Source: Candidatus Omnitrophota bacterium (GTDB lineage Bacteria; Omnitrophota; Gorgyraeia; Gygaellales; Profunditerraquicolaceae). From it: a stretch of 64,000 nt of DNA. The stretch lies in contig QZKH01000003.1 in NCBI GenBank assembly GCA_003598025.1, forward strand, positions 503,221 through 567,220, in the 5' to 3' direction. Positions 1-64,000 of the stretch are shown here, one piece after another; the stretch's first letter is position 1; the number at the start of each line of letters is the position of its first letter. The position numbers and the translations under genes are program-made. The notes under the pieces were generated by a model. The model had not been told where the DNA came from and searched no databases. It worked only from the letters and a program-made list of their open reading frames with translations.

Positions 1-279
1 CACCGGCTTGGCATCACGCTTCTCATAATTCGGCGCTTTTGCAAGCCTCCAGAGGCTTTCATGTTTTCCGCAATTATCACAAATACCTTTCTCTTTAAAT
101 TGCCATACCTCTACCGCATAACTGGTAAATATGAATTTATCAACCCAGAAAAATATCGCCCCTCCTATCAGATTTGCGATAACCGTGGACCAGATACCTG
201 TGCCAAGGCGGCGGACAACTAACCAAAGAATAGGCGTGCTCAACTGCCATCTTAATAAATAAAGTAAAAACCTTCTCAT
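1..279 (-). CDS. GtrA-family membrane protein (C-terminus runs off the window edge)
   Basis: Reverse translation from ATG (revcomp of cat at 277-279) gives MRRFLLYLLRWQLSTPILWLVVRRLGTGIWSTVIANLIGGAIFFWVDKFIF..., which carries the GtrA-like hydrophobic WVDKFIF motif. A strong AAGGAGG RBS lies 6 nt upstream. Not in the ORF track (edge-truncated). Confidence 0.45.
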   Translation of the reverse strand, partial: MRRFLLYLLRWQLSTPILWLVVRRLGTGIWSTVIANLIGGAIFFWVDKFIFTSYAVEVWQFKEKGICDNCGKHESLWRLAKAPNYEKRDAKPV

Positions 280-472
280 AGCATTCCTCCTTACAGAGTT
301 TATGGTTATAATTTATGATTTATTTTGCGATTATTAGATAATTAACAACGAACGGCTGGATTTTGCTGTTTTATAAATATTAATACAATTCATGATTTAG
401 TCAATAAAAAATAAACGCGCACGTTTTAAAAATATTTTTATTTATAAACACAGTAATGACAGGAAAAATCTG

Positions 473-1498
473 TCAACGTATATGGCAGGAAGGCTTCAAC
501 CCGTGCTTTTTATAATAATCCTGATGGTAATCTTCAGCCGGATAGAATTCTAGTGCTTTCACGATCTGGGTAACAACCGGGTTCTTAAACTTTTTCGATT
601 TATCCAGTTTCTCCCTGGATTCCAATGCAAGCATTTCCTGTCCTTTTGTATGGAAAAATATTGCTGAGCGGTACTGCGTTCCAACATCAGGGCCTTGTCT
701 GTTAAGAGCAGTAGGGTCATGTATATCCCAAAAGATATCAAGTAACCCGGAATAAGATATTTTGGCGGGATCATAAACTATCTCAACTGCCTCAGCATGG
801 CCGGTCTTACCGGAACAGACATCTTCATAAGTCGGGTTCTTGAAATGCCCGCCGGTATAACCTACCCTGGTAGAAATAACTCCTTTACCGATAAGCTGGC
901 GGAATGCAGCTTCGACACCCCAAAAACAGCCTGCGGCAAAAGTAGCTGTCTCTGTTTGTACTTTGGCAGGTATAATTGCAAGCTTCAAAGCCAAGGTATT
1001 TATACAATAACGCTTGCCTGTAGGAGGCGGGCCGTCATCAAAAACATGCCCCAAATGCGCATCGCACCTTGCACAAACAACTTCTAAACGCTGGATTCCG
1101 AAACTATTGTCGGGTTTTATCCGGACGTTCAACTCTGATACAGGCTCCCAAAAACTCGGCCAACCTGTCCCAGAATCAAATTTTGTTTTGTATATAAAGA
1201 GGTCTGTTCCGCAGCCAACGCATTGATAGATACCTTCTTCTCCCTTTGACGGAATAGGGCAAACTTTGCTGAACGGAGATTCTGTACCCTTTAACCTTGT
1301 GACTTCAAATTGCTCAGGAGTAAGGATTTTCTTCCATTCCTGGTCAGTTTTGTAGATTTTAGCCACTATTTCAACTTTACCGGTTATGGCATTATAAATT
1401 TTTATCTTTTCATTCCTGAGATTAGAATCCATAGCATTACCTAAGGGTAAAAGAAGTAGAAATAATATTAAAGATAATAAAAGAATACGTTTGTTCAT
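473..1498 (-). CDS. Bifunctional peptide methionine sulfoxide reductase (MsrB domain then MsrA domain), secreted
   Basis: N-terminal signal peptide. MsrB hallmarks: two CxxC pairs and RYCINT. MsrA hallmark: GCFWG active site. 341 aa. Confidence 0.85.
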
Positions 1499-1544
1499 AG
1501 TTCATTGTTAGTTCACGGTTCACAGCTCATAGTTCACGGTATAG

Positions 1545-1952
1545 CTAAAGATCAATGCCGGTGACTTTAGAACGTAATGATTTCTTTTGAGAATGCCTGC
1601 GCTTAGCTTCCAATATTTTTATCTTTGCTCTGCGTGACCTTCTGCGTTTCTGCCTCCGGATCTTTTCAATGCGCTTTTGCTCTTCTGAAAGTTTGCCAAG
1701 AATCCTGTTCTCTATTTTTTTTAAAAGAATTCTCCTGGCGCGATAGCGGTTTAAAACCTGAGAGCGCTCCTCCTGGCACTTGACTTCAATACCTGTAGGT
1801 ATGTGGCGAAGGTACACGCAGGTTGCAACTTTATTTATATTCTGCCCGCCCGGACCTTGAGCACGAATAAATCTCTCAACGATGTCGGCTTCTTTAACAC
1901 CAAGGCGCAGCATAGCTTCTTTTAATATCTTTTCTTTTTCTAAAGATACCAT
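1545..1952 (-). CDS. arfB: Alternative ribosome rescue factor ArfB (GGQ peptidyl-tRNA hydrolase)
   Basis: [12 protein letters not shown] motif, about 135 aa, highly basic C-terminal tail ([14 protein letters not shown]). Start chosen at the internal Met (MVSLEKEK); the track ORF extends to 2000. Confidence 0.75.
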
Positions 1953-2014
1953 TTCAATACGCTTTCTTTTAATTATATTCCTCTTAAAGGCAACCAGCAA
2001 TAAATAAAACGAAG

Positions 2015-2788
2015 CTAAGCGATACTCCCGGATTCGATAATCTGCCTTAAGGTCTTGATGCGCTCATCTATATAAGGATGCGTCCTTAAATAAATAGGTA
2101 TTTCAGGCCCCGGGCTCTGGCCCTGCTTAATTTTTTCCAGGGCAGATATGGCCGCATTAGGATTAAACCCGGCTCTGGAGGAATACCTGACCCCTAATCT
2201 ATCCGCTTCATATTCATCTTTACGGCTATAGCTTAATGATATCAGATTAAATAAGATATCTATCTGTTCGGCAATATAGCTTGCCTTTGCGCTGCCTTTA
2301 TCTCCGGCTGCCGTAAATGCCACGGTAAGAAGTATCTGGTAAGAAACATGCGACTGGATTTTCTTTATGACATGCCTGGCAGCCACATGGCCTATCTCAT
2401 GGCCGATGACAGAAGCAAGCTCATCGTCATTCAATTTCTCCATTAACCCCTGGTTAACATAAATAAATCCGCCTGGAAGAGTCATGGCATTTAGCTCTTT
2501 ATCTTCCAATACCTGAAATTCATATTCTATATCCTGGCGGTCTGACACTTTGGCTAACCTAGCGCCAATCCTGCGTGCCCTTTCCTGAAGATTGCGGCTC
2601 TTTGCAAGTGGCTGCGTCTTGACTAGTTCGGCTGCCATATTCCTGCCGATAGCCGCCTCTGTGGGGCTGTTTATAAGAATAAATTCTCTTCTGTCTGTGG
2701 CCGGGTTATAAATAGTAACACAGCCGGAGAAAAACAAAGACATTCCGGCAATCGCGTATATAAATAACTTTCTTACCATATGTTGCAT
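2015..2788 (-). CDS. M48-family Zn metallopeptidase lipoprotein
   Basis: Signal peptide with lipobox (FFSGC), [10 protein letters not shown] HExxH motif, downstream E(Y)EADRLG motif typical of M48/BepA-like peptidases. Confidence 0.8.
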
Positions 2789-2807
2789 GTCTATTATAGG
2801 TATGCGG

Positions 2808-3554
2808 TTATTTACCCTTAAGCATATCCTCTAGCATCATGCGGTGAAACAATAATTCCTTATACATAGGGTCATTTTTATCCAGGTATTTCTCTGCTTC
2901 CAATAAATATGAAATGGCCTGCTCATAATCTCCCATGTTTGTATAAACCGAACCTAAATTAGCCCAGGACCGCCAGCTATTAGGTATGATCTCCAGGCAC
3001 TTCTTTGTATACTCAATAGATAATTTATAATAACTATCGTCCTTATTCTGGTTATAAGGCTCAATCCCTTTTTCAAGGTAATTAGCTCCCAGGCTATAAT
3101 AAATCTGTGCCATAGTAAACTTGTCATCCGTTTTTGATAAAGCCATCTTGCCTAATTCTATAGCCTTGTCAAAATCATGGCTGGCATAGTAATAATTAAT
3201 TTTCTTCAGAATCTCTTCTATGGAAGAGTCGGCTCTTATTTCTATATTCTCTTTTGGATCAGGGGGTTTGGTATATTCCGAATTTAAAACCTCTACCTTG
3301 GCAGATTTCTTGTCCGGTTCGGCCTGGGTACCAGTAGTGTCAACGACATCTTTTCGTATGGCCATTACTTCATCCTTAAAATAAGTAAGCGGTGTGCCAT
3401 TAAAATCGATCTTCACATAAGTATCCGTATCCTCCAATATCTTGCCTTCTACAGTCTTACCATTCTTCAGAACTACCATTTCTGCAAAAGCCGGACAGAT
3501 CAACAAAAGAGCAACAAGACAACCGACAATCAGCTTTCTCATCACTTCCTCCAT
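2808..3554 (-). CDS. Secreted TPR-repeat protein
   Basis: Signal peptide. C-terminal half has TPR-like repeats (YYSLGANYLEKG, ANLGSVYTNMGDYEQAISYL). Confidence 0.55.
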   Translation of the reverse strand: MEEVMRKLIVGCLVALLLICPAFAEMVVLKNGKTVEGKILEDTDTYVKIDFNGTPLTYFKDEVMAIRKDVVDTTGTQAEPDKKSAKVEVLNSEYTKPPDPKENIEIRADSSIEEILKKINYYYASHDFDKAIELGKMALSKTDDKFTMAQIYYSLGANYLEKGIEPYNQNKDDSYYKLSIEYTKKCLEIIPNSWRSWANLGSVYTNMGDYEQAISYLLEAEKYLDKNDPMYKELLFHRMMLEDMLKGK

Positions 3555-3656
3555 TTGTTAAAGCATCGAATAAGGACCGTTTCCCTCTAACCCACTGTAA
3601 CGCATTCAGATATGAGTGAAGTGTCCCCATCTGAACTTTTTAATAACCGATAATAA

Positions 3657-4094
3657 TTATACTCCGATATCCTCGCTCCAGAGCCTTGGGTTATCCTTGA
3701 TAAATCTCTTCATCAACGAAATACAGGTTTCATCCTGCAACACTTCCAGGCTAACCCCCCTGGAACGCAAAAGCTCTTCTTCTCCCTTAAATGTCTTATT
3801 CTCTCCGATAACAACATGAGGGATCTTATAAAGGAGTATTGCCCCTGAGCACATAGGACACGGAGAGAGAGTTGTGTAAAGCGTACATTTTTTATATTCG
3901 GACGCCTCCATACGTCCTGCGTCTTCTAATGCGGCTATTTCGGCATGTAAAATCGCGCTGCGATTCTGGATGCGCCTATTGTGCCCGCGGCCGATTATCT
4001 TACCGTTACAAACGATAACCGAGCCTATTGGTATGCCGCCTTCTTTTAACCCTGCCTTTGCTTCTTCTATTGCAGCCTTAAGATACTCATTCAT
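3657..4094 (-). CDS. tadA: tRNA-specific adenosine deaminase TadA
   Basis: CDA-fold zinc motifs HAEIAAL and PCPMCSGAI; 145 aa. Confidence 0.85.
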   Translation of the reverse strand: MNEYLKAAIEEAKAGLKEGGIPIGSVIVCNGKIIGRGHNRRIQNRSAILHAEIAALEDAGRMEASEYKKCTLYTTLSPCPMCSGAILLYKIPHVVIGENKTFKGEEELLRSRGVSLEVLQDETCISLMKRFIKDNPRLWSEDIGV

Positions 4095-4275
4095 TTAAAA
4101 AGGGACACCTCTATATTTTCCATAAGACCCGAAAACATAGCAGCATCCCCCTTTCATTCCCAAGTTTAGATTAAAATTATAAATGCTTTTATCTAACTAT
4201 GGAATGTATTATAGTTCTGAATATATTTTATATCAAGAAATTTAATTTTAGATAATCTACGGCGATTGGCAAGGC

Positions 4276-5529
4276 TTAAAAACGGCGGAATTTATTTCTT
4301 TTTGGGTTATGGCGGCGCGAGTCCTTGCTGGGGGCCTTTTGCCCTGACTCAATAAAATCTTCATGGGCAATTTCAGGGTGTTTTGACAAAGGAAGGGTGT
4401 GCCTGATGATTTTTTCTATTTCTTTTACGTCGCGGCGCTGCTCAGGGGTAGCAAATGATATAGCATGCCCTTTAGCCCCTGCCCTGGCGGTACGTCCGAT
4501 ACGGTGCACATAATTTTCAGCGTCTTCCGGCAAATCATAGTTGATAACCAGCTCTATCCCGCTTACGTCTATGCCTCTTGCGGCTATATCTGTAGCGACA
4601 AGCACCTTGTATTTCCCCGACTTAAAGCCTTCAAGTGCCTCACGGCGCTGGGATAGATTGCGGTTTGAGTGCATCTCTGCAGCGCTATAGCCCATATTCC
4701 TTATTGATATCTTGATCTTGCGCGCGTTATGTTTGGTGCGCGAAAACAAAAGCACCGGGCCATGATACTGCGCAAGCAATTTACTTAATAATTTAAGCTT
4801 AGTCTCTTTCTTGACTATGAACAATTCCTGCGTTACAAGCTCTGCCGTGGTACCTGAAGGGGCAATTTCAACAGAAACAGGTAATTTCATATGCTTTGCC
4901 GCAATCTCAACGATCTCTTTAGGCATAGTCGCCGAGAATAACATAGTCTGCCTGTTTTTCGGTATGAAATGAAGGATCTTGGTTATCTGCGGAGCAAATC
5001 CCATATCCAGCATACGGTCAGCTTCATCGAGTACAAGCATGATAACATTGTCAGTCATAAAATTCCACTGGCTCATATGATCAAGCAGCCTGCCGGGAGT
5101 AGCAATAACTATGCGCGGGTTCTTACGCAGAGCTTGCACTTGAGCGCCCATTGGCGCGCCTCCGATTAAACAGGCGGTTTTTAGCCCAAATGGATGCACC
5201 AAACTGTAAAAAGCTTCGTCTATCTGTATAGCAAGTTCTCGCGTAGGCGCAAGCACCAGCCCCACCCCGTCCATCCTGGCAAGGCGCTGGACCATAGGAA
5301 TAGCAAAAGCATGGGTTTTGCCGGTTCCGGTCTGCGCGATACCGATTACATCCTTGCCTTCAATTGCAACAGGTATGGTCTTAAATTGTATTGGTGTAGG
5401 CACCTTAAATTTTATGCGCTCCAGGGTCTCAATTATCTTAGGCGCGATACCCAGGCCATAAAAACTCTTCTGTGCCGGGTCAAGCTCTCGATATAGAGCA
5501 TTCTCGGTGATATTCTTGTTAAATGTCAT
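4276..5529 (-). CDS. DEAD-box ATP-dependent RNA helicase
   Basis: Q-motif region, AQTGTGKT (motif I), DEAD (II), SAT (III), HRIGRTARAG (VI); basic C-terminal tail. Confidence 0.9.
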   Translation of the reverse strand: MTFNKNITENALYRELDPAQKSFYGLGIAPKIIETLERIKFKVPTPIQFKTIPVAIEGKDVIGIAQTGTGKTHAFAIPMVQRLARMDGVGLVLAPTRELAIQIDEAFYSLVHPFGLKTACLIGGAPMGAQVQALRKNPRIVIATPGRLLDHMSQWNFMTDNVIMLVLDEADRMLDMGFAPQITKILHFIPKNRQTMLFSATMPKEIVEIAAKHMKLPVSVEIAPSGTTAELVTQELFIVKKETKLKLLSKLLAQYHGPVLLFSRTKHNARKIKISIRNMGYSAAEMHSNRNLSQRREALEGFKSGKYKVLVATDIAARGIDVSGIELVINYDLPEDAENYVHRIGRTARAGAKGHAISFATPEQRRDVKEIEKIIRHTLPLSKHPEIAHEDFIESGQKAPSKDSRRHNPKRNKFRRF

Positions 5530-5704
5530 TATTTAGCAGTCCTTTGTTTGGGAAGAAAATCAAGCTGGCGAAGATGTATGTGGCAGTATTCTCCGTGATT
5601 GTAAATACTCAGAATATGTTTACATAAGGGGACCTTGCATTTTCTACCTTTGCTAGAAATCTTTACTTTTTTGATTTCAGAGCTCCTTTTTTGCCTTCAA
5701 ATGT

Positions 5705-5749
5705 CAAAAAAAGAAAAGCCGTAAAGGTTAGTTGCCCGCCCTTTACGGC
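5705..5749 (-). terminator. Rho-independent terminator (10-bp GC stem gccgtaaagg/cctttacggc flanked by A/T runs)
   Basis: Perfect hairpin at 5718-5749. On the minus strand it is followed by a T-run (revcomp of aaaaaaagaaaa at 5705-5716), downstream of the minus-strand ORF ending at 5851. Confidence 0.5.
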
Positions 5750-5850
5750 TGCCGATCTCTAATCTTTAATTGTTAGATTATTATACCACCTTAAGCTGTT
5801 TTGTCAAACACAATCTTTTCCGGATATTTAAAGCGGCGATAAAGGCAAGA

Positions 5851-6081
5851 TCAAACAGATACTTTTTTTGCTTCGTTAGTCACATTTTTATTCAGGATTT
5901 CTTTGCATTTTAAACATACTATCATTCGTTCTCTTTTATCTTTTTGCATAGTAAATACCGGCACCAGATAATTATGTGACATTTTCTGCCCGCATCTCAT
6001 ACAGCTATTCATTTGACACCTCACTTTTGATTTTTTGCTTTTAAGAACAACCAGACAATGCAAGCGTAAAAAAAACCGCAA
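5851..6081 (-). CDS. Hypothetical Cys-rich small protein (true start probably internal)
   Basis: ORF only; several Cys pairs (CMRCGQK, CLKCKE) suggest a zinc ribbon. The N-terminal extension overlaps a terminator hairpin. Confidence 0.3.
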   Translation of the reverse strand: MRFFLRLHCLVVLKSKKSKVRCQMNSCMRCGQKMSHNYLVPVFTMQKDKRERMIVCLKCKEILNKNVTNEAKKVSV

Positions 6082-6108
6082 GGCAAAGTATGCTGTCCTT
6101 GCGGTTTG
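6067..6108 (-). terminator. Rho-independent terminator hairpin (accgcaagg / ccttgcggt)
   Basis: 9-bp stem at 6075-6083 / 6097-6105. A-run upstream and T-rich downstream suggest it is bidirectional. It lies downstream of the 6153..6350 minus-strand gene. Confidence 0.5.
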
Positions 6109-6152
6109 AATCTCCGTCTTATATTATGATTATCGTATCGGCTTGCTGGAAG

Positions 6153-6350
6153 TTAACGGCCTTCGTTCTTGCGCTTTGAATAACAATCTTTGCAATATAT
6201 CGGGCGGTCTTCTCTTGGTTTAAACGGGACTTCGCACTCTTTTTTACATTCTGAGCATACTGCCTTATGCATTTCCCTTGGTCCGCCGAATCTACCACCA
6301 TCTTGATACCCCATTTTTCCTCCGTTGGTTTTTTGCTGATGTTTCAGCAT
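6153..6350 (-). CDS. Small zinc-ribbon protein (CxxC-x17-CxxC)
   Basis: CSECKKECEVPFKPREDRPIYCKDCY: two CxxC pairs 17 residues apart; 65 aa, basic. Confidence 0.5.
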   Translation of the reverse strand: MLKHQQKTNGGKMGYQDGGRFGGPREMHKAVCSECKKECEVPFKPREDRPIYCKDCYSKRKNEGR

Positions 6351-6398
6351 TGACTTGTGATTATAGAGCTATTAAGAAAATAAAGCAAGGGTTATTTA

Positions 6399-6581
6399 CT
6401 ATAAAGATGGGTTATCACCGGTAACTTGATTATGCCCGTCTCTTGAGCCATCCGGTAAATCAGCCAGCGGGACGTTCTCCATCGCCTTTTTATTCAATTT
6501 CTTTTGCTTTTTTTCTTCTGCCTTCTTCTTTCTTGCTAGCTCCTTCTGATACTTTTGAAATGAATAATTATCTCTACCCAA
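6399..6581 (-). CDS. Small basic hypothetical protein
   Basis: 60-aa ORF, Lys-rich (KKKAEEKKQKKLNKK); no recognisable motif. Confidence 0.3.
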   Translation of the reverse strand: MGRDNYSFQKYQKELARKKKAEEKKQKKLNKKAMENVPLADLPDGSRDGHNQVTGDNPSL

Positions 6582-6677
6582 GATATTCTCCTTACTGCGC
6601 CTTTAATAGTACGCAATAAAGATTCTACTCTAAAACCTGCGCTATGCAAACTATTTATAACAAAACGGCTATTTATC

Positions 6678-7478
6678 TTAAAGTTTATCAATAAATTCTT
6701 TTATTGCCTTTTTATATTCTGGAAAGGAAATTAAAAAACTTTCATTATGCGGGCCGTTTATAGAAACGATTTTCTTCGGGAAAGAACTAACTCCGTAAAG
6801 TTTTTGAGCAAGTCGGTAAGGCACTATCTCATCCTCTCTGCTGTGTATGAATAATTTAGGCATTTTGGCGCCTCTTACCTTTGCCAGAGAATTATAGCTA
6901 TTTGAGAAAATTATCCTCGGCAGAAATGGATAGATTTCTTTTGCCATATCTTTACCGGAAGAAAAAGCGCCTTCTAAGATAAGCGCCTTTACCTTATTCT
7001 TAGAAGCAAGGTCCACGGCTACGGCTGTTCCCAGCGATTCACCGTATAGAATAACCTCATCGGCTGCAATATTGCGTTTATTTACCAGAAAATGATAGCT
7101 GGCACTTGCGTCTTTATAAAGCCCGGACTCACTGGGCTTTCCTTCACTTTTGCCAAATCCCCGGTAATCAATAATTAAAATGTTCAGGCCAAGCTCATAA
7201 AGCATCCCTATTTTATCAATCCTATCTCCAATATTACCGGCATTTCCATGCAAGAATAAAAGCGTGTATTTGGCTTTAGGGTTTTGCAAGAACCAGCCGT
7301 TTATTTTTAAATTGTCTTCTGTGGTTATCATTATATCTTCGAAAGGAATCCCGGAAGACGAAGGATACGCCAATATATCTTTGGAAGGATAAAATATTCC
7401 TTTATATTCAACATATTTAACGTAAACAAAAACTAAACAAAAAACTGCCAGTATAATTACTAATATTTTATAAAACAT
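6678..7478 (-). CDS. Alpha/beta-hydrolase fold protein (S33/BAAT-like), membrane-anchored
   Basis: N-terminal TM helix, GESLG nucleophile elbow (GxSxG), HG oxyanion-hole motif (FLHGNAG); 266 aa. Confidence 0.75.
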   Translation of the reverse strand: MFYKILVIILAVFCLVFVYVKYVEYKGIFYPSKDILAYPSSSGIPFEDIMITTEDNLKINGWFLQNPKAKYTLLFLHGNAGNIGDRIDKIGMLYELGLNILIIDYRGFGKSEGKPSESGLYKDASASYHFLVNKRNIAADEVILYGESLGTAVAVDLASKNKVKALILEGAFSSGKDMAKEIYPFLPRIIFSNSYNSLAKVRGAKMPKLFIHSREDEIVPYRLAQKLYGVSSFPKKIVSINGPHNESFLISFPEYKKAIKEFIDKL

Positions 7479-7504
7479 ATTAATTAAAGCAATGTCTCCG
7501 CAAC

Positions 7505-8176
7505 CTATCTTACTTTGACTTTACTTATCTTAGCCGGTAGTATAACGATCTCTACCCTTCTATTCTTCTGTTTATTCTCAGGAGAATCGTTAGCAGCCAC
7601 AGGATGAAATTCTCCGTAACCATTTGCTGATAACCTTTGCGGCTCAAGATTGCATTCATCTACAAGATAATGAAGGACCGCAAGAGCGCGGGCAGACGAT
7701 AATTCCCAATTCGTCTTCCACACAGAAAATTTTATTGGATCATTATCAGTATGGCCTTCTATCGCCACGGCAGAATCAGGAACATTCCTATTCAGGACTT
7801 CGGCAACTTTGTTAAGCGTATCTTTGCCATTATCTTTCACCTTGTCTTTACCGGAATCAAAAAATATTTCGGAAACAAAAGTTATTACAAGCCCCCGTTC
7901 GGTCATCTCCAGCTTAGCTTTATAATCACCTATTTCTTTCCTTAGCGCATCCTCTAATTCAAGGTTAGCCTTCTCAAGCTCAGAAAGTTCCTTCTCTTTT
8001 TGTTTGACGACACTCTCAACTTCCCTTGTTTTTTCCTTTTGGAGTTGCGCAATATGAGCCCGTAAATTCTGGTTTTCAATCTCAAGTTCATCAGTCCTCT
8101 TGATTTTCTGAATATAGGCACACCCTGACATGGTAAATATTGCCAAAAACATAATAACCACAAATTTTGCCTTCAT
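7505..8176 (-). CDS. OmpA/MotB-family lipoprotein with coiled-coil linker
   Basis: Lipobox (MSGC), coiled-coil segment, OmpA C-terminal domain signature (EGHTDNDP...NRRVEIVIL). Confidence 0.75.
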   Translation of the reverse strand: MKAKFVVIMFLAIFTMSGCAYIQKIKRTDELEIENQNLRAHIAQLQKEKTREVESVVKQKEKELSELEKANLELEDALRKEIGDYKAKLEMTERGLVITFVSEIFFDSGKDKVKDNGKDTLNKVAEVLNRNVPDSAVAIEGHTDNDPIKFSVWKTNWELSSARALAVLHYLVDECNLEPQRLSANGYGEFHPVAANDSPENKQKNRRVEIVILPAKISKVKVR

Positions 8177-8180
8177 ATGT

Positions 8181-8921
8181 TTAGGCCTCCTTTTCTAAAA
8201 GCAACTCATTTATCGTCACAAACTGATACCCTTTTCCCTGTAAGGTTTCGATAATTATCGGTAATGCTTTCACGATTTGACTTCGATCCGTATTGTTGGA
8301 CAAACGATTGCCATCATGGAGCAATATAATTGATCCATTCCGGACATTGCCCACAACCCTATGCGCAATTTTTCTAGAATGGCTATCCTGCCTGCCGTTT
8401 AAGCCGCTCACTGACCATTTAATAATGGTATAGCCGGAATTCTCTGCCTCTTGTAACACTACATTGTTATCAACACCATAGGGCGGTCTAAAAAGATACG
8501 GTTTTATTCCTGTTGCATCAATAATCGCTTTTTCAGTTTTTCGTATTTGCTGCTTTATCTGCCTCTGATTCTGCAACCTAAGATCCGGATGGTCATAGGT
8601 GTGATTTCCAATTATATGCCCCTCATCCCTAATTCTTTTCGCCAGCTCCGGTAGAACCTCCACATTCTTACCAATCAAGAAAAATGTTGCCCTTATATTG
8701 TATTTCTTGAGAATGTCTAATATCTGTGGCGTATAAATGCTCTGAGGACCATCATCAAAGGTCAAGGCGATCTTGTTTCGAGTTGAATCTCCATGCCAAT
8801 AAACAACACCCTTCCTATTCTTCTTATTATGAAGATTGGCTTCGGCAGTACCCAACATCGCCAAGGAAACAAAACACACACCTAAGAAAATAAAGGTTTT
8901 ACTTAACTGTTTCGCTATCAT
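8181..8921 (-). CDS. Polysaccharide deacetylase (NodB-homology domain), secreted
   Basis: Signal peptide; TFDDGP and HTYDHP catalytic motifs of carbohydrate esterase family 4. Confidence 0.8.
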   Translation of the reverse strand: MIAKQLSKTFIFLGVCFVSLAMLGTAEANLHNKKNRKGVVYWHGDSTRNKIALTFDDGPQSIYTPQILDILKKYNIRATFFLIGKNVEVLPELAKRIRDEGHIIGNHTYDHPDLRLQNQRQIKQQIRKTEKAIIDATGIKPYLFRPPYGVDNNVVLQEAENSGYTIIKWSVSGLNGRQDSHSRKIAHRVVGNVRNGSIILLHDGNRLSNNTDRSQIVKALPIIIETLQGKGYQFVTINELLLEKEA

Positions 8922-8932
8922 TGAATTAATTA

Positions 8933-9880
8933 TTATTTTAAGTTTACCTTATAATTATTTAATTGTTCGAAATATTTATATGCCTGTAATGATATTCTTG
9001 CGATGAATTCTTTGGAAGGAGCGCTGTTCGCATCAGCATGCTTGGTTAATACCACAATGATAAAATCACCGCTGCAAGTAAATACTATGCCCGTATCATG
9101 ACAGACGCCTTTTTCAAGACCGGTTTTATGCGCGACAGTTATCTCAGGTGGCAAATATTTGGGAATACGGTCGTTCATTCGAGCAAGTTTTAAAATACGC
9201 AGACAGCGATCCGAAACTGATTTATTCCCGAGAGCCCTTCTGTATATCTTTTCTAACAATAAGACCATATCTTCAGCTGTAGTATAATTCTCGAGTCCTT
9301 TGTCACGCGAACGATAATCCGCTATTTTGCGGGACAAAAAGGTATTTTGTAGACCAAAGTCCTGAAATGTTTTATTCAAATAGTCAATGCCAAGCAGATC
9401 GGTGAGGATATTGGTGGCAGTATTATCACTGTCATATATCATAAACCCGATAAGCCTGTCAACGCTGAACGACTTGCCCGCAGGCAGATCTTTCAGCATG
9501 CCCGAACCAGTAAGCTTATCAGTAGATTTTAAAGATATATCACGGTTCAACTTGATCAAATTTTGTTCGGCTGCCAAGAAACACCCAGCCATAATAGGGA
9601 TCTTAGCCAGGCTTGCCGAAGGGAACAATTTGGATTTCTGATATGACAACTCCCATCCGGCATGCAAATCTTTTATGACTATTCCCGCTTCACCCTTGAA
9701 TTGGTCTATCTCAGATTTCAAATGCCGCCCTAACTCTTGCCAAGCAGCTCTTCTAACCTGCCGTAAATAAAATTCCTGCCTGGTCTTTTCGGATCTTTCA
9801 AGGTATCGCCTGACTGAATATCCGGCACTCGCCGATAAGATCACAATTGATATTACAAGAATTGTGTTTTTTATTCTCAT
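8933..9880 (-). CDS. Class-A beta-lactamase-related serine hydrolase
   Basis: SxxK (SLAK), SDN (YDSDNTATN) and KTG (HKTGLEKG) motifs in the canonical order; N-terminal TM/signal. Confidence 0.6.
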   Translation of the reverse strand: MRIKNTILVISIVILSASAGYSVRRYLERSEKTRQEFYLRQVRRAAWQELGRHLKSEIDQFKGEAGIVIKDLHAGWELSYQKSKLFPSASLAKIPIMAGCFLAAEQNLIKLNRDISLKSTDKLTGSGMLKDLPAGKSFSVDRLIGFMIYDSDNTATNILTDLLGIDYLNKTFQDFGLQNTFLSRKIADYRSRDKGLENYTTAEDMVLLLEKIYRRALGNKSVSDRCLRILKLARMNDRIPKYLPPEITVAHKTGLEKGVCHDTGIVFTCSGDFIIVVLTKHADANSAPSKEFIARISLQAYKYFEQLNNYKVNLK

Positions 9881-9882
9881 TC

Positions 9883-10281
9883 TTACCGGGATAAATATCT
9901 GTTTAACGCAGCAGAAGTCTTTTTACCAACTATCCCATCGGCTTTCAGCCCTTTGGCTTTTTGAAATTCAATAATGGCTGCCTTGGTTTTAGGCCCGATT
10001 TTTCCGTCAATAGGCCCTTTATAGTAACCGGCATTCTGCAAAGCCCTTTGTATCTGCTTCGAAGTTAATTGCACATTAGAATCCCTATCGGTCTTGCTTG
10101 CTGATTTTTCATAACTACCGACTGACCAGGAATTATCGTAATCATATACTCCCTGCTGATATGACCCCTGGCTGCTGCCGGATGAGACCACCTGTGATGA
10201 ACCATTCTGTTTCTTGGATACGGTGGCACATCCTGCTAAAGCATAAACTAAGAAAAACAATAATATTGGCCTTACCGGCAT
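9883..10281 (-). CDS. Lipoprotein with peptidoglycan-binding domain (PG_binding_1)
   Basis: Lipobox (LAGCAT); LQNAGYYKGPIDGKIGPKTKAAIIEFQKAKGLKADGIVGKKT is a typical PGBD repeat. Confidence 0.7.
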   Translation of the reverse strand: MPVRPILLFFLVYALAGCATVSKKQNGSSQVVSSGSSQGSYQQGVYDYDNSWSVGSYEKSASKTDRDSNVQLTSKQIQRALQNAGYYKGPIDGKIGPKTKAAIIEFQKAKGLKADGIVGKKTSAALNRYLSR

Positions 10282-10392
10282 CTTTTCTCCTCCTTTTTGT
10301 TATCCATACAATCTCCCAAAGATACTACGATCAATTTTGTTTATTGCGCATAGAAAGCACTTCACTAGTTTCTCGAACTTGTTCAGATACAT

Positions 10393-11055
10393 CTAATCAA
10401 AAAGAAATTTATTCAGCTCTGCCCAGGTTTTCGGGCCCACTACACCATCTACTTTAATTTTATTTGCCTTCTGAAAAGCCCTTATAGCAGTTTTGGTCCT
10501 TGGGCCGATCCTTCCGTCTACCTCCCCTTTATAGAATCCGGTGTTTTTAAGGGCTATTTGAATTTGCTTTGATCTGTTATTTGATTCAGGGTTATGGCTT
10601 TTAACCGCTTCCCGTGATTCAATTTTATCAACTGTATGGCTACCCCCTTCATTCGCTGACGCGCTTTTATCCTTTAAAGCGGTTAGTGGTACTTCGATTT
10701 TTATTATAGGTATATTATTGCCTGATTCCTTTTCTCTGGTTAATGCCAGATGCGTGGCTGCATCGATCCTGCCAGTAGGCTTCAATTTTTTGTCTTTCTG
10801 AAAATTCCTGATTGCCAGCCTGGTTTGAGCACCCATAGTTCCGTCTATAACACCGGGGTCAAAGCCGGCCTCTTTTAAGACCTTTTGAATTTCAACCACC
10901 CGCGGGTTATATCCTGATACTTTCCCGATTATCTGATATTCAGGCTCTCCCCACTTATCCCGGTACAATAAATGATTAATATAGCCCCTCACAGGAGCAA
11001 AAAATATCGTGAATATAAATAAGCAGGTTAGAATATAAAGAAATAACTTAACCAT
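10393..11055 (-). CDS. Membrane-anchored protein with two peptidoglycan-binding domains
   Basis: N-terminal TM; two PGBD-like segments (LKEAGFDPGVIDGTMGAQTRLAIRNFQKDKKLKPTGRID and LKNTGFYKGEVDGRIGPRTKTAIRAFQKANKIKVDGVVGPKT). Confidence 0.7.
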   Translation of the reverse strand: MVKLFLYILTCLFIFTIFFAPVRGYINHLLYRDKWGEPEYQIIGKVSGYNPRVVEIQKVLKEAGFDPGVIDGTMGAQTRLAIRNFQKDKKLKPTGRIDAATHLALTREKESGNNIPIIKIEVPLTALKDKSASANEGGSHTVDKIESREAVKSHNPESNNRSKQIQIALKNTGFYKGEVDGRIGPRTKTAIRAFQKANKIKVDGVVGPKTWAELNKFLFD

Positions 11056-11058
11056 AGA

Positions 11059-11808
11059 TCACCGGTTCTTTTTCAATTCTGCTATAATACTATTGAATGG
11101 GAAACTTTCACCGGGACACTCAGTAGCCTTTCCCTCTATATCCTTATGCCTCCTTATGTTCTGCATGGATATGCCGTACTGTTCCCGTAAAACACTCACC
11201 AACTTAATCAACGCATCATGTTGCGATCTGCTAGCTTTTTCTTCATTAAAGTTACCTACAAGGCATATCTGAATATCAGCGGGACGATTTACCGCTTCCT
11301 GTTTTTTCCAGCGCCAGCCAACTTCGATTTCCCCATCTCCGGAGAGCGTGCCATTACCGATGACGAAATGATAAAAAAGACCGCCCATCCTGCGGCTACG
11401 GTGATTACGGTCAAAGGTAACAGCATTACCTTCATGAGTAGCACTATGATGTAATGTAATGTAATGCCAATCAGATGAGCTGGATTTTAGGCCCACCAAT
11501 TTCTTTATGGCTTCCCGGGGGATAGACTTATATGGTTCTATAGGCACCGGCAAGCGGACTCCCGGTATAAATATCCTTTGGCCAATGTCGATCTGCGTCG
11601 GATCTATGATTTTATTTAATCTCATGACCTGGTTAATATCAACATTATAACTTTTTGATATTCTATAAAGCGTCTGGCCTCTCTCAACGATATGATAAAT
11701 ACCGTAAGTTTGCCGCATGGACGGCTGAGTGGAAATGGTCACGCATCCGGAAGCTAGTATCGTTAGAAAGATAGAGCCTATTATTAACTTAAGGTCTGAA
11801 ATTTTCAT
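11059..11808 (-). CDS. LysM domain + N-acetylmuramoyl-L-alanine amidase (amidase_2/PGRP-like) lipoprotein
   Basis: Lipobox (ASGC); LysM (YHIVERGQTLYRISKSYNVDINQVMRLN); amidase_2-type motifs (HHSAT, HFVIGNG, CPG) in the C-terminal half. Confidence 0.75.
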   Translation of the reverse strand: MKISDLKLIIGSIFLTILASGCVTISTQPSMRQTYGIYHIVERGQTLYRISKSYNVDINQVMRLNKIIDPTQIDIGQRIFIPGVRLPVPIEPYKSIPREAIKKLVGLKSSSSDWHYITLHHSATHEGNAVTFDRNHRSRRMGGLFYHFVIGNGTLSGDGEIEVGWRWKKQEAVNRPADIQICLVGNFNEEKASRSQHDALIKLVSVLREQYGISMQNIRRHKDIEGKATECPGESFPFNSIIAELKKNR

Positions 11809-11810
11809 AT

Positions 11811-12017
11811 TTACTTAATAGGATTTGGGATTTCTCTTGGCCCGTAAATTTCTCTCTGCTTCTCGGAGATTTGATGCAAATGTTCGCTGCCTCGCTGCTC
11901 ATCTATGCCATAATACCTTATTCTATCCCCGTCCTTCACAATAAAAACACAGCCATTTAATATAATTGCTACTATCACGAACAGAACAAACCTTACGATA
12001 AATCTTCTCTTTTTCAT
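11811..12017 (-). CDS. Small hypothetical lipoprotein
   Basis: 68-aa ORF with N-terminal hydrophobic segment and Cys; 3-nt spacing to the amidase gene suggests co-transcription. Confidence 0.3.
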   Translation of the reverse strand: MKKRRFIVRFVLFVIVAIILNGCVFIVKDGDRIRYYGIDEQRGSEHLHQISEKQREIYGPREIPNPIK

Positions 12018-12127
12018 AACCCCTGCCCTCGCTATCTCAATACTCTTATAGAGCCTATCGGCTACTATTTGATAAATTAGTTTTTCTGATTCTTAAATAA
12101 CAGCAGCCGAACCTCCATCCCGGCATG

Positions 12128-12538
12128 CTAAAAAAACTCTTCATCAGTATTATGTTTTTCTTCCTCCTGCCGTAGAGTCCTTAAGCGGCCAATTATCGGC
12201 TTAATCTCATTCCATGTTTTATCCGGAAGATACCGCTCGAGGGTCGCCAACTGGATTTTGCTTTCTAGCTCTTTAATATTCTGTTCAATTTCGGACAGAA
12301 GCTTCTTGTTTTCAGCGCAATCTTTCTTATGGCGTATCAGCTCTGCCTGTAATTCCTCGTTCCTTTTTTCATAGAAAACATACCTTTCATGCATACCTAT
12401 CAACTCTTTACGCGCAGAAAATAAACAAAAACCCAGAATACCAGCACATACTACCAACAAAACAATAATTGTTAGCTTCATAATAATTAACCTGACCAAC
12501 AAAATCGTAAAATACAAATAAAAAAAGCCATCTCGCAC
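12128..12538 (-). CDS. Single-pass membrane protein with coiled coil (FtsB/DivIC-like architecture)
   Basis: TM helix (LTIIVLLVVCAGILGFCLF) followed by a heptad-rich helix (NEELQAELIRHKKDCAENKKLLSEIEQNIKELESK). Architecture only; the true start is probably the internal MKLTII. Confidence 0.35.
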   Translation of the reverse strand: MRDGFFYLYFTILLVRLIIMKLTIIVLLVVCAGILGFCLFSARKELIGMHERYVFYEKRNEELQAELIRHKKDCAENKKLLSEIEQNIKELESKIQLATLERYLPDKTWNEIKPIIGRLRTLRQEEEKHNTDEEFF

Positions 12539-12864
12539 TCATGTGCAAGATGGCGGCCCGACCATCAAAAACCTCCAGAAAATTATTCTCTGGACCCTGA
12601 ATATAATTATTGTTATGTAATCATCGCCTTATTGGTTCATATTATAACTTATTTTCTAAAATAAGCAACTTAAAAGGTAACGGTTTTATTTTTCCTGCCT
12701 TGGCTGCCTTCCCGTTTTAGGAAACATAGCCGTCCGCTTTATCCCAAATTGGATATTCAAAATGATTCTATAAAACATCATGAGATGACAAGGGACGCTT
12801 CATTGTGCACTGCTCCAAATTTTTAAAAGCCTATCCTCTAAGAATATACCCCTTAATTTTATCT

Positions 12865-13551
12865 CTATTCTTTAGCCTGGTTTATAACGCGATAAACAAC
12901 AGCACCGATTACAGCGCCAATGATCGGAGCTACCCAAAACAGCCAAAGCTGAGAAACTGCCCAACCGCCAGCCAATAAAGCAACGCCTGTGCTGCGCGCG
13001 GGGTTAACTGAGGTATTGGTAACGGGAATACTGATCAAATGTATCAGGGTAAGACAAAGGCCGATGGCTATCGGAGCAAAACCCTGAGGCGCCTTCTTGT
13101 CAGTTACTCCCATAATTACAAACAGGAAAAACATCGTCATTACTATTTCAGTGGCAAACCCTGCCAATAATGAGTAGCCGCCGGGTGAATGCGGGCCGTA
13201 GCCATTAGAAGCGAAAGTTGAGTATATAAACCCGTCTTTACCGGTTGCTATAAGAAAAAGGACCCAGCCGGCAGCGATAGCACCTAAAACCTGCGCGAGA
13301 ATATAAGGAGTTAATTTCTTTGCCGGAAAACGTCCGCCTGCCCATAGCCCGATTGAAACAGCAGGGTTAAGATGGCACCCTGAAATATGCCCGATAGCAT
13401 AAGCCATGGTTAATACAGTTAAGCCGAATGCCAAAGATACGCCAAGCAAGCCTATACCTAAACCGGGAAATGCCGCGGCAAGCACTGCGCTTCCGCATCC
13501 TCCAAGCACAAGCCAGAATGTCCCGCAAAATTCAGCAAAAAATGCTTTCAT
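12865..13551 (-). CDS. aqpZ: Aquaporin Z (MIP-family water channel)
   Basis: Two NPA boxes ([10 protein letters not shown] and NPARS), 6-TM topology, 228 aa. Confidence 0.9.
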
Positions 13552-13585
13552 GCATTCCTCCTTTGCTTAAACTGCTTGATCTTTT

Positions 13586-14050
13586 TTATTTGCCCCATTG
13601 CTTATTCAAACCTTTTGAAGCCTTATCAAGCTCTCCCTTTACTTTCTTGCTTTCTTTTTCCGCTTTTTCTTTAGCCTTTTTTGCCTTTTTCTCTGCGTCT
13701 TCCTTTGCCTTTTGTGCGGATTCCTTGGCCTTCTTTTTTGCTTCTTCAAGCTGTACCTTGCGTTCCTTTGCTGCTGCCTGTACTCTGGCGGCAAGCTCTT
13801 TACCCTTTAACCCTTCGATTTTAGCCTGATGCGCAGCCTGGGCGACAACACTCTTTGCTTCCTTTGCGCTAGCGCCGCTATCAACGAGTGTTTTAACCGA
13901 AGAACTTACGCTTGAAGCATCTGCTGCTGCGATAGTCCCGGAATCCTGCAGTTCTTTAGTTACTTGTTTAGCGACTTCCGAACTGCTCTGCGCATAAACA
14001 AACGTCATAAGGCCCATTACTAACCCAAATGCTAATATAATTCTTTTCAT
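13586..14050 (-). CDS. Secreted Ala/Lys-rich helical protein
   Basis: Signal peptide. Low-complexity helical Lys/Glu/Ala-rich C-terminus (KKAKESAQKAKEDAEKKAKKAKEKAEKESKK). Confidence 0.4.
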   Translation of the reverse strand: MKRIILAFGLVMGLMTFVYAQSSSEVAKQVTKELQDSGTIAAADASSVSSSVKTLVDSGASAKEAKSVVAQAAHQAKIEGLKGKELAARVQAAAKERKVQLEEAKKKAKESAQKAKEDAEKKAKKAKEKAEKESKKVKGELDKASKGLNKQWGK

Positions 14051-14064
14051 ATCTTCCCCTTTTT

Positions 14065-14775
14065 TTAATTTGAAAACGTGCTTTTTAAATCTTCTTTTGC
14101 CTTTTCCAGGAACCCGCCGACAGCCTCCTCTGCCTCTTTTTTCATCTGGCTACCCACAGACTTGACGTCAAAATTTGCCAGGCCACCTATGCCTATACGG
14201 TTAAGGATCCTCTTTAAGACATCCCCTGCGACCCTGGAAGGATTGGTTACATCGTGGAATGTTTCATCTATATCAATATTAAATTCTTTGGACTTTGCGC
14301 CCACCGCGGGAAAATAGCCTTTATAGACGACCTTGCCGATCTTAAGCCGCAATTCGTCTATCTTTACTTCCGGAGGTTTTTCTCCTTGCGACTTGGGCAA
14401 CAACAACGCCAGAGAGTTTACATTGAGTTTTCCTTTTTCGTTCAGAATAATATGACACTCGGTAATATCAATCTTCAGCTTGCGCAGGTGCACCTTGCTT
14501 TTAAATAAACCTAACAAATCAAAATCAACATAGACTTCCGGAATATCGGCTAAGAGCCTGTCGCTAAAATCGCCGGGATTATAAATCTTTAGCCCGGTTA
14601 CTGAAATACCAGAACCCACCAATCCTATATTAATGCCTTTAACATCAACAGCCATCCCCGTGGCGGACTTGACTCCTTTTATAATAGCTATTCTTGCCAG
14701 TATGTTTCTGCCGATAACTAAACCGATAACTATGATTAAAACTATTGCTGCGATAATTATAATAAGCTTCTTCAT
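14065..14775 (-). CDS. Membrane-anchored hypothetical protein
   Basis: N-terminal TM helix. No catalytic motif recognised. 11-nt gap to the downstream gene. Confidence 0.4.
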   Translation of the reverse strand: MKKLIIIIAAIVLIIVIGLVIGRNILARIAIIKGVKSATGMAVDVKGINIGLVGSGISVTGLKIYNPGDFSDRLLADIPEVYVDFDLLGLFKSKVHLRKLKIDITECHIILNEKGKLNVNSLALLLPKSQGEKPPEVKIDELRLKIGKVVYKGYFPAVGAKSKEFNIDIDETFHDVTNPSRVAGDVLKRILNRIGIGGLANFDVKSVGSQMKKEAEEAVGGFLEKAKEDLKSTFSN

Positions 14776-14919
14776 CTTTCCTCCCTTCTCTTCTTAGCAA
14801 TATAAGGGAATGGCCCTAATTCCCCTGCCTTGCTGCCCACTCTATTCTATCTCTTTTTTATCTTATAAAGCAATAAAAAATAGTAAAAATATAACCGTAA
14901 CCTTTATTTCTGAATTTTG

Positions 14920-16143
14920 CTACCCCATGGCGCATGTGCCGCCGCCAAGTTTTGTCTTATACAATTTTTTATTATAAGGCAATTTCATTAGCAGCATACC
15001 CATAAGGCAGTTATCAGTCAATCCGGAAAAAACAAGTCCGCAGCTGACAAATACTGCAATAAAAATAAACGCCCAATGCACAAGCCATGATAAGAGTATG
15101 CCTGCCAAAACCAGACTGCCAGCAATAAGCCTGACCTGGCGCTCTAATGATATCCCGCCTTCGCCTTTAATAACAGAAAGCCCTTCTTTCTGCCAGCGCA
15201 ACATGCCTCCTTGCATTACCTTTACGCCGTGAATACCTGATTGTATCAACATATCAGCAGCCATAGGGGAACGGTTGCCCGTGCGGCATAGAACAATAAA
15301 ACTTTGCTTAGATTGGCTTAGCTCATTGATTTTAGCAGTAAGCATGTCTATGGGGATATTGATTGAATCCTTAATGTGCACCTGGCTGAATTCTAAAGCC
15401 GAGCGCACATCCAGCAATTTGACCTGCGGATCTTTTCCCGAAAGAGTTAAAGCATCTTTTGGAGAGATCATCTCCAATGCAGCAGCCTCTCCTCTTTGGT
15501 TTAAACGCACAATATTATCAATATTAAAAGGTTTAGGGATGACTTTTGCCCGCATATTCCTGGCAAATACCTCTTTATCTGTTTCTTTTAAGAAGGGATT
15601 TTCTTCCTTTTGTTTAGCTAAAGTGGATGAACGTTTTTCATGGTAGTCATGGCCGGGAAAAATGACAGTTTCTCCCGGAAGGTTTTTGAGGTTTTGTAAT
15701 GTATCAAACATGGATTCAGGAGAACCGTTCTGGAAATCCGTGCGGCCGACACTGCCTATCAAAAGCACATCACCGGTAAATAACCTGTTTTCACCGTATA
15801 AACTTATAGCGTCATCCGTATGCCCGGGGGTATATATTACTTTAAGAGTGCTTGAACCTACGGAAACCTGGTCCCCATTTTTAAGGCGCTTGTCTGCCAC
15901 TTCGGATATTGCTTTTTCATGCATCAATACCTGCGCGCCGGATTTCTTCTTAAAAACCGCGGCTAAGGAAAAATGGTCGGCATGCGTATGTGTGTCTATA
16001 ATAAATTTGAGTTTGAGCTTATTTTTCCTTAAATACTGGCCATACTCATCCAACAAGCTTATGTGAGGGTCAATTATTAATGCCTCTTCTTTAGAGCTTA
16101 TAACATATGAATAGCAGCTTCCGGCAATAAATTGTTTAAACAT
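14920..16143 (-). CDS. MBL-fold metallo-hydrolase (persulfide-dioxygenase-like) fused to rhodanese domain and C-terminal membrane segment
   Basis: HTHADH metal-binding motif; rhodanese active-site loop CRTGNRS; C-terminal two-TM region (DUF2892-like). Start set at the internal Met MFKQF, which has an AAGGAG RBS 9 nt upstream; the track ORF extends to 16257. Confidence 0.8.
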   Translation of the reverse strand: MFKQFIAGSCYSYVISSKEEALIIDPHISLLDEYGQYLRKNKLKLKFIIDTHTHADHFSLAAVFKKKSGAQVLMHEKAISEVADKRLKNGDQVSVGSSTLKVIYTPGHTDDAISLYGENRLFTGDVLLIGSVGRTDFQNGSPESMFDTLQNLKNLPGETVIFPGHDYHEKRSSTLAKQKEENPFLKETDKEVFARNMRAKVIPKPFNIDNIVRLNQRGEAAALEMISPKDALTLSGKDPQVKLLDVRSALEFSQVHIKDSINIPIDMLTAKINELSQSKQSFIVLCRTGNRSPMAADMLIQSGIHGVKVMQGGMLRWQKEGLSVIKGEGGISLERQVRLIAGSLVLAGILLSWLVHWAFIFIAVFVSCGLVFSGLTDNCLMGMLLMKLPYNKKLYKTKLGGGTCAMG

Positions 16144-16326
16144 ACTATTTCTCCTTGATAAAAATGTGACCGCCCCCTTTATTCGACACAGAAGGTGTCG
16201 CACTTGGCTTTCCAATAGGCCAATGTGCATTTTATGCCGTAGTAAGCAAGCCTTCAATCATCTAATAAGCCCCTACGGGGCGGGATGCCCCGACTCTTGC
16301 GGGCAGTGCTTCAAAACTAAACCTTT

Positions 16327-16395
16327 GGCGGGGCGCGGCCCCCACCCCGCGCCCCGCCTAGCGCTATCTTTTCAAAAAACTGGCGAAAATTTTAG
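16327..16395. repeat. Left copy of a 69-bp inverted repeat containing a 12-bp GC hairpin (IR-L)
   Basis: ggcggggcgcgg-cccccacc-ccgcgccccgcc hairpin plus the AT-rich arm tagcgctatcttttcaaaaaactggcgaaaattttag. Its reverse complement occurs at 23159-23227 with one indel. It abuts the stop codon of the OLD-like gene and probably also acts as its terminator. Confidence 0.8.
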
Positions 16396-18362
16396 GGATC
16401 GGCTAAACTTACAATTCTGCTTATAATATCAGTTAAGGTTTTGCTCCCTGCTTTTTGGCTTTTTGCGCACTCCATTAATTGATACAAAAAATACGGTTGT
16501 TTTTCGCCGATTTTTAGAGATTCTACTTCGGCTTTGCATATTTTATAAATTTCTTCGGACAACTCTTTTTTTAATTGTGCTGGCAAGTTTTCTTCAAAAC
16601 ATGCAAAAAGTTTTTCTACTCTAGTAGTAGGAAAATCTTCTTCTGTGACACCACCCAATTTTAAAAGAGCTCTATTATATTTGGTATTGCAATCTTTACT
16701 ACTGCTTTCGCATTTTTTATCTCCATCAAATAAAAAATATACTGGAATATCGAGTTCACGAAATATAAGGACACACCTATCAATATTCGTTTTGCCTCCA
16801 ATAGGTATTACGGTAATCCCTTTCCCTTCTAGGTCACCTGGATTTTTCAAGGTTCCAAATAAAACTGCTTTATCGGCTTCGCCTTCGACTATTACAACTG
16901 CATCTGCAAAAAAACCTTCATTAACATAAGGGGTCAAAAGTGAGATTAACCGCGCTTTTAATGATGCGGCGGTAAAACCTTCTTTCTGTTTTCCAAATAT
17001 TTCTTCCAACTCTTTGGTTATTTTATCTAAATTCATCTTTTTGACTTTTGTTTCTGGAATTGCCCCTCCTGCAATATTCTTTCTGGCCCTTCTTATTTTT
17101 TCTACCCTATCTAAACCAATAAAATGAGGAGAGTGTGTTGAATAAATAATCTGCATCTCATAATCTCGCTCAGGAGAAGGTTGCGCTAGCTCCAACAATA
17201 CTCTGGATATATGCCTTTGTCTAACTGGATGTTGATATAATTCTGGCTCTTCTATGGCGAGTATAAAATTAGGCCTTATTTCAACTATTTCTCCCTTTCG
17301 CTCTCCTTCTTCGTCTTTGGCTTCTTCTTCGGCTTGTTCTTTTTGCGAATCATCAACATGCCGAGCTATACTTAAATGTTGCAGCAACGTCATTATAAAG
17401 GCTCTTTGCAAACCATGCCCCTTTTTTGAAATATCTCCCTCAAAATTATCCTCAATCAATTTTACATATGCTTGCGGAAGCGGTATTTCTAAGTCTTCTT
17501 TTTCTTGCCAGTTTAATACTACGCCAGCTGATTGAACAAACTTTCTTAAAGTATCATTCAGTTCTTTCTGTAATTTTGGTAGTTCTGGTAATTTCTCAGG
17601 ATTAGTTAATTCTTTATACTTTTTTATGGTCTCTTCCTTAAATGCTAATAGCTCGGGTTTTCGCTCAATTTCTTTCTTAACGACTAACTGTAAGAGCTCA
17701 GTTATTATATTCCCTTTGGTCTCGGTTGCATCTAAATTTGCATCTCTTACAGCTGGTATAAAAATGAACCTAGTAAATCTTTCAAGCTTTCCAACACCTA
17801 CATTCCGAAAACCAAAAAATTGTCCATCATCTTTTATGCGCCTTAGCTTATCCAAATGCTCTTTTTCCCAAGCTGCCAAATTCGCCTCAATCCCATCTGC
17901 ACTTGATACCGTTGGCAAAGTATTGAATTCAGGCGTACTTCTTAACTCATTATATTTGGTCCTTTTGTCTGATTTCTGAATAGCTGTTCTTATTTCTTGA
18001 AAGTCAGGATACTGTAGTTTTGATCCGTAATATCTTTCTTGTGAAGTAACTCCATTAAACCCAATCTCTTTTTCGATCGTCAAAGTTCCTCTATCAATAT
18101 ATGGCGCAAACTCCTCAAGCTCATATTCTGTTAATTTATAAAACTTAATTATAATTCTTATTGGTTTGCTTGTGTCTTTATTGTAAAAATCTTCCTCATT
18201 AACTGTTAACGACTTCACCGTGTTATAAAATAGGTTGAGGGCTTGCAAAAATGTTGATTTTCCCGAGCCATTCGGACCTATCAGAATAGTTAAATCCTCA
18301 AAAGTAAGTGTTTCCTCCCTTATAGATCTGTAATTTAATACTGAGATTTCTTCAATAATCAT
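16392..18362 (-). CDS. OLD-family (overcoming lysogenization defect-like) ABC-type ATPase + Toprim nuclease-domain protein
   Basis: N-terminal Walker A GPNGSGKST; ABC signature-like GHGLQR; Walker B/D-loop ILAIEEPELYQHP; H-loop YSTHSP. C-terminal Toprim motifs: VIVEGEADK (ExxD) and YFLFDGDKK (DxD). 656 aa. Confidence 0.8.
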   Translation of the reverse strand: MIIEEISVLNYRSIREETLTFEDLTILIGPNGSGKSTFLQALNLFYNTVKSLTVNEEDFYNKDTSKPIRIIIKFYKLTEYELEEFAPYIDRGTLTIEKEIGFNGVTSQERYYGSKLQYPDFQEIRTAIQKSDKRTKYNELRSTPEFNTLPTVSSADGIEANLAAWEKEHLDKLRRIKDDGQFFGFRNVGVGKLERFTRFIFIPAVRDANLDATETKGNIITELLQLVVKKEIERKPELLAFKEETIKKYKELTNPEKLPELPKLQKELNDTLRKFVQSAGVVLNWQEKEDLEIPLPQAYVKLIEDNFEGDISKKGHGLQRAFIMTLLQHLSIARHVDDSQKEQAEEEAKDEEGERKGEIVEIRPNFILAIEEPELYQHPVRQRHISRVLLELAQPSPERDYEMQIIYSTHSPHFIGLDRVEKIRRARKNIAGGAIPETKVKKMNLDKITKELEEIFGKQKEGFTAASLKARLISLLTPYVNEGFFADAVVIVEGEADKAVLFGTLKNPGDLEGKGITVIPIGGKTNIDRCVLIFRELDIPVYFLFDGDKKCESSSKDCNTKYNRALLKLGGVTEEDFPTTRVEKLFACFEENLPAQLKKELSEEIYKICKAEVESLKIGEKQPYFLYQLMECAKSQKAGSKTLTDIISRIVSLADP

Positions 18363-18409
18363 TTAGTTCCTTTATCCATAAAATCCTTTAACTGCCAATT
18401 TCTTAGTTT

Positions 18410-19171
18410 TTAACAATAACCTTCTGTTTCTTTTATCGCTTTGCTATATAAACAATAATCACAGTCTTTGCTATGTCCAGGCACCTTAGGGTTCATCAGG
18501 CATTTATGCATTTCAACTATTACAGGATCAATCCAAGAGCTATTTCCTTCATAAGAAATAATTTTAATGTTAAACTCAAGCTTTGCATCAAAACTTTCCT
18601 TGTTGGTATTTCCATTACAATATACAAAGTAACCGGTAGAAGAAACATTAAAATCGTTTTTCCTGAATAACCACTGATATATTTCCATTTGTCTTTTATA
18701 AGATACCTGCCAATCTGCATCTAAGTTTACCTCTTCCTCTTTGGACGTGCTCTTATAATCTACGATAAAAAGTTGGCCTTCTGATCCGGCCCAGACATCA
18801 TCCACGGCTCCTGAAAGCAAAAGATTAGTTTGCGGATGTAAATATTCTATTCCGCCACGAAGAGCATCTCGCCAGAGATTTAACTTTTCATGTTGAAAAG
18901 GAACAGCCTTTATTCCATAGGTTTGCATAAGGGGGTGGGGCGTTTGTTTACTTCTATGCAAATCGAATTCTTTCTTAAGTAATTTATCCACCGCAGAATT
19001 CAAAGCAAAGGGAAATCCTGGAGGCTGCCCCACTCCTAGTCTTCTATCAAGATAAAAACAGCGTGGACAGTTAATAAATAGCTCGATTTTAGAACGGCTT
19101 ATCTTGAATGGTAATTTATTAAGCGGATCAAATAGATTCCGCGTTCTTCTTCCAGAATAGTATTTTGACAT
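18410..19171 (-). CDS. Cas4/RecB-like PD-(D/E)xK nuclease with 4-Cys (Fe-S) cluster
   Basis: Motifs GAVDDVWA and LFIVDYKST (motif II/III: D...hhDYK), QMEIY (RecB-family QxxxY), one N-terminal Cys (CPRC) and C-terminal CDYC: the Cas4/AddB-type Fe-S arrangement. 253 aa; 48-nt gap to the OLD-like gene. Confidence 0.75.
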   Translation of the reverse strand: MSKYYSGRRTRNLFDPLNKLPFKISRSKIELFINCPRCFYLDRRLGVGQPPGFPFALNSAVDKLLKKEFDLHRSKQTPHPLMQTYGIKAVPFQHEKLNLWRDALRGGIEYLHPQTNLLLSGAVDDVWAGSEGQLFIVDYKSTSKEEEVNLDADWQVSYKRQMEIYQWLFRKNDFNVSSTGYFVYCNGNTNKESFDAKLEFNIKIISYEGNSSWIDPVIVEMHKCLMNPKVPGHSKDCDYCLYSKAIKETEGYC

Positions 19172-19209
19172 TTTAAGCCTTTGAATAACCTATGAAACAA
19201 ACTCGGCTG

Positions 19210-19422
19210 CTAACAAATCCTATTTTGTCTATAAACCTTATAAATATTTCTGCTGGCATAACTGCCCTTTGAATTAGCGGAACACAGCGCATCGTAGATA
19301 TGTTGGGGTACGTTAAAATACTCATAAAGTGAACCGTCTTTAAACTCTATTTGCAAGATTGCACTATCAGAATCATATCCTATAGAAGCTAAAGTTGAGG
19401 AATTAACAGAAATCATATCCAC
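19210..19422 (-). CDS. KTSC-domain small protein
   Basis: 70 aa; STLASIGYD...ILQIEFKDGSLYEYFNVPQHIYDAL matches the KTSC (lysyl-tRNA synthetase C-terminal-like) fold pattern. 38-nt gap to the downstream nuclease gene. Confidence 0.55.
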   Translation of the reverse strand: MDMISVNSSTLASIGYDSDSAILQIEFKDGSLYEYFNVPQHIYDALCSANSKGSYASRNIYKVYRQNRIC

Positions 19423-19517
19423 CTTTCTTTCTCCTTTTTGATATGTTTTTCCTCTATGAGAACTGCTGCCATGAAACTATTTCTACTTTTTAAGAATTAG
19501 AAATATCTATGTATTAA

Positions 19518-20339
19518 TTATTCCTTTTGAAAATCATTTACTATTGTAAAAATTAAAGCCACGGTTGCAGAAGCAGTAGCCTTAGAAATAGTGTATTTTT
19601 TACTCTTTTCTGCAGCTAAATGTACCGAGTTTCTAAATCGTCTAATTGCTGAAGCCAAATTACTGATCTCTTCTTTTAAAAAACCTTTTTTTTGACATAT
19701 TTCAATTAGTTCTTCAAATCTTTTATTCTTCACATTTTCATTTTTATTATCTAGGAATAATCTTAGCAATTCCTCTATCACTCCACCAGCCAAAATTACA
19801 GCTGGTTTATTAAAATCATTTCTGGCTAAAAAATAGGCTTGTTCAACGTCTCTAAAAATAATTTCTCTTCTAAATTGGCTTTTAACAAAGTTAATATTTT
19901 TCCCAAATACACGCTTGCTTATTCCAAAGTCTTTTTTTATTCCATCCCAATAATTCTTATTTTCGGCTTGTTTCTTTTTTCTTGAAGATCGGGCATGCAG
20001 CCATGAAGAGCTCTCGGGTTGTGGGCCATCTTCACAATACCAACCTTCACTATAATCTAGATATTCTGAAGGACAATCAAGCCGATCAGTTATTGCTACT
20101 CGAAAGGAAATAGCATCTAAGTCTTTGTAACGCGCTGGGCTAAAATCAGAAACCCTACCTTCCCAACAGCCTTCTATCTTTCGAGTTTCACGATTTCTTT
20201 TTATAAATACCGTATTGGTATTGGCTACTAATTTCCCCTCATTCATAGGGTGACGGAACATTGATTTAGTAAAAAACGCTCTGTTATCTGGTAGCTGATC
20301 CCAATGACCCCGCCAATTTGTTACCATTATGTATTTCAT
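19518..20339 (-). CDS. Hypothetical protein with possible C-terminal HEPN-like domain
   Basis: 273 aa. The C-terminal helical region contains AIRRFRNSVHLAAE, compatible with the HEPN Rx4-6H motif. The N-terminal domain is unrecognised. First gene of the minus-strand operon. Confidence 0.35.
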   Translation of the reverse strand: MKYIMVTNWRGHWDQLPDNRAFFTKSMFRHPMNEGKLVANTNTVFIKRNRETRKIEGCWEGRVSDFSPARYKDLDAISFRVAITDRLDCPSEYLDYSEGWYCEDGPQPESSSWLHARSSRKKKQAENKNYWDGIKKDFGISKRVFGKNINFVKSQFRREIIFRDVEQAYFLARNDFNKPAVILAGGVIEELLRLFLDNKNENVKNKRFEELIEICQKKGFLKEEISNLASAIRRFRNSVHLAAEKSKKYTISKATASATVALIFTIVNDFQKE

Positions 20340-20559
20340 ATTGGCCCCTTCTTAAAATTAATCTTAATATAAATTAAGGCAACCTCCTATTCTAGAGAAT
20401 CGCCTTATGTTTTAGTATTCAAACCCCCATTCCCCACCTCTTTGTGCTGGGAATTATTATACTACCATTCTAAGCAATATTAAGCTTTTTTCTTAGAAAT
20501 TTATGTTAGATTTTGCCATTTATTGCGTCTATTACATTAAAGGTAGATAAACAATTTTC

Positions 20560-20593
20560 TTGACCTTTTTTACATTTCGTAGTACAATCGAAA
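20560..20593 (+). promoter_or_regulatory. Sigma70-like promoter (TTGACC-17-TACAAT) overlapped by an imperfect palindrome, upstream of the lexA-methyltransferase fusion
   Basis: TTGACC at 20560-20565, 17-nt spacer, TACAAT at 20583-20588. Palindrome TTTCGTAGTACAATCGAAA at 20575-20593 (TTCG...CGAA arms) overlaps the -10 and could be a LexA-type operator. ATG at 20618. Confidence 0.4.
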
Positions 20594-20617
20594 AAGAATC
20601 GAAAGTAGAGACTAGAT

Positions 20618-22150
20618 ATGCTTACAAAACGCAAAAAACAAATATTAGACTTCCTGAAAGACTATATAAATAAACATCGCTATTCGCCCTCCCTAGAAGA
20701 AATAAAAAAACATTTCCGATTATCTTCTGTAGCCACGATTCATTACCATATACGCCAATTACAAGAGATGGGGTATTTAGACAAAATGAATAACCATCCT
20801 AGAACAATAGATGTCTCAATGGAACAAAAGTTAATACGAATTCCGATTCTTGGTACTATTGCGGCCGGGCAACCCATTGAGGTAATTGAAAACAAAGAAA
20901 GCATCGCCATCCCCCAAAGCAAAATTAATTCTAACGATGAATATTTTGCATTACGAGTAATTGGAAATAGCATGATAGATGAAAATATAAATGAAGGGGA
21001 TATTATCTTAGTAAGAAGACAATCAGTAGCTGAAAATGGACAAAAGATAGTTGCGCTTATTGATAATTATAAAGCGACTCTAAAAAAATTCTATAAAGAA
21101 AGAGGACATATTAGACTTCAGCCTGCAAATAAATTCCTTGAGCCAATTATTATAGATAAGAAGAGCGAATTTGTTATACAAGGCGCAGTAGTTGATGTTA
21201 TAAAGAATACTGCCTCCGAACCCCTAACTATTACACCTCCAATTAAAGATAAGCCCAAAAAACATGATAAATTGCCCTTAAACAAAATTATTTGTGGGGA
21301 TGCCCTTGAAGAGATTAGAAAGATTCCGGATGAATCCTGTCATGTTATTATTGCTGATCCTCCTTATAATATTGGTAAAGATTTCGGCAATAACCTAGAT
21401 AAAAGAGATTTGGGAGAATATATTGCATGGTGTAAAACTTGGATTAATGAATGCGCCAGAATAATGAAACCCCGCGCTACAATGTTTATCTATGGATTCA
21501 GCGAAATCTTAGCTTATTTATCTGTTGAGATTCCCCTAAACCGGAGATGGCTAATTTGGCATTATACTAATAAAAACGTGGCCTCTCTCCAATTCTGGCA
21601 AAGGAGCCATGAAGCAATTATCTCTTGCTGGAAAGATGATCCTGTTTTCAATAGGGATGATGTACGAGAACCTTATACTGAAGGATTCTTAAATGGAGCG
21701 GCTGGCAAAGTTAGGGCAGGAACCGCAGGACGATTTAGCCGAAATGGAAAAGAAACTATTTATAAAGCGCATGAAGCGGGAGCGTTGCCTAGAGATGTTA
21801 TTAAAATCCCTGCATTAGCCGGAGGCGCTGGCATGACCGAACGATGGTTTTTATGCAAAACCTGTGATAACGTTTTTAAGCCAGATGCCCTTAAGAAACA
21901 TATTAACCATGATATAATAAAACACCCAACACAAAAACCTTTGGAGCTCTCGGGAAAGCTAATTAAGTCATCGATACCTAAGAATGGCGGCATAGTATTG
22001 GCTCCTTTTGCCGGGGTAGGCTCGGAATGCGTAGCAGCTAAACAACTTGGACTAGCTTACATCGGAATTGAGCTTAATCCTGAGTATATTAGGATTGCAA
22101 ATAAAAGGTTGGATAGTATTGAAGTGCAGGATACCCTCAAATTATTCTAA
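20618..22150 (+). CDS. Full-length LexA repressor (wHTH + S24 peptidase) fused to a beta-class N6-adenine/N4-cytosine DNA methyltransferase
   Basis: Residues 1-200 align to LexA throughout: the HTH region, the AAGQP Ala-Gly cleavage site (E. coli VAAGEP), Ser in RVIGNSM and Lys in YKATLKKF. Residues 210-510 carry the N6_N4_Mtase signatures DPPY (motif IV), then HPTQKP and LAPFAGVGSE (motif I) in the beta-class order. Confidence 0.8.
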   Translation: MLTKRKKQILDFLKDYINKHRYSPSLEEIKKHFRLSSVATIHYHIRQLQEMGYLDKMNNHPRTIDVSMEQKLIRIPILGTIAAGQPIEVIENKESIAIPQSKINSNDEYFALRVIGNSMIDENINEGDIILVRRQSVAENGQKIVALIDNYKATLKKFYKERGHIRLQPANKFLEPIIIDKKSEFVIQGAVVDVIKNTASEPLTITPPIKDKPKKHDKLPLNKIICGDALEEIRKIPDESCHVIIADPPYNIGKDFGNNLDKRDLGEYIAWCKTWINECARIMKPRATMFIYGFSEILAYLSVEIPLNRRWLIWHYTNKNVASLQFWQRSHEAIISCWKDDPVFNRDDVREPYTEGFLNGAAGKVRAGTAGRFSRNGKETIYKAHEAGALPRDVIKIPALAGGAGMTERWFLCKTCDNVFKPDALKKHINHDIIKHPTQKPLELSGKLIKSSIPKNGGIVLAPFAGVGSECVAAKQLGLAYIGIELNPEYIRIANKRLDSIEVQDTLKLF

Positions 22151-22848
22151 TCGTAAAGCGCCTTCTCTTCTTCAAAAATTGTTGGCGTAAAAACTGTAAA
22201 ACCATTTTTTAGAATCTTGATCTTCCCTGTATCTAACCAATCAGCCTTAAACTCACTATAAGCCTTTTTAAACCCACCCTTCTTTTTATTAGGATCTAGA
22301 AGCATGTCAAAATTTGGAACTTTGTAGACGATTTTAATAAATTTTCCATAAAGTTGCTTTTTGGGCTTCTTTTCCGCCCTTACCTCTCTGCTAAAAGTCT
22401 CTTTTTTAACCTGGTAATTCAACTTTTTCCCTTTATAAGTAACTCTAAAGTCAGCTCCTTGATGATCTAATTCTGAAGACATCTCTACAGATTTTTCTCC
22501 AAAAACCGCTTCGGCTACGTAACCAGCATGAATTTGAGTAATAATACTCGCCCAAGTACGGTAAATCCTCGCAGGCAGACCTTTATAAAAACAGGTTTTG
22601 CACATTTGGGTCTTATTACGAAACAATTCTAGATTCTTACGGTATAGTTTCCTATATTCTTCATAGAACTGCTCGTAAGAGATAACCTTTCTTTTATCCC
22701 AATATATCTTATAAAGCAAATCTAATGCCTGGATTTCTCTAGGTAAATCCATTTCAACTATTTTAATGGGCATGAATTTCTTACGATAGTTGCCCAAATC
22801 AACAATCTCTAAAAACTTTTCAAATTGCTCGTTGTCCATTTTAGCCAT
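22147..22848 (-). CDS. Putative Type II restriction endonuclease (partner of the methyltransferase)
   Basis: No family signature. Inferred from position (directly downstream of a C-protein gene, convergent with and overlapping the MTase 3' end by 4 nt) and a possible PD-(D/E)xK-like ELDHQGADF...YQVKK segment. Confidence 0.4.
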   Translation of the reverse strand: MAKMDNEQFEKFLEIVDLGNYRKKFMPIKIVEMDLPREIQALDLLYKIYWDKRKVISYEQFYEEYRKLYRKNLELFRNKTQMCKTCFYKGLPARIYRTWASIITQIHAGYVAEAVFGEKSVEMSSELDHQGADFRVTYKGKKLNYQVKKETFSREVRAEKKPKKQLYGKFIKIVYKVPNFDMLLDPNKKKGGFKKAYSEFKADWLDTGKIKILKNGFTVFTPTIFEEEKALYD

Positions 22849-22857
22849 ATTTTCTCA

Positions 22858-23067
22858 CTATAATAATTCTTTTACAGAAACATTAAGCGCTTTTGCAAGC
22901 TTAGCGATATTCTTAAGCGCAACGTTTCTTTTCCCGCATTCAATCTGTCCAATATATGTCCGGTGTAAATCGGCTAATTCCGCAAGTTTCTCTTGGGAGA
23001 GATTCTTCTTGAGGCGATATTTACGCACCTTAGCACCAAATTGTTCTAGAATTAATGCCATATTCAT
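22858..23067 (-). CDS. R-M controller (C) protein, XRE-family HTH
   Basis: 69 aa; LSQEKLAELADLHRTYIGQIECGKRNVALKNIAKLAKALNV is a canonical XRE/Cro-C1 HTH of C-protein size. Located immediately upstream of the putative REase gene on the same strand. Confidence 0.65.
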   Translation of the reverse strand: MNMALILEQFGAKVRKYRLKKNLSQEKLAELADLHRTYIGQIECGKRNVALKNIAKLAKALNVSVKELL

Positions 23068-23158
23068 CTTTCCTTTATTGACAATATTATATAATTATGT
23101 TATATTTAAGTCTACAGAATCCGAGTAACATTATTATAAACAAAAAATGTTCCCTCCC

Positions 23159-23227
23159 CTAAAATTTTCGCCAGTTTTTTGAAAAGATAGCGCCAGGCGG
23201 GGCGCGGGGTGGGGGCCGCGCCCCGCC
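23159..23227. repeat. Right copy of the 69-bp inverted repeat (IR-R)
   Basis: Reverse complement of 16327-16395 with a single indel (cagg vs ctagg). Weaker similarity extends about 60 bp further outward on both copies. Confidence 0.8.
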
Positions 23228-23716
23228 CAAGCATTTTCTGAAGCACTGAACGCAAGAGGCGGGGCAAAGCGCCGTCCGTATAGTTTTAGCTTGTATCAGG
23301 CGCTGCGGCCGAGCTTCTTCCTAAAAAAATTTTGTTTTTAAGGGCTAAATTGAGCTAAAGCGAGGACGCACGCCGCGACCCTGGATTTTTTTATTGTTGT
23401 AGCGACGAGCCACGCCGAACACGCACTGCATTACCACGAAGCGAGCGGCCCAGCGAGCGCCATTGCCCGCTCAATGTGGGAGCGCCCCCCCAGGGCGCGG
23501 TGCATTTAAGCTGTTTCCTTAGAGGCCGGCTTTACCCCGGTATTAGAAAACAAAAACGGCAAGAGGCGGGGCAGAGTTTAGATATAGCAGCTGAGGTTCT
23601 TTCCGGGAAAATTTTGTTTGCAGGGCGCGGGGATAAGGAGATGTTTCAGGGCTTTACCCCGGGATGCACCTTGCCCAAAAGGATGGGCAAGTGCCCGGCT
23701 TTCTGCCGGGAGTTTC
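23160..23716. repeat. GC-rich repetitive non-coding spacer
   Basis: About 560 bp of more than 60 % GC in an AT-rich genome. Contains recurring motifs gggcgcgg, ctttaccccgg and caagaggcggggca, each present 2-3 times, and a perfect hairpin ggacccca-tttctaaa-tggggtcc at about 23752-23777 just inside the recombinase 3' end. The ORFs here (e.g. 23476..23781) look spurious. Confidence 0.5.
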
Positions 23717-25594
23717 TCAGGGACGAAAATGCTTTCGATCTATCGGATACAAGGACCCCATTTCTAAATGGGGTCCCATAAGTTCCCCTGTGCGAACACC
23801 TAGATTGCTATAATACTTTTTACCTGAACCGGCTAACGGAACCCCGTCGCACGAGGAAGTTTCTCTTTTCTTATAAGCTTTTGTTCCAAACTTGCCACTA
23901 ATCTCTTCTAAAGCTTTATTATTATAACACTCATCGGCTATTTTTTGTAACGTTTTATTCCATATTTCAGCATTTTGACCTCTACTAAAAGGACGACCGA
24001 ATAACCCGATCTTGAGCTTGCCAATCCCTTTTTTCTTGTCAGCGATTTCGCAGATAACCGAATTAATTATTCTTGGTAAAATTGCCTGAATACGCTCCCT
24101 ATTATTTTTATTCATCATATAAAAATCTTCAAATAACTGTAATGTCATAATGTAGTCATGAGCTGTCCCGGCCTGTACCTTTTCTGCTTGAATTTCTGAT
24201 TTCAGTCTGTTTTCTTCTAAAACTAGCTCAGACTCATCTTGATTTAAAGTCCCTAGTTTCTCCTTAACCATATCGATTCCTGCCAGCCCTTTATCTGTGA
24301 GTATATCCACTAAATTTGCAATTTTTGTACGAATATCTTTTAGGCTTGCCTGAACTCTATCCAAATCTTCTTCCAAAATTCCTATTGTTGATGCAGTTGC
24401 CTGGTTTGCTTTTTTTACGATTTCGGCGATATTCTCCGGATCTAAATGTAAATTCCGCAGCACCTCGATGATTGCATCGTCTACAGCATCTGCAGCCAAA
24501 AGATTAACTTCTCCACAATCAATACCATTAGTCTTAAATGCTTTCATGCACATATAATAGGGATAATATTTACCGCCTTTACCGGTAGCCGGCCTTGTAA
24601 TCATGGTCGACCCGCAATTACTACATTTAAGCAGGCTTTTGGTAAGGTAAACGTAATTACGATTTGAGCCATTGGGACCGTGATTGGTTGTTCTGTTTCT
24701 TTTTAAGACCGCTTGGATTGTTTTATGAACATCCTCACTCCTTATGGGTTCCCAGTTCCCGGTATAAATCTGACCATTGTGCTCCTGCTTTGCAATATAG
24801 CGAATATTCTGAAGAATACGCGATACTTGAGGTTTTGAATATGTTTTCCCATGTTTAGATTTATAACCTTTTTGGTGCAAAATATCAACAACCTTACCTG
24901 CACTTTTCACTCTCAGGTATAATTGATCAATAAATTCAACATGCTTTCTATAAACAGGATCGGGCACATAGGTAGTCTTACCATTAATATCTTTATTTGT
25001 TCGATAACCTAATGGTGGCGGACCTATTGGCCGGCCCTGATTAAGATGTCTTATAACAGTTTCTAAACTATATTGCGATATCCGTTCTGCTTGCCATTGG
25101 GCAAGATTAGCGTGATTACGCATAATCATCTGCCCGTCAGGCGTTGATGTATCTATATCAAGATCTAGACAGACAAGCGCAACCTCATTCTCGTTAAATT
25201 CAGCTGAAATATCTATATAGTCTCTTGTGTTTCTTGCTATACGATCCAGTTTTGTTACTACAACAACATCAATAAGCCTTAATTTAGCAAGTTCAAGGGC
25301 TTTAGCTAATCCTCTTCTGCCTTCACGCTTTGTTGCAGTGCGCCCTTTTCTCTGTCCGTCCGGGCCTTCGTTTTCTACGAATATATCGATAAGCTCCCAT
25401 TTTTGAGGCGCATGCAGACTTGATTTAGACTTCACCCAATTCTTAAGGACTTCTTTCTGATGATCTAATGATTCGCCTATCTTCTGCGCCTGCTTGTCTG
25501 TTGAAACGCGGGCAATGCCAAAAACACGGACAACCTTTGCATCCTTAAAGCTATAAACAGTTGTAACTCTTCTCCAAGATATCTTTTCAGCCAT
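23717..25594 (-). CDS. Large serine recombinase (resolvase/invertase N-terminal domain + recombinase domain + zinc ribbon + coiled coil)
   Basis: Catalytic-Ser region GIARVSTDKQ near the N-terminus, recombinase domain, zinc ribbon CSNCGS...YYPYYMC, long C-terminal coiled coil; 625 aa. Confidence 0.85.
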   Translation of the reverse strand: MAEKISWRRVTTVYSFKDAKVVRVFGIARVSTDKQAQKIGESLDHQKEVLKNWVKSKSSLHAPQKWELIDIFVENEGPDGQRKGRTATKREGRRGLAKALELAKLRLIDVVVVTKLDRIARNTRDYIDISAEFNENEVALVCLDLDIDTSTPDGQMIMRNHANLAQWQAERISQYSLETVIRHLNQGRPIGPPPLGYRTNKDINGKTTYVPDPVYRKHVEFIDQLYLRVKSAGKVVDILHQKGYKSKHGKTYSKPQVSRILQNIRYIAKQEHNGQIYTGNWEPIRSEDVHKTIQAVLKRNRTTNHGPNGSNRNYVYLTKSLLKCSNCGSTMITRPATGKGGKYYPYYMCMKAFKTNGIDCGEVNLLAADAVDDAIIEVLRNLHLDPENIAEIVKKANQATASTIGILEEDLDRVQASLKDIRTKIANLVDILTDKGLAGIDMVKEKLGTLNQDESELVLEENRLKSEIQAEKVQAGTAHDYIMTLQLFEDFYMMNKNNRERIQAILPRIINSVICEIADKKKGIGKLKIGLFGRPFSRGQNAEIWNKTLQKIADECYNNKALEEISGKFGTKAYKKRETSSCDGVPLAGSGKKYYSNLGVRTGELMGPHLEMGSLYPIDRKHFRP

Positions 25595-25636
25595 AACCTC
25601 CCCTACTTTCGTTTGGGTAACATTATAGCATTTATT

Positions 25637-25891
25637 CTATTCATTGCAATCTTTTTTATTTCCATAAATATCTCTGCTGGTTTCCCGACATGACTCTGCC
25701 CAAAGCAATCCAAAGATTTCATTAAAATCTCTTATCCTGTCTTCGTCTGATAATTGCGTATAGGGATTACTTGGATTAACATACAGTTCAGGAGCAGAGC
25801 TGGCGTCACAGATTTCAATCTTAAAAGACCGAATCACTTTTCCAGCATGTTTTTTTTGTTTTATCTTATCAGACTTATCCACAGAATTCAC
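25637..25891 (-). CDS. Hypothetical small protein
   Basis: 84-aa ORF between the recombinase and the replication-organizer-like gene; no motif. Confidence 0.3.
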   Translation of the reverse strand: MNSVDKSDKIKQKKHAGKVIRSFKIEICDASSAPELYVNPSNPYTQLSDEDRIRDFNEIFGLLWAESCRETSRDIYGNKKDCNE

Positions 25892-25943
25892 AGCCTCATT
25901 TCTTTACTACTATTTCTTTAATATTTTCTTTAAAAGCTTTACA

Positions 25944-26006
25944 GGGGTTAGTTGACCCCCAAAAATAGGGGCTAATTCACCCCTTATGTGGGGGTAATTT
26001 GGCCCC
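25944..26006. repeat. Three iteron-like GGGG-N8/9-CCCC hairpin units
   Basis: ggggttagttgacccc (25944-25959), ggggctaattcacccc (25968-25983) and gggggtaatttggcccc (25990-26006), spaced about 22-24 bp apart and overlapping the 3' end of the replication-organizer-like gene. Confidence 0.45.
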
Positions 26007-26393
26007 TTCGATATTACGAGTTTTCCACAGCTGCCAGGTTGTGTGATTCGGATTTAAAGCAAGTCTGTTTTTACGGCCATCCTTGCTTTTGATAATGACC
26101 TTGGACTGAATAAGCAGATTGATCGTTCTTCTGACATTGCGCTTGTTGAGATTTGTCTCTTTTGCGATATAGCCGTAACTAAGAAGCTTGTTTTCTTTAT
26201 GCCAGCCGCTGGTCATCCGGATTACAAAAATAATAACCCGGATCTCTGTGCCATTGAAAGGCGACCTGTAAATAGCGCGCAAAACATTATTAGAGATCTT
26301 TGTGTAGCCCCCAATATTCTGAAATAAAGTTTCTGTCATAGTAAAAGGCAACAAAAAAGGGGCTGGCATTCCTGAGAGTTTCCTCAGAAACAC
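25977..26393 (-). CDS. Winged-helix DNA-binding protein resembling the phage replisome-organizer / replication-initiator N-terminal domain
   Basis: The pattern ISNNVLRAIYRSPFNGTEIRVIIFVIRMTSGW...LSYGYIAKETNLNKRNVRRTINLLIQSKVI is typical of Phage_rep_org_N-type wHTH domains. The true start is probably the internal MTETLFQN. Confidence 0.45.
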   Translation of the reverse strand: MFLRKLSGMPAPFLLPFTMTETLFQNIGGYTKISNNVLRAIYRSPFNGTEIRVIIFVIRMTSGWHKENKLLSYGYIAKETNLNKRNVRRTINLLIQSKVIIKSKDGRKNRLALNPNHTTWQLWKTRNIEGAKLPPHKG

Positions 26394-26545
26394 CAGCCCC
26401 TTGGTTCTTCAATAGGACTGTCTTACATTACTACCGAATTGTCAGATCCTGCTTCTTAAAAAATTATACACTATACTTCGATATTGTCAAGATTTTTTAG
26501 GAACAAGTCTAACAAGTTTAAATGCAGAAATCTTTTTATAATAAA

Positions 26546-26725
26546 TTACTCGGCGTTAAATGAATCTTTCCTCCGGATTCTCCGTATCTCTTCCTTAAAG
26601 GGTGCAACATCTACGGCTTTCTCTTCTTTGATTAATACCGGGACTCCATCTTCAAAGTTTATTTTGATAGAGCCAAAAAAGCGCCCCTTAACCAATGAAT
26701 CCAAATAATTATTTAATTTCTCCAT
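26546..26725 (-). CDS. Small protein (59 aa), DUF2292/YezD-like pattern
   Basis: Reverse-strand ORF MEKLNNYLDSLVKGRFFGSIKINFEDGVPVLIKEEKAVDVAPFKEEIRRIRRKDSFNAE; below the ORF-track size cut-off. It overlaps the plus-strand ORF 26484..26708, which I consider spurious. Confidence 0.3.
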   Translation of the reverse strand: MEKLNNYLDSLVKGRFFGSIKINFEDGVPVLIKEEKAVDVAPFKEEIRRIRRKDSFNAE

Positions 26726-26882
26726 TTATTTAGCCAAATCCTTCATAACCTCTTCTTCTGCTTTATATTAACCAATGTGCGGTTTTGCTACATAACGTTG
26801 TAATTCCGCACATTTTATGGTATACTTTAAGTAGAAATAAGTCAGAAAAAGGTTTAAGTCGATAATAGCAAACCATTCGAAA

Positions 26883-27012
26883 GAATGGGGCGCAAAGCTA
26901 TAGAGCCTAACTTCCGGGGGATACCCGGGATAAGGCAGTCAGTTGCCGAAGTTAAACTTTTTTTCTTTTGTGCCCCATTCTTCTGAAAAGAGAAGCAGAA
27001 TGGGGCGTTTTT
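26883..27012 (+). promoter_or_regulatory. Leader with terminator/anti-terminator alternative pairing upstream of a response-regulator gene
   Basis: gccccattcttc (26972-26983) pairs with gaagcagaatggggc (26991-27006), followed by TTTTT (27008-27012): an intrinsic terminator about 25 nt before the RBS. An upstream copy of gaatggggcg (26883-26892) could pair with the same gccccattc arm instead. A palindrome atgtgcgg-N23-ccgcacat and a TATACT -10-like hexamer lie at 26780-26830. Confidence 0.4.
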
Positions 27013-27037
27013 GTCTTTAGTATCAGAAGGAGCTCTA

Positions 27038-27613
27038 ATGAAACCTAAGTATGGAGTACTCATAGTCGATGATGATACGGCGCTTGCCCAGGATGCCAAG
27101 GAAAACCTTGAGCATGCAACAGAGGTTGATCTTGAGGTGGATATCTGTCCTGACAGCACCCAGGTAATCCCCTGCCTGAGCAAGAAAAGCAAACACTATG
27201 ACGTAGTGCTCTTAGATATCAAAATGCCTAAATTAACCGGCGCAGAAGTTCTCCAGCTCATCAAAAAGAAATTCCCCGATATCCATGTTATTATCATTTC
27301 AGCTTACATGGATGAATACAACCAAGATGAATTCATCCGCCTGGGCGCTTATCATGTGTTTCAAAAACCATGCGACTTTCACAAAGTAAAAGAATTTATT
27401 AAACGCGCAATCGATGACATTGAAATAACCACTGTAAGAGTAAAGGGCCTTGACCTAAGAAGAGCTCTGTACCAGGTCTCTAAAGAAATTATCTTTAAAG
27501 CATTAAGGCGCAATGACTGGCACGTGGAGAAAACCTCAAAGGATCTTAATATCACGCGCTGGTGCCTGGACCGCTGGATGAAGAAACTCTATATCAAAAA
27601 ACCGGCTCTTTAA
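27038..27613 (+). CDS. Response regulator: receiver domain + Fis-type HTH, no AAA+ domain
   Basis: Start at the ATG with an AGAAGGAG RBS; the track ORF begins at a TTG at 27011. Receiver motifs (LIVDDD, LLDIKMPKLTG); C-terminal NtrC/Fis-like HTH (ALRRNDWHVEKTSKDLNITRWCLDRWMKK). Confidence 0.75.
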   Translation: MKPKYGVLIVDDDTALAQDAKENLEHATEVDLEVDICPDSTQVIPCLSKKSKHYDVVLLDIKMPKLTGAEVLQLIKKKFPDIHVIIISAYMDEYNQDEFIRLGAYHVFQKPCDFHKVKEFIKRAIDDIEITTVRVKGLDLRRALYQVSKEIIFKALRRNDWHVEKTSKDLNITRWCLDRWMKKLYIKKPAL

Positions 27614-27837
27614 AACTTTTGATATAGTATAACATGGGTTTTTGGTTTAAACTGATTTCGAGGAAAAACAGCAAAAATGCCTATGTGCGAAAATGCTACA
27701 AAGAAAGCGCTTTTTGAGCGAAAACGCACATTGCCTATGTTTAACGAGTTTGAGTTATGTAGCACTTTCGCACATTTTGATTTTTTAAAAAAAGATTAAA
27801 AATTATCTTGACAGGTTTTTAAAACCAGAGGTGAACC

Positions 27838-28122
27838 ATGGAAGAGATTGATTTCAATAACATTAAACTGGACGATACCGATAAGAAGACTTTTGACGAG
27901 ATAGAAAGGCTAACTGAGGCTAACAGTATAGGCGAAGCGCTAAGGTGTATTAACCACGCTGTAAACGGATATCTGCACAGGGCACTATTGGCGCTCGAGA
28001 ATCTTCAGAATGGGATTTTGGATACTGAGGAAAAGCGTAAGGAAGCCTTTACGAAAGTCATTCAGAATTCTCTTAAGGCGTCACTTGCGGCCAAAGAACT
28101 AAGAAAGTTCTACAATCTCTAA
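27838..28122 (+). CDS. Hypothetical helical small protein
   Basis: 94-aa ORF followed by a terminator hairpin; no motif. Confidence 0.35.
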   Translation: MEEIDFNNIKLDDTDKKTFDEIERLTEANSIGEALRCINHAVNGYLHRALLALENLQNGILDTEEKRKEAFTKVIQNSLKASLAAKELRKFYNL

Positions 28123-28157
28123 GTTGATTATAGCTTGATAAAACATATATAAAAAGC

Positions 28158-28195
28158 AGTCCCGGAAGAGATTAATCCTCCGGGACTTTTACCGG
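28158..28195 (+). terminator. Rho-independent terminator (gtcccggaag...ctccgggac + TTTT)
   Basis: 8-9-bp stem followed by ttttacc, directly after the 27838..28122 ORF. Confidence 0.5.
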
Positions 28196-28238
28196 ATGTT
28201 GGCACCGGTCTCCCTCCGTGGCTGGTGGGAGTTTTATT

Positions 28239-28610
28239 CTATATGATCGCCGCTCTATTTACTAACTTATCAAGTTCATTAATATCCGGGGGTTTATTGA
28301 CATAGTGGAAAATGTTTAAGGTTTTCGTTTTCTGTTCTACTTCCTTATCAAATGGATCAGCGCTCATCATTATGACTGTTAATTCCTGATTGAACTCCCG
28401 TATTTTTTGCAAAAGCTCCATTCCATTCATTTCCGGCATCCTTCTGTCAAGCAACATGATTTTAAAAGCTCCTTCTTTTATCATCGTAAGAGCCTGACTT
28501 CCAGATGAGACAACTGATACATCATAACCAAGATCATCATAATGGAATCGCATGAACTCTCGAACGCCTTCATTGTCATCAACCACTAAAAGCTTAGTTT
28601 TCTTATTCAT
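28239..28610 (-). CDS. Stand-alone CheY-like receiver protein
   Basis: LLVVDDNEGVREFM, LLDRRMPEMNGMELL and K in YVNKP; 123 aa. Confidence 0.8.
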   Translation of the reverse strand: MNKKTKLLVVDDNEGVREFMRFHYDDLGYDVSVVSSGSQALTMIKEGAFKIMLLDRRMPEMNGMELLQKIREFNQELTVIMMSADPFDKEVEQKTKTLNIFHYVNKPPDINELDKLVNRAAII

Positions 28611-28656
28611 TTAATTACCTCTTTTAGCTCAAACGCTATATCTGTCTCCCTTCTCT

Positions 28657-28896
28657 TTATTTTATCCTTGCATTCATATCCAACAATAAGTCTACCACCT
28701 CGGCAGCCACGGTGAATATAAAGAAATAAATTGCTCCCACTATAAGTGTAACCAACCCCATCCAACGCGGTGTTTCAGGTGTAGCCATACCAGCAAAGAT
28801 GATCAAGGCGCTGATCACACCTAATACTAAACCTATCCAAGCTAATGTTTTAAAAACCTTTGGCGCTATTGATAATACTTTGTAATCTCCGTACAT
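28657..28896 (-). CDS. Small two-TM membrane protein
   Basis: 79 aa; two hydrophobic helices. Confidence 0.4.
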   Translation of the reverse strand: MYGDYKVLSIAPKVFKTLAWIGLVLGVISALIIFAGMATPETPRWMGLVTLIVGAIYFFIFTVAAEVVDLLLDMNARIK

Positions 28897-28916
28897 TTTA
28901 CTGCCTCCTTTTCTGG

Positions 28917-30182
28917 TTAAAGCTTACTTAATAACACTCTCTCTGTTTTATCTATAACAGCTAAGCTCTGCATATTCTGCTCAGAGAAACGAACAGGAGT
29001 AATTGCCGGAAGGCTCCGCGCAAGCATTATGGTAGACAGATTATCCCGAGTATTAACGCCACTTGTTACGCTCAGCTCGTTCTTTGCATATTGCAGAGGC
29101 CTTTCGACATTTCTCGGCATAAGCAGATCACAGGTATATAACAGACTATCTTTGCTCGTTTCTTCTGCAGGGCTGCTGGAAATTTCTGTCAGCCGGATAT
29201 CTCTTAAATCTACTCCCCCACTAAAATAATGCCTTGTGGTAATGATCATACCAAAAGGACTGCCGAAGGCTTCGGTTTCGCTGAATGAATACTGACCTTC
29301 TTTAATGGATTTAAGGTAGCTTTGGTAAATCTCATTAGGAGTTGAGGCATAATCGGTTTCTGTATCATCGAGTACTTTATAATTCACCGTTTGAAGGAGA
29401 GAATTATAGCCTGAACCGAACTTCCCCTTATACCAATGGGCCAAGATTAAAGCGTTATACACATCTCTTAAATCGGCGTAGCCATAGGCTTCATTAATGC
29501 GCTTATTCAGCTGTGGTAAGACTAATTCTTCCATAAGCTCTGAGGTAAAATCTTGCAGTTCTTTTTCTCTATTGTTCTTAAAAGTTATTCTCTGCGATAT
29601 ATAAGCCGGTTCAAGTTGTACTCTAAGGCTGCTTTTTGTAATGTAGAGTTGGTTTTGTTTCTCATAAACCTGGGCTAAATTGGGTACAATCCAGAGCCTT
29701 GTAACCAAAGGTATCTTATCTGCGGCGCCTAGTTCTTCTGCTTTTTGATATAACCTGCGCCAAAATTCCCTGCCCACTTGAGAGGATTGCGGATTTATGA
29801 TATTGGCCACATCCTCTTTCAGCCTGTAATCGGCATTAAGCATAATCCTGCCTAAATCAGTGTCAGCCAAGCTCGCATTTATGATCCTGTCCGGCTCGTC
29901 AGGATTAAGATTAACCCAAAAAGCATCATCGTGCATGGTTAAAGCGATAAACAGATGCTCTAAGGATTTTTGTGCTGCCTTATTGATATCCACAATGCCT
30001 TCAAAATTACCGGCCCTCTTAGCTTTAATGGTCATCCGTAAATGATTAACTCCGCTTGAGGTATCAACCACCATAGAAGTAAGCTGCACTGCGCTTATTG
30101 CCTCCTGGTCTGTCTCCCCTTTAGAGACACTGGAAAACAGCGATAGGCCAGTTATTATCATCATAACAATTATCCTTTTCAC
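28917..30182 (-). CDS. Secreted hypothetical protein co-transcribed with the giant gene
   Basis: Signal peptide. Starts 2 nt after the giant ORF stop. No motif recognised. Confidence 0.5.
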   Translation of the reverse strand: MKRIIVMMIITGLSLFSSVSKGETDQEAISAVQLTSMVVDTSSGVNHLRMTIKAKRAGNFEGIVDINKAAQKSLEHLFIALTMHDDAFWVNLNPDEPDRIINASLADTDLGRIMLNADYRLKEDVANIINPQSSQVGREFWRRLYQKAEELGAADKIPLVTRLWIVPNLAQVYEKQNQLYITKSSLRVQLEPAYISQRITFKNNREKELQDFTSELMEELVLPQLNKRINEAYGYADLRDVYNALILAHWYKGKFGSGYNSLLQTVNYKVLDDTETDYASTPNEIYQSYLKSIKEGQYSFSETEAFGSPFGMIITTRHYFSGGVDLRDIRLTEISSSPAEETSKDSLLYTCDLLMPRNVERPLQYAKNELSVTSGVNTRDNLSTIMLARSLPAITPVRFSEQNMQSLAVIDKTERVLLSKL

Positions 30183-30183
30183 C

Positions 30184-33100
30184 TTACACCATGCCTTCTA
30201 ATTCTTTATTGGCTTTATCTAACTTGTCAAGGTACTGCGTATCAACCTTTGATTTTTCGATAGGCTTAAAGATAAGCTGCTTAATCTTGCCTTCATCATC
30301 CAGCTGGACTTTACCGGTTTCATCGGTCTTGGCAACAATATATTCCTTTAATTCCTTAGGCAGCTGCTCGTAGAATTTCGGCTCTTTGGCAAGACCGGCA
30401 ACAATCAGGCCTAAGCTAGAGAGGGTTTTGGTTTCTTCTCCGCGCTTGACTAAGACATCAACCTTTTTGCCCCAATACCTGATATTATCTTCAAAGATAA
30501 TCCTGATTGAGCCAGCTATTAGATACGGCTCAAGGCTCTTAATAATATAGTCCTGGGGGATATCCGGTATGGTAACTAAGCTCTTAAGCAAATCATCAGT
30601 TAAGCCTAAAATTTTGACAATCTTATCCCTATTCAAAGCTGGATCGATATTGATAAGTCTGACGCGTATGTTCTCTGGAATCTGTTTCTTTTCCTGCGCC
30701 TGATACAATGAAGCAAGCGCTTCTCTAAAGCCAAGTCCTTTTAGCTGAGGCGTGCCTTTTGAGGTATCGATAAGAGTATCGACATCAATTTCTAGCGTCA
30801 TTCCGTCATAACCAATACAAAGCATATTAATAGCCTGAATTGCGCTGTTGCTTAAGACTAAATCATTATTCTCATTAACACTAAACAAGGCTCCAGCGAA
30901 AGGATCAGCCGTCTTTATTTTTAGCTTCTCTGTATTTTCCCTGTTAAATTTATCCTCAAGGACTTTTATGGCATCGCTGACTGCCTGGTTATCCGGTTCT
31001 TTCTCAAAGAGCAGCCTTAAAAACGGCAAGGCTTCAACAGCGCCAAATTTTGCTAAAGCAATGGCTGCATTATTTCTTATTTCCCGACTCGGGCTATATA
31101 AGGAATTGATAAGCTTAGAATCTACTTCTCTTAATAACATGACCAAGTCAGCATCGTTTAGCCTGATTTGCTGTTCTTGCTCAATAGACCTTGCTTTCTT
31201 GCTTGCCCAATCAACCCTGGGAAGATTACCCAGGTTAATAGTAGTGTTGATAGTACGGAATTCTTGCTCAATGCCCGGAGGCAAAGTCACGGAAGTCTTA
31301 AATAATAATCCCATAAACAGCCGTTCCAGCTCCTGATCTGCCGGATGAGAAAGCTTATAGAACGCTGAACCGACCTCATGAACGATAATCCTGAATAAGG
31401 CTACCAAAATCTGCTTATCTCTGTTTTTTATGCCCTGGTTTATCTCTTCAACAGTAACCGGCCTTCCCAATAAATCCTCAAGACAGGACCGCTGAATATA
31501 AAAGGTATTACCGCTAAGAGTCGCACCAAAGGTTGAACGTCCGTTGTCAATAATGTATATATTTAAAGTCCTGAGGTAATCTATCAGTTCGTTAGCGTGG
31601 TTGGGAAATATGCGCGAGAAAAATACTGTGAGTGCAACAAGAAAATCAGGATCCAGCGGCATACCCTTAATTTTTCCCAATTCATAAGATTCTTTTATTT
31701 CTCGTGCCATAGGAGGCGGAAAATCTCCAAACTTAGCCGGAAGATTAGTCGTATCTCTGAACATGTTGTCAAAGAATAATTTTCTTAAGCCCTCTATAAC
31801 ACTGTCTCTTGTATCAGGAAAATCAAGGCTAAAATTATTATTAGGCGCCTGGGGCTTCTTTTCTTGAGGCTTAGGCTGAGGAATAGGTTGAGGCGACGGG
31901 GTAACCGGCTTGGGTCTTTCCAGTTCTGGCTCATAGACCGGCGGTTCTTCTATTATAGGCCTTACTTGTTTTAGTTTTGGCTTATTAAAATCTAAAATCT
32001 CTTCTATTCTTTCATCAAAACGGCTTCCCTTGCCTTTTTCGCTTTTTCCAACAATTTTGATTTCATATTCTTCAGCTAAGCGGGAAACATCCTTAGCCAA
32101 CTGCTCTGTCCACGGGATCCCTTTTCTTGCAGCGAGTTTCTTCGCTCCTAGAAGAATTGCCTCGTGGGCAAGCAGGACTGCGACTTCAAAAGTATAGAGC
32201 TGCTCGTAGGTAAGCTGGTCTATGTAGATTGAATTATTAGAAAGTCCGTTGTGAGCTATCTGATAGGCATTTTCATTGTTTACCAATAAGCCGGGAGGAG
32301 AATTATTGTGCGGTACTATCAAGACAATATTTGCTATCGAAAGTATCTCCGGAATATCAACTCTGCCTAATCTTGGAATTTGCACAGAAGGATATCTTTT
32401 TAACGACGAGATTACCCAGGCAATATCCTGTGCGTATTTTGCGCAGTTATCTTTCCAGCCGGATGCATCGCCCCAGATAAGGCTGCCCCTTCCTTCTCTT
32501 TGCGCTGCTGTAATAACCTCATTGACATCCATGTGTTCATCCGGGCTGAACATACCTTTTCCTTTAGCTGCGCCTGCAAAGTCAGACTTAATTCTATTGG
32601 CAAGCAGGTGTAAAGTTCGTTGCCAGCCATGCTCTCCGCCCTGATCGTAAAACTCTACTTCTTCAGGGATATTATGTTTTGCGCCAACGGAATAAACTTT
32701 TGCCCCGGGGATAATCATCCTGCGGTCTAATCCTGAAGGCCCGAAGTCGTCTCCCACAATAAGGATCTGTCGTGGTTGTATGTCCTGCGGAAGATAATTC
32801 CTGAACATTCCTACTGCCGCAGCTTTATCCACTCCTTTAGAAACTATATGTATAGTCCCTCCTCCAGAGACCAGTATATCTAACTGCCAGCTGCCGGGGA
32901 TTCTGCGTTTAATTCTTTCTATTAATTCTTTTTTCTGATCCGCTGAAGTGCTTTCTTTGATGCCCAGAGTCAATGAAATATCCCTGTTATGAATAAAGGT
33001 AACACCCGGATCCTGGGTTAGAATGGGGCCTAAGACTGGAATATTGCCTTTTGGATTAACCACTTCTTTTATTGCGCTTCTTATGATTTCCTGCAATTCT

Positions 33101-36100
33101 TTTCTGTGCGCCTCTGTATCAAAAGGCGCTCTTCCCATGGTAGCGTCATCCAAAAGCACTGCCTTGAACTGCCCCTGTGTATAGAACTGCCATAGCTGGC
33201 TGCCTTCTGAAGGGCCGATATACAGGCTGCTCAACAGCTCTTCTGAATCTCCTGAGTTCTTAAGCAGGCTGCGCAGCGGTTCTATTAGATATGTTTTTGT
33301 CTCTTCCGTGCTTTGCGCGGTGATAATTGCAATCTTTATTTTTGCCTTTAAGAAACCTCTAAGCTGCTCAAGGATCTCCGGCGGTACAGTGCGCAGGGTG
33401 CGTGAAAGTGTCTTATCCAAATCGAATATCATTGCCTTCGGCAAGCCGGATGTGTTTGGAGCCTTTGGAATAATATCGTCTATCCCGCAGGAATATTTAA
33501 GCATTAAACCAATCCACAAATCTACGTGGTCAATAAGATTTTTTACCTTAACCTTCTCATGGGAATGATTACCCTCGTATGGAGAACGAATATGTAAACC
33601 AGCATTTGCATGATTTGGAAAATGGACAAAGTCACCCATACCTAAACCTTCTCTTGTCAGCTCTATTTTTCTACCTTTACTAACGGCAATTTCCCGAACC
33701 GTATTTATTATGTCACTGTAGGGCTTCTTCTGGCTGTCCTGACCAGACACTACAACAACGAACGAATTATCCGGATCAGGGATTGCATAATCTAACGGAC
33801 CATCGGAAGTCAGCGAGAATAACACATTCTTAAACAACTCAGGATGACTTTCACCCAAGTGTCTCGCTCCTTCAAAAGGCGTTTCTTCTTCAGCAGTAAT
33901 AATGAAAACAATTCTTCTGCGGTCTGCGCCTTTATCCCAATAGTTTGTCTTTATGAATCTTAATGCTTCAAACAACACCGTAAGTCCCGCTTTATCATCT
34001 GCTCCGAAAGAACGATCTTGCTTATGATAAAAACCCTTTATCTGATCAGAAATATTCATATCTTCTGGAGTTGAAGAGGGGATTGTATCCATATGAGCAT
34101 TGATGATAAATCCCGGCTCTTTAGAGAACCTTCCTGTCCCGGGAAATTCTACAACCAGGTTCTTTGGTGTATCCGAGCTGCCGCACTGCGGGCCGCATTC
34201 AAGAACAACTCTTGCACCCATGGCTGTAAGGGCATCTTTTAACTGCTGCCTGATTGCCTCTTCGCTTCCTGTGGGACTTCTCTGACGGATCAGGCTGACA
34301 AAAGTATCTACGCTTTGGCTTCTGGCTTTTTCATGCAAATAGAGTGAACTTACTTCTTTAGAAATTGCCCTTGCCTTGGCTAACAAGGTGTCTGCCACCG
34401 GCTTTATTTCTTCGGCCTTTTTCAGCACTTCTATTTCTTTCTTTAGCTGCGCCTCTTCTTCTTTAAGCTCGGTTATGGTTTCCTGCAAAAGCCCTCTTTG
34501 CACATCTAAACCGCGAAGTACAAGCAAGAGCCTCTCGCGTTCTTCATTAAGCTTGGCTGCAGCAGCATTAATACCGTCTAATTCCTGACGTGCTTTATCC
34601 CTTTCAGCAACAAGACTGTCCAACTCAGCTTTTACCCCTGCTTTTTCCTGTTCAAGCCTTGAGAGCTCGGCTGCATGCTCTTGTTTCTTTCTAGCGAATT
34701 CTTCATCCAGGGCGTTGATCTGGGCTTGGATATCTTGTCTTTGAGCATCAAGCTGTTCCTGCAGCCTCTTCTGTTCTTCGCTTAGAACCTGCTGCTTTTG
34801 CTGCGCCTGAGCTTGAGTGGCTTCTTGTGTTTCTTGAACATGGCGCCTTGCTTCCTCAAGTTCTTGTTGTGTTCTATCAACATTTTCTTTTAACGCTGCC
34901 CTTTGAGCCTCTAAGCCGCGGATTTCTTCCTGAAGATTTTGTTTTTCTTTTCCAAGGCTTAATAATTCCTGCTTTTTGCTTTCTACATCCTGCTGAACTC
35001 CCTTTAAGCCTGTGGTTTCGGCCTTAAGCTTTTCTCTTTCTTCTCTTAAGCTGGTCAGCTCCTGAGTAAGATTTGTTATTTCTTCTTTTATAACTCTTGC
35101 TTTTTCCTCTGCCTCGCTTATAGATAACGACAGTTCTTTTTGTTTAGCCTTAATCTCATTTTGCAGCGCAGTTGTCTGTTGGGAGAGTTCATCTTTCTGT
35201 CGGATTAAACTTTCTATCTGCTGATCTAGCTGTGTTGTTTTAATTTGAGCTGCGCGCTCGGTTTCCTGTCTGGCCAAAGCGTCTTTTTCTGTTTCAAGGC
35301 TAGTAATAGCTTGCGTTAATTCCTGCATTTTTTGATTCAAGGCTGCTATTTCTTTCTGAAGACCATCTTTCCTAGTCTGAAAACTTGCAGCATCTTCTTC
35401 AAGCTGTTTTTTCTGTGCATTAAGAGCAGTTGTTTCTTCTTTTACTTTTCTTAAGTTTTCTTCTGCTTCCTGCAATTGCTTATTTAATGCCTCTATCTGA
35501 GCCTTAGCAGCTGAAGTATCCTGCAGAGCTGTTAACTCCTGGCGTGCTTTTTCTTTCTGCTGCTCCAAGACCTTCAGTTCTTCCTGATAAGCATCAATTT
35601 TTTGCTTTAAGCCCTGGATCGCCTGTTCATAATTAGTTCTTTCTTCTTTGAATCTGGCTGTTGCCTCTTCCTCCTGAGCTGCTGCCAAAGACAAACTCTG
35701 CCTCTTTGCTTCCAAATCTTTCTCAAGCTGGATAATTTCCTGTGTTAGTTTTTCTTTCTGCTGAGTTAATTCTTGAATCTGCTGTCCAGCTTGCGCGGAC
35801 TTCTGGCTTCTTTCTTCTTCAAGCGCAGCAATTGTCTTTTCAAGACCTGCTATTTCTTCTTTAAGACTGGATACCTTTGTCTGTAATTGCGGAATAACTG
35901 CTGCATCCTGCGGCTCAACTGCTACTACATCGTCCGGTTTTTCTCCTGCACCCTCAAGTGCCTCAATAGGAAATGGAGTCTTTGGCAAAGGATAGTCTTG
36001 TTTGTTATATTCAATTTGTCCTTGCAGGACCTCGGGTTTCACTGCGTAAAGCTCAAATCCTTCAGGAGTAGTTTTTGTGCTAAGAAGATTAATGACTTTT

Positions 36101-39100
36101 AAATCCAAAATTGTGATGACTTCCTTAATCTTAGAGAGCCTGTATTTGGTTTGGGTGACATTATGGAACTTCTGGAAACGGGCCCATTCATAACGCTGGA
36201 TAAAATCTATTGAGCGGGGAGTGTAGTTTATCGGTTCGCCCGGAAGATTAAAAGTATGGAGCAATTGATACCAGTCATTATCCCTTAAGAGCCAGGATAT
36301 CCTCAAGCCATAGATATCATAAAGATGGCTTACTACAGAGAGCTTTTCTTCGCTAGTTAGTTCCTGCCATTCAGGATGTTTTATAATCTGCGTTAATTCT
36401 TTTTTGGCAAAACCTCTTTTTGAAGATGCGAGATTTGTCACTGTTAACGGTAATCCTAAGCCTTCCAGAAAAGCCTTCTGATTCCGCAAGGTATCAGGAT
36501 TGCGTAACAATAAACTTCTGCCATGTCCATTTACGATATCAAGCCCCAGTTCATCATGCAGGAAACGGATTCTATCTTTTACATTGATTTTTTCAGAGCG
36601 AAGCAGACGCTGCATTTCTTTGGAAGGAAGCGCTTTTAAGAATTCAACTGACTTATCTATATCTGCATCGCTAATCTTTACTGTCTGAGTCTCGGGCCTT
36701 GGTGTGGTGGTAATAGTTTCGGCTTGGGAAGATAGAGTGGCGGATTCTTGTTCTTTCTGTGAAACTTGCGACTTTAATTCTACAATCCTTGCGTCCAGCT
36801 CTTCTATGATGTTATTTTTGACCTCTTTTGCCTGAACAAGCTCATCTTGAACTCTTTGGTGTTCTTCTCTTAAACGCCCTAATTCATCGGTTATCTTCTT
36901 TAACTCGTCTTCCTGTTTCTTGCTACCTGCTTCTAAATCAGCGGCCTGCGTTTTCTTCTGTTCAATTTCAGCAGCTAAATCTTCTTTTTCTTTTCGTTGA
37001 GAAGAAAGCTGCCTTTCTAAGTCATCTGCCTGCTGCTGCAATCCTTTAACCCTGTCAGAAAGATTCTTAAATCTTGACCATCTTCTCCATAAGATGATCC
37101 CGCCTGCTAATATTCCTATGCCGGTTAAGCCAAGCAGGATTATTCCTAATTTCCCCTGCCAGGGAAGACTAATCCAGATATTCTTTAATGTAGGTTCGGA
37201 TTTTATTTTAGCCTCATCTAAAACTGTCTTTGCCTCGCTTATCTGTTGCCTTAAGCCTGATAAATTCTGCTGTAGTTTATCCTTATCCTGCGTTAACTGG
37301 TTAACGTTATTCTCAAGGACGCTCTTTTGAGACTGCAACTGCGTTAAATTTTGCTCCCCTTGTTTTTTCTGTGTCTCAAGCTGCCTGACTTCACCTTGAA
37401 GATTATCAATTTTCTGCTGGATGCGCGGGGGCTGGCTTTGTAAATGCTTTACTTCTTGGGCGGCTTTTTCTTTTTCAGCAAGAATTCTGTTTAATTCTTC
37501 CTGCGCTTGTTGCTGCTGCGCTTCAAGGGTAGCAATTTGACGTTCATAGTCAGCTTTCTTCTCTTGAAGCTGAGTAACTTCTTCAGGAAGTTTTTGTGTT
37601 TCCTTTAACTGCTGCAGTTGTTTTTGGGCACCGGCAAGCTGGGCTTTCAGATCAGATACTTCTATTTTAAGATTTGAATCTGTCTGGCGTATTTTATCCA
37701 GTTCAGCCTGTATAGATTTTATTTGCTCGCTGATCTGAGTTATAATCTGCTGTGTATCTGGAGCATTATCTTGAGCTTGGTCTACCTGCGCCGGTTTAGG
37801 TTTAGCCTCTTCTCTAGCCGGTGCTTTTTCTTGCGAAACAGCATCTTTGCCGGTTTCTTCCACAGAAACCTTTCCGCTTAAATCTAACGGTTTTTGTCCT
37901 TCAGGTACATCACTTAAACCAACCTTGGGATTAACCTGTGCAGTAGCAGGGCCAAGCCTGACCTTAGCTTCCGTTGCAAGCTCAACTCCTTCAGTATCAC
38001 TTTTATTCTGTTTAACTTTTTCTCCCAAAGATGCCTTGGCAGATAAACTTATTGGGGCTTCTTCCTGAGGAACATCACTTAAGCCCACCTTCGGACTTAT
38101 ATCTCCAGTTAGAGGGCCTACACGCATGTTGCCTTGACTCCTGAGCTCAACTCCTTTGGGTGCCTTTTTAACTTCTGGTGTCTTGGCTGTTTCCTGTTTC
38201 TTTGCCTTCTCGCCTAATTCGATATTCCCGGAAACGCTTAACGACGCTTCATGTGGTTTAGGCTGGCTAAGAGCAACCTCTGTTCTACTGTGTATAGTCA
38301 GAGGTCCTATCCTTGAATTAAATGCAGTGGCGCAGCCACTGGAAAGCAGCAATGCAGCAGCCAATAGAAAGCCGGTGCAGAAGTTCCGGAAAGAATGCCC
38401 TTGCTTAGGAGTATTTTTCTTAACCGGCTGTGAATTTGCTTGAACTGGACTGCTTACAGGATTATTTTCCTGCGCGGGGGCTGGCTTCTCTAAAACCGTA
38501 CCCTCTCCTGAATCAACGGGCTGTATTTCTTGTGTTTCTTTTGGTGTATTTCTTTGCCAGATATTCCTTAATAATAAGGTTTGTCTTGGATTATTTGGAT
38601 CAACTCTTTTTAAAGAATAGTTCCAATGCGGGCTAAAAGTCTCCAGGTATTCATTGCGCGCTGCATAATTATCCCACAGGCCTAAAGCCTTTAAATGTTC
38701 AAAGCCGGTTGTCTTTTCTATTTCCTGTGCTGTAGCAGGATATTTCTGGTCAAAATGGTCGTGTATGGCATTGAAATTGGAAATAAAACTGCTCATTAAA
38801 ACTTGGCTGAATCCTTGTGAGCTGGCATATTCAACTACCTTCTCTAATACTTTATCCGAAATCTCCTTTACTGAAACCGGCCAAGATCTTCCCCAAACAG
38901 GAAGCTGTATTGCATCAACAATTAGAACAGGTTCGCTATCTTTCTCGCCAACAATTGTATAAACATTACCTACCCATTTGTCATCCTGGATAACCCTAAA
39001 GACCAATAATCCGGGGTCAAACATAAACTGTGGGATAGTATTGTAGAAAGCCGAGCCGTTTATGGAAGTACAGTCTCCACTTGCCACACCTCTTAAAATA

Positions 39101-42100
39101 TCATCAGCCGTTCTCTCAGAAAGCCTCAGTTCAAACTGGATGTCTTTTGCCTCGCGGATAACCTGCTGCTTGTTTGCCTGGAACGAAGTGCAGCGGTTAA
39201 ACTGCCAGCGGATATCTTCAATCTCTTTTTGCAAAACCCTGTTCAAGGCATCTTTTAAGCTTGCATTCTCTTCAAGGGAAATAGTCTCCCCGCCGATATC
39301 TATGCGGAAAAATTCCTCAAGGACACTTAAGGCGCCAAGGTAGTTTTTCTCAGATAAGAGATCATTGACCTCGTCGAGTTTGGCTTTGCTTTGCAAAGAA
39401 ACATAAGATAAAAGCAGTTGATAATATGTGTATAGATCAGTCGGCGTTGCGCCTTTATACAGTTCTTTCCTTAACAGGCGCGACCTTTCCTGATGTATTC
39501 TTTCTAATAACTCATCAGCAGTGCCTATTTGTGTCCTTCTAATCCTATTTAAATACTGCCCGATAAACTCCTCGGCGCGCCTGTCTTCTTCATAACGAAT
39601 CTTCTCTTTAGGAACACTAAAAAAGTAGCTCTTGTTTTGAGGCTGATCAAAGTCATCCGTCAAGCTCAATTCTTTCGCTCTTTGCTTAAAGTTATGATAG
39701 AAGCTCTTATCCTTAAAGAAATCTATGATGGAACCATGTTTAATAAGACTAGAGTAAAGCAGGCCTAATGCTTTAACAGCCTGATTTCTTGAAATGCCTA
39801 CTTCAAAAGGAATTCTGATATCGATATTCTTTGGAACAAGCTCACTGGATTCTGCAGATATCTTGGACAAGACTTGAGCAAGTTGTGTCCTTAAATCCTC
39901 CGGTAATTTATATTCTTGAAGAACGGGTCTTGGTAAATATTCGGTTTCATAGTATGAATCGCGGTCCGGTTTATGCGGGAAGAGTTTGTAAAAAATGTAA
40001 CAAACTAATCCGATAAATCCAGCAACACCTGCTACAAATACTAAAGGCGTAAGCGGATTATAGAGCCAATCACCAGAAGAAAAATCCTGCGCCTGGGCTT
40101 TATTTGCAAAGAGAAGGCTTGAGAATATTCCTAAAGGAATAAAGGATGCTAATCTTACGCCCAAAGCAGGACTAGATCCCCTGCCGGTACCAAGACCTAA
40201 TTCAACGCCTATATGCCCAAGCTCGTCCTTCTTCTCCCTAATCTTCATTCTTAATTCGCCCAACTCATATTCTATCTTTTGGGCTTCTGCGGTTTTCTGA
40301 TCAGAAGCTTCTTTTAAAGCTAAAGCTACAGCATTTTTGCCTGAGTTGGCTGCTTCCTGGCCTCTTCTATTTAACTGAGTTAACTCTTCTCGCCTCTCTT
40401 TGGAAAGGCTGGCAAGGCGGGTTTCCTCGCTGGACATCTCGCCTAAGAGTTTTTCCAAATAATCCAAATCTTTCTGTCTCTGCTGAATTACTTGAGGAGT
40501 AGTTTTATCTAACTCAATCCTATAGCCAGAGACATCCTGGAAATCATTAGAGATAGAATTTCCATTTATTGTCTGGACAAATTCTTCGCTTACTCCTGCC
40601 TCGGAAAAGAATTCTGTCCCCCCTAATTTCTTAAGCTTAAATACCGCCGTTTCATTTTGGCCACTTTTTTCTCTCGCAGCTTTACGTAAGGCATCTTTTA
40701 TTCCCCGCTGAGCCGGATCAGAGCTTATCAGCAAATAATCAAATCCCTGCGAACCCAGATAGTTCATAAATTCACGAACAAATCTTGCTGCAAATTCTTT
40801 TCTTATCTCTTCTTTCCCTTCTCCATTTGTCACTAAAAGGTGGCTTTCGTTAAGTTGAAACATATCTAAGAAGAGATAGAATTTACCGTTTTTGTCTTTA
40901 AACGCGAAAGTATAAATATTACCTACCCATCTATTCTCTTCAATCACTTTAAAAAGAAAACAAGCGGGATCCATAACAAAAGCTTGGGTGTCCAAGAAAT
41001 GCGGATAGTCACCATCGGTATTTTTTGTGCAATCTTGGCTCACAAATCCTTTGAAGAAATCAGCTAAGGTCCCTCCGGATAAATGGAACTGCAATATCTG
41101 TTTTCCTTTCTCATCGAGTTTATTGTTTATCGTAGACTTCTTTTGTTCAATAAATTTTGATACAGAAGAATAAAACTTGGACTTTTCCTGTAACCATTTA
41201 TTCTTTAAAATCAGTTCGCGAACACGTTGCCAATATTGCACAACTGTCCTTAGCTTGTTAAAGTCATCGGTTGCACTGTTTATCTGCGCCCTTAACTCGG
41301 CTGTCTCAGAAAAAGCAAGGATTTCCATTATTTTTAAAGTAAATACTGCCCGCTGCTGTTCGGAAAACTGCTGCCAATTTTGCACTTTGCCTAACAGTTG
41401 TTGAGCCATCTTTGAAACTGTATCTGAAGTGACAAACTCCTCTAGAGGTCTACCCTTAATTAATTCCCTTTTTGGCTCAATAAAGTTATCATAGAGATTA
41501 GGCCATTCCATGCGTAGATATTGAATGAGCTGCCTTAACGCCTGAACGGTATCGCTTATAGGCATTACCTGCGCTTCTTCTTCCCTAGACCACTTTACTA
41601 TCTCACCTATACAGGATACCCTGAATTTCTCTCCTGGCTGATTGAACCCCGGCTTTAATCCCGTTGCCTCATCAAGAAAACGCCTATAATACGCAGGCTT
41701 TTGGCTTTCCGCGTAGCTGTAAACACCATCCCTCCCCATCTTCTCCATAGCTTTTCTTACAGGAGAAAATTCTTGGATAAAGCTTCTAATTGTATCCTCC
41801 CCGCCTACGGCCCTGATCAGCTCATCAAAACTTACAGCGTCTCTTAAACCTGCGAGGTTAGATGGCGCGCCTAATTTAACAATTTTCTGGCCAACAATAT
41901 ACTGGTAGGCTTTCTCAACGCGCTTATCTGTATCTATTGATGAATCAGTTAAAATATCCAAAAGGTCTGGTGTAATCAAAACCAGCTGACGATAAGCTTT
42001 GTAATATTGATTCAGAACCGCGGGAAGATGATTAAAGTCCCTATCCTTTCCTTTGCTCTTGTAATAATCAAATGTTGTAGCAATATCACGGCAGAAAACC

Positions 42101-45100
42101 TCTAATACCTCAGGCTTAAGTTCAGAAAGACTCCCAATCCAGAAAACAAATTCTCTTGGATTAATAGCGACATTAGCAATCTTATCTATAGTATTATTAA
42201 GCAAACTAATAGTGGCTGGCTTTGTAAAATTAGCAGTTTTATCTAAATTATCCCAAACAGCAGTTAATCTTTGCTGTTCTTCTGGATTGGTAGTAAATCT
42301 TGCAGATAGTTCACGCCTCTTTACTATGTAGTTCTTGAGTTCTTGGTATCCGGACAAAACCTGTTTTGTTCCTGCAGCCCACGTCTGTGCCTCAAAATTA
42401 ACGCACATAGTAAGCCACCATACAAAGTCATTCTTCCTGTAAGGCTGATTGGCAAGTGTGTCAATGTCCTTTAGAATTTCCAAGATTACATCTTTTATTA
42501 AGCCGGCGCAGCTCGGTCTTTTTTCTTCTAACTTTGCCTTTAAGGAATCAATAATCCTGCCAAGATCATCTTTCTCCTGCTGGTTAGTACAGAGTTTATC
42601 AAGAGCCATTTCTTTGGCTTGCTTAAAACCAGCTAAGTCATTGAAATTATTGATTACCGCTTGAGCTCCTCCACCCCAAACACTAGCATTAAGTCCTATT
42701 AATTCGGTTAACCAATAGATAAATTCTTCTTTTGACCTGCACGTTTTGGTTAATTCCGACAGAATATTCTTAAGTAAATCTGAACTATTGCTATCTTCAA
42801 GCATACCTGGAAGATGGCGAATACTTTTTTGTGAAAGTTGGTTTTTCAGATTATCGATATCTGAGAGGAATTTCTGGCGGCTTGAATCATCCTGGGTAAA
42901 CTTAGCTGCAGCATTTTCTTTTGCTTGCTTAAAGCCAGCTTGAACAATGATTACATTTAGCGCCCCTGCCGGCCCATAGCCATTAACGCCTTTCCAGAAA
43001 TTATCATCGAATGCCTTAAGGAAATTTATATATTCAAAGAATTCTGTTAGGTTACGAGAAACTTCAGTAACCTTAGGAATAATAGTCATAAGTATATAAA
43101 CATCTGCAGTAACACCTCTTCTTTTTAATTCTTGCCGCAAGCTGTCAACTGTCTGGAACAGTTGGGATGTTTCTTGGGAATTATGGCAAAACTTTCCTGA
43201 AGCTTCCTCTTTAGCACGCACATAAGCAATTAGATTCTGTAATAGCCTAAGAAATTCTCCTGAAGACCATGACTGTTTTTCAAACTGCATAACTTCATTT
43301 ATCCAGAATAAAAATTCATCTAAATTGCGTGAGGCTTTGTTAATTTCGGCTAATGCTTTTTTGAGGATGCCGGGATAATTTAATCCGTCTCTTTCCAGTT
43401 TCTGTATAAGGCCGTTTATAGCAGCTCTGGCTCTTGCAGCTGCTTCTTGGTTAGTACCGAACTTATTTAATGATTCCTCTTGAGCACAGTCAAATTCTCT
43501 TAGATCGGTAAAGACTGCTAAAACCTGCCTTTGCCCTTGGTCTAAGATATTCTTAGGCAAACTTACAACTAAAGTTAGCCAATGCCAAAACTCATCCCTA
43601 TTTCTGGATTGCTCAGTGATTTGCGGAAGGATATCTTTAATTAAACCTACAGCATTGTTTGCGCCTTTCTGGGTAAGTTTTTCTTTTTCTCTATCAATAC
43701 CGTCAAAAATAACCTTTTGCTCCTGGGCAGTGGTGGCAAATTTTGTTGCAGCAACGCGCGATACCCTTTTATATTCTCCGATATCTCCGTAAATCCGTGT
43801 CTTCTCGGACTTCCAGTTACCGAATTTGAATAGCCGGGCAATCTTTTCTTCTTGTCCTGCTTCCATCCAAGAGCGAAAGATCTTCTCCAGGTATTCCTTG
43901 GACATGCGCGCGTATACGGGGGCCACGCTGCTTATGTCTCTATCTGAGAGCTCATCCGAAAGCAAGAGATTAACTTTTTGCAGTTTTCGGTAAGTAAGAG
44001 GGAATGTTAAGAAACGGTAGACAGTTTTTACCACACTGGTAACCTTTTCGCTTACCCAAACACCTGCGACACTTAAACCAGCACCCAGAAGTGGAGCAAC
44101 TACTATTTCCCCAATCCAAACTACATATCCTAAGGTTGCTGGCTTGTCAGACGTACCTAGCTCCCAATGATGACCGTAGGGAACGTAATATAGGAATATA
44201 CCTCCTAAGATCCAAGCAACCACGGCGCCTAACCAGGCAACCGCAGTCAAATTGTCGTCATAAGAAAGCTGCCCTATCCAGCCACGTTCTTTCTCAATCT
44301 TTAAGGATTCGCTTAATGTCTTAGCATATTCTAGGTCCTGCGGTCTTTGAGATTTAGAGATGTTTCCTGTTTGCTGCAGAATTGCATTTAATTCTTCCGT
44401 AACTGAAGAGTCTGGCTTTATTTCCTGGGCACGCTGGAATGCCCTTACCGCTTCTAACAACTGTCCCTTCTTATGCAAGGATCTGCCTAAGTTAGCCAAA
44501 ACTATCTGGTCATTTGCATCAAGCTCGAGTGAACGCTTATAGCTTTCAATGGCTTTTACATCATCGCCCTTTTCAACATAAACCACACCTAAATTATTAT
44601 AGGTGGTGCTGTTATTTGGCGTTATTTCCAGGGATTTTCTGTAAGATGTTATAGCGTCATCAAAGCGCCTCTTCTTTCTTTGGCATTCAGCTAAAAGATT
44701 GTAATCAACCGCGTTCTTGGAGTTTAGTTTTATGGCCTGATTAATTAAACTTATAGCCTCATCAATATTGCCTTTCTTAAACTCTGAATTTGCTCTCCAA
44801 TACAACCTTTCATGGGAAATCCCTTTGCCAACTTTGCCGCCAAGAATTCCGCTGACAATTGAAACCGGCCAGGCGATAAGCAGGGTTGCCAGGATCGGCC
44901 AGTCTGCCTCTTTAGGATTGGTAAAGACCTCCTGAATCTTTGGGGTCAAATTAACAAAGTAGGCATAATAGCCTGCAACTAATGAACCAACGGCCGCGGT
45001 CATACCCAAGGTTTTACCGGCCGTTGTGTTAAACCATTTGTTGAGAATTTTCTTGGTAATATAAAGAGGGGGACCGAATAATACCGTAAATACTGCAACC

Positions 45101-48100
45101 ACTCCTATGGAAAGCGGATCCAAGGCGTATAAGGTTGTTCCACCGGTCTCACCTAATTCCCTGCGCAATGAGTTAATCTGTTCTTCGTATCTTGCTTTCT
45201 CCTGCTCAAGACGGCCAAGCTTTTCTTTAACTTTCCTAAGTTTTGAAGTTAAACCGTCTACTGCCGGCTGCAAGGCTTCGATAACAATCCTATCGTTCTG
45301 TCTTTTTGCCTCTTCCAGGCCCTCACTTAATTCCCTAAGATCGGTTTGAACCTTAGCAATTGTTCCTTCCTGTTCTCTGAATTTAACCAAGAATTGGTTA
45401 TAATCATCAGTCAAGGCCTTAAGCCTTGCCCTCTTGCTTTCTGCTTCTCCCATATTAGGAGCGGGCAGCGCTCTTGCTTGCGGTGCCGGAGGCAGTTCAG
45501 AGATGCTTTCTTCTTCTGTAACGACAACCTGACCCTCTATGACATCTTCCGGCAAGTTCCTGGCTAATTCTGCCTGGATTTCTCTTCTTACATCGCCTTC
45601 GGTTACTTCTATATCTTGAGAGGCTTTTTTTGCCAGATATAAAAGCACGCGCCTGGCTATTTCAGGATTTAGGTATAATGATTTGTTTAGGGCAACTTTG
45701 GAATATCCGGTCATCATCTCAGGGAATGCCGGTATCTGCGACATACGGCGTTCTATAGTATTTATCCATTCCTGTACTAAAGGATCATTCTCAATTTGAG
45801 GATTATTGGTAAGAATCCACTTTAAATAACGAGGCAATCGCCCATATCTTTCGTTTATCTCTTCGCTAACATAAAGAGTCTGTTCTTCCGTACTTGGAGC
45901 ATGAAAGCGGATCATGTGCTGAATTTGATTTTCAATAATACGCTGGAATTCTCTTTCCAGTTCTGCTATATAGCCATCCGTTAAGAGCCGGTAAAGCGCC
46001 TCATCAGAAAGTCCTTCGTATTGATCCAGCGCTTGCTCGGTAACCCTATCTCGGGCATTGTCAATAGCCCGTTCAAAATCACGCAAAACTTTTTCATCCG
46101 TGCCATCCATCATCCGCTGCATATTTTCTAATATATGGATTACCTTATCTCTATCTGAGGTATCCTGATTAAGCATGGATAGGGGCATGGGTAAAGGCAG
46201 TTCACCAGGACCCACAGGCCTAAAGCTCCTGGCTAAAGCGTCCTTTGAGCCTTGAGCAATGGAACCGCTTAACTGCTGGATGCGGTTTTCTAACTCTTGG
46301 CGCATGGTAACGGGCAAATTATGATTCGGCTGTATACCTTGAGGGTTGCTGATTATGCTTGCCACCGGCCTTGCAACTTGAGGCCTGCTGAAAGTTGTTA
46401 CTATGGTAGGCTCAATTACAACCGGAGCCACTTCCTGAACAGGAGTCTTTCCCTTCGAAGAAATCTTCTTAATGATGCGATAGGCAAAATATCCAATTGT
46501 GCCTGCTATCGCTAAGAAAATAGTCACGCCATGGGTAAATACATCGCTAAATGAGGCGAATATCTTAGAAGACGCAGAATTATCTTGGCCTAAAGCTGTT
46601 GTAGAAAAATACAAACTTAGCGTAAAAACACTTATCGCTGTTAAGAAAGGCCGTAAATTTATCTTAATCTTGGGTATCGCAAAGCGAGGGATACTAGCTT
46701 TAATTTCAGGCTTTGCTTTTATTGCAGCGGGCTTTTCTTGCGCCGCAGGCGCAGAAAAAGTTACTGTTGGCTCCTGTTTGCCTCCTGCTATTCTCTGTTC
46801 TATGAACTTTGCTTCCTTGGCTTTTGGTTTTAAAGATGCAGCAAAGCTTGCGAATTTCTCTAACAGCGTTCCGGAATTTCCGGCTGCCTTTGGCTTAATC
46901 TCTGCTCCAGTGAGCACCGCGTTAAAAGCTTCTGCAATATCGATTCCCTGGGCTAAGAATCTTAAAAACTTCCAGGAATTTTCTTTATTATTTGTTTTTA
47001 CAGACAGCCCATAGGCTACGCAGCCTATAACTTTGCCGTATTTGTAATTCTCAAGACCTGACTTGTATTCAGCCATCAAGTCAGCTATCCCCGGCGTATC
47101 CTGCGGCCTTGCGCCTGATTTTAAAGCTGCTGCCAGTTCTTCCGCTTTATCCGCGGTGTCCTTTGCGTTGGCAGCAAGGAATTGTTCAGGATTAGTTTGC
47201 AGTTCAAGTAGCCTTAGGAAACCAACTGCGCTAGCAAGATAAGCGCCTTCACCGTCATTTATATATCTGCCGTAGCTTCTAAGGTAATGAGTGGTTTCGT
47301 GTGCGATTATTTCTTTAAGATAATCATCTGAAAGATGTTCTCTTAAGGCGACAACTATCTTTTTATATTCCGGTTCAACGGAACCGCCGTGCTGATAATC
47401 CAATGTTTGAGAGTGATATAAAGATTTGCTTGAGAAATGGTTTAGAAGCTTGCCGCCCACAGCGTAAAACAATAACGGGCCAAAGGTGCCAAGCTGGATA
47501 AATACTTTCGCTACAGATGGATCGAATGCTCCGGTAAAGAAATACCATACCACCATTTCTAATAAGCAGGCAAATCCGAAGAACGCAGGGATACCTGACA
47601 AGGCAAGCAGCATATTTCTATTTGCTGTTTTGACCCAGCCGCGTATCTCTTCCTGTGTGTATTTTCTGAAAGGAATGGTATTACTGACTATCTCATCAAC
47701 CTTATGCTGCGAGATCTCCGGGACCATCCTTCTAGAAACATAGGAAACCTCTTCTTTAATCATATTCCTTTGAGCGGCACTAAACTCAAAAGATACTATT
47801 TTGTTCTCGCTTCCTTTATCAAACGAAGAGGCAGCTAAAGGCGAATAAAGATAGAGCGCTACAGCAACTATCCCTGTGGAAATATTCTTGATATTTACTA
47901 CGCTCTTTATCTTCCCTGTCATAGATAATATAAGCTGAGCAAATCTCTCAACCAAACCAGGGCCTTGCTGGATAGTCGGGGCTTGTTTTATAGGATTCTC
48001 CTGCTTTGGTATAGTGGCAGGTACTGTTTCTTCTAGCTGGACAGGTTTATTAATAGGCGAGATTTCCTCTAAGGCGAGGCTTACTGCTTTCTGATCTTCC

Positions 48101-49809
48101 TCAGATAACTGTAATCTATCTAACTGCGTCTGGAGCTCTTTAACCGAATAATATCTGGATGCCCTGGCAATCCAGTAATTCACCAAGAGTCTCCGAGCTT
48201 CCGGATCAGAAATACTGTTTATAATCTGCAAGGTATCAGGATCATTTAAGATATCCTGAAGCGGGAGCCTCTTATCCTTAAGAAGGGCAAAGTAGGTATT
48301 TTCCTTCTCCTGGCTTGATTTGATGCTAGGCGCAACCACAACATAAGAGATATCTTTTTCTTTTAGGATTGAAGTGAGGCCTTGGGTATGGAAACCACCG
48401 GCAACTATAATGACTGAATTTGAGCTGTAATCGCGGTTTAGACGGTTTAAAGAATTGCTGACTATGGCATTATCCCTGTCGTGGGCAAGACTGTAGAATT
48501 TGTCTAATGAGGCTATCTCGCTGTCCCCGGGAAGTGAATTTACGGCAGAGGAATTTGTATATCTTCTTAAAAGACTAGCTATGGCCTTAGAATTAAAAAC
48601 CTCACGGTTACCTTTAAAGTATTCATAATCCTTAGGCGATAAGTTTATATTTGAAAGCCCTTTTATGATCCTGATTATTGAAGAAAGTTGCTCTATATCC
48701 CTTTCTGCTGAGGTAGCAGTAAGCTTATCTTTTACTGCTTCAGCGAAAGCATCAATTTCTTCAAAGACCTTGGAATTATCCAGGTTCTCAGAAACGGATA
48801 AATACTTAATATAGGTAAAGAGATTATTATAGGTGCTTACCGGAATACCTGCTTCTTTGGTTAGTTTCTCAAGGTAGGAATAATATTCAACCGGTGTGAC
48901 TTTATTTGCCTTAAAATCAAGGCTGTTTTTAACCAGCTCTTCAAGGTCTTGCTTGGAAAGCGCCTTAGTGAGTGAATCAATTAAATCCTGGCGCTCGGCT
49001 TCAGCTTTATCAAAGTTAATTTTATGCTCAAGTTCTTGGAGATTAATGATTCGGGAAAGATTAGGAAATTTTGATAAATCAACGTTTTGTATTATAGACG
49101 CTATATTAAGGTAAGAGATATATTCCTCTAAAGAGATTCTCCCCAGCCTGAAATCTTCAGTTCTGCCGGTAAATTCCCTCAAGTCCTTGGAGTAATATTT
49201 ATTTTTTAAGGTATCAATTACATCCTCAACTACCTTTAACGACCGGCCGAGCGAATCTGAAAAACTCTGGTTCTCCTTAAAGGTGTTTAAGTGGCTGGCG
49301 TAAAGCTCTCTATCCTCTGCGCCGAATACCTTCGGCGGTTCATTCTCGGTAATTAAAAGATAGTCTGTCCCTGAAATAAAGGATTTGGAGAGGAAATATT
49401 TGGCGATTTTTTCCCTTACCTTTTTGTCTTTAGGGAAAGACCTGAAAAAATCAGCGTCAAAATCCCCAAAACCGCCTTCAACTGAAACTAGATTAATTTT
49501 GTATTTGTCTTTTAGGTATTTTACGAGGCTTGCTTCATTAGTCTGCGCTTCCACATTTGCGTGGGCATCCTGGATATGGATAACCAGCTTATGCGGATTG
49601 TATTTTGAGGTATAGGATTCTTTGATTACACCGAGCTCTTGGGGGATTTCAACGGAAGGAGAATCTTGCGAGGCGCGCTTGTTCTTGTTGCTGAAGACCT
49701 CTCCTGCGCCTGCCCAGGTTAGGTCATAAGAAAAGAATGTAACTATCAAGACAATACAAATTGTCCTGATAAATATTCTTAATTTAGTATGCTTCTGCCA
49801 GTCCAACAT
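30184..49809 (-). CDS. Giant multidomain surface/membrane protein (6,541 aa)
   Basis: Single uninterrupted 19.6-kb ORF. N-terminal signal/TM and several TM clusters; HETTH (HExxH) motif; TPR block; about 65-aa internal repeats (SRNxxEFxxW); duplicated about 150-aa domain; tandem about 40-aa repeats; about 900 aa of coiled coil; M20/M28/M42-like zinc peptidase motifs (AHMD, DDKAG, TAEEET); HAD motifs (FDLDKTL, VGDD); Pro-rich linker. The plus-strand ORFs inside it are antisense artefacts. Confidence 0.85.
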   Translation of the reverse strand: MLDWQKHTKLRIFIRTICIVLIVTFFSYDLTWAGAGEVFSNKNKRASQDSPSVEIPQELGVIKESYTSKYNPHKLVIHIQDAHANVEAQTNEASLVKYLKDKYKINLVSVEGGFGDFDADFFRSFPKDKKVREKIAKYFLSKSFISGTDYLLITENEPPKVFGAEDRELYASHLNTFKENQSFSDSLGRSLKVVEDVIDTLKNKYYSKDLREFTGRTEDFRLGRISLEEYISYLNIASIIQNVDLSKFPNLSRIINLQELEHKINFDKAEAERQDLIDSLTKALSKQDLEELVKNSLDFKANKVTPVEYYSYLEKLTKEAGIPVSTYNNLFTYIKYLSVSENLDNSKVFEEIDAFAEAVKDKLTATSAERDIEQLSSIIRIIKGLSNINLSPKDYEYFKGNREVFNSKAIASLLRRYTNSSAVNSLPGDSEIASLDKFYSLAHDRDNAIVSNSLNRLNRDYSSNSVIIVAGGFHTQGLTSILKEKDISYVVVAPSIKSSQEKENTYFALLKDKRLPLQDILNDPDTLQIINSISDPEARRLLVNYWIARASRYYSVKELQTQLDRLQLSEEDQKAVSLALEEISPINKPVQLEETVPATIPKQENPIKQAPTIQQGPGLVERFAQLILSMTGKIKSVVNIKNISTGIVAVALYLYSPLAASSFDKGSENKIVSFEFSAAQRNMIKEEVSYVSRRMVPEISQHKVDEIVSNTIPFRKYTQEEIRGWVKTANRNMLLALSGIPAFFGFACLLEMVVWYFFTGAFDPSVAKVFIQLGTFGPLLFYAVGGKLLNHFSSKSLYHSQTLDYQHGGSVEPEYKKIVVALREHLSDDYLKEIIAHETTHYLRSYGRYINDGEGAYLASAVGFLRLLELQTNPEQFLAANAKDTADKAEELAAALKSGARPQDTPGIADLMAEYKSGLENYKYGKVIGCVAYGLSVKTNNKENSWKFLRFLAQGIDIAEAFNAVLTGAEIKPKAAGNSGTLLEKFASFAASLKPKAKEAKFIEQRIAGGKQEPTVTFSAPAAQEKPAAIKAKPEIKASIPRFAIPKIKINLRPFLTAISVFTLSLYFSTTALGQDNSASSKIFASFSDVFTHGVTIFLAIAGTIGYFAYRIIKKISSKGKTPVQEVAPVVIEPTIVTTFSRPQVARPVASIISNPQGIQPNHNLPVTMRQELENRIQQLSGSIAQGSKDALARSFRPVGPGELPLPMPLSMLNQDTSDRDKVIHILENMQRMMDGTDEKVLRDFERAIDNARDRVTEQALDQYEGLSDEALYRLLTDGYIAELEREFQRIIENQIQHMIRFHAPSTEEQTLYVSEEINERYGRLPRYLKWILTNNPQIENDPLVQEWINTIERRMSQIPAFPEMMTGYSKVALNKSLYLNPEIARRVLLYLAKKASQDIEVTEGDVRREIQAELARNLPEDVIEGQVVVTEEESISELPPAPQARALPAPNMGEAESKRARLKALTDDYNQFLVKFREQEGTIAKVQTDLRELSEGLEEAKRQNDRIVIEALQPAVDGLTSKLRKVKEKLGRLEQEKARYEEQINSLRRELGETGGTTLYALDPLSIGVVAVFTVLFGPPLYITKKILNKWFNTTAGKTLGMTAAVGSLVAGYYAYFVNLTPKIQEVFTNPKEADWPILATLLIAWPVSIVSGILGGKVGKGISHERLYWRANSEFKKGNIDEAISLINQAIKLNSKNAVDYNLLAECQRKKRRFDDAITSYRKSLEITPNNSTTYNNLGVVYVEKGDDVKAIESYKRSLELDANDQIVLANLGRSLHKKGQLLEAVRAFQRAQEIKPDSSVTEELNAILQQTGNISKSQRPQDLEYAKTLSESLKIEKERGWIGQLSYDDNLTAVAWLGAVVAWILGGIFLYYVPYGHHWELGTSDKPATLGYVVWIGEIVVAPLLGAGLSVAGVWVSEKVTSVVKTVYRFLTFPLTYRKLQKVNLLLSDELSDRDISSVAPVYARMSKEYLEKIFRSWMEAGQEEKIARLFKFGNWKSEKTRIYGDIGEYKRVSRVAATKFATTAQEQKVIFDGIDREKEKLTQKGANNAVGLIKDILPQITEQSRNRDEFWHWLTLVVSLPKNILDQGQRQVLAVFTDLREFDCAQEESLNKFGTNQEAAARARAAINGLIQKLERDGLNYPGILKKALAEINKASRNLDEFLFWINEVMQFEKQSWSSGEFLRLLQNLIAYVRAKEEASGKFCHNSQETSQLFQTVDSLRQELKRRGVTADVYILMTIIPKVTEVSRNLTEFFEYINFLKAFDDNFWKGVNGYGPAGALNVIIVQAGFKQAKENAAAKFTQDDSSRQKFLSDIDNLKNQLSQKSIRHLPGMLEDSNSSDLLKNILSELTKTCRSKEEFIYWLTELIGLNASVWGGGAQAVINNFNDLAGFKQAKEMALDKLCTNQQEKDDLGRIIDSLKAKLEEKRPSCAGLIKDVILEILKDIDTLANQPYRKNDFVWWLTMCVNFEAQTWAAGTKQVLSGYQELKNYIVKRRELSARFTTNPEEQQRLTAVWDNLDKTANFTKPATISLLNNTIDKIANVAINPREFVFWIGSLSELKPEVLEVFCRDIATTFDYYKSKGKDRDFNHLPAVLNQYYKAYRQLVLITPDLLDILTDSSIDTDKRVEKAYQYIVGQKIVKLGAPSNLAGLRDAVSFDELIRAVGGEDTIRSFIQEFSPVRKAMEKMGRDGVYSYAESQKPAYYRRFLDEATGLKPGFNQPGEKFRVSCIGEIVKWSREEEAQVMPISDTVQALRQLIQYLRMEWPNLYDNFIEPKRELIKGRPLEEFVTSDTVSKMAQQLLGKVQNWQQFSEQQRAVFTLKIMEILAFSETAELRAQINSATDDFNKLRTVVQYWQRVRELILKNKWLQEKSKFYSSVSKFIEQKKSTINNKLDEKGKQILQFHLSGGTLADFFKGFVSQDCTKNTDGDYPHFLDTQAFVMDPACFLFKVIEENRWVGNIYTFAFKDKNGKFYLFLDMFQLNESHLLVTNGEGKEEIRKEFAARFVREFMNYLGSQGFDYLLISSDPAQRGIKDALRKAAREKSGQNETAVFKLKKLGGTEFFSEAGVSEEFVQTINGNSISNDFQDVSGYRIELDKTTPQVIQQRQKDLDYLEKLLGEMSSEETRLASLSKERREELTQLNRRGQEAANSGKNAVALALKEASDQKTAEAQKIEYELGELRMKIREKKDELGHIGVELGLGTGRGSSPALGVRLASFIPLGIFSSLLFANKAQAQDFSSGDWLYNPLTPLVFVAGVAGFIGLVCYIFYKLFPHKPDRDSYYETEYLPRPVLQEYKLPEDLRTQLAQVLSKISAESSELVPKNIDIRIPFEVGISRNQAVKALGLLYSSLIKHGSIIDFFKDKSFYHNFKQRAKELSLTDDFDQPQNKSYFFSVPKEKIRYEEDRRAEEFIGQYLNRIRRTQIGTADELLERIHQERSRLLRKELYKGATPTDLYTYYQLLLSYVSLQSKAKLDEVNDLLSEKNYLGALSVLEEFFRIDIGGETISLEENASLKDALNRVLQKEIEDIRWQFNRCTSFQANKQQVIREAKDIQFELRLSERTADDILRGVASGDCTSINGSAFYNTIPQFMFDPGLLVFRVIQDDKWVGNVYTIVGEKDSEPVLIVDAIQLPVWGRSWPVSVKEISDKVLEKVVEYASSQGFSQVLMSSFISNFNAIHDHFDQKYPATAQEIEKTTGFEHLKALGLWDNYAARNEYLETFSPHWNYSLKRVDPNNPRQTLLLRNIWQRNTPKETQEIQPVDSGEGTVLEKPAPAQENNPVSSPVQANSQPVKKNTPKQGHSFRNFCTGFLLAAALLLSSGCATAFNSRIGPLTIHSRTEVALSQPKPHEASLSVSGNIELGEKAKKQETAKTPEVKKAPKGVELRSQGNMRVGPLTGDISPKVGLSDVPQEEAPISLSAKASLGEKVKQNKSDTEGVELATEAKVRLGPATAQVNPKVGLSDVPEGQKPLDLSGKVSVEETGKDAVSQEKAPAREEAKPKPAQVDQAQDNAPDTQQIITQISEQIKSIQAELDKIRQTDSNLKIEVSDLKAQLAGAQKQLQQLKETQKLPEEVTQLQEKKADYERQIATLEAQQQQAQEELNRILAEKEKAAQEVKHLQSQPPRIQQKIDNLQGEVRQLETQKKQGEQNLTQLQSQKSVLENNVNQLTQDKDKLQQNLSGLRQQISEAKTVLDEAKIKSEPTLKNIWISLPWQGKLGIILLGLTGIGILAGGIILWRRWSRFKNLSDRVKGLQQQADDLERQLSSQRKEKEDLAAEIEQKKTQAADLEAGSKKQEDELKKITDELGRLREEHQRVQDELVQAKEVKNNIIEELDARIVELKSQVSQKEQESATLSSQAETITTTPRPETQTVKISDADIDKSVEFLKALPSKEMQRLLRSEKINVKDRIRFLHDELGLDIVNGHGRSLLLRNPDTLRNQKAFLEGLGLPLTVTNLASSKRGFAKKELTQIIKHPEWQELTSEEKLSVVSHLYDIYGLRISWLLRDNDWYQLLHTFNLPGEPINYTPRSIDFIQRYEWARFQKFHNVTQTKYRLSKIKEVITILDLKVINLLSTKTTPEGFELYAVKPEVLQGQIEYNKQDYPLPKTPFPIEALEGAGEKPDDVVAVEPQDAAVIPQLQTKVSSLKEEIAGLEKTIAALEEERSQKSAQAGQQIQELTQQKEKLTQEIIQLEKDLEAKRQSLSLAAAQEEEATARFKEERTNYEQAIQGLKQKIDAYQEELKVLEQQKEKARQELTALQDTSAAKAQIEALNKQLQEAEENLRKVKEETTALNAQKKQLEEDAASFQTRKDGLQKEIAALNQKMQELTQAITSLETEKDALARQETERAAQIKTTQLDQQIESLIRQKDELSQQTTALQNEIKAKQKELSLSISEAEEKARVIKEEITNLTQELTSLREEREKLKAETTGLKGVQQDVESKKQELLSLGKEKQNLQEEIRGLEAQRAALKENVDRTQQELEEARRHVQETQEATQAQAQQKQQVLSEEQKRLQEQLDAQRQDIQAQINALDEEFARKKQEHAAELSRLEQEKAGVKAELDSLVAERDKARQELDGINAAAAKLNEERERLLLVLRGLDVQRGLLQETITELKEEEAQLKKEIEVLKKAEEIKPVADTLLAKARAISKEVSSLYLHEKARSQSVDTFVSLIRQRSPTGSEEAIRQQLKDALTAMGARVVLECGPQCGSSDTPKNLVVEFPGTGRFSKEPGFIINAHMDTIPSSTPEDMNISDQIKGFYHKQDRSFGADDKAGLTVLFEALRFIKTNYWDKGADRRRIVFIITAEEETPFEGARHLGESHPELFKNVLFSLTSDGPLDYAIPDPDNSFVVVVSGQDSQKKPYSDIINTVREIAVSKGRKIELTREGLGMGDFVHFPNHANAGLHIRSPYEGNHSHEKVKVKNLIDHVDLWIGLMLKYSCGIDDIIPKAPNTSGLPKAMIFDLDKTLSRTLRTVPPEILEQLRGFLKAKIKIAIITAQSTEETKTYLIEPLRSLLKNSGDSEELLSSLYIGPSEGSQLWQFYTQGQFKAVLLDDATMGRAPFDTEAHRKELQEIIRSAIKEVVNPKGNIPVLGPILTQDPGVTFIHNRDISLTLGIKESTSADQKKELIERIKRRIPGSWQLDILVSGGGTIHIVSKGVDKAAAVGMFRNYLPQDIQPRQILIVGDDFGPSGLDRRMIIPGAKVYSVGAKHNIPEEVEFYDQGGEHGWQRTLHLLANRIKSDFAGAAKGKGMFSPDEHMDVNEVITAAQREGRGSLIWGDASGWKDNCAKYAQDIAWVISSLKRYPSVQIPRLGRVDIPEILSIANIVLIVPHNNSPPGLLVNNENAYQIAHNGLSNNSIYIDQLTYEQLYTFEVAVLLAHEAILLGAKKLAARKGIPWTEQLAKDVSRLAEEYEIKIVGKSEKGKGSRFDERIEEILDFNKPKLKQVRPIIEEPPVYEPELERPKPVTPSPQPIPQPKPQEKKPQAPNNNFSLDFPDTRDSVIEGLRKLFFDNMFRDTTNLPAKFGDFPPPMAREIKESYELGKIKGMPLDPDFLVALTVFFSRIFPNHANELIDYLRTLNIYIIDNGRSTFGATLSGNTFYIQRSCLEDLLGRPVTVEEINQGIKNRDKQILVALFRIIVHEVGSAFYKLSHPADQELERLFMGLLFKTSVTLPPGIEQEFRTINTTINLGNLPRVDWASKKARSIEQEQQIRLNDADLVMLLREVDSKLINSLYSPSREIRNNAAIALAKFGAVEALPFLRLLFEKEPDNQAVSDAIKVLEDKFNRENTEKLKIKTADPFAGALFSVNENNDLVLSNSAIQAINMLCIGYDGMTLEIDVDTLIDTSKGTPQLKGLGFREALASLYQAQEKKQIPENIRVRLINIDPALNRDKIVKILGLTDDLLKSLVTIPDIPQDYIIKSLEPYLIAGSIRIIFEDNIRYWGKKVDVLVKRGEETKTLSSLGLIVAGLAKEPKFYEQLPKELKEYIVAKTDETGKVQLDDEGKIKQLIFKPIEKSKVDTQYLDKLDKANKELEGMV

Positions 49810-50011
49810 CCTTTTAGTCTCATTTTTTCACTCTCGCAGGATTTGGACTTTGTTAAAGTGCTTAAGAACTGCTCAAATAAAAAGCCGAACTGATCCGACC
49901 CAAGACCTTTCGTTTCAGTCCGGCACATTCCTTATTTTAAGGAATCCGTGGCAATGCCGTAACTCTTGAAAAATTGTTAAGCAGGTCCTCCTCCCGCTTA
50001 ACAAGAAAAAT

Positions 50012-50731
50012 CTATGTTTCTTTCTTCGCAAGCGAAGATAATTTTTGCACTATATCAACAAGCCGCTCTTTATGTTTTAAGACCGCTTTTAAGATATCCG
50101 TTGTTTCGGCGAGGCGTTCTTTCTCACTCTTCTTTTTATTTAGGCCTTCCTCTTCATCAAGTGTGTAGAGTTCGCATTTATTGATGATATCGCTTGAAAT
50201 ATTTGAGAGATCATGAGCAAGGCGCCTTAAAGAAGTATCTTCTCCCGGCTCCTTAGACATTATTACTTCGAATTTGACTGCCTTTGGATAACTGCGCTCT
50301 AATACTTTTTTAATAAGAACTTCCAGCGTATGAATATCTACCGGCTTATGTACAAAATCTACTATACCTAAATCAGCTATATCCTGCATTTCTTGTTCAG
50401 ACAGGACTGCGCCTGTGACCATGGCTACTTTTGTGTCTTTATCGGTTTCACGCAAGATTCGTAAGACATCCTTACCCTCTAGGTTGCCCTCAAGCTTCAT
50501 GTCCAAAATAACCAAATCGGGTTTATTCTCTTTAATTAATCTAAGCGCTTCCTCTCCGGTACTCGCGGCAGAAACCGTAAAGTTACGCCGCGAAAAATGA
50601 TTAACCAAAGACTCGCGTATATCAACTTCATCATCCACAACTAATAATTTTGGCTTTTCTTCCATCTCGCCTTTTATTATACTGCATTTTCTCATAATTG
50701 GAACTGATTTTGACTTTAAGTCCATGGGCAA
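50012..50731 (-). CDS. Receiver domain protein with C-terminal helical region containing a HisKA-like H-box (RRLAHDLSNISSDI)
   Basis: Receiver motifs (LLVVDDEVDIRESL, ILDMKLEGNLEGKDVL); the likely true start is MEEKPK at about 50665. The C-terminal region carries AHDLSN, resembling a phosphotransfer H-box, but no ATPase domain. Confidence 0.65.
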   Translation of the reverse strand: MPMDLKSKSVPIMRKCSIIKGEMEEKPKLLVVDDEVDIRESLVNHFSRRNFTVSAASTGEEALRLIKENKPDLVILDMKLEGNLEGKDVLRILRETDKDTKVAMVTGAVLSEQEMQDIADLGIVDFVHKPVDIHTLEVLIKKVLERSYPKAVKFEVIMSKEPGEDTSLRRLAHDLSNISSDIINKCELYTLDEEEGLNKKKSEKERLAETTDILKAVLKHKERLVDIVQKLSSLAKKET

Positions 50732-50893
50732 ATAAGCTTATGATTAATAATCTTGCAAAAACGGAATATGCTGCATAAGCCGCAGTGCTGCGGCACAACA
50801 GTATTTTTTAATTGCCGGGTATAATGCGAATTCACCTGGACAACCAAAGTGTCGAATTCCTCTTTTGAATGGTTTTCTTTTTTAATCAGGGCT

Positions 50894-51082
50894 TCAATTA
50901 TTTCCATAATTTATAAGGTTAGAGAAGTTAAATAAATCTAAGATGCTGCGGTCCACCGTTGTGATCCTGTCTTCTCTTTTCTCGCGAATCACTCTAAAGC
51001 TCCCTCCGCATTCGCACTTCAATACTTTTGGCGCCGCGGTATAACCCTCTTCGCCACAGATTTTGCATTTGACTTTTACCAT
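50894..51082 (-). CDS. Small zinc-ribbon protein
   Basis: CKICGE...CECGG: two Cys pairs; 62 aa. Confidence 0.4.
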   Translation of the reverse strand: MVKVKCKICGEEGYTAAPKVLKCECGGSFRVIREKREDRITTVDRSILDLFNFSNLINYGNN

Positions 51083-51299
51083 CGCATCTTTCCTTTCTCC
51101 GTGGCAAAAAGAAAAATTTAAAGCGACCTAGAGGCTCCTGCGAGAGATTAGGGAATTTAATATCTCTTTTGGCAAGATATTATCCCCTGGTACATCCCCC
51201 AGGTCGCCAATTTGCTCGCGCGAATTCTGCTTAGGCATAATCCTTATGGAACCGGCCAAACCGATTAAGAAAGGAAGATGCTTTGTAGCTTCGCATGTA

Positions 51300-51764
51300 T
51301 CATGAATCAATTTGTGTATGTCCATCTTTCTCCTTGTTTGTTATTTTCGCCAACATTGAGTCAAGGGCGCTAAGAGGAACAGGTTTTTGCATAAACTCTG
51401 AAATATTTAATCCACTGAATTGCGGATCCTTTTGAATATCTAAAGGGTAACCGGATATCATAATAACTTTAACCGATGTATTAAACTGCCTGACTATTTT
51501 CAATAGATCTGCTCCGCTCATGCCAGGCAAGTTCATGTCTAGAATCATTAGATCTGGATTCTGTTCTTTAATAACAGTGATTGCTTCTTCCGGAGCATTT
51601 GCGACCAAAGCATCGTAGCCTTTACGTTTTAAATGAGAAGCGGTGTATTCGCAGACTTCTTTCTCATCATCCACAATTAAAAGTTTTAATTTAGCTTGAT
51701 CCATTTTGGCTCCTTTAAGTACCTTTTTTAACTTACAGCAGAAGTATAACACACACTTTATCAT
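51300..51764 (-). CDS. Stand-alone CheY-like receiver protein
   Basis: LLIVDDEKEV and ILDMNLPGMSGADLL; likely start at the internal MDQAKLK (about 51704). Confidence 0.8.
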   Translation of the reverse strand: MIKCVLYFCCKLKKVLKGAKMDQAKLKLLIVDDEKEVCEYTASHLKRKGYDALVANAPEEAITVIKEQNPDLMILDMNLPGMSGADLLKIVRQFNTSVKVIMISGYPLDIQKDPQFSGLNISEFMQKPVPLSALDSMLAKITNKEKDGHTQIDS

Positions 51765-51886
51765 TTGTCAAGGTTTACTGATAAATATGATAAATAGATA
51801 TAAATATCTGCTATACATAGTGTTATAAGATAATACTACAAAAGGTGCAAATATTATTTAACATATATTTTATCTTTATACAATAA

Positions 51887-52507
51887 ATGATAAAATTTCT
51901 CTTGACAAAACAGGTTCTTAAAGATAGAATTAAATTGGAGGATTTAAAGGTGAAAATTCACGAAAAGATAAGATTATTGATTGATGAAAATAGGCTAAAC
52001 CTTGCTGTCTTGCATAGAAAGGTTAAAGAGTTATTTGGAGACGAAGCCATTACGTATTTAACTCTTTACAGGACTGTGCATGGACTCACAAAAATAAGGG
52101 AATCCTCTCTCTTCCAAATCGCCGCTTCTTTGGACATAGCTCCTATAGAAATAAAAAAAGGAACTGATGAGGATATTGAAGTTGACCGCTATGAGTATTC
52201 CAAAAATGCCTATTTTGATGTCTTGACTAAAGACGTGGATTTCCTGCCCATAAAGTTAGTGTTACATCCTAAAGCAAAAACGCTTACTGAGCAGGATCCA
52301 ATTGAGAAAGGGAATTTTATAAAATGGGTTTACCCGCAGCGCGGAGAGATTACCTGCGTAATTACTACTGAAAACGGGATAGAAAGACACGAACTCCAGA
52401 AAACCTCCAAGCCTTTCTGGTTCAAAAGCACCTACCCTCACTATTTTGAAAATACTTCAAAAAGAAAATCAACCTGCCTGGTTATACAGTCTCCTAAATA
52501 CAGATAG
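51887..52507 (+). CDS. Putative HTH (XRE-like) + cupin-like domain regulator
   Basis: One of the few plus-strand genes. The N-terminal helix-turn-helix-like segment (LNLAVLHRKVKELFG...YLTLYRTVHGL) and a beta-rich C-terminus are compatible with an XRE-cupin architecture. Weak. Confidence 0.35.
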   Translation: MIKFLLTKQVLKDRIKLEDLKVKIHEKIRLLIDENRLNLAVLHRKVKELFGDEAITYLTLYRTVHGLTKIRESSLFQIAASLDIAPIEIKKGTDEDIEVDRYEYSKNAYFDVLTKDVDFLPIKLVLHPKAKTLTEQDPIEKGNFIKWVYPQRGEITCVITTENGIERHELQKTSKPFWFKSTYPHYFENTSKRKSTCLVIQSPKYR

Positions 52508-52525
52508 CATTATATAGGTAAGGAT

Positions 52526-52918
52526 TTAAGGCACTACCGGATGGTATTTGTTTATGGCTTTAAGCTTCTCCTGGATTTTCGCCATGAGTAACTTTAAAGC
52601 AAGTGGTTTGGGAATATATTCGGCACCTAAGTCCTGGATTTCTTTTGAAACTTCGGCACTATCCCACTTTGTGATCACAAAAACAATCACATCTGGAACT
52701 ATTTTTTTTGCTTCTTTCAAAACTTCTAAGCCTGAAATCCCTGGCATCTTATAATCCAAAAGCATAAGGTCGCAGCCATTTTCTTTTAGATGCGTCAAGG
52801 CCTCGTAACCGTTGGAAGCCTCATAAAGCTCACAATGGAGCCTTTCTGAGATAAATTTATTCAGGGTTTGACGCAATCCATCTTCATCATCTGCAATAAT
52901 AATCTTTGGTATATTCAT
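52526..52918 (-). CDS. Stand-alone CheY-like receiver protein
   Basis: IIIADDEDGL, LLDYKMPGISGLEVL and K in YIPKP. Confidence 0.8.
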   Translation of the reverse strand: MNIPKIIIADDEDGLRQTLNKFISERLHCELYEASNGYEALTHLKENGCDLMLLDYKMPGISGLEVLKEAKKIVPDVIVFVITKWDSAEVSKEIQDLGAEYIPKPLALKLLMAKIQEKLKAINKYHPVVP

Positions 52919-52940
52919 AACATCCTCCGGCTTATCAAAC

Positions 52941-53300
52941 TTACTTATAAATCAGCTTAGCCACCACTCCCTCAAGCTCAAGCATATTAAAAGGTTTCTT
53001 GATATAATTATTTGCTCCGAGATCCTGCGCTTCCTTACGCGTCGATTCATCGCCAAGAGCAGTGAACATTACCACAGGCGTTTGCTTGTCATTTTCTCTT
53101 ATGCGCTTTAGCACTTCTAAGCCGTTTATGCCAGGAAGTTTGATATCCAAAAGTACGACATCCGGCTTGTCCTTTTCAAAACTTACAAGGCCGTCTTCTC
53201 CGGTAAAACTGGCCAAAATATGACAGCCTCTTGTCTTGAAGAAACCTTTCAAATAAACAACCGTCTCTCTATCATCATCAATAATCAACAATTTTGCCAT
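52941..53300 (-). CDS. Stand-alone CheY-like receiver protein
   Basis: LLIIDDDRETV, LLDIKLPGINGLEVL, YIKKP. Confidence 0.8.
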   Translation of the reverse strand: MAKLLIIDDDRETVVYLKGFFKTRGCHILASFTGEDGLVSFEKDKPDVVLLDIKLPGINGLEVLKRIRENDKQTPVVMFTALGDESTRKEAQDLGANNYIKKPFNMLELEGVVAKLIYK

Positions 53301-53302
53301 AG

Positions 53303-53554
53303 TTATTGAATCTTCCTTTTAATCAAGTAGTCAAGGATATCGGAAACTTTCCTTATTTTTTCTGCATCCTCATCGGGTATCTCGATTCCGTACGCCTCTT
53401 CCAAAGCCATAACCAACTCTACGCTGTCTAAGCTATCCATCCCGAGTTCTTCGGTTAAATCAGAATCGATTTTAACCTTGTCCTTATCCACCCCTAATTG
53501 CTCGGAGATAATGGAACTTACCTTAAGAAATGTAGTTTCGTTATATGGGCTCAT
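53303..53554 (-). CDS. Acyl carrier protein
   Basis: 83 aa; LGMDSLDSVELVMALEEAYGIEIPDE is the phosphopantetheine-attachment DSL motif. It overlaps the upstream gene by 4 nt (operon). Confidence 0.75.
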   Translation of the reverse strand: MSPYNETTFLKVSSIISEQLGVDKDKVKIDSDLTEELGMDSLDSVELVMALEEAYGIEIPDEDAEKIRKVSDILDYLIKRKIQ

Positions 53555-54435
53555 TTTGCAAAAAGTTTGTTTTCAATACAAGTTTCGATAATCCTGGCTT
53601 TTAATTTCTCTATGTGCCTACGCCTGCCCTGGGGGCTGAAATCATCAAGCTGCATTTCCGGCACATCCTTCATCTCTTCATAAAGCTGATCCAGTTTATC
53701 CTTGTGTTCCTGCTCTAAGACATCCCTTCTTGAATGGACAATGAGAGCCTTGACTATGCCCTTTCCCTGTAACTCTAAAATCTCATCAGAAAGATCAAAT
53801 GTACCTGAACCTAATTCATCAGTCTTTTTTAGTGGTACAACCATAGCCAGAATCACTATATCCGGCTTAAATTCTTTGATATTCTCCCTTGCCTCTTCCT
53901 GGGTGTAAATGAAACGCGTTTCAAGCTGCGCCTTGCCAGTCTGGATTAAATCATCCAAAGGGACAAGCGGCAAAGAAGGCTTAGAGTCTTCTATAAAAAG
54001 GATCCTAGCTTTAATAACATGGCCTCCTATTTCTTCGGCTTTTGCCCTCCATGACCAAGAAGGCGGCCTTTTTACCTCTAGAAGCTCTCTCATCCGCTTG
54101 ATAATCGCATCTAAGCGCACTGGTTTTACAAAAAAACCGTCTACTCCCAATTCTTTAGCCCTTTGCAAGAATGTATCCGCATAACCAGTAATAACCATGA
54201 TCCTGGTTTTGGGGCTATGCTGTTTTATAGCCTTGATTACTTCTATACCGTCAACCTTAGGCATCCTCATATCCAAAAGCACAAGGTCGATATTGTTCTC
54301 TTTAATTATCTTAATCGCTTCATCGCCGTCAAATGCAGAAAACATCTGGTGGCCCCTATTTGTTAATACTTCGCTTAAGGTCTCGTTTATTTCCTTCTCA
54401 TCGTCTACTACTAAAATCTTCCTTGTTTCAGCCAT
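53551..54435 (-). CDS. Tandem receiver protein (canonical REC + pseudo-receiver lacking the phospho-Asp)
   Basis: First domain: ILVVDDEKEI, LLDMRMPKVDG. Second domain: ILFIEDSKPS...IVILAMVVP, with Ala at the phospho-acceptor position. Confidence 0.7.
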   Translation of the reverse strand: MAETRKILVVDDEKEINETLSEVLTNRGHQMFSAFDGDEAIKIIKENNIDLVLLDMRMPKVDGIEVIKAIKQHSPKTRIMVITGYADTFLQRAKELGVDGFFVKPVRLDAIIKRMRELLEVKRPPSWSWRAKAEEIGGHVIKARILFIEDSKPSLPLVPLDDLIQTGKAQLETRFIYTQEEARENIKEFKPDIVILAMVVPLKKTDELGSGTFDLSDEILELQGKGIVKALIVHSRRDVLEQEHKDKLDQLYEEMKDVPEMQLDDFSPQGRRRHIEKLKARIIETCIENKLFAK

Positions 54436-54452
54436 CCTTACTCCTTTCCATC

Positions 54453-54698
54453 CTAAAGGTATTGATTCCTCGACTGTAATGTCTCTTTTATTTTATTTAA
54501 TTCACCAGCGGCCTCCTGCGCTTTGGTTTCAATAATCTTCAGACCTTTTGTAAACTCATCTTTCAAATTTCCTGGTAGATCCGTACGGTCTTTAATTATA
54601 TCTAGTAAATATCCAGACACAGCGCAAACGCCATTAAGCTGGTTTGCAGCTTCATGGTTCAAATCAGGAATCTTACGAACCTCTTTATTCTCTTCCAT
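54453..54698 (-). CDS. Hypothetical helical small protein in the phosphorelay operon
   Basis: 81 aa; all-helical; an HEAANQLNG segment is only vaguely Hpt-like. Confidence 0.3.
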   Translation of the reverse strand: MEENKEVRKIPDLNHEAANQLNGVCAVSGYLLDIIKDRTDLPGNLKDEFTKGLKIIETKAQEAAGELNKIKETLQSRNQYL

Positions 54699-54704
54699 TA
54701 TACC

Positions 54705-54896
54705 TTATTTCATTACCGACCATATCAAAGATACAACCCAGCCTAAGCCGGTCCACCCTAAAAGAAAATTCAGTAAAAACACTGCAAGTTTATTCTTATG
54801 GTTTCTTAATACCGCAACTAAAGTCGGTAGAAAGTATAACACAATAGCCAAAATAATCAGCGATAGTTCCGGCAAACCAAAGCTTTGAAATAACAT
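54705..54896 (-). CDS. Superinfection-immunity-like small membrane protein (Imm_superinfect pattern)
   Basis: YFLPTLVAVLRNHKNKLAVFLLNFLLGWTGLGWVVSLIW matches the conserved PT.VA..R.H.N...I...N.LLGWT..GW..ALIW pattern. Confidence 0.5.
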   Translation of the reverse strand: MLFQSFGLPELSLIILAIVLYFLPTLVAVLRNHKNKLAVFLLNFLLGWTGLGWVVSLIWSVMK

Positions 54897-54898
54897 AT

Positions 54899-55783
54899 TT
54901 AGATCTCTCTGTATAGCTTATGTTTTATACAAGCTCTCTTTAATGAGTCGCTTAATTTTTCTAAGATCTCTTTATCCGGAAGCATATATTTAGGATCCAG
55001 GGGCGTAGCTACATATGCAAGTCCCCTTTTAATCAAGTTATCCGCCTCCTCCCATTTCATGGCTGGATCGCCAAAAAGGATAATTTCTTTGGGCGGATAA
55101 GGAAAATCCATTAGGCTTGCCGCAAATTCTCCGAAAAGCCCCACGAGGGCAACGTCAAAAAGAATAATGTCCGGCTGAAAATGATGAATGGAATCAAGAT
55201 GTTTGGCGTCTTCAACCATGCCAAACCATTTTATTTCGTATTCCGCCTGGGTACATTCCTTGTTTGAGAAATATTCCTCCAGTAAACCAACCAGCATTTC
55301 CCTGGGTTCGATAAGCAGTATTTTTGCCTTAGGGATAATTTTGTCTTCCGGGAGATCCTTTTCGTTTACTACCGGTTCTTTATCTAGGGTAGCTGTAGTC
55401 TTAGACCCTATGGTCGGGGCTGCGCCTTTACTGAACAGCGCTTCAATCTTTTCTTTAATGTCACTGACCAGAACTGGCTTTACAAAGAAACCGTCTGAGC
55501 CTATCTGATCTACTTTTTTCTTATATTGCGAGTCATAGCCAGTAGTTACCACGACAAACATACCAGGGTAATCTTTACGGATGGTTTTTAATACCTCTAA
55601 ACCGTCTATGCCGGGAAGCTTCATATCAAGAAGTACAAGATCAGGAGCAGAATCCTTGAGTCGTGCGAGTGCGGTCTCCCCGTCAAAAGCCTGTAAAACC
55701 TGGTATCCTCTTAATTGCAGCATACCCGCCAAGGTTTCGGTAACAAGCTTCTCATCGTCAACAATTAATATCTTTTTAGGCAT
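54899..55783 (-). CDS. Tandem receiver protein (REC + second receiver-like domain)
   Basis: ILIVDDEKLV, LLDMKLPGIDGLEVL; C-terminal ILLIEPREML...IILFDVAL second domain. Confidence 0.7.
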   Translation of the reverse strand: MPKKILIVDDEKLVTETLAGMLQLRGYQVLQAFDGETALARLKDSAPDLVLLDMKLPGIDGLEVLKTIRKDYPGMFVVVTTGYDSQYKKKVDQIGSDGFFVKPVLVSDIKEKIEALFSKGAAPTIGSKTTATLDKEPVVNEKDLPEDKIIPKAKILLIEPREMLVGLLEEYFSNKECTQAEYEIKWFGMVEDAKHLDSIHHFQPDIILFDVALVGLFGEFAASLMDFPYPPKEIILFGDPAMKWEEADNLIKRGLAYVATPLDPKYMLPDKEILEKLSDSLKRACIKHKLYREI

Positions 55784-55788
55784 AGTTT

Positions 55789-56151
55789 TTAATCTTTAAG
55801 GTTATTTTCAACCACCTCATCAAGCGTGCTCATTGTAAGAGGCTTGTTCAGAAAAGTTTCTACTCCCATGGTAATTGCTTCTTCTTTAACTTTATCCTCA
55901 AGCGCACCTGTTGAGATAATCACCTTAACAGTAGAGCCAGATTCTCTAATCTTTTTTAAAACATCGAGGCCGGTCATCGGGCCTTCTAACTTATAATCAA
56001 GAAGCGCTAAGTCCGGCTGCTTCTCCAACAATAATTTTACCGCTTCTTCTCCCGAAGAACAAGAATATACTTCCAGGCCCCTTCTTTGAAAATGGCTTTT
56101 GAGAACCTCTGTTACTTCTGCTTCATCATCAACAATGAATAATTTTTTCAT
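55789..56151 (-). CDS. Stand-alone CheY-like receiver protein
   Basis: LFIVDDEAEV, LLDYKLEGPMTGLDVL. Confidence 0.8.
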   Translation of the reverse strand: MKKLFIVDDEAEVTEVLKSHFQRRGLEVYSCSSGEEAVKLLLEKQPDLALLDYKLEGPMTGLDVLKKIRESGSTVKVIISTGALEDKVKEEAITMGVETFLNKPLTMSTLDEVVENNLKD

Positions 56152-56525
56152 TGTCTGTTGTTGGAGACAGTTTTTGCTGCTTGAGCAATAAACTCTTTTA
56201 GTTTGGCCAAAGGAATCGGCTTTACCAGAAAATAATCCGCCCCTTGTTGAAAAGATTTTTCCTTAGTCGTTTCCACGTCAAATCCGGTTAATACAATCAC
56301 GCATATTTTTGGATTAAATGCTTTCGCTTCTCTTAATACCTGTAGACCTGACATATCTTTTAAATTAAGGTCTAAGATGATAATCTGCGGATTTTGTTCC
56401 TTAATTAGATCTATTGCCGCTTGCCCTGTCGCTGCCTTTAACACCGCATAGCCCTGATTAGCCAAGTTATCAGCCATTTCATTCAAAATAAGCTCGTAAT
56501 CTTCTACGATCAAGAGTTTAAGCAT
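56148..56525 (-). CDS. Stand-alone CheY-like receiver protein
   Basis: LLIVEDYELI, ILDLNLKDMSGLQVL; 4-nt overlap with the next gene and 8-nt overlap with the kinase gene. Confidence 0.8.
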   Translation of the reverse strand: MLKLLIVEDYELILNEMADNLANQGYAVLKAATGQAAIDLIKEQNPQIIILDLNLKDMSGLQVLREAKAFNPKICVIVLTGFDVETTKEKSFQQGADYFLVKPIPLAKLKEFIAQAAKTVSNNRQ

Positions 56526-58779
56526 TATTTTTGCTTTCCTTAGTTTTTAATAAAGGTAACTCTATGGTAAAAGTTGTTCCTTGTCCGTATTCAGAGGCAA
56601 AATCAATCTTCCCCTTATGGGCAAGAATAAATTTCTTTACAACAAATAGACCAACGCCATGACCTCCTTTGCCGTACCCTTGTAGCCCTGTGGGTTTGCT
56701 ACTGTAATAACCGGCGAATATCTTTCTTTTGTCTTCCTCTTTTATACCTATGCCATTGTCAGTAATGCTTATGATAAGATAGTTATCTTTTACAAAGGCT
56801 TTTAATTCTATATGGGGAGCATAGGAATCGTTTTCAGGCCATTTAAGTTCAGGATTTCTCACTCTGATTTTGTCAATCTTTTCATATACAGCATCAAAAG
56901 AGTTATCTACCAAGTTGAATACGCAGTCTCTTATTTGGGCGTCTGAGCCAAATACCGAAGGCAAGTTTTTATCAATTTGACAGGAAATATCAACTGGTGG
57001 ACGTTTGCCTTCGATTTTATCCTGAGAGTGTTTCATTTCTACAAGCTCGAGGCTTGAATTAATAATTGAAGATGGATCGAATTCCTCAAAGTTCGGTGGC
57101 GTAGTTCCGGTCAGACTCATTATTCCTTTGGTTATCTCGCCTCCATACTGACACTCATCGGAGATTTTTTTAAGCTTAGGAAGAGATTTCTGCAGGATCT
57201 GCTTTGCTTCCGCATCTGAAAGATCGCAAACATTCCTCTCTCCGAGCATATCGAAAATACCGTCACAGGTCATAGATATGGCATAGAGCCGGTTGTTAAA
57301 CTGGTGCCCGGCGCCGAAGGATACGTCCGAAACAGCCTGTTCTCTGGAAGATTCAACTATTCTGTCTTCTTCCCCTTGCCAGAATGAAGCATTCTCGATA
57401 GCAAGCGCTGCCTGATTGGAAAGTACTTGAAGCACGTTAATTTCTTCCTTGGTGAAGGTTTCATCGTTTCTTGATCCGCCAAGAATAAGAAAACCAACCA
57501 ATTCAAGACGAAGAAGGATGGGAATAACAATATTGGCTTTAAATTTTATCAATTCGTTTTCGAGAGGCACAAGGGCATGGTTTGTTGTTGAAACGATCTT
57601 ATGCTTAATTTCTCCATATTCAATCGCTATTTTTTCTGTAAAGAGCTTATCAGCTAAGACAGAATCAAAGGGAATATTTTTAGGTAAACCATCTATTTTC
57701 GGAACAGCATAATAGGAAACCAGATTGAACTGTTTACCTTTAAGAGGATCATTCTCTAGAAGATAAAAGGCAGCATGCTTTAATTGCAAGATTTTTAAAA
57801 CATTATGAACAATCAATCCCAGCAAGGTTCTAATCCTAGTAAAGCGCATCATGTAGGAAGAAAGCTCTCGGAGATTATCCTGACGTTTGCGTTTTTCTGC
57901 AAGAAGACGAGCTTCCACACGACTAGTTAAATATATAAAAATAAATGGTCCTACTGTAGCCAAAATAAAGAAAATAATTAAAGGACACCAGAACCAACTA
58001 TTTCCAAATAAACTTATTAGCACATTTTTCCCAAAACCCGTAATTGCAAAAGGTATGCCTAAAACCAATAGATAGACGGATATGAAAACTCCAATTCGAC
58101 TCAAAGCAACATTAGGATCTACCAAGCGATAACGAAATACAGCATATGCTACAATTCCTATATAGAAACTAATCATTATATTAAAATAAGGAGGCAGATG
58201 GATGCTATACCACATAGGCCAGTTTGTGGCGCCTCCAGCGAAACCGAGCATAGCCGATATAGTAAAATATTTAATTTGCGTTCGTTTAATATCAACGCTT
58301 TCCCGAAGTTTAACTATTAACCAATAGAATCCATATAAACATTGCCAAAACCAAAAAATCAAATAGAGATGAAAGAAAAAAGTTGGGGTTGGCCAAAAAC
58401 CAAGATTATAGCGAGGAGCAAGACCAGTGTATAATCTTGAGGTAAGATTTAATATAATAAAAAATATATTGATAAGAAGAAGCACTCGCAGAAGTTTTCT
58501 TTTTTCCTCAATTAACCCTAGAAAATAGAAAACAAAGTATAGGTAGGTAATATTTATTAAAATTATACCCACAAATAACACTTTAAACCATAATAAAGCC
58601 TGTGATTCTTCTTTAGCTAATTGCCAAAAGAAATAACCAAAACTATAAAGAGCAACACTTAAATTTAGGTTAAAGAAACTGCGATTCAGTGGGTTTTTTA
58701 TATTCTTAATAACGATAAGAATTGAAACCGCAAGACAGGTAATAAAGTTTATTGCCCCTGTAAATCCTAAAAATGACAT
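56518..58779 (-). CDS. Multi-TM sensor histidine kinase (polytopic membrane sensor, GAF-like region, HATPase_c)
   Basis: About 330-aa N-terminal region with about 10 TM helices; C-terminal ATP-binding boxes ITDNGIGI (G1) and GKGGHGVGL (G2); 753 aa. Confidence 0.8.
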   Translation of the reverse strand: MSFLGFTGAINFITCLAVSILIVIKNIKNPLNRSFFNLNLSVALYSFGYFFWQLAKEESQALLWFKVLFVGIILINITYLYFVFYFLGLIEEKRKLLRVLLLINIFFIILNLTSRLYTGLAPRYNLGFWPTPTFFFHLYLIFWFWQCLYGFYWLIVKLRESVDIKRTQIKYFTISAMLGFAGGATNWPMWYSIHLPPYFNIMISFYIGIVAYAVFRYRLVDPNVALSRIGVFISVYLLVLGIPFAITGFGKNVLISLFGNSWFWCPLIIFFILATVGPFIFIYLTSRVEARLLAEKRKRQDNLRELSSYMMRFTRIRTLLGLIVHNVLKILQLKHAAFYLLENDPLKGKQFNLVSYYAVPKIDGLPKNIPFDSVLADKLFTEKIAIEYGEIKHKIVSTTNHALVPLENELIKFKANIVIPILLRLELVGFLILGGSRNDETFTKEEINVLQVLSNQAALAIENASFWQGEEDRIVESSREQAVSDVSFGAGHQFNNRLYAISMTCDGIFDMLGERNVCDLSDAEAKQILQKSLPKLKKISDECQYGGEITKGIMSLTGTTPPNFEEFDPSSIINSSLELVEMKHSQDKIEGKRPPVDISCQIDKNLPSVFGSDAQIRDCVFNLVDNSFDAVYEKIDKIRVRNPELKWPENDSYAPHIELKAFVKDNYLIISITDNGIGIKEEDKRKIFAGYYSSKPTGLQGYGKGGHGVGLFVVKKFILAHKGKIDFASEYGQGTTFTIELPLLKTKESKNNA

Positions 58780-58783
58780 TATT

Positions 58784-60139
58784 TTAGACCTTTTGAATTG
58801 TTATAAATAATATTATATTACTTGGCTCTCTAGAAATCTTTATATCGAAACCATCTATCTCGCTTTTAACTATTAGATTTAACAGATGATTCTCTTCTCG
58901 CGGATAGAAACTCCAATCACACCACCAATCAGGCGGTAAAGGTTTATATTTGCTTACATCTTTATGTGCGATAATTAATCTACCCTTAGAATTTAACAAG
59001 TTAAAACAAAAGCTTATTAAATTTTTTAAAACTCTATCAGGGAGATAATCGGCTAATCCTATACTATAGATTAAATCATACTTACCTAAGATCTCAGAAT
59101 ACTTGCTATTTTGATTAATGTAATCTAATACGTTGTGCTGAAAAAAATGAAGGGGTACCTTGTTAACAACTTCGTTTAAGGACTCTTCTGAAAATTTTAG
59201 GGCTTCTTCATCTTGATCAACTAATGAAAAGGAAACATTGTTCTTGAGCAACAATTTTGAGTCAGATAGCACCTCCTTTATTTCTCGACAAGAACCACAA
59301 GCTATATTTAAAATTCTAATCTTTGGTAAATGTACTTCCTTAATGATAAAATCCCTTAATATTTTCCCCATTTCATTTTCTCGGTTTCTTACTGCTACAG
59401 CATAAGCATTACTTAATAAATATTTATCATAACAATATCCTAAAGCCGATGATAGAGGCTTGTTATCATAAATTATTTCTATTAATTTATAATCCCCAGG
59501 ATAGCCTCTGGGTTTCTCAAAAGCATGCTTAACGATCTCTGCCTTATAAACCCATGGCCCACAAATCTCCCTGAAAGCCTTCTTAACCTTCTTAATCAGT
59601 ATTTTATTATTTAACTGATTTTCTAATTCGTCCCCTTTTTGCACGATATTATCGTTAATAGTAACTATCTCCTTATAAATTTTCTCTTTGTCTTCACCCT
59701 GTTCTAAAGATTGTGCCATTTTGACTAATTTATTCATATAATCTTTAAAATCTACATTCCAGAAATTAGAAATCAAATCCTGAGTCTTTTTATCACCTAC
59801 CTTATTTAATAGCGATTTAAGACTATTTTTGATTAAAATGGTACGAAGGTTTTCTAAATCCTTCTCCTTTAGTCTTATAAAACATGCCCCATAAGTAAAT
59901 TTACCATCAGAAAGTAAATGCTTGTTCCATATTACCTTAAATTCCGTATCAATATATTCTTCTGCAGAAAGTTTTATTTTAGCCTTAGCCCTAGTTAAAA
60001 GTAATGGTTTTTGTAAAATGAATTTAAACCCGACCTCGCTTAAGTCAACAGTTGTACCAATAAATTCTGGACTTATTTGTATCGGAAGTTCTGCGTCAAT
60101 CCTAGGAAAAATCCTTTTTTCTGATTCTCTGTATTTCAT
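58784..60139 (-). CDS. PilZ-domain protein fused to a class-I SAM-dependent methyltransferase-like domain
   Basis: N-terminal RxxxR (EKRIFPR) and DLSEVGFKF (DxSxxG) PilZ motifs; C-terminal ILNIACGSCRE (motif I-like), DLIYSIGLADY and RLIIAHKD. Confidence 0.5.
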   Translation of the reverse strand: MKYRESEKRIFPRIDAELPIQISPEFIGTTVDLSEVGFKFILQKPLLLTRAKAKIKLSAEEYIDTEFKVIWNKHLLSDGKFTYGACFIRLKEKDLENLRTILIKNSLKSLLNKVGDKKTQDLISNFWNVDFKDYMNKLVKMAQSLEQGEDKEKIYKEIVTINDNIVQKGDELENQLNNKILIKKVKKAFREICGPWVYKAEIVKHAFEKPRGYPGDYKLIEIIYDNKPLSSALGYCYDKYLLSNAYAVAVRNRENEMGKILRDFIIKEVHLPKIRILNIACGSCREIKEVLSDSKLLLKNNVSFSLVDQDEEALKFSEESLNEVVNKVPLHFFQHNVLDYINQNSKYSEILGKYDLIYSIGLADYLPDRVLKNLISFCFNLLNSKGRLIIAHKDVSKYKPLPPDWWCDWSFYPREENHLLNLIVKSEIDGFDIKISREPSNIILFITIQKV

Positions 60140-60181
60140 TAGCTATCTCTCCTTCTATTTATAGTTTAAATGATTGCAGTA

Positions 60182-60400
60182 TTATCTTGAAACAACATCT
60201 GTTTTCCTGCGTCCTTTTTCATGGGTATAATACCTTTCCTTCTCGGCCATCCATTTATCAATCGAGTCTTTATTGAACCGCCATATCCTACCTACTTTTG
60301 CCGCTGGGATACGATGTTTAGAGAGAAGGACGTATACCATAGGTTTCGAAAGCTTAACATAACGACACACTTCCTCAAGAGTCATAAATTTTTCTTCCAT
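60182..60400 (-). CDS. Excisionase/AlpA-like HTH DNA-binding protein
   Basis: 72 aa; MTLEEVCRYVKLSKPMVYVLLSKHRIPAAKVGRIWRFNKDSIDKWM is a typical HTH_17/Xis-type motif. Confidence 0.55.
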   Translation of the reverse strand: MEEKFMTLEEVCRYVKLSKPMVYVLLSKHRIPAAKVGRIWRFNKDSIDKWMAEKERYYTHEKGRRKTDVVSR

Positions 60401-60500
60401 ATCTACCTCTCTTCTATCGGTAAAGATGCGTCATAATTCGATTATTACCGTATATCAGCAGATATAATATCAAACTATCTTAAATAAGTCAAAGAATTTC

Positions 60501-61747
60501 TCTTTCTTGCTATTATACGGCGAATTGCAACTCTAATTGCGACAAAATTTTAATTCCCGATCAAAGCTGTTACTTTGCAAGTACTCAGCAGCCACCTGCT
60601 TAGGCGTCTTATACGCCAGAATTTTTCTTGGATAAGCGTTCATCCAACCTTCTATGTCTTTAATCTGTGACTCCTTAAAGTCGGCGATATCCGTGCCTTT
60701 GGGGATAAATCTACGGATCATCCGGTTGTGATTCTCATTCGTGCCGCGTTCCCAAGAACTAAATGAATGAGCAAAGTAGATTGTTGTTCTGCGTCTTTTA
60801 TCAAAAATGCTGATTTCCAGCGATCTCCAGTCTAAAAATTCAGCACCATTATCAAAGGTTATAGACTTAAACTTACTTTTGAAGCCTTGGCTGTATTTAC
60901 GCTCCAGTTCATCAATCGCTGCTTTTATCGCCTCCTGCGAAGCCTGCGCCACTTTTATAATAATTTCTTCGCGGCTCTTTCGCTCGGTCAGCGTGATAAG
61001 GCTAGTTTTTGATCTCCTGGGCCCTTTTATCGTATCGCCTTCCCAATGCCCATAATCACGGCGCTTTTCAACCGCCAAGGGCCGCTTCTCGATGCTTCGA
61101 CACATCCGGTTCGTCCGACTCACCCTACCGACTGGACGATACTTTCGGCGTTTCTTGTTGCGCTTCTGCCATAAATCCTTATTGCTTATGCCCGAAAAAA
61201 TCCCTTTATCTATATAGTTATACAACGTCTTTGTGCAGATCATTCCGGTAAACTTTCGTCCGCTAACCTTAATCTCACCGATAACCGCGTCAGGAGAGAA
61301 TCGTTCATCTATCAGTTTCACCCGAATGTATTCTTCCAGTTCTTTATCTCTGCCGATCTTTAATGACCGTTCTTTGTTACGCCCTCGCTTTTCATACTCT
61401 GCCTGCCCTACATGAGCCCGATATGTTATTTTCTCTGACAAATCATACTGTAGCCGCGCTACTGCGCCTCGCCCGATCTCCCGGTATATCGTCGCTTTGT
61501 TCCGGCGAAGCAATTTTGCGATCTCTGCTACTTTTTTACGGTCTGCCAACAATACTTCAATCTTGTAACGCTCTGACTCCTTTAAATGCGCATACCTCTT
61601 CTTTGTGCTACAATAGTCTCGCTCCATAGATCTCCTGTTCTTTGTTTGTGTGAGAACTTACAAAGTAACAGTTTTTCTTTGATCTGTGGAGCTTTTTTTA
61701 ACTCTTCTTGTCGCACTTCAGTTTACAATCTTTATTCTTGCTATTAT
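60501..61747 (-). mobile_element. IS30-family insertion sequence (about 1.25 kb)
   Basis: Single transposase ORF. Imperfect 21-bp terminal inverted repeats (ttgcaactctaattgcgacaa at 60522-60542 vs ttgtcgcacttcagtttacaa at 61708-61728; 15/21 matches). A 15-bp direct repeat ttcttgctattatac sits immediately outside each end (60501-60515 and 61733-61747). Confidence 0.55.
60533..61627 (-). CDS. IS30-family DDE transposase
   Basis: N-terminal HTH, then HWEGDTI, ITFDNGAEF and RGTNENHNRMIRR motifs characteristic of IS30 transposases; 364 aa. Confidence 0.85.
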   Translation of the reverse strand: MERDYCSTKKRYAHLKESERYKIEVLLADRKKVAEIAKLLRRNKATIYREIGRGAVARLQYDLSEKITYRAHVGQAEYEKRGRNKERSLKIGRDKELEEYIRVKLIDERFSPDAVIGEIKVSGRKFTGMICTKTLYNYIDKGIFSGISNKDLWQKRNKKRRKYRPVGRVSRTNRMCRSIEKRPLAVEKRRDYGHWEGDTIKGPRRSKTSLITLTERKSREEIIIKVAQASQEAIKAAIDELERKYSQGFKSKFKSITFDNGAEFLDWRSLEISIFDKRRRTTIYFAHSFSSWERGTNENHNRMIRRFIPKGTDIADFKESQIKDIEGWMNAYPRKILAYKTPKQVAAEYLQSNSFDRELKFCRN

Positions 61748-61938
61748 ACTGAGCAATACTTTAAAATCTTTGACGGTTAATTCATCTGCTACCTTCAACC
61801 CGCAATCATATCGCAAAAAATGATGGAGTCTGATTATTCTTTTTGTTTCCGTAATCAAAGATTTTGGAACTTTTCTATATCTCATTGTGCCACCTCCTAA
61901 TATAACTGACGCAGAAAGTAGCCAAATCTAACAAGAAA

Positions 61939-62559
61939 TTATGCTATTTTATCTGCTTCCAATAGCTCCTTTCCCATAATAAAGCTAAACCCATACCCCA
62001 ATTCCATCTGACATAATATCTTCCCGTCAAACCAATGGCAGTCTTCTCCATCGCTTACAACTTTAATTTTATCTTTCAGGTAGTGCTTGGCTATAATCAG
62101 AAAAGTTATCACTGCTAGATCGTACGGCCGAAAAGCAGTTTTCGTACAGTCAAAATATCTGCCGTTTTTTGGTTCGCTGTAATCGGACAGGTTTAATATT
62201 CTATCAAATAGAAAAGTCTCGTAAGAACAATCCCCATCACAAACCCGCTTCTCTATCTCGGCTCCTGCAAACCAATGTCCTTTCTGCGCGTCTTCTATAA
62301 AAGGATTGGCGATTCCACCGGCATTCTTTGTGGGCCAGGGAATAGTAATTGCTTCATTCTTTGGGTGGCCGCACTTAGATAAGCCGTTAAACCATACCCT
62401 ATCATAATTAATTACCGGCTGACCCTCACCATGCCCGTTTGCTAAAATAACGCCTGCTTCCTGCATCTTAGGCAAAACTTTCCTGAAATCATCCACTATA
62501 TTAACAAAATCTTTCTGATCAATTTCCCTTTCCCTGTACCAATAATGAGTGTATCCCAT
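61939..62559 (-). CDS. Hypothetical protein
   Basis: 206-aa ORF, several Cys and Trp; no motif recognised. Confidence 0.35.
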   Translation of the reverse strand: MGYTHYWYREREIDQKDFVNIVDDFRKVLPKMQEAGVILANGHGEGQPVINYDRVWFNGLSKCGHPKNEAITIPWPTKNAGGIANPFIEDAQKGHWFAGAEIEKRVCDGDCSYETFLFDRILNLSDYSEPKNGRYFDCTKTAFRPYDLAVITFLIIAKHYLKDKIKVVSDGEDCHWFDGKILCQMELGYGFSFIMGKELLEADKIA

Positions 62560-62574
62560 TTGTCTTATCTCCTT

Positions 62575-62778
62575 TTACCTAATGCAGGAAAAATAGCAGT
62601 TCCTGCAATCATCATTGTTATTTTCGCTTGAGCATTTCTCGCAAACTGGCCTTTTATCCAAAGAAGCCATGGACCGTAACAGCAGCTTTTCAACTATCAC
62701 AGTCATTGGTTTTCCTTGCGATTGCTTTAACCTGTAAAGCGTCTTGATCATTGTCTCGCTTAACACCGGACTATACAT
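62575..62778 (-). CDS. Small protein with possible ribbon-helix-helix N-terminus and Cys-rich tail
   Basis: LSETMIKTLYRLKQSQGKPMTVIVEKLL fits a CopG/RHH beta-alpha-alpha pattern; C-terminal CEKC...CRNC. Confidence 0.3.
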   Translation of the reverse strand: MYSPVLSETMIKTLYRLKQSQGKPMTVIVEKLLLRSMASLDKRPVCEKCSSENNNDDCRNCYFSCIR

Positions 62779-62902
62779 TCTGCGCTCACCTCCTTCGGCT
62801 CGTCGGCAACCTCAACCCACAATACGCCGTCGATTACTATCCAATCCTGGACTTCGCTCCAAGTTATTTCTTTGGTTAATTTGTCTCTTTGTATCCACAT
62901 TT

Positions 62903-63109
62903 TTAGACCTCCTCGTTAGGGAACATCATCGTGATGACACCTCCCTCGTTTACTACCCAAACCTCTACCCCTGCAAACCAGAAAACCTGCAGGCGAAGTT
63001 GATTTGTATCATCTTCTTTTCTCGCGTCAACCTGCTGCCAGATTCTCTCGATCTGACCCATGGTCAACTTCTCGGTTACTTGATCTGTAATCTTTTTAAT
63101 TTCCTGCAT
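62903..63109 (-). CDS. Small hypothetical protein (tandem paralogue of an unlisted 47-aa ORF at about 62765-62905)
   Basis: 68 aa. The adjacent unlisted minus-strand ORF MWIQRDKLTKEITWSEVQDWIVIDGVLWVEVADEPKE... shares a W/V-rich pattern with it. Confidence 0.3.
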   Translation of the reverse strand: MQEIKKITDQVTEKLTMGQIERIWQQVDARKEDDTNQLRLQVFWFAGVEVWVVNEGGVITMMFPNEEV

Positions 63110-63402
63110 TAGAAATCACCTCCCTCGTCAAGCAAATCCTTATGCTTTTCAACAAAGGCTTCCAAGCTTTCAGAGCCGTTTGGCTTAATGCCTTTAGCCA
63201 TAAGCTTATAAACGTTCTTCATTAGATTTCTTTCTTCCCAGAGAGCGGATAGGCCAAATGCCTGCTCCGGAAGATCCTCTTGATACGTTCTGTATTGAGA
63301 ATTACGCGGCTTTGAATACCTTTCCATACAGGCATCCGCGCGCAGCACCCCATCCTCAAATTTTTCGTTTTTCTTTAATACTTCTTTTTTTACTTGGCTC
63401 AT
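63109..63402 (-). CDS. Hypothetical protein
   Basis: 97-aa ORF; start overlaps the downstream ORF by 1 nt; no motif. Confidence 0.3.
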   Translation of the reverse strand: MSQVKKEVLKKNEKFEDGVLRADACMERYSKPRNSQYRTYQEDLPEQAFGLSALWEERNLMKNVYKLMAKGIKPNGSESLEAFVEKHKDLLDEGGDF

Positions 63403-63825
63403 GTAAGCCTCCTTTCTTTTGACGCCTAAAAATCCAAGCCCAATGATTTGAAGTGATTTTTAAGGCAACCCAAAAAATCACGGTCTTTTGTCAAGAAAAC
63501 AGGTATGCCCGAAAGCAAACGACGCAAGGAGTGAGCTTTCCTGGGAGTCCTTGAGAAAAATTGAGACTCCCCGAAGGGGCAGAATACTTCTGATACCTTG
63601 CATCTTGAGGCAGACCACAAGTGCAAGGTAGAGGCGAATTATTCTCAAGGATTTTCTTGCACAAAAGTCAATCTTGGGCTATTTTTACGGCGGAGAAGAA
63701 GAAAGAGGCGTAACTTGAAGACAAGGAAAAACAGGAAGAAAATTTGAGGATGGACAAAAAGCGCGGAACCGTGGAAAAACTGAATTCCCAACTATCCGCT
63801 CTCTTCTTGAGCTTTGCTTTTATTT

Positions 63826-64000
63826 AGGCTGGTTTAAGATTTTCTTATTCTCAAACCCTTTTGCCCGGTATTCAATTATGTGGTAATGAATTGAGCCTTC
63901 CACATCAACGTACCCAAGCGTTATATCAGCCATTTTGATATCGCTGTCCAAAGCTAAATCATCGAAGTTTTTAATCTGCTTATGCAATTCTTTTAACCAG
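63826..64000 (-). CDS. C-terminal fragment of a gene running off the window end
   Basis: Reverse frame reads ...WLKELHKQIKNFDDLALDSDIKMADITLGYVDVEGSIHYHIIEYRAKGFENKKILNQPK*; unknown function. Confidence 0.3.

Follow-up and report, generated by a model that had tools for sequence, protein, structure and literature searches.

A 19.6-kb Omnitrophota gene and its predicted modular membrane protein with a TIKI-like N-terminal head

The 19.6-kb reading frame described here is a real, intact gene under selection, from an uncultivated Omnitrophota bacterium. Shared modules place its predicted product in a conserved family of Omnitrophota proteins that are modular and about 3,400–7,600 residues long. 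The N-terminal head of the protein is TIKI-like and appears assignable to the TIKI/TraB/ChaN/erythromycin-esterase hydrolase superfamily, with the predicted catalytic-type residues D-x-H...E...H kept. The protein is probably oriented towards the inside of the cell and not towards its surface, and it is an ordinary-sized member of a giant-protein class that has already been reported.

The reading frame

The open reading frame lies on the minus strand at 30184..49809 of the window, by which we mean the whole 64-kb stretch of DNA that was analysed. The ORF listing and translation give 6,541 aa plus a stop, with an ATG start and one terminal stop only, and the frame takes up 30.7% of the window. 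An earlier sequence-only reading had described a single uninterrupted gene of 6,541 aa filling ~30% of the window, and exactly this ORF was recovered. From the base composition of the ORF itself, the probability of finding no stop in 6,541 codons is log10 P = -191, and the five other frames contain 228–596 stops. The start codon is backed by three homologues (P0001–P0003) that open with the same MLxWxxH... sequence, and the stop position by a C-terminal motif kept in distant homologues, all family members ending in ...N(K/R)xLxx(M/S)(V/A). The same 6,541-aa product has already been called in GenBank, in MAG GCA_020060685.1 (contig JAGUZT010000008.1), which is Omnitrophota as judged by its homologues; literature searches for the accessions of the assembly and the contig gave nothing relevant. 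The homologues of the giant are almost all named Candidatus Omnitrophica or Omnitrophota, in agreement with the lineage suggested in the earlier reading. No paralogue was found elsewhere in the 64-kb window.

The source is a metagenome-assembled genome and the closest relative, L001, has a frame break at aa 2414–2428, both of which could speak for a chimeric assembly, for repeats that have collapsed or for a pseudogene in decay whose frame is open by chance. Such an artefact is very improbable. The stop statistics argue against a frame open by chance, and the ORF contains no tandem or long direct nucleotide repeats, so there is nothing that could collapse in assembly. When the gene is compared with L001, a colinear relative from another MAG, dN/dS is 0.02–0.15 in every 250-aa window with measurable dS. 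An independent MAG is colinear end to end; JBEKSD010000011.1 aligns with all 6,541 aa, in three blocks at 88%, 66% and 81% identity, and further metagenome fragments are colinear with parts of the ORF. P0072, P0073 and P0074 stay in frame across the break site, and several samples gave identical assemblies of a distant 6,509-aa homologue, P0077, which is present on three contigs that come from at least two samples.

The protein was scanned against Pfam in eight overlapping 1,000-aa pieces (E ≤ 0.1), and homology searches were performed on three segments. About 60% of the residues are without an assigned fold. Ten 'dark' segments gave no credible Pfam match at E ≤ 5, and NCBIfam adds only PepT-like and Cof hints among the enzyme domains. 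A word-index homology search returned three close fragments only for the middle of the protein (aa 2600–3790) and one only for the C terminus (aa 5130–6541). The modules described below all lie on the minus strand.

The N-terminal head

The chain begins with a hydrophobic anchor helix (aa 12–30; 49720..49776; Kyte-Doolittle 1.99), and 48 of 68 family members have a similar helix in front of the head domain. The TIKI/TraB/ChaN/erythromycin-esterase-like head follows at aa 36–545 (48175..49704) and contains a helical insert of ~290 aa. Its invariant residues are Q80, H83 (in HIQDAH), E111, G163, E165, R445, G471-G472 and H474 (in GGFHT). In an alignment of 62 head sequences, H83, E111 and H474 are invariant and D81 is at least 90% conserved.

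The AF2 model of the head has a pLDDT of 89.9, and the head has the alpha/beta fold with a parallel beta-sheet core that characterizes the TIKI superfamily. The catalytic motif of this superfamily is 2His/2Glu (PMC6254334). In the head, residue conservation over the 62 sequences points to D81-x-H83, E111 and H474 as its counterpart, the first acidic residue being Asp and not Glu. The spacing between His and Glu is 28 (H83/E111), the same as in Bcr135 (H85/E113) and RRSP (H3902/E3930) (PMC6254334).

Known members of the superfamily are Tiki, TraB/PrgY, ChaN, the erythromycin esterases EreB, EreC and Bcr135, RRSP of the MARTX toxins, and HopBA1. The head of the giant differs from these hydrolases not only in its Asp, but also in the helical insert, which divides the core, and in having no profile match to any Pfam family of the superfamily; for aa 1–1000, neither Pfam nor NCBIfam gave a curated match (TraB, Cofac_haem_bdg, Erythro_esteras). 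In addition, the head in this family is always N-terminal, with very long and variable cargo attached on its C-terminal side. A Foldseek search of the head model against the PDB gave no significant match, and a search of the literature for TIKI/TraB in Omnitrophota found nothing relevant. Its place in a hydrolase superfamily would provide testable candidate catalytic residues.

The head is common to at least 68 protein clusters with differing enzymes. The cargo in relatives includes radical SAM, Fic, AceK, iPGM, PGM/PMM, FBP aldolase/phosphatase, class I aldolase, NTP-transferase, and M48 or M20/M28 peptidases. The head might mark an undescribed, phylum-wide class of membrane-anchored 'carrier' polyproteins, in which it would process, activate or regulate interchangeable cargo, although we consider this quite unlikely. 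If it were true, Omnitrophota giant genes would be recombining module arrays, MARTX-like in logic, and the 6.5-kaa family, which includes a natural two-ORF variant, would offer a manageable system in which to study the insertion, cutting and use of these chains.

Enzyme-like domains

An M20/M28 (clan MH) peptidase-like domain, with a PepT-like catalytic domain, is predicted by Pfam at aa 5165–5445 (33475..34317), where the scores exceed the cut-offs for both M28 (41.9 bits, cut-off 21.3) and M20 (36.7 bits, cut-off 24.6). This agrees with the M20-like peptidase of the earlier reading. NCBIfam gives a PepT-like match at E = 4e-16, and PDB entry 3rza is matched with an alignment at E = 8e-11. 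The motifs AHMDT, GADDKAG, AEEET, LTSDG and GNHSHE align to PepT-type chains, and in this motif alignment the two-zinc ligand set H, D, E, D/E, H and the catalytic E are present. Compared with Peptidase T and the M20B tripeptidases (PDB 3rza, 3gb0), HxD, GADDKAG, EE, D and H are aligned, but the full M20 lid/dimerisation domain is missing. The lid is reduced, with only ~75 aa separating the Asp from the last His, compared with ~190 in 3gb0, and the domain is embedded in the giant chain after ~500 aa of coiled coil.

The next domain is HAD-IIB (Cof-type) phosphatase-like (aa 5455–5745; 32575..33447), as judged by motifs and sub-threshold profiles. Motifs I–IV read FDLDKT (aa 5462), ITAQS, SKGVDK (aa 5657) and GDDFGPSGLD (aa 5686). 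The HAD-like domain proposed earlier is thus supported by its motifs and by a 75%-identical fragment (P0069) that JGI has named a HAD hydrolase, but not by profile scores, with Hydrolase_3 at 15.4–16.8 bits against a Pfam cut-off of 20.9 and Cof at 18.8 bits against 137 in NCBIfam (E = 9e-4).

The sole HExxH module (46648..47457) carries H837-E-T-T-H841 with GEGAY at +15, and is assigned by motif only; it is a possible MA-clan zinc peptidase. Here too the earlier claim holds in part, since the motif is present once, at aa 837, but the module has no Pfam match even at E ≤ 5. The segment around the motif has a single homologue, which is ~96% identical.

Repeats, coiled coils and C-terminal modules

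Four TPR repeats span aa ~1660–1810 (44380..44832; Pfam TPR_1, E = 1.8e-26), with PDB matches to consensus TPR and OGT. The TPR block of the sequence-only reading is thereby recovered (aa 1665–1800, Pfam E 1e-26), and for the several internal repeat families that it had listed, self-BLAST found three. Six divergent repeats of ~95–100 aa (aa 2009–2590; 42040..43785; self-BLAST E down to 2e-22) show no match to a known family and occur also in P0003, P0072, P0075 and P0077–P0081.

Self-comparison revealed a duplicated domain at aa 2907–3030 and 3560–3674. The two copies of this Asp-Cys ('DC') domain extend over aa 2896–3100 (40510..41124), with S-Q-D-C-T at aa 2924, and aa 3549–3760 (38530..39165), with S-G-D-C-T at aa 3577. 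A set of 1.84 billion proteins yields 60 representatives of the DC family, in which the Asp-Cys pair is invariant, and DC domains also stand alone in proteins of 400–520 aa. An AF2 model of the domain from a 5-sequence alignment reached a pLDDT of 45, which makes it unusable, so no fold search was done on it. A DC profile built from 20 sequences was compared with the PDB; the best match was RimI at E = 0.17, which is not significant and leaves a GNAT acyltransferase as a weak lead only.

Coiled coil is found at aa 4245–4370 and 4640–5135, around an unassigned domain at aa 4375–4625 (34405..37077). The whole coiled-coil region (~aa 4010–5135) is longer than 1,000 aa, as the earlier reading of a very long coiled coil implied. 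It contains 31–35% E+K+Q and has Pfam and NCBIfam matches of SMC and myosin-tail type, for example SMC_prok_B at E = 1e-26. The unassigned module at aa 1114–1565 (45115..46470) is helical, ends in coiled coil, and directly follows the head domain in P0003.

Two unassigned modules with a Pro-rich linker between them (aa 5746–5945 and 5996–6230; 31120..32574) are 47–58% conserved in P0073, P0074, P0108 and P0120. The chain closes with a HEAT repeat and a conserved C-terminal tail domain (30187..31119), whose profile has PDB matches confined to the HEAT part.

Membrane topology

Hydropathy analysis gives 15 hydrophobic helix candidates, i.e. 13–15 membrane helices, mostly in pairs. Together with the domain types described above, this bears out the multidomain membrane protein and the TM clusters proposed earlier. 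Up to three helices are predicted by hydropathy at aa 643–661 (weak), 736–754 and 766–784 (47458..47883). Hairpin 1 (aa 1055–1113; 46471..46647), recognized by reading the sequence, has a signal-peptide-like helix ending in ALG|QD, a 20-aa loop and a second helix followed by KK..K.K. Two or three further helices lie at aa 1566–1657 (44839..45114), and a pair at aa 1854–1872 and 1902–1920 (44050..44250). Hairpin 2 (aa 3216–3274; 39988..40164) has a signal-peptide-like helix ending in AQA|QD, a short loop and a strong helix. A predicted periplasmic loop (37090..38382) is bordered by helices at aa 3810–3828 and aa 4222–4240, the first of which contains a lipobox-like LSSGC that deviates from the lipobox consensus. 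This segment contains 63-aa repeats (aa 3845–3985) and ~200 aa of coiled coil, and the same unit directly follows the head domain in P0002.

From aa 1658 on, the K/R-rich flanks of every helix fit one topology under the positive-inside rule. They agree in a prediction that aa 3829–4221 are outside and that the last 2,300 aa, like the TPR block, the repeats and the DC domains, are inside; the M20/M28, HAD, TPR and repeat modules would accordingly be cytoplasmic. Within the N-terminal 1,650 aa, helix parity with all 15 candidates conflicts with the charge bias, and a consistent model requires the weakest segments, aa 643–661 and 1601–1619, to be non-spanning. The N-terminal helix is flanked by K/R at either end (3 and 3), and its usual N-in orientation would place the head outside.

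The best explanation of the protein, to which we assign about an even chance, is a membrane-tethered multi-hydrolase and interaction scaffold with mostly cytoplasmic modules, and not an outward-facing adhesin. The helix pairs would staple the chain to the inner membrane. Almost all of the soluble modules, hydrolase domains as well as TPR, HEAT and repeat scaffolds, would lie in the cytoplasm, and only one loop of ~390 residues, with the lipobox-like Cys, beta-rich repeats and the ~200-residue coiled coil, would be in the periplasm. It is this combination of staples and cytoplasmic modules that would make the protein a tethered scaffold. The surrounding two-component and c-di-GMP genes might regulate it. 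The modules would be reshuffled by recombination, and the chain of the closest relative would consist of two translationally coupled ORFs.

The sequence-only reading had instead favoured attachment or predation at the cell surface. The head would then be exported by the signal-like N terminus, and the modules would be displayed to bind or digest prey or host envelopes. Omnitrophota giants have been linked to episymbiosis and predation, and attachment or predation roles have been proposed for Archaeovorin- and Dockerin-type giants. The N-terminal helix is signal-anchor-like and carries TWA|G, an A-x-A-like site. The protein contains three peptidase-like modules, and peptidoglycan-active genes are present elsewhere in the window (7.5–11.8 kb). 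Published TMHMM and DeepTMHMM runs on other Omnitrophota giants also put most domains outside, although the authors find some of the placements implausible. Several observations argue against a surface role. Pfam and NCBIfam show no adhesin, lectin, dockerin, TSP3, beta-helix, CAZyme, SecA_DEAD or C39 domain in the giant, and no type II secretion or pilus genes were found in the 64-kb window by Pfam analysis of 30 of the 34 other ORFs of at least 150 aa. The charge bias puts the enzyme modules inside, and PepT-like M20 and Cof-type HAD enzymes are typically cytoplasmic. No membrane helix separates the head from the radical SAM, PGM/PMM and FBP aldolase/phosphatase domains that come next in P0001, P0036 and P0057/59; radical SAM, phosphoglucomutase and FBP aldolase/phosphatase are cytoplasmic enzymes. 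A surface role is therefore unlikely, and since the evidence for the giant points to cytoplasm-facing enzymes, a 'surface / predation' label should not be transferred to every long Omnitrophota protein.

Family and module exchange

Members of the family share the N-terminal helix and the ~500-residue head, one to three DC domains, long coiled coils, and the HEAT repeat with the tail; several also have the M20/M28 domain. The present member adds the TPR block, the six ~95-residue helical repeats, the HAD-type phosphatase-like domain and the HExxH module. All named family members are Omnitrophota. P0077, P0078, P0079, P0083, P0092 and P0098 contain several of the head, DC, M20/M28 and tail modules in the same order as the giant (M20/M28 in P0079 and P0083; head, DC and tail in P0077, P0078 and P0092). 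In P0001, P0002, P0003, P0070 and P0072, the same modules are joined in other orders. Along the single alignment with L001, dS varies from 0.14 to above 2. We infer that modules have recombined between relatives and behave as semi-independent units; the conserved ends and variable middle indicate that the chains evolve by module exchange.

Among the closest known proteins is UniRef A0A2H0LSX1 (PIQ87533.1, 'Peptidase M28 domain-containing protein') from Candidatus Abzuiibacterium crystallinum, a protein of 3,373 aa and a 90%-identity cluster-mate of P0083. As measured on P0083, it shares with the giant, in the same order, the module at aa 1201–1364, the repeats, DC (45% identity), M20/M28 and the tail. 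It differs in being half as long, at 22–45% identity. P0083 has no BLAST match to the head of the giant (aa 36–545) at E ≤ 1e-8, and Pfam at E ≤ 1e-5 detects neither TPR nor HAD in it.

In L001 the gene is split in two by a 46-nt deletion that leaves an ATGA stop/start overlap. Purifying selection is seen across the whole alignment, including 250-aa windows on both sides of the break. The split could be an assembly or sequencing error; as a two-ORF close relative, L001 bears on whether covalent continuity matters.

This arrangement is also compatible with a polyprotein, a single precursor cut into membrane and soluble proteins by its own TIKI-like head, HExxH and M20/M28 modules and/or by signal peptidases I and II. 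Such processing, which overlaps with the scaffold explanation, is rather doubtful. Candidate sites are present at ALG|QD (aa 1073), AQA|QD (aa 3240) and LSSG|C (aa 3825), with K/R on the N-terminal flanks. The modules occur elsewhere in other combinations, the DC domain also as the stand-alone proteins mentioned above, and West-Roberts et al. make the same suggestion about C39/S8 peptidase domains at the N terminus (bioRxiv 10.1101/2023.11.21.568195). Against it, the lipobox is off consensus. The linker G-P-x-L-x-E-(R/K)-F...KPK was considered as a family-wide processing site and rejected, being confined to the giant and P0001. Furthermore, M20/M28 enzymes are exopeptidases and not processing endopeptidases.

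Comparison with known giant proteins

Giant Omnitrophota genes, which the earlier reading had mentioned, are documented (West-Roberts et al. 2023, bioRxiv 10.1101/2023.11.21.568195; Nielsen & Lui 2026, bioRxiv 10.64898/2026.06.07.730766). With 6.5 kaa, the protein is below the catalogue thresholds of 30 kaa (bioRxiv 10.1101/2023.11.21.568195) and 10 kaa (bioRxiv 10.64898/2026.06.07.730766), and it is therefore not exceptional for the phylum. The earlier reading is weakened by this and by the existing GenBank call of the gene; the domain types that it had named are present. Omnitrophota giants are functionally opaque, and the published cases of 10–147 kaa are too large for experiments; the present locus encodes a member of middle size, for which alignment with relatives is feasible.

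The protein has in common with both catalogues the phylum, about one membrane helix per 400–500 aa, peptidase and HAD enzymes with TPR/HEAT scaffolding, large unannotated stretches, divergent repeats without nucleotide-level tandems, and nearby mobile/defence genes and a PilZ gene. It differs in its smaller size, in having no T2SS/pilus flank in the window, and in lacking SecA_DEAD, C39, S8, dockerin, TSP3, glycosyltransferase and glycoside hydrolase domains. Its TIKI-like N-terminal head is absent from the text of both papers.

Archaeovorin-type proteins (West-Roberts et al. 2023) are defined by a length of >30,000 aa, compared with 6,541 aa here. Numerous transmembrane helices are shared (13–15 segments). 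At Pfam E ≤ 0.1, the giant has no SecA_DEAD or SecA preprotein-binding domain and no N-terminal C39 or S8; glycosyltransferase, methyltransferase, glycoside hydrolase and NUDIX domains are also missing, so that peptidase content alone is shared. The dockerin/TSP3 repeats of Dockerin-type giants have no counterpart, as neither PF00404 nor PF18884 is matched. For the class 1 'multi-enzyme metabolic clusters' of Nielsen & Lui 2026, the protein is shorter than the ≥10,000 aa required, but it does combine distinct enzyme families on a membrane-anchored chain with HEAT/TPR, none dominant by copy number (M20/M28, HAD-like, TIKI-like, TPR and HEAT were counted).

MARTX toxins offer a functional analogy, being multi-kaa proteins with conserved ends and recombining central enzyme modules, one of which, the RRSP effector, has a TIKI fold. 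In contrast, the giant has many internal membrane helices and its modules look metabolic or housekeeping rather than toxic. The MARTX hallmarks (glycine-rich RTX repeats, C80 cysteine protease, T1SS genes) were not found by Pfam in the giant or its window neighbours.

Gene neighbourhood

Three minus-strand genes follow the giant. A 421-aa secreted protein (28917–30182) starts 1 nt after the stop of the giant and has no Pfam or PDB match; it is followed by a 79-aa membrane protein (28657–28896), a 123-aa receiver protein (28239–28610) and a terminator with a 12-bp stem (28158–28187). The three genes (28158..30182) are probable operon partners of the giant. In L002, genes for 422 aa and 79 aa likewise lie 3' of the gene fragment.

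Upstream is a 239-aa response-regulator gene on the minus strand (50012..50731), with a terminator-like hairpin after it (49974–50004), and the same 239-aa ORF precedes the giant gene in L001. Receiver-domain genes flank the giant on both sides. When its 79-aa and 123-aa neighbours were compared with the neighbours of P0077, no BLAST homology was found; only generic receivers and a HisKA_7TM kinase match, the latter being within 8 kb both of the giant and of P0077. Mobile and defence genes and a PilZ gene are also located near the giant.

The Open Reading Frame and Its Closest Relative

The giant protein is encoded by a single open reading frame on the minus strand (30184..49809) that starts with ATG and codes for 6,541 amino acids, and the only stop in its translation is the terminal one. 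An uninterrupted gene filling about 30% of the window had been described from the sequence alone, and the measured share is 30.7%. For the base composition of the ORF itself a stop is expected every 15 codons, and the chance of 6,541 open codons is log10 P = -191. Read in the remaining five frames, this DNA contains 228-596 stops. By an exact sequence match of the 421-aa protein encoded downstream, the window was assigned to contig JAGUZT010000008.1 (256 kb) of the NCBI assembly GCA_020060685.1, in which a product of identical length (6,541 residues) has already been annotated.

An assembly chimera of collapsed repeats had been named earlier as a finding that would refute the gene. Tandem Repeats Finder detected one 57-nt array only, and the longest dispersed direct repeats in the ORF measure 40-49 nt with 61-73% identity. 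At the nucleotide level this concern therefore lacks a substrate.

A scan of species-representative genomes revealed one close relative, at locus L001 of the MAG 'Candidatus Omnitrophota bacterium SPRUCE_526' (JBEKSD010000011.1). The two are colinear over the whole protein, with identities of 88% (aa 1-2413), 66% (aa 2438-5456), and 81% (aa 5452-6541), and L001 contains ~305 additional residues between the peptidase and HAD modules. The dN/dS ratio between them (Nei-Gojobori) is 0.02-0.15 in every 250-aa window with an estimable dS, so purifying selection acts on the protein along the whole frame. The fragments P0069-P0075, recovered from other metagenomes, align colinearly with the giant across stretches of 700-2,700 aa. 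Both an assembly chimera and a pseudogene are effectively excluded.

The gene at L001 consists of two ORFs of 2,408 and 4,403 aa with an ATGA overlap. Sequence comparison places the break at a 46-nt deletion corresponding to giant aa 2414-2428, within one 95-aa repeat (L001 8560-8660, equivalent to about 42526-42570 of the window). In three of the fragments (P0072, P0073, and P0074) the frame stays open across this site, which makes the unbroken form the usual one. A real deletion, as opposed to an assembly error, would mean that the two halves can be made separately.

Domain Organization of the Chain

The multidomain content proposed earlier is borne out for the TPR block, the repeat families, the long coiled coil, and the M20/M28 peptidase; the HAD module stands by motifs and sub-threshold profiles, and the HExxH module reduces to a motif match. 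Searches of Pfam, NCBIfam, and the PDB located four TPR repeats (aa 1665-1800), coiled coil at about aa 4010-4215, 4245-4370, and 4640-5135, shorter coiled-coil stretches near aa 1450-1555 and 3100-3210, and a HEAT repeat (aa 6233-6284). A PepT-like M28/M20 peptidase domain (aa 5165-5445) exceeds the Pfam cut-offs. Its ligand motifs HxD, GADDKAG, EE, D, and H are aligned, and its lid is much shortened. The HAD call is based on intact motifs I-IV in combination with the sub-threshold scores, and the fragment P0069, which is 75% identical, was named a HAD hydrolase by independent JGI annotation. The sole HExxH of the giant is HETTH at aa 837, followed 15 residues downstream by GEGAY. In motif this pattern resembles the MA-clan gluzincins, and a Pfam search gave no profile support for the module.

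Self-comparison revealed six repeats of ~95-100 aa (aa 2009-2590), a duplicated domain of ~200 aa (aa 2896-3100 and 3549-3760), termed the DC domain after an Asp-Cys pair, and 63-aa repeats (aa 3845-3985). About 60% of the chain has no match to curated families. A short linker, G-(P/S)-G-(L/T)-L-(V/L)-E-(R/K)-F-A...S-(M/L)-(T/K)-(G/P)-K, is present at two module boundaries (aa 616-635 and 980-1001; window 47905-47964 and 46807-46872) and twice in the homologue P0001; it was not found in the remaining family members.

The N-terminal Head Domain

When the N-terminal 1,100 aa were used as a query, 68 protein clusters were obtained. The named ones are nearly all Candidatus Omnitrophica/Omnitrophota, with a few from Elusimicrobiota, Endomicrobia, and the 'PVC group'. 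Common to all clusters is the region aa 45-525, which is N-terminal in 67 of the 68. An AlphaFold2 model of this head domain, built on a 62-sequence alignment, has a mean pLDDT of 89.9 and a pTM of 0.83. Residues His-83, Glu-111, Glu-165, Arg-445, and His-474 are invariant among the 62 sequences and Asp-81 is nearly so; in the model each directly follows a β-strand. The core is interrupted by a helical insert of ~290 aa.

The TIKI superfamily includes ChaN, RRSP, HopBA1, and the Ere/Bcr135 group (PMC6254334); the term Tiki/TraB family is used in PMC12329661. Its active enzymes carry a '2His/2Glu' motif, E-x-H...E...H, and in Bcr135 and RRSP the Glu lies 28 residues after the first His (PMC6254334). 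The head has the same order and spacing (D81-x-H83, E111 28 residues past the His, H474), but its first element is D-x-H instead of E-x-H. On its modeled fold and motif, the head is assigned to the TIKI superfamily. A Foldseek search of the PDB with the whole head model returned nothing significant, and the head has no match to any Pfam family of the superfamily; the head thus forms a very divergent, undescribed branch. From its fold and motif, the head is probably an active hydrolase, either an esterase or a peptidase.

Membrane Topology

Hydropathy analysis reveals 15 candidate membrane helices, several of which are paired 10-30 residues apart. Two pairs start with a signal-peptide-like helix with a small-x-small end (ALG-QD and AQA-QD), and one helix has LSSGC, a lipobox-like sequence, at its end. 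The K/R-rich flanks agree with one another from aa 1658 on. According to their charge bias, the TPR block, the repeats, both DC domains, and the C-terminal 2,300 aa (coiled coil, M20/M28, HAD, and tail) would be cytoplasmic, and aa 3829-4221 would be the only part outside. In the first 1,650 aa, parity and charge bias agree only if aa 643-661 and 1601-1619, which are the weakest two segments, do not cross the membrane; the rest would then also be cytoplasmic, with the N-terminal helix as an N-out anchor.

Beyond the head, the available sequence of 33 of the 68 family members contains no additional helix. In P0001, P0036, and P0057/59 the head runs directly into radical SAM, PGM/PMM, and FBP aldolase/phosphatase domains, and these enzymes require cytoplasmic cofactors and substrates. 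Both observations favor a cytoplasmic head. Predicted topologies of such giant proteins are unreliable (West-Roberts et al. 2023, bioRxiv 10.1101/2023.11.21.568195). On the flank charges and the comparative observations on the head, we favor a chain stapled to the inner membrane with its enzymes facing inward. Helix hairpins would hold the chain there, several hydrolases and protein-binding repeats would be displayed on the cytoplasmic face, and one coiled-coil loop would be periplasmic. The sequence-only reading had described a membrane/surface protein and noted that giant genes of this kind are suspected to mediate cell-cell attachment or predation. The signs of inward-facing enzymes argue against a surface role, and the giant lacks the defining features of both the Archaeovorin and the Dockerin types.

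A Head-plus-tail Family with Exchanged Modules

An exhaustive HMMER search of 1.84 billion proteins with DC-domain copy 2 yielded 60 representatives. Many of them are very long, among them P0077 (6,509 aa), P0078 (5,012), P0079 (4,873), P0083 (3,365), P0092 (3,701), and P0098 (7,557). These six share segments with the giant at 22-55% identity, and the segments keep the order that they have in the giant. The head is matched by P0077, P0078, and P0092, the M20/M28 domain by P0079 and P0083, and the last 200-310 residues by all six; the module at aa 1160-1580, the repeats, the aa 2520-3400 region, the DC domains, and the coiled coil are also matched among them. The C termini of these homologues, which are 22-29% identical, align with that of the giant to the very end, ...N(K/R)xLxx(M/S)(V/A)-COOH (aa 6534-6541; window 30187-30210), which suggests a functional terminal signal or contact. 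The named family members are Omnitrophota. One of them, UniRef A0A2H0LSX1 of Candidatus Abzuiibacterium crystallinum, falls in the same 90%-identity cluster as P0083 and bears the name 'Peptidase M28 domain-containing protein'. P0077 was recovered in identical form on three contigs, which represent at least two samples.

The invariant residues of the DC domain are G, S, D-C, and G. The domain is also found at the C terminus of stand-alone proteins of 400-520 aa that have no Pfam match (P0085-P0091, P0094, and P0096), which could be a free-living form of the module. Its best profile match in the PDB, the GNAT RimI (E 0.17), is not significant, and its AlphaFold2 model has a pLDDT of 45.

The modules occur in different combinations. 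P0001 (head 78% identical) runs on into a radical SAM domain, the head of P0002 (69%) is directly joined to the equivalent of aa 3744-4801, and that of P0003 (54%) to aa 1167-1635 followed by the repeats. In P0072, the end of an FBP aldolase/phosphatase precedes the TPR block, and P0070 lacks aa 4287-4797. In more distantly related proteins the head is combined with NTP-transferase, Fic, iPGM, LMW phosphatase, PGM/PMM, M48, class I aldolase, or AceK domains. Relative to L001, dS is 0.14-0.55 for aa 500-2250 and >1 or saturated elsewhere, a range of ~20-fold (0.14 at aa 751-1000; >2.5 at aa 251-500 and in several later windows). The M20/M28 region is only ~42% identical. The uneven dS and the divergent peptidase region point to recent recombination of segments between lineages.

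Omnitrophota are documented to carry long, membrane-anchored multi-enzyme proteins as a hallmark of the phylum, in line with the earlier remark that giant genes of this kind have been reported mainly from Omnitrophota and a few other lineages. Published sizes reach 85,804 and 147,155 aa, 5,761 proteins have at least 10 kaa, and helices or a signal peptide are present in 94% of a 916-protein architecture catalogue (bioRxiv 10.1101/2023.11.21.568195; bioRxiv 10.64898/2026.06.07.730766). The giant works like the class 1 multi-enzyme type of Nielsen and Lui but is smaller than their length threshold. This kind of protein is thus already known; the present analysis adds the assignment of a fold to the head, the head-plus-tail family of 3.4-7.6 kaa, the indications of module exchange and of inward-facing enzymes, and, if the L001 deletion is real, the split variant. 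That TIKI-headed carrier polyproteins with interchangeable enzyme cargo form a phylum-wide class seems improbable.

Gene Neighborhood

A terminator-like hairpin is situated upstream of the giant gene. On the other side, the gap to the next gene is too short to hold a promoter. That gene, which starts 1 nt past the giant stop, codes for a 421-aa secreted protein with no assigned family and is followed by genes for a 79-aa membrane protein and a 123-aa receiver protein; a strong terminator ends the unit. At L002, a locus with a fragment of the giant gene, 422-aa and 79-aa genes also follow.

Receiver-domain genes are present on both sides of the locus. Upstream (window 50012-60139) are four of 239, 154, 294, and 294 aa and, 7-10 kb from the giant gene, a HisKA_7TM-GAF histidine kinase and a PilZ-methyltransferase gene (58784-60139). 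P0077 is likewise flanked by receiver genes and by a kinase that shares this architecture and is 24% identical over 650 aa (L004 1-3222 and 28648-29298). The reported flanks of the largest Omnitrophota giants carry T2SS, pilus, or CAZyme genes, whereas none was found in the 64-kb window by a Pfam scan of 30 of its 34 other ORFs of at least 150 aa.

Approximately 1.2 kb past the operon terminator, a c-di-GMP-I riboswitch (Rfam RF01051, 71 bits, E 6.5e-12; 26857-26950, plus strand) lies 60 nt upstream of a 200-aa receiver and Fis-type HTH response regulator (27011-27613, plus strand). An nhaA-I RNA, of a sodium-responsive riboswitch class, is found at 12548-12597 on the minus strand (Rfam RF03057, 53 bits, E 1e-7); no gene that it would control was recognized among the ORFs of 150 aa or more.

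A mobile/defense island (16392-26400) adjoins the operon. It contains an OLD-family AAA_15-TOPRIM nuclease with a PD-(D/E)XK partner, a LexA-S24 peptidase/N6/N4 DNA methylase fusion opposite a TaqI-like restriction enzyme, a large serine recombinase (625 aa), and a Phage_rep_O-like ORF. The GC content falls to 0.34 at 18-20 kb. A Phage_rep_O/MerR cluster is also located downstream of the gene fragment at L002. An envelope gene run on the minus strand (7505-11808) codes for an OmpA-family protein, a polysaccharide deacetylase, a class A β-lactamase-like protein, a double-PG_binding_1 protein, and a LysM-Amidase_2 protein, and an IS30-like transposase gene (HTH_38 + rve) is present at 60533-61627, also on the minus strand.

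What the first reader, a model, noticed from the sequence alone, without database searches (positions are those of the whole stretch)
32735..34160. Embedded M20/M28/M42-type zinc-peptidase-like and HAD-phosphatase-like domains near the C-terminal third of the giant protein
The motifs HMD (34080-34150), DDKAG (about 33975-34025) and TAEEET (about 33880-33910) occur in the order and spacing of co-catalytic zinc aminopeptidases/deacylases. Immediately after come a textbook HAD motif I (MIFDLDKTL, about 33391-33420) and a motif IV-like VGDD (about 32735-32780). Catalytic modules on an otherwise structural, coiled-coil-rich giant protein suggest an enzymatic warhead, such as cell-wall or lipid modification.
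Basis: partly seen in the sequence, partly recalled or inferred. Interest (0 to 1): 0.6.

Follow-up and report, generated by a model that had tools for sequence, protein, structure and literature searches.

The report
Two enzyme domains in giant protein
A 6,541-residue membrane-anchored protein of an uncultured Omnitrophota bacterium really does carry an intact zinc-peptidase-type domain followed by an intact HAD-type phosphoryl-transfer domain, but enzyme domains of this sort are already known in this phylum's giant proteins, and here they most likely face the cell's own cytoplasm rather than acting as an outward weapon.

Summary
All five motifs lie within about 15 nt of the stated positions, inside one 6,541-aa ORF (30184-49809, minus strand).

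- **Peptidase domain (aa ~5160-5445):** it passes the Pfam thresholds for Peptidase_M28 and M20. It keeps all five metal ligands and the general-base Glu. The model is confident (pLDDT 86) and matches PepT, CPG2, DapE and the Aeromonas aminopeptidase. It lacks the M20 lid domain.
- **HAD domain (aa ~5458-5745):** this is a HAD-IIB domain with motifs I-IV intact. The family profile's best solved relative is the PMM-type alpha-phosphoglucomutase 4bnd.
- **Relatives:** the source is a Candidatus Omnitrophota MAG. Other Omnitrophota giants share its conserved N- and C-terminal modules and shuffle these enzymes. One has the same M28-HAD tandem plus two more HADs. One has three HADs and no peptidase. 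One has the peptidase and no HAD.
- **Location:** in 9 of 9 cases the enzyme modules follow a membrane helix with a K/R-rich C-flank, which suggests the cytoplasmic side.

The domain calls are right. The "warhead" reading is not supported. Two preprints already report HAD and peptidase modules in Omnitrophota long proteins, so this is a new member of a known kind. Substrates are unknown.

The parts
30184..49809 (-). Giant ORF, 6,541 aa, that carries both domains.
   Evidence: It is a single open frame. The same 6,541-aa gene is called in NCBI assembly GCA_020060685.1. The source organism is a Candidatus Omnitrophota MAG.
33475..34332 (-). Clan-MH dinuclear metallopeptidase domain, aa ~5160-5445. 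It has M28-like single-domain architecture and its N-terminal half is PepT-like.
   Evidence: - Pfam M28 scores 46.3 bits and M20 39.1 bits.
- The TIGR01883 PepT-like model scores E 3e-17.
- PDB sequence hits are 3rza and 3gb0.
- The AF2 model has pLDDT 85.8 and pTM 0.88.
- Foldseek matches PepT, CPG2, the DapE catalytic domain and AAP.
34087..34095 (-). H5239-M-D5241: the first metal-ligand His and the HxD Asp.
   Evidence: Both residues are invariant in alignment A1 (H90, D92). They align to SHMDT of PepT 3gb0/3rza.
33994..33999 (-). D5271 is the bridging metal ligand; D5272 is a second-shell Asp.
   Evidence: Both are invariant in A1 (D122, D123). They align to GADDKAG of PepT. Assigning the first D as the bridging ligand rests on the D-x-K pattern of DapE and AAP, which is established knowledge.
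33883..33888 (-). E5308 is the general base; E5309 is a metal ligand.
Evidence: A1 columns E159 (invariant) and E160 (at least 90% conserved). They align to the EE of 'TVGEES' in 3gb0.
33802..33804 (-). D5336 (in TSDG), the fourth metal ligand.
   Evidence: It is invariant in A1 (D187). It aligns to LDSDG of 3gb0.
33565..33567 (-). H5415 (in GNHSHE), the fifth metal ligand. E5418 follows it.
   Evidence: H266 and E269 are invariant in A1. They align to 'YEEIHTTNE' of 3gb0. H5415 lies only 79 residues after D5336, so there is no room for a lid domain.
33439..33474 (-). Short linker between the two domains, aa 5446-5457.
   Evidence: pLDDT falls below 50 from model residue 302 (aa 5451). The segment is not conserved in the alignments.
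32575..33438 (-). HAD-IIB domain, aa ~5458-5745, with a C2-type cap. It is PMM/alpha-phosphoglucomutase-like.
   Evidence: - Pfam Hydrolase_3 scores 30.9 bits.
- TIGR01484 HAD-SF-IIB scores 35.7 bits, below its 41.8 cut-off.
- The exhaustive HMMER search found 87 relatives.
- The profile of A2 hits L. lactis alpha-PGM 4bnd at E 9.6e-12 over its full length, then PMMs.
33409..33423 (-). HAD motif I, D5463-L-D5465-K-T5467: the nucleophile Asp and the Asp+2 acid/base.
   Evidence: D14 and D16 are invariant and T18 is at least 90% conserved in A2.
33319..33321 (-). HAD motif II, T5497 (in IITAQS).
   Evidence: S or T occupies this column in all copies. The adjacent Q5499 is invariant in this clade and is also present in 4bnd as 'ISGQ'.
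32824..32826 (-). HAD motif III, K5662 (in KGVDKA).
   Evidence: It is invariant in A2 (K213). It aligns to the K of 'GQNKEFG' in 4bnd.
32725..32751 (-). HAD motif IV, G-D5687-D-FGPSGL-D5695: the Mg-binding acidic residues.
   Evidence: D5695 is invariant. D5687 is Asp here but Asn, Tyr or Ala in some paralogous copies of relatives. The motif aligns to 'GDMTQPGGND' of 4bnd.
34360..37089 (-). Coiled-coil stalk of about 900 residues (aa 4241-5150) between the membrane anchor and the peptidase domain.
   Evidence: Only coiled-coil Pfam families hit this stretch, such as CENP-F_leu_zip, KASH_CCD and crescentin rod. The composition is Q/E/K/L-rich.
37090..37146 (-). Last predicted transmembrane helix before the enzymes (aa 4222-4240), with a K/R-rich C-flank.
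   Evidence: Kyte-Doolittle hydrophobicity is 2.35. The upstream 15 residues hold 2 K/R and the downstream 15 hold 6.
30187..30921 (-). Conserved C-terminal module (aa 6297-6541) that marks this giant-protein family.
   Evidence: It is 51-70% identical to the C-termini of P0011, P0012 and the L002 ORF. Only 8 clusters in 5.8 billion proteins match it, and one of them is named Candidatus Omnitrophica.
47890..49809 (-). Conserved N-terminal module (aa 1-640) of the same family. It follows a signal-peptide-like first helix.
   Evidence: It is 49-57% identical to the N-termini of P0011 and P0012, and 23% identical to that of P0027.

Best explanation
**What it is.** These are two real, catalytically competent enzyme domains embedded in tandem in a giant, multi-pass membrane-anchored protein of an Omnitrophota bacterium.

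**Domain 1 (aa ~5160-5445)** is a lid-less clan-MH dinuclear metallo-exopeptidase or deacylase.
- H5239, D5271 (bridging), E5309, D5336 and H5415 hold two Zn(II)-type ions.
- E5308 activates the bridging water, which attacks a terminal peptide or N-acyl bond.

**Domain 2 (aa ~5458-5745)** is a Mg-dependent HAD-IIB phosphotransferase of the PMM/alpha-phosphoglucomutase type.
- D5463 forms the aspartyl-phosphate intermediate.
- D5465 is the acid/base.
- T5497 and K5662 hold the phosphate.
- D5687 and D5695 hold Mg.
- It acts as a sugar-phosphate phosphatase or mutase.

**How the modules are arranged.** Both domains are interchangeable cassettes in a small Omnitrophota family of giants with fixed N- and C-terminal modules. 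They sit at the end of a roughly 900-residue coiled-coil stalk that starts at a membrane helix. They most likely lie on the cytoplasmic face, so the protein works as a membrane-tethered scaffold of metabolic or processing enzymes.

**Shown versus inferred.**
- Shown: domain identity, intact and conserved catalytic residues, and modular distribution.
- Inferred: catalytic activity, cytoplasmic location and scaffold role.
- Unknown: substrates, and whether the HAD domain is a mutase or a phosphatase.
For: **Domain identity**
- Pfam and NCBIfam hits pass or approach their thresholds.
- PDB sequence and profile hits are PepT-like tripeptidases (E 1.3e-17) and alpha-PGM 4bnd (E 9.6e-12).
- The AF2 model of the peptidase has pLDDT 85.8. 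Its Foldseek hits are all clan-MH enzymes.

**Catalytic integrity under selection**
- Every ligand is invariant across ten sequences at 37-45% identity.
- The ligands are also kept in the L002 giant at 54% identity and in the P0012 giant copy at about 26% identity.
- HAD residues D5463, D5465, K5662 and D5695 are invariant in 16 copies averaging about 30% identity.

**Modularity**
- P0012 has M28+HAD in tandem plus 2 more HADs.
- P0011 has 3 HADs and no peptidase.
- P0014 has a coiled coil running directly into a HAD.
- L002 has the peptidase but no HAD.

**Real gene.** The same termini and domain order appear in independent MAGs.

**Cytoplasmic side**
- In 9 of 9 cases the strong TM helix preceding an enzyme module has the K/R-rich flank on the enzyme side.
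- PMM-type HADs use cytoplasmic sugar phosphates (established knowledge).
- Nielsen & Lui 2026 (10.64898/2026.06.07.730766) read HAD-containing Omnitrophota long proteins as inner-membrane-anchored with cytoplasmic domains.
Against: - The nine free-standing homologues of the peptidase domain, and the matching Verrucomicrobiota loci, all start with signal-peptide-like N-termini. That family is therefore normally exported.
- My topology rests on a hand-made hydrophobicity scan plus the positive-inside rule. Counting all 15 candidate helices from an N-in start gives the opposite side for the C-terminal part.
- West-Roberts et al. 2023 warn that TM predictions on such giants are unreliable.
- The HAD domain itself does not hit Pfam PMM, and it falls below the NCBIfam HAD-IIB cut-off.
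- Its single-sequence structure model was unusable (pLDDT 49.7).
- No activity or substrate evidence exists.
Confidence: 0.6

Rival explanations
1. **Extracytoplasmic effector.** The C-terminal 2,300 residues are outside the cell. The coiled coil projects the peptidase and phosphatase towards the envelope of the bacterium or of a host or prey cell. There they trim peptide stems or dephosphorylate surface polymers.
For: - Free-standing homologues of the peptidase carry signal peptides.
- Omnitrophota giant proteins have been linked to predation and are mostly predicted to be extracellular (West-Roberts 2023).
- A naive count of 15 helices from an N-in start puts the C-terminal part outside.
- The adjacent conserved 421-aa ORF has a signal peptide.
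Against: - The K/R bias at the helix preceding every enzyme module (9 of 9) points to the cytoplasm.
- The closest characterised HAD relatives are cytoplasmic sugar-phosphate enzymes.
- Co-resident modules in relatives are nucleotide or cytoplasmic types: SLOG/LOG-like, HEAT, CofD and uridine-kinase-like.
- No peptidoglycan-, lipid- or carbohydrate-binding domain was detected anywhere in the protein.
Confidence: 0.25
2. **Pseudoenzymes.** The two folds are retained only as binding or structural modules of a scaffold and no longer catalyse anything.
For: - Some paralogous HAD copies in relatives have Asn, Tyr or Ala in place of the first motif-IV Asp.
- The M20 lid, which contributes substrate-binding residues in M20 enzymes, is missing.
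Against: - In the window's copies every catalytic residue of both domains is present.
- These residues are the most conserved columns across relatives that are only 26-45% identical.
- Lid-less M28 enzymes are fully active (established knowledge; 1amp is among the structural hits).
Confidence: 0.1
3. **Artefact.** Separate peptidase and HAD genes were fused into the giant frame by mis-assembly or sequencing error in a metagenome bin.
For: - The source is a MAG.
- Free-standing homologues of the peptidase exist.
Against: - The frame is uninterrupted for 19.6 kb.
- The peptidase sits in the same place in an independent Omnitrophota MAG (L002).
- The M28-HAD tandem recurs in P0012.
- Fragments 75% and 66% identical (P0010, P0013) run from the HAD domain to the same C-terminus.
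Confidence: 0.03

Closest known systems
PepT-like tripeptidases, MEROPS M20B (PDB 3rza, 3gb0; TIGR01883)
   Same: - These are the best sequence and profile matches: E 1.3e-17 by family profile and E 7.5e-14 by Foldseek.
- The motifs are the same: SHMDT, GADDKAG, EE, DSDG and H..E.
- The metal-ligand order is the same.
   Different: - The match covers only the N-terminal catalytic half.
- The roughly 100-residue lid/dimerisation domain between ligands 4 and 5 is absent: the gap is 79 residues, against about 172 in 3gb0.
- The domain is embedded in a 6,541-aa protein rather than in a roughly 400-aa soluble enzyme.
M28 aminopeptidases (Aeromonas/Vibrio proteolyticus AAP 1amp; S. griseus SGAP 1qq9)
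   Same: - Both have single-domain architecture.
- The spacing of ligand 4 to ligand 5 is almost the same: about 77 residues in AAP (from memory) and 79 here.
- M28 is the top Pfam family.
- TM-scores are about 0.6.
   Different: - Structural-alignment identity is only about 15%.
- The AAP-type enzymes are small secreted proteins.
Free-standing 'FrvX'-annotated peptidases of Verrucomicrobiota (P0001-P0009; loci L003-L011)
   Same: - They are 37-45% identical over the whole domain.
- They have the same lid-less architecture.
- All ligands are shared.
   Different: - They are 340-400-aa proteins with signal-peptide-like N-termini.
- They have no HAD partner.
- They have no conserved gene neighbourhood.
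HAD-IIB phosphohexomutases: L. lactis alpha-phosphoglucomutase (4bnd) and eukaryotic-type phosphomannomutases (PMM1/2)
   Same: - The profile match runs the full length (E 9.6e-12).
- The motifs match: DxDxT, (S/T)xQ, the K of motif III, and GDxxxxGGxD of motif IV.
- The nearest free-standing relatives (P0028, P0038) pass Pfam PMM.
   Different: - The window's domain does not itself hit Pfam PMM.
- The cap is larger, with about 160 residues between motifs II and III.
- 'GGND' has become 'SGLD'.
- Mutase versus phosphatase chemistry cannot be decided from sequence.
Omnitrophota giant/long proteins (West-Roberts et al. 2023, 10.1101/2023.11.21.568195; Nielsen & Lui 2026, 10.64898/2026.06.07.730766)
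   Same: - The phylum is the same.
- They have many TM helices.
- Enzyme modules are embedded among repeats, including HAD hydrolases, peptidases, Lysine_decarbox/LOG-like, TPR and HEAT.
   Different: - This protein is much shorter: 6.5 kaa, against the 10-kaa or 30-kaa minimum of those surveys.
- It has none of the Archaeovorin markers (SecA DEAD, C39 peptidase, dockerin/TSP3).
- Neither paper mentions M28, M20 or Hydrolase_3.

Membership tests
Clan MH co-catalytic metallopeptidases (M20/M28/M42) | Five metal ligands in the order His, Asp (bridging), Glu, Asp/Glu, His. | tested here: met
   H5239, D5271, E5309, D5336 and H5415 are present. All are invariant or at least 90% conserved in A1. 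They align to the PepT ligand motifs.
Clan MH co-catalytic metallopeptidases (M20/M28/M42) | A general-base Glu immediately before the ligand Glu (the EE pair). | tested here: met
   E5308-E5309 aligns to the EE of 3gb0. E159 is invariant and E160 is at least 90% conserved.
Clan MH co-catalytic metallopeptidases (M20/M28/M42) | The alpha/beta catalytic-domain fold. | tested here: met
   The AF2 model has pLDDT 85.8 and pTM 0.88. Foldseek probability is 1.00 to PepT, CPG2, DapE catalytic domain (TMt 0.77), AAP and TET.
Peptidase family M28 (Pfam PF04389) | A score above the curated gathering threshold, and single-domain architecture. | tested here: met
   The score is 46.3 bits against a cut-off of 21.3. 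Ligands 4 and 5 are 79 residues apart and nothing is inserted between them.
Peptidase family M20 (Pfam PF01546) | A lid/dimerisation domain inserted between the fourth and fifth ligands. | tested here: not met
   The Pfam score passes (39.1 bits against 24.6). However, only 79 residues separate D5336 and H5415, against about 172 in PepT 3gb0, so the lid is absent.
Peptidase family M42 (Pfam PF05343) | A score above the curated gathering threshold. | tested here: not met
   The score is 20.4 bits against a cut-off of 23.2. The family profile hits TET1 only at E 3.9e-7.
Clan MH co-catalytic metallopeptidases (M20/M28/M42) | Metal-dependent exopeptidase or deacylase activity. | not testable with these tools
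   This requires expressing aa ~5150-5450 and running enzyme assays.
HAD superfamily | Motif I DxDx(T/V), with the nucleophile Asp and the Asp+2. | tested here: met
   The motif is FD5463-L-D5465-K-T5467. Both Asp residues are invariant in 16 copies.
HAD superfamily | Motif II (S/T), motif III (K) and motif IV (acidic pair). | tested here: met
   T5497, K5662 (invariant), D5687 and D5695 (invariant) are present. They align to the corresponding motifs of 4bnd.
HAD subfamily IIB (Cof/PMM/T6PP type, C2 cap) | A cap inserted between motifs II and III, and scores above the curated thresholds. | tested here: inconclusive
   About 160 residues lie between T5497 and K5662. Pfam Hydrolase_3 scores 30.9 bits against 20.9 and passes. 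TIGR01484 scores 35.7 bits, below its 41.8 cut-off. The structure model was too poor to confirm the cap fold (pLDDT 49.7).
PMM / alpha-phosphoglucomutase group of HAD-IIB (Pfam PF03332) | A match to the PMM profile, and mutase chemistry. | tested here: inconclusive
   The window's domain has no PF03332 hit. The clade profile's best PDB hit is alpha-PGM 4bnd, followed by PMMs. The nearest free-standing relatives pass PF03332. The chemistry cannot be tested here.
Omnitrophota giant membrane proteins | Omnitrophota origin, a multi-kaa ORF, many TM helices, and enzyme modules embedded among repeats. | tested here: met
   Neighbouring genes are identical to proteins of a Candidatus Omnitrophota MAG. 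The ORF is 6,541 aa with about 15 hydrophobic helices. It carries TPR, coiled-coil, M28 and HAD modules.
'Archaeovorin'/dockerin-type giants (West-Roberts 2023) | SecA DEAD helicase, C39 peptidase and dockerin/TSP3 domains. | tested here: not met
   None of these families was detected in any of the seven overlapping segments at E <= 0.1.

The most novel reading that the evidence does not exclude
The M28-like peptidase and the PMM-type HAD domain could form a coupled two-step catalytic unit. The evidence is that they are joined by a roughly 12-residue linker here and sit in the same order in the distantly related giant P0012. Such a unit would process one bifunctional substrate, for example an aminoacylated or peptidyl sugar-phosphate or a lipid-linked intermediate, at a fixed distance from the membrane.

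On this reading, the family with the conserved N- and C-terminal modules would be a previously unrecognised class of membrane-spanning enzyme 'assembly line'. It would link an exported N-terminal module to cytoplasmic chemistry.
Probability: 0.1. Interest if true: 0.65.

Novelty: new member of a known kind. Interest (0 to 1): 0.35.

Why it matters
Omnitrophota giant proteins are among the largest and least understood gene products in bacteria. Most of their length has no annotation.

This case gives a compact (6.5 kaa), tractable family member with four useful properties:
- two excisable domains whose catalytic residues are all intact;
- a defined set of relatives that shuffle these cassettes between fixed N- and C-terminal modules;
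- a testable topological prediction;
- clear assay targets: expressing aa 5150-5750 would show what chemistry such giants carry and on which side of the membrane.

The result is incremental. It sharpens an existing picture of embedded enzyme modules and does not reveal a new kind of system.

Tried and rejected
- **Word-indexed homologue search with the HAD domain alone.** No hits at E <= 1e-3. The exhaustive HMMER search was needed instead.
- **Single-sequence AlphaFold of the HAD domain.** pLDDT was 49.7, so the model was unusable and I ran no fold search on it.
- **Gene neighbourhoods of the free-standing peptidase homologues in Verrucomicrobiota (L003, L005, L007).** They are unrelated to each other (ComEC, PdxJ, xanthine dehydrogenase/XdhC, DUFs), so they give no functional clue.
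- **Identity of the conserved N-terminal module.**
  - The PDB profile search gave only noise.
  - Pfam gave only a single sub-threshold TraB/PrgY/GumN hit at E 0.012.
  - My recollection that 'HIQDAH...VAGGFH' resembles Tiki/ChaN/TraB stays an untested lead.
- **PADLOC defence models** on the N-module, C-module, partner ORF, both enzyme domains and the aa 5746-6296 filler. No hits.
- **Similarity between the HE-containing segments.** I compared aa 5760-5990 with 5991-6300 and with the HETTH region around aa 837, looking for degenerate zincin modules. BLAST found nothing, so I dropped the idea.
- **Literature search for the assembly accession.** Nothing found.
- **Autoprocessing-protease idea.** I rejected this on principle: clan-MH enzymes are exopeptidases or deacylases, not endopeptidases.

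Full report
**1. The observation.**
The interval lies inside one uninterrupted ORF on the minus strand, window 30184-49809, 6,541 aa.

| Motif | aa | nt |
|---|---|---|
| AHMD | 5238-5241 | 34087-34098 |
| ADDKAG | 5270-5275 | 33985-34002 |
| TAEEET | 5305-5310 | 33880-33897 |
| MIFDLDKTL | 5460-5468 | 33406-33432 |
| VGDD | 5685-5688 | 32746-32757 |

They are not chance motifs.
- The segment aa 5150-5460 passes the Pfam gathering thresholds of Peptidase_M28 (46.3 bits, E 5.5e-12) and Peptidase_M20 (39.1 bits).
- The segment aa 5440-5760 passes that of Hydrolase_3, the Cof/HAD-IIB model (30.9 bits).
- NCBIfam gives PepT-like (E 3e-17) and HAD-SF-IIB (35.7 bits, just under its cut-off).
- Elsewhere in the protein Pfam detects only TPR, coiled-coil families and a weak HEAT hit.

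**2. The peptidase domain.**
phmmer against PDB sequences finds two PepT-like M20B tripeptidases, 3rza and 3gb0. The alignment matches SHMDT, GADDKAG, the EE pair, DSDG and the distal H..E.

A database search found nine free-standing proteins of 340-400 aa that are 37-45% identical over the whole domain. In the ten-sequence alignment the invariant columns include H5239, D5241, D5271, D5272, E5308, D5336, H5406, H5415 and E5418. E5309 is at least 90% conserved.

From knowledge of AAP, DapE and PepT, the roles map as follows:
- metal ligands: H5239, D5271 (bridging), E5309, D5336 and H5415;
- general base: E5308.

The catalytic pair is therefore the second and third Glu of TAEEET.

AlphaFold2 with this alignment gives a confident model (pLDDT 85.8, pTM 0.88). 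Its Foldseek matches are all clan-MH enzymes: PepT, carboxypeptidase G2, the isolated DapE catalytic domain (TM 0.77 on the target), TET aminopeptidases and the Aeromonas/Vibrio aminopeptidase.

Only 79 residues separate ligands 4 and 5, against about 172 in 3gb0. The M20 lid/dimerisation domain is therefore absent and the architecture is M28-like. A family-profile search ranks PepT-like enzymes first (E 1.3e-17, N-terminal half only), then M42 TET1, then M28 AAP. The domain is thus an intermediate, lid-less member of clan MH.

**3. The HAD domain.**
The word-indexed search found nothing. An exhaustive HMMER search of 1.84 billion representatives found 87 relatives.

Alignment of 16 copies shows invariant D5463, D5465 (motif I), Q5499, K5662 (motif III) and D5695 (motif IV). 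T5497 (motif II) is always S or T. D5687 is Asp here but Asn, Tyr or Ala in some paralogous copies elsewhere.

The profile of this clade matches Lactococcus lactis alpha-phosphoglucomutase 4bnd over its full length (E 9.6e-12). Phosphomannomutases and trehalose-6-phosphate phosphatase follow. The nearest free-standing relatives pass Pfam PMM. The window's domain itself does not hit PMM, and a single-sequence structure model was too poor to use.

I therefore file it as HAD-IIB, PMM/alpha-PGM-like. Whether it is a mutase or a phosphatase is undecided.

**4. Context: a family of Omnitrophota giants with swappable enzyme cassettes.**
Neighbouring genes are identical to proteins of a 'Candidatus Omnitrophota bacterium' MAG (contig JAGUZT010000008).

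The best HAD hits are themselves giants.
- **P0011** (4,423 aa) and **P0012** (4,408 aa) share the window protein's first roughly 600 residues (49-57% identity) and last roughly 240 residues (51-70% identity). Each carries three HAD copies and a SLOG/LOG-like domain.
- **P0012** also has an M28 domain directly followed by a HAD, the same tandem as here, with the ligands kept at about 26% identity.
- **P0014** goes from coiled coil straight into the HAD.
- **P0015** has two HADs plus HEAT repeats and SLOG.
- **L002**, an independent Omnitrophota MAG, holds an orthologous giant. Its peptidase domain is 54% identical with all ligands, but it has no HAD domain ('FIVSEDSSL' replaces 'MIFDLDKTL').

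The C-terminal module occurs in only eight clusters of a 5.8-billion-protein collection, and one is named Candidatus Omnitrophica.

The two enzymes are therefore separable cassettes inserted between a coiled-coil stalk and a fixed C-terminal module. Recurrence in independent assemblies rules out an assembly artefact.

**5. Which side of the membrane?**
A Kyte-Doolittle scan finds about 15 uncharged hydrophobic helices, the last at aa 4222-4240. No credible helix lies in the remaining 2,300 residues, so both enzymes and the C-terminal module share one compartment.

That last helix has 2 K/R upstream and 6 downstream. In P0011, P0012, P0014 and P0015, every strong helix preceding a HAD, M28 or SLOG module shows the same bias (9 of 9). 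The recurring unit has four parts in order:
- a signal-peptide-like segment;
- a loop of 20-400 residues;
- a strong helix with a basic C-flank;
- a coiled coil leading to the enzymes.

By the positive-inside rule the enzymes are cytoplasmic. The N-terminal module and the loop at aa 3829-4221 are outside.

This fits three other points:
- the PMM-type HAD chemistry;
- the nucleotide- and sugar-type companions in relatives (SLOG, CofD, uridine-kinase-like);
- the reading of TM-only Omnitrophota long proteins by Nielsen & Lui 2026.

Three points count against it:
- the free-standing peptidase homologues look exported;
- a naive helix count from an N-in start gives the opposite answer;
- published work warns that such predictions are fragile.

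I put the cytoplasmic reading at about 0.6-0.65.

**6. Mechanism (inferred).**
In the peptidase, two Zn-type ions held by the five ligands polarise a terminal amide, and E5308 activates the bridging water. The result is an exopeptidase or N-acyl-amino-acid deacylase.

In the HAD domain, D5463 attacks a phosphomonoester to form an aspartyl-phosphate. D5465 acts as acid/base and Mg is held by D5687 and D5695. The phosphate is then passed to water (phosphatase) or back to the sugar (mutase).

Substrates are unknown. Nothing found here ties either domain to peptidoglycan or lipid.

**7. Comparison with what is known, and novelty.**
Two preprints already describe Omnitrophota giant or long proteins studded with enzyme modules, explicitly including HAD hydrolases, peptidases, Lysine_decarbox/LOG-like, TPR and HEAT (10.1101/2023.11.21.568195; 10.64898/2026.06.07.730766).

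Neither mentions M28, M20 or Hydrolase_3 modules. This protein is below their length cut-offs and lacks the Archaeovorin markers (SecA DEAD, C39, dockerin).

It is therefore a new member of a known kind. New details are the lid-less M28-like cassette, the PMM-type HAD cassette in up to three copies, and the fixed terminal modules that define a small family.

**8. Verdict.**
- Observation: confirmed.
- Domain interpretation: supported.
- 'Warhead' interpretation: not supported, though not excluded (about 0.25).
- Interest: 0.35.

**Dead ends.**
- Neighbourhoods of the free-standing homologues gave no functional clue.
- The identity of the N-terminal module stays unresolved.
- PADLOC gave no hits.
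- There is no detectable similarity among the HE-containing segments.
- The accession search in the literature found nothing.

Noticed in passing
window 26857-26950 (+): A c-di-GMP-I riboswitch aptamer (71 bits; gathering score 35) lies just upstream of a 200-aa ORF at 27011-27613 (+). It is about 3 kb from the giant gene.
   Followed up: no
window 12548-12597 (-): An nhaA-I RNA (53 bits; gathering score 37) lies directly upstream of the 136-aa ORF at 12128-12538 (-).
   Followed up: no
window 16392-26393: A mobile-element or defence-like stretch sits next to the giant gene. It holds an OLD-family nuclease (16392-18362), a LexA/S24 plus N6_N4 methyltransferase fusion (20618-22150), a TaqI-like restriction enzyme (22147-22848), a large serine recombinase (23717-25594) and a phage RepO-like protein (25977-26393).
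   Followed up: partly
window 47890-49809 (-), giant aa 1-640: This is a conserved N-terminal module behind a signal-peptide-like helix. It is shared with P0011 and P0012 (49-57% identity) and with the 2,000-aa P0027. It has invariant HIQDxH and VAGGFH motifs. It is unannotated apart from one sub-threshold TraB/PrgY/GumN hit (E 0.012).
   Followed up: partly
window 30187-30921 (-), giant aa 6297-6541: This highly conserved C-terminal module (51-81% identity among relatives) has no family assignment. It is found in only 8 protein clusters, one of them named Candidatus Omnitrophica.
   Followed up: partly
window 28917-30182 (-): A 421-aa ORF with an N-terminal signal peptide starts 1 nt after the giant's stop codon. 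It has no Pfam or PADLOC hit. A 47%-identical ORF sits in the same position after the L002 giant, so it is probably a conserved exported partner.
   Followed up: partly
window 42280-43830 (-), giant aa 1994-2510; also 40720-41091 and 38788-39132 (-): The giant has internal repeats. Helical units of about 95-120 aa ('R.L.EF..W' type) repeat at least 4-5 times. A domain of about 120 aa is duplicated (aa 2907-3030 versus 3560-3674, 30% identity, E 8e-16), with a conserved 'DCT...W.GN.YT' motif and unknown function.
   Followed up: partly
window 47287-47301 (-), giant aa 837-841; L002 ORF around 'EMEHEFLH': An HExxH motif (HETTH) lies in an unannotated cytoplasmic-side segment. The L002 orthologue has HEFLH in the filler that replaces the HAD domain. 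These could be zincin-like modules, but no profile or BLAST support was found.
   Followed up: partly
P0011, P0012, P0015 (relatives): Related giants carry two or three paralogous HAD copies. One copy type (P0011c, P0012c, P0015b, P0018) has Asn in place of the first motif-IV Asp, so it may have altered or lost activity. All three relatives also carry a SLOG cluster-4/LOG-like domain that the window protein lacks.
   Followed up: partly
P0027 (2,000 aa): This protein combines the same N-terminal module with CofD, a PMM-type HAD and a phosphoribulokinase/uridine-kinase domain. The N-module is therefore attached to sugar- and nucleotide-phosphate enzymes in other architectures too.
   Followed up: no
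window 50012-60139 (-): A dense signalling cluster lies upstream of the giant gene. It has at least three response-regulator receiver proteins, a 7TM-GAF histidine kinase (56518-58779) and a PilZ-methyltransferase protein (58784-60139).
   Followed up: no
window 38326-38382 (-), giant aa 3810-3828: An internal lipoprotein-signal-like segment (…LLAAALLLSSGC…) precedes a loop of about 390 residues (aa 3829-4221). The loop is predicted to be periplasmic and contains short 'VGPLT..ISPKVGLSDVP' repeats.
   Followed up: no

Follow-up and report, generated by a model that had tools for sequence, protein, structure and literature searches.

The window, a stretch of 64,000 nucleotides from a Candidatus Omnitrophota MAG, harbours between positions 50012 and 58779 one copy of a conserved signalling module whose genes form two neighbouring transcription units, both on the minus strand. 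Unit 1 (60400 to 52526) opens with an HTH_17 gene and a variable enzyme slot, which precede the gene for a 7TM-GAF histidine kinase. Behind the kinase come, in this order, two stand-alone receivers, the first of two REC/pseudo-REC proteins, a small membrane peptide, a DHp protein of 81 aa, the other REC/pseudo-REC protein, an acyl carrier protein (ACP) and a final pair of receivers. Unit 2 starts from a promoter at 51771 with a receiver gene, continues with the genes for three small proteins and for a REC-DHp fusion, and runs through a leader into a giant gene of 6541 aa. The two units are separated by the gene for an XRE-cupin regulator on the opposite strand (51950-52507, plus strand). The earlier note had described a single, tightly packed operon; the packing is indeed tight, with genes overlapping by 8, 4 and 4 nt or standing 2-22 nt apart, but the intervening plus-strand gene splits the locus in two.

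The gene order recurs in at least ten further contigs from Omnitrophota, with proteins about 45% identical, so that the co-occurrence analysis proposed in the earlier note yields a positive answer. Synteny is displayed by the loci L001, L003, L096, L097, L098, L099, L101, L102, L103, L087 and L008, which represent a non-systematic sample; both scans of large collections were saturated by generic patterns.

Domain annotation identifies eight REC-bearing genes (at 56148, 55789, 54899, 53551, 52941, 52526, 51300 and 50012), which match PF00072 with E-values of 1e-20 to 1e-30 and together hold eight intact REC domains and two pseudo-receivers. Eight strong matches within 8.8 kb rule out chance. 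All true RECs have kept the DD pair, the phospho-acceptor D, the T/S and the K-P, and the proteins are genuine, intact receivers rather than a collection of diverse unrelated domains. The high receiver density noticed earlier is therefore real, but the count of seven genes following the kinase plus three ahead of the giant gene has to be revised: six lie downstream of the kinase in unit 1, and only those at 51300 and 50012 are located between unit 1 and the giant gene. A further receiver outside the cluster was correctly placed beyond the giant gene (28239-28610), and a REC + HTH_8 protein is encoded at 27011-27613 on the plus strand behind a c-di-GMP riboswitch.

Directly after the kinase, REC_a (125 aa, 56148-56525, minus strand; PF00072 4.4e-25, DD/D/T/K intact) and REC_b (120 aa, 55789-56151, minus strand; 1.2e-24, catalytic residues intact) have orthologues in L103 scoring 180 and 153 bits, respectively. 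RECps1 (54899-55783, minus strand) and RECps2 (53551-54435, minus strand) are both 294 aa long and share 30% identity over their full length. Their N-terminal receivers match PF00072 at 1.7e-27 (RECps1, residues 5-113) and 7.7e-30 (RECps2), whereas the C-terminal halves lack the DD and K residues. In RECps1, EPR replaces DD and the K is lost while the D is kept; RECps2 has an Ala at the acceptor position. The pseudo-receiver halves still resemble RECs, as the RECps1 C-terminal domain aligns with the REC profile in hhalign at 95% probability and E 4e-8. RECps1 has about 70 full-length homologues, of which the named ones are nearly all from Omnitrophota, and the L103 orthologue of RECps2 scores 445 bits. 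REC_c (119 aa, 52941-53300, minus strand; PF00072 8.2e-28) and REC_d (130 aa, 52526-52918, minus strand; 1.1e-20), the last gene of unit 1, correspond in most relatives to a fused REC-REC protein of 259 aa. REC_e (134 aa, 51300-51704, minus strand; 4.2e-21) opens unit 2, with its ATG at 51704 assigned from the promoter and RBS; none of the related loci that can be checked has it here, and s65 (see below) is the first gene after the promoter there. Pairwise identity among the window RECs is only 24-36% and each has its own orthologue in other loci, so they are old, specialised paralogues.

The polytopic histidine kinase (56518-58779, minus strand) is confirmed by Pfam as a HisKA_7TM-GAF-DHp-HATPase_c protein with the H-box GHQFNN. 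Its DHp region is alignable with that of the relatives' kinases, and the DHp profile matches the corresponding domains of FixL, CckA, LvrB and ZraS in the PDB at E ~3e-4. Two further proteins of the locus bear such a hairpin without an ATPase domain. The first, p81 (81 aa, 54453-54698, minus strand), was missing from the earlier note and has no Pfam match. Its AF2 model (pLDDT 83) displays two helices, residues 13-37 and 43-76, with a conserved His15 and an Asn at H+4. Orthologues of p81 are found in nine loci, and the profile of this family, termed class A, aligns end to end with the DHp of two kinases and places His on His (in a set of 1019 ORFs, E 3e-5 and 5e-5). In hhalign comparisons with the kinase DHp, class A yields P 1.3e-4 and class B, a second set of small proteins in relatives, P 3.4e-5; one class B member, in L099, carries Asp instead of His.

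The second protein is the 239-aa REC-DHp fusion (REC_Hbox, 50012-50731, minus strand), in which an intact receiver (PF00072 4.1e-23) precedes a kinase-type hairpin with His172 in the motif AHDLSN, as the earlier note had recognised. In the AF2 model (pLDDT 83), two long helices come after the REC, the kinase DHp profile matches the protein at 5e-8, again His on His, and D, K-P and H are invariant in about 80 homologues. Searched against 1.84 billion proteins, its C-terminal profile matched only 92 clusters, comprising REC-DHp proteins, HisKA_7TM-GAF-HATPase kinases of about 700 aa and complete DHp-only proteins of 68-111 aa; the kinases were hit at the DHp, between GAF and HATPase, with E-values down to 2e-10. 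By sequence, p81 and the REC-DHp tail are DHp domains without ATPase, and they fall into one narrow subfamily with the 7TM kinase.

The ACP (53303-53554, minus strand) is AcpP-like (PP-binding, PF00550, 4.3e-16), has the conserved DSL serine in the motif DSLD and finds its best PDB matches in type II FAS ACPs (79 bits). Its start overlaps the RECps2 stop by 4 nt. Regarded earlier as unexplained, the ACP can now be placed in a context. It belongs to the conserved part of the cluster, occurring at the same position with intact serine in 8 of 11 loci. Against this, its 43-49% identity to the positional counterparts in six loci is no higher than its 50% identity to E. coli AcpP, and an embedded ACP is missing from L087, from L008 and also from L103, which among the relatives with context is the closest. 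The enzyme slot at the operon head of relatives encodes ketosynthase, ACP, type I PKS, ApeI-like dehydratase, SDR, amine oxidase and an SPT-like alpha-oxoamine synthase (304 bits). Neither a ketosynthase gene nor one for a phosphopantetheinyl transferase was found in the window, where the slot just upstream of the kinase is taken by a PilZ + SAM-methyltransferase protein (58784-60139, minus strand). Its PilZ match (7.9e-5) is above the cut-off, the Methyltransf_12 and Methyltransf_20 matches are sub-threshold, and the translation displays RIFPR and DLSEVG motifs. The gene has a GC content of 0.31 compared with ~0.40 elsewhere; in L102 this slot likewise holds a homologue (110 bits), and no relative was found in the PDB. 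In an ancestral operon, the kinase may have been coupled to a lipid or polyketide pathway that depends on an ACP, which would make the ACP part of the module; in the window lineage, the slot enzymes would have been replaced and the ACP retained.

Unit 1 is headed by a small HTH_17 (excisionase/MerR-like) DNA-binding protein (60182-60400, minus strand; PF12728 3.7e-15, with PHROG excisionase and HTH DNA-binding matches), as in nearly all relatives (L001, L003, L096, L099, L102 and L103). The superinfection-immunity-like peptide (54705-54896, minus strand) is a true Imm_superinfect protein with two hydrophobic TM segments (PF14373 2.4e-19; phrog_1039 1e-21). It is nevertheless a lineage-specific accessory outside the core, since only 2 of 12 loci have it, each at a different position; the other copy is in L103, between the ketosynthase and amine oxidase genes. 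In unit 2, three small ORFs at 50716-51325 on the minus strand (s65, 51128-51325; s62, 50894-51082; s63, 50716-50907) have no Pfam match, and s62 features a CxxC...CxC zinc ribbon. Their orthologues lie between the cupin and giant genes in L001, L096, L098, L099, L101, L102 and L103.

The gene for the XRE-HTH + cupin regulator converges on unit 1 and diverges from unit 2. Its listed ORF starts at 51887, and the true start is likely the GTG at 51950. The window protein has no Pfam match of its own but is 39-70% identical to homologues with Cupin_2 and a faint HTH_3, and its N-terminal profile matches the XRE regulator DdrOC (E 0.002). Within the divergent region 51705-51949, the two best promoter matches are those of unit 2 (TTGACA-17-TGnTATACT, 51771-51743, minus strand) and of the regulator (51902-51930, plus strand), each matching 11 of 12 positions; both hexamer pairs are invariant in a seven-locus alignment. 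Candidate operator half-sites read TTATCA (51793-51788, 51784-51779 and 51893-51888) and TGATAA (51763-51758). Inverted half-sites about 31 bp apart recur at the same positions in all loci while their sequence co-varies from lineage to lineage (ATGACA, CGACA or TTATCA), an assignment based on eight sequences. Proteins of the XRE-cupin type act locally, repressing genes next to their own and binding palindromes (PMC7901475).

Directly after the REC-DHp gene, a pattern scan only indicates a terminator-like hairpin with a 12-bp stem and T-run (49969-50004, minus strand), and a similar sequence appears in the L098 alignment. It is followed by a conserved leader of the giant gene (49875-49960, minus strand), for which conservation and folding predict a terminator/antiterminator. 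The terminator-like stem GCCGGACUGA / UCAGUUCGGC (49924-49884) with its U-tract is kept in six loci (10 pairs, one compensatory change and several G-U changes), and a competing upstream helix (CGGCA / UGCCG) would sequester the 5' arm of the stem. When the 3' arm is left out, the window, L098 and L001 are all predicted to adopt the alternative fold; the leader matches no Rfam family. The giant itself (6541 aa, 30184-49809, minus strand) combines an N-terminal membrane anchor, TPR, coiled coils, an M28/M20 peptidase-like domain and HEAT, and is mostly unannotated. Orthologous giants of 4,400-6,500 aa follow the cluster in six of nine loci with enough downstream sequence, among them L001, L096, L098, L099 and L102 (494-2670 bits); downstream of L101, L087 and L003 the gene is absent. 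A 421-aa protein without Pfam match (28917-30182, minus strand) overlaps the giant stop codon. By phmmer, its domain recurs in the giants of L099 and L102 (165-175 bits) and in ORFs of 366-376 aa adjoining the REC-DHp gene in L101 and L102 (57-63 bits).

The sequences establish which domains are present, that their catalytic residues are intact, that gene order, promoter, operator and leader are conserved, and that the DHp domains are homologous. How phosphoryl groups flow, which ligand is sensed, what the ACP discussed above does and that the giant gene is the target are inferred. The kinase would autophosphorylate upon a membrane- or lipid-associated cue and then phosphorylate the single-domain receivers. 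The DHp proteins without ATPase, p81 and REC-DHp here and classes A and B in relatives, may hand phosphoryl groups on between receivers or draw them off. In tested HisKA kinases, an acidic residue at H+1 is required for autokinase activity only (PMC3510030). The loss of this residue in classes A and B fits the proposed relay, whereas the Gln of the window kinase at this position counts against it. The invariant Asn at H+4 of the DHp-only proteins is compatible with a phosphatase role too, and these proteins could be phosphatases or scaffolds. His-carrying DHp proteins without ATPase are what a His-Asp-His-Asp relay needs, and a multi-step phosphorelay gains support from p81 and the REC-DHp fusion being encoded at the locus; the branched relay and the phosphate sink suggested in the earlier note fit the sequence alike.

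Under the multi-step relay, receiver outputs would be protein-protein contacts, since no receiver of the cluster has a DNA-binding output. The signal would terminate in control of the giant gene, whose transcription may be subject to two separate gates, the XRE-cupin repressor acting at the promoter of unit 2 and the terminator in the leader. We favour this full explanation, mechanism included, somewhat above even odds. The receiver-rich signalling cluster, with one membrane kinase, an ACP and histidine-relay proteins without kinase domain, is real and conserved in Omnitrophota, and it probably controls the giant gene that usually adjoins it downstream.

The receiver-rich region lies on the minus strand and is divided into two units by a single plus-strand gene, so that the one operon seen by the earlier note has to be split. 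Unit 1 (60400 to 52526) encodes a small HTH_17 DNA-binding protein (60182-60400), a PilZ and SAM-methyltransferase protein (58784-60139), a histidine kinase with HisKA_7TM, GAF and HATPase_c domains (56518-58779), the single-domain receivers REC_a (56148-56525) and REC_b (55789-56151), RECps1, a 294-residue protein with a receiver (REC) domain and a second domain (54899-55783), a 63-residue Imm_superinfect-family protein with two hydrophobic helices (54705-54896), p81, an 81-residue open reading frame (ORF) without a Pfam match (54453-54698), RECps2, a second 294-residue REC protein (53551-54435), an acyl carrier protein (ACP; 53303-53554) and the single-domain receivers REC_c (52941-53300) and REC_d (52526-52918). 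Between the units, on the plus strand, stands a putative XRE-cupin regulator gene, listed as ORF 51887-52507 and starting at GTG 51950. Unit 2 extends from a promoter at 51771 through the receiver REC_e (listed ORF 51300-51764), the small ORFs s65 (51128-51325), s62 (50894-51082) and s63 (50716-50907) and a 239-residue REC protein with an AHDLSN motif (REC-DHp, 50012-50731) into a giant gene for 6541 residues (30184-49809), all on the minus strand. The features were called as ORFs and, apart from p81, the regulator, the small ORFs and the giant gene, assigned by Pfam.

The proposal of a dense receiver locus beside a kinase proved right in substance. The acidic pair, the phospho-acceptor Asp, the Thr/Ser and the Lys-Pro are kept in all eight REC domains between 50012 and 56525, leaving their catalytic residues intact, and likewise in the further receiver at 28239-28610 that had already been reported beyond the giant gene; the PF00072-type matches in Pfam reach E-values of 1e-20 to 1e-30. 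The earlier count of seven plus three receiver genes is corrected to eight REC genes, which hold eight true and two pseudo-receiver domains, and p81 had been overlooked in that inventory. The two additional domains are the C-terminal halves of RECps1 and RECps2, which are REC-like (hhalign against a REC profile: 95% probability, E 4e-8) and carry EPR in place of DD and no Lys, the Asp being kept in RECps1 and replaced by Ala in RECps2. Without the acidic pair and the Lys, these halves are properly termed pseudo-receivers. No DNA-binding or enzymatic output domain was detected by Pfam on any REC protein within 50012-58779, and the nearest REC protein with an output domain is a REC-HTH_8 protein (27011-27613) outside the conserved module. 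A chemotaxis-type system with multiple CheY proteins was rejected, because genes for CheA, CheW and receptors (MCPs) are present neither in the window nor in the related loci. The window receivers share only 24-36% identity and each has its own orthologue elsewhere, which indicates that the set is old and specialised and did not arise by recent amplification.

The contexts of distant homologues were taken from 11 targeted look-ups, a sample of loci that is not systematic, and the window proteins were mapped onto each. A scan of genome contigs with the full-length REC/pseudo-REC alignment returned, owing to generic patterns, almost only unrelated receivers and the two useful loci L007 and L008; in a scan of metagenomes with the pseudo-REC domain a loose pattern saturated the output, which contained one true locus, L087. 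An exact-sequence look-up of a window protein returned no entry, although the REC/pseudo-REC protein has a 100%-identical counterpart in the databases, annotated as a Candidatus Omnitrophota protein; it has about 70 full-length homologues at 38-86% identity, the named ones being nearly all from Omnitrophota. Recurrence of the gene order, on which the initial proposal had depended, was confirmed: a consensus order is found across related Omnitrophota loci at about 45% protein identity. It leads from HTH_17 through a variable enzyme block, the 7TM kinase, one or two receivers, a class A gene (p81 and its orthologues, 81-93 residues), the REC/pseudo-REC gene, a receiver, a class B gene (a second small family of the relatives, resembling the His-bearing helical dimerisation (DHp) domain; 85-98 residues), the ACP and REC_c plus REC_d to the convergent cupin regulator, s65, s62, s63, sometimes a p421-like ORF plus REC-DHp, and the giant gene. 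In the window and in the loci L098 and L103 the class A gene comes after and not before the REC/pseudo-REC gene, and in most loci REC_c and REC_d are fused into a 259-residue protein. No class B protein was found in the window; RECps2 occupies the site of the 'receiver plus class B' pair, and L103 is arranged likewise. Outside any phosphorelay cluster, a paralogous REC/pseudo-REC gene and a gene for a 71-residue class A-like DHp protein adjoin a type II secretion ATPase gene (MshEN/T2SSE) in L005, L006 and L007 (for example L005:8435-9488), a pair that may connect the protein family to secretion or pilus systems.

The AHDLSN protein had been described as a REC domain joined to a HisKA-like helical domain without an ATPase, and this description is borne out by a DHp profile match and by predicted helices. 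Neither p81 nor the REC-DHp tail nor the window kinase matched the curated Pfam HisKA model, even with E allowed to rise to 10; in sister kinases belonging to this DHp subfamily, the corresponding stretch matches HisKA below threshold (2.7e-5 to 7e-5). Pfam as a whole, again at E up to 10, left p81, the class A and class B proteins, the REC-DHp tail, the small ORFs and the cupin protein without a match. When the kinase DHp profile was run against all window ORFs, it matched 66 residues of the REC-DHp tail at 5e-8, His172 falling on the kinase His, and ranked p81 third (E 0.049). Among 1019 ORFs, the class A profile spans the full two-helix DHp of two kinases (3e-5 and 5e-5) and matches a REC-DHp protein at 6e-4, and in hhalign comparisons with the kinase DHp, class A reached P 1.3e-4 and class B P 3.4e-5, both alignments pairing the conserved His. 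From 1.84 billion representative proteins the REC-DHp tail profile retrieved only 92 clusters, which fall into three groups: REC-DHp proteins; HisKA_7TM-GAF-HATPase kinases of about 700 residues, in which the match (E down to 2e-10) falls precisely into the interval from GAF to HATPase; and complete proteins of 68-111 residues that start a few residues ahead of the H-box. AlphaFold models REC-DHp as a receiver followed by two long helices and p81 as a two-helix hairpin (pLDDT 83 each). Searches of the PDB gave coiled-coil noise only with the small-protein profile and nothing with the REC-DHp tail profile. Taken together, these comparisons show the kinase DHp, p81 and the REC-DHp tail to belong to one DHp subfamily. 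The leader terminator adjacent to the REC-DHp gene had raised the idea of an ANTAR antiterminator, which was rejected, as the tail is a DHp and has no ANTAR match at E up to 10; the EutV fold match of REC-DHp covers the receiver only (rmsd 18.7 A). A viral origin of the REC-DHp family was likewise rejected, as homologues are absent from IMG/VR viral contigs.

We propose that the locus is, more likely than not, a conserved multi-step phosphorelay module with a membrane- or lipid-cued kinase and DHp-linked receivers that is functionally tied to the giant gene. The kinase would answer a membrane or lipid cue, several single-domain receivers would be connected or reset by the ATPase-less DHp proteins, the outputs would be protein-protein contacts, and the neighbouring giant gene would be the functional tie of the module. 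This proposal builds on what was observed of the domains and their catalytic residues, of synteny, of homology among the DHp domains and of conservation in the regulatory DNA.

The residues around the phospho-acceptor His bear on this model most directly. The H-x-x-x-N/T motif reads HDLSN in REC-DHp and HEAAN in p81, and its His is invariant in 34 aligned REC-DHp proteins and in all eight class A proteins. At H+1, class A has Lys and class B has His in place of the acidic residue, which fits domains that never meet an ATPase. In sum, the locus encodes ATPase-less DHp proteins with a conserved His, the component needed by a His-Asp-His-Asp relay; the features of these proteins would also allow a role as dedicated phosphatases. 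A corresponding alternative is that one kinase serves many receivers as a phosphate sink without any relay and that the DHp proteins are dedicated phosphatases tuning the response kinetics. It is in line with the Asn at H+4, which the kinase, REC-DHp, p81 and the proteins of classes A and B share without exception and which is required specifically for phosphatase activity in HisKA domains (PMC3510030), with the class B member of L099, in which Asp replaces the His, and with the lack of a terminal output regulator encoded in the locus. We nevertheless consider this alternative unlikely: a pure phosphatase does not need the His that is invariant in REC-DHp and class A, and the conserved orthologue of each receiver speaks for distinct roles and not for interchangeable sinks.

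The kinase itself has an HATPase_c match (2.2e-21 in Pfam), and a profile of the DHp regions of the locus kinases matches the DHp domains of FixL, CckA, LvrB and ZraS in the PDB (E about 3e-4). Its H-box GHQFNN (near residue 492) aligns with HEIGN of the relatives, in whose kinases the H-box is INHEIGNPLNII. At H+1, the kinases of the window and L098 have Gln (GHQFNN and AHQMLN) and the family's other kinases Glu (NHEIGN). An acidic residue at this position is required for autokinase activity in the HisKA kinases tested (PMC3510030), and the Gln of the window kinase is a point against the phosphorelay model, as are the loci in which the ACP or the giant gene is missing and the non-systematic sampling of loci.

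All parts of the locus are of known kinds, namely kinase, receivers, DHp, ACP and XRE-cupin regulator, and its logic resembles, by analogy, the Spo0 and CckA-ChpT relays. The Spo0 relay of Bacillus subtilis (KinA - Spo0F - Spo0B - Spo0A) is alike in its His-Asp-His-Asp sequence of transfers, its single-domain receiver intermediates and its DHp-type (four-helix-bundle) phosphotransferase, and the best structural matches to the REC-DHp receiver are Spo0F structures. Spo0B retains a degenerate ATPase-like domain, and the Spo0 relay ends in a DNA-binding regulator. Distinctive of the present locus, also in comparison with Spo0, are DHp-only proteins of 70-110 residues without even a degenerate ATPase, the REC-DHp fusion, eight receivers and two pseudo-receivers without an output regulator, the embedded ACP and the adjacency to a giant gene. 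In the Caulobacter CckA - ChpT - CtrA/CpdR pathway with its MrrA hub, a dimeric DHp-type phosphotransferase similarly feeds more than one receiver, single-domain ones included (PMC3433190, PMC5964349). In that pathway a pseudo-ATPase domain belongs to ChpT, and CckA, as a hybrid kinase, contains its own receiver, whereas here the kinase is not hybrid and the DHp candidates have no ATPase-like domain.

The regulatory DNA of unit 2 points to the giant gene. Read from GTG 51950, the plus-strand regulator has the N-terminus MKIHEKIRLL in agreement with all relatives. It has no Pfam match and is 37-70% identical to homologues with Cupin_2 and a faint HTH_3, and the family profile matches the XRE regulator DdrOC at E 0.002. 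The 245 bp between the regulator gene and unit 2 hold the region's two best promoter matches, TTGACA-17-TAGAAT for the regulator and TTGACA-17-TG-extended TATACT for unit 2, and an alignment of seven loci shows no variation in either of these divergent promoters (51705-51949). On both sides of the -35 box of the unit 2 promoter stand inverted half-sites, spaced by about 31 bp, and there is another set close to the promoter of the regulator. The half-sites keep their positions and their sequence follows the lineage, with ATGACA/TGTCAT in L098, L096 and L099, CGACA/TGTCG in L101, L102 and L087, and TTATCA/TGATAA in the window. Such coordinated change is as expected of an operator co-evolving with a dimeric DNA-binding protein, and we regard the half-sites as a putative palindromic operator in the promoter of the neighbouring gene. 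XRE-cupin proteins are local repressors of neighbouring genes and bind palindromes (PMC7901475). ErfA, PsdR and PauR, XRE-cupin regulators of Pseudomonas, have the N-terminal XRE HTH and C-terminal cupin that are predicted here from the homologues, and are alike in a divergent neighbour as likely target and in palindromic half-sites over the promoter. Their known targets are small metabolic operons, whereas the target here would be an operon that combines signalling genes with a giant gene, the half-sites are some 31 bp apart and the protein is beyond Pfam detection.

Downstream sequence is long enough in nine loci; six of these (the window, L001, L096, L098, L099 and L102) continue into the giant gene, and it is absent downstream in L101, L087 and L003. 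The giant genes of the relatives encode 4,423-4,919 residues and are orthologous to that of the window (494-2670 bits). A terminator-like hairpin of 12 bp stands directly 3' of the REC-DHp gene, and the giant-gene leader (49875-49960, minus strand) holds a second hairpin, with a 10-bp stem GCCGGACUGA / UCAGUCCGGC and a U-tract. This leader hairpin is kept in six of six giant-gene leaders (elsewhere L098:15215-15374, L102:10680-10817, L001:13985-14137, L099:10700-10839 and L096:14225-14384), and its stem shows one compensatory and several G-U changes. Once the 3' arm is omitted, UGCCG of the terminator 5' arm can pair with a CGGCA lying upstream of it in the window, L098 and L001. Such pairing would represent the usual antiterminator arrangement. 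The leader, which matches no family in Rfam, is a candidate for a cis-regulatory RNA of giant genes. Two gates, promoter plus operator and the leader, thus seem to control the giant gene.

Several observations concern the surroundings of the giant gene. A 421-residue protein without a Pfam match (28917-30182, minus strand) overlaps its stop codon; the domain of this protein recurs inside the giants of L099 and L102 and, in L102 and L101, in the form of separate ORFs of 366-376 residues beside the REC-DHp gene, and the protein behaves as a module moving in and out of the giant ORF. In L102, the giant N-terminus (MLDWQ...) is called as a separate 107-residue ORF (L102:10814-11141) directly ahead of a 4819-residue ORF, as would result from a programmed split, a frameshift or an error of assembly. 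A c-di-GMP-I riboswitch (RF01051, 71 bits; 26857-26950, plus strand) lies directly upstream of the REC and HTH_8 (Fis-type) gene (27011-27613, plus strand), and together with the PilZ domain encoded at 58784-60139 gives two signs of c-di-GMP input near the giant gene. Farther away, an nhaA-I (Na+) riboswitch (RF03057, 53 bits; 12548-12597, minus strand) precedes a 136-residue ORF without a Pfam match (12128-12538), and an aquaporin/MIP gene (12865-13551) adjoins them.

The ACP had been called unexplained, and a context for it is now provided by the enzyme slot of the relatives. The AcpP-like protein (PF00550, 4.3e-16 in Pfam) scores 79 bits against the solved Aquifex ACP and 66 bits against E. 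coli AcpP, and the serine of its DSL motif (DSLD) is intact, the DSLD being conserved in all embedded ACPs. Such an ACP is present in eight of the 11 loci and missing in L103, L087 and L008; six other loci have one at exactly this site. No gene for a partner enzyme (ketosynthase, acyltransferase or PPTase) was found in the 64-kb window; partner enzymes are encoded in the relatives L001, L098, L099 and L103. At the head of the operon, the slot contains ketosynthase - reductase - ACP - ketosynthase - amine oxidase in L001, a type I PKS in L098, ketosynthase - ACP - reductase in L099, three ketosynthases, a FabA/ApeI-like dehydratase, an ACP and an amine oxidase in L103, ACP - amine oxidase in L097, an SDR / NAD_binding_4 reductase in L096, and a methyltransferase fused to an alpha-oxoamine synthase in L003 (scoring 304 bits against serine palmitoyltransferase and 129 bits against CqsA). 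A methyltransferase occupies the slot in the window and in L102, with 110 bits between the two; that of the window is fused to a PilZ domain with RxxxR and DxSxxG motifs, and its gene has 31% GC compared with about 40% around it. An IS30-like transposase gene (HTH_38 and rve; 60533-61627, minus strand) lies between the conserved upstream small ORFs and HTH_17, and this neighbour and the low GC content of the PilZ-methyltransferase gene suggest a recent replacement in the enzyme slot. The enzyme genes at the operon head explain why an ACP belongs in the cluster, and the most economical reading is that the ancestral operon coupled an ACP-dependent lipid or polyketide pathway to the kinase, the lineage of the window later exchanging the enzymes and retaining the ACP. 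We found no description in the literature of an ACP translationally coupled to receiver genes, and a direct protein-protein role among the receivers is possible from its position. We infer which way phosphoryl groups travel, what the ligand is, which target the module has and what the ACP does.

The same enzymes might supply a signal. In this scenario, which we hold to be distinctly unlikely on its own, they and the ACP would make a lineage-specific lipid or polyketide that is sensed by the 7TM kinase and/or the cupin and switches the giant gene on, as in an autoinducer circuit. Translational coupling joins the enzyme genes to that of the kinase, their content varies between loci beside a fixed signalling core, the L003 fusion belongs to the CqsA superfamily, though nearer to serine palmitoyltransferase, and the cupin domains of XRE-cupin regulators sense small molecules (PMC7901475). 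The RpfF-RpfC (DSF) and CqsA-CqsS (CAI-1) systems also place the gene of an acyl-thioester-using enzyme beside that of a multi-pass membrane kinase. RpfC and CqsS are hybrid kinases. The window kinase, in contrast, is not, and the window has only the PilZ-methyltransferase and no acyl-chain-building enzyme of this kind; furthermore, the lipid may equally be a structural or anchoring lipid of the giant protein. Such a circuit would be compatible with the phosphorelay model.

More improbable still, the ACP, and perhaps also the Imm peptide, would be passengers without functional ties to signalling, a housekeeping-type acpP copy and the gene of a small membrane protein having landed in the receiver operon. 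The window ACP is indeed 50% identical to E. coli AcpP and has no N-terminal extension as found in the other embedded ACPs, an ACP is lacking here in L103, the closest relative, whose Imm homologue lies elsewhere, and mobile-element genes (IS30, serine recombinase, Rep_O-like) are abundant nearby. However, the ACP occupies its exact site, between class B or RECps2 and REC_c, in eight of 11 loci at about 45% protein identity, the start and stop codons of the embedded ACP overlap the flanking class B and REC_c genes on both sides, and the embedded ACPs form a group of their own (43-65% mutual identity) that is distinct from the enzyme-block ACPs (21-35%).

The Imm_superinfect protein (PF14373 at 69 bits; phrog_1039 at 79 bits) is encoded in only two of 12 loci, the window and L103, where its gene stands among lipid-enzyme genes, and it was rejected as a core component for this reason. 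No phage structural genes were seen in the context of the Imm gene, and the window copy lies inside the signalling operon. Upstream of the cluster, the small ORFs u97, u68 and u67 (97, 68 and 67 residues; 62575-63402, minus strand) have no Pfam or PHROG match and score 115-158 bits against L001 and L099, far better conserved than the signalling genes; in these two loci a DUF6876 gene and HTH_17 come after their homologues, and the three ORFs may be a mobile-element backbone. Beyond the giant gene, 16392-26393 looks like a mobile or defence island, with a Rep_O-like protein (25977-26393), a large serine recombinase (23717-25594), a TaqI-type endonuclease (22147-22848), a protein that unusually joins LexA DNA-binding, S24 peptidase and N6/N4 DNA methylase domains (20618-22150, plus strand), a PD-(D/E)XK nuclease and an OLD-family AAA_15-TOPRIM nuclease (16392-18362). 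That the whole cluster is cargo of an integrative mobile element, serving entry, exclusion or maintenance and not control of the giant gene, is the least probable of the alternatives: the excisionase-like HTH_17 at its head, the conservation of u97, u68 and u67, the DUF6876 or TraG-like genes upstream in L001, L099 and L096, the recombinase, Rep_O-like gene, restriction-modification system and OLD nuclease beyond the giant gene and the presence of an Imm_superinfect-family gene all fit it, but no element boundaries were found, REC-DHp homologues are missing from viral contigs, and conservation of the promoter, the operator and the leader links unit 2 with the giant gene. Mobility would leave a regulatory role possible, and cargo status is thus also compatible with the phosphorelay model.

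The published accounts of Omnitrophota giant genes (West-Roberts et al. 2023 preprint; 2026 complete-genome preprint) concern the same group of organisms and likewise describe membrane-anchored TPR/HEAT/peptidase giants with flanks rich in mobile DNA; the largest giants have type II secretion or pilus loci upstream and polysaccharide import downstream. Response regulators beside giant genes, ACPs, cupin regulators and a phosphorelay are unmentioned in both preprints, and the regulation of giant genes is undiscussed there. Attachment and predation have been put forward as possible uses of Omnitrophota giant genes. The proposed phosphorelay module provides a concrete, testable regulatory context for one class of these genes (4,400-6,500 residues), which comprises promoter, operator, candidate repressor, leader attenuator and dedicated phosphorelay. 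It is also a compact natural example of ATPase-less DHp proteins, both free-standing at about 80 residues and fused to REC, from the same narrow subfamily as the neighbouring kinase; these could be relay phosphotransferases or dedicated phosphatases. The variable enzyme slot beside a fixed core suggests lineage-specific lipid or polyketide chemistry tied to signalling.

A more far-reaching version of the phosphorelay model, tentative and rather unlikely as a whole, sees in the locus a dedicated and possibly mobile control machine for giant surface proteins. A lipid or polyketide pathway and c-di-GMP would feed the 7TM kinase and through it the DHp and receiver relay, the acylation state of the ACP would be a direct partner, and the XRE-cupin operator and the leader antiterminator would time the giant gene. 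If this were true, the locus would contain an undescribed relay component, the DHp-only protein of 70-110 residues, and a direct link from an ACP to two-component signalling, and it would give a first regulatory handle on the giant genes of a largely uncultured, possibly predatory phylum.
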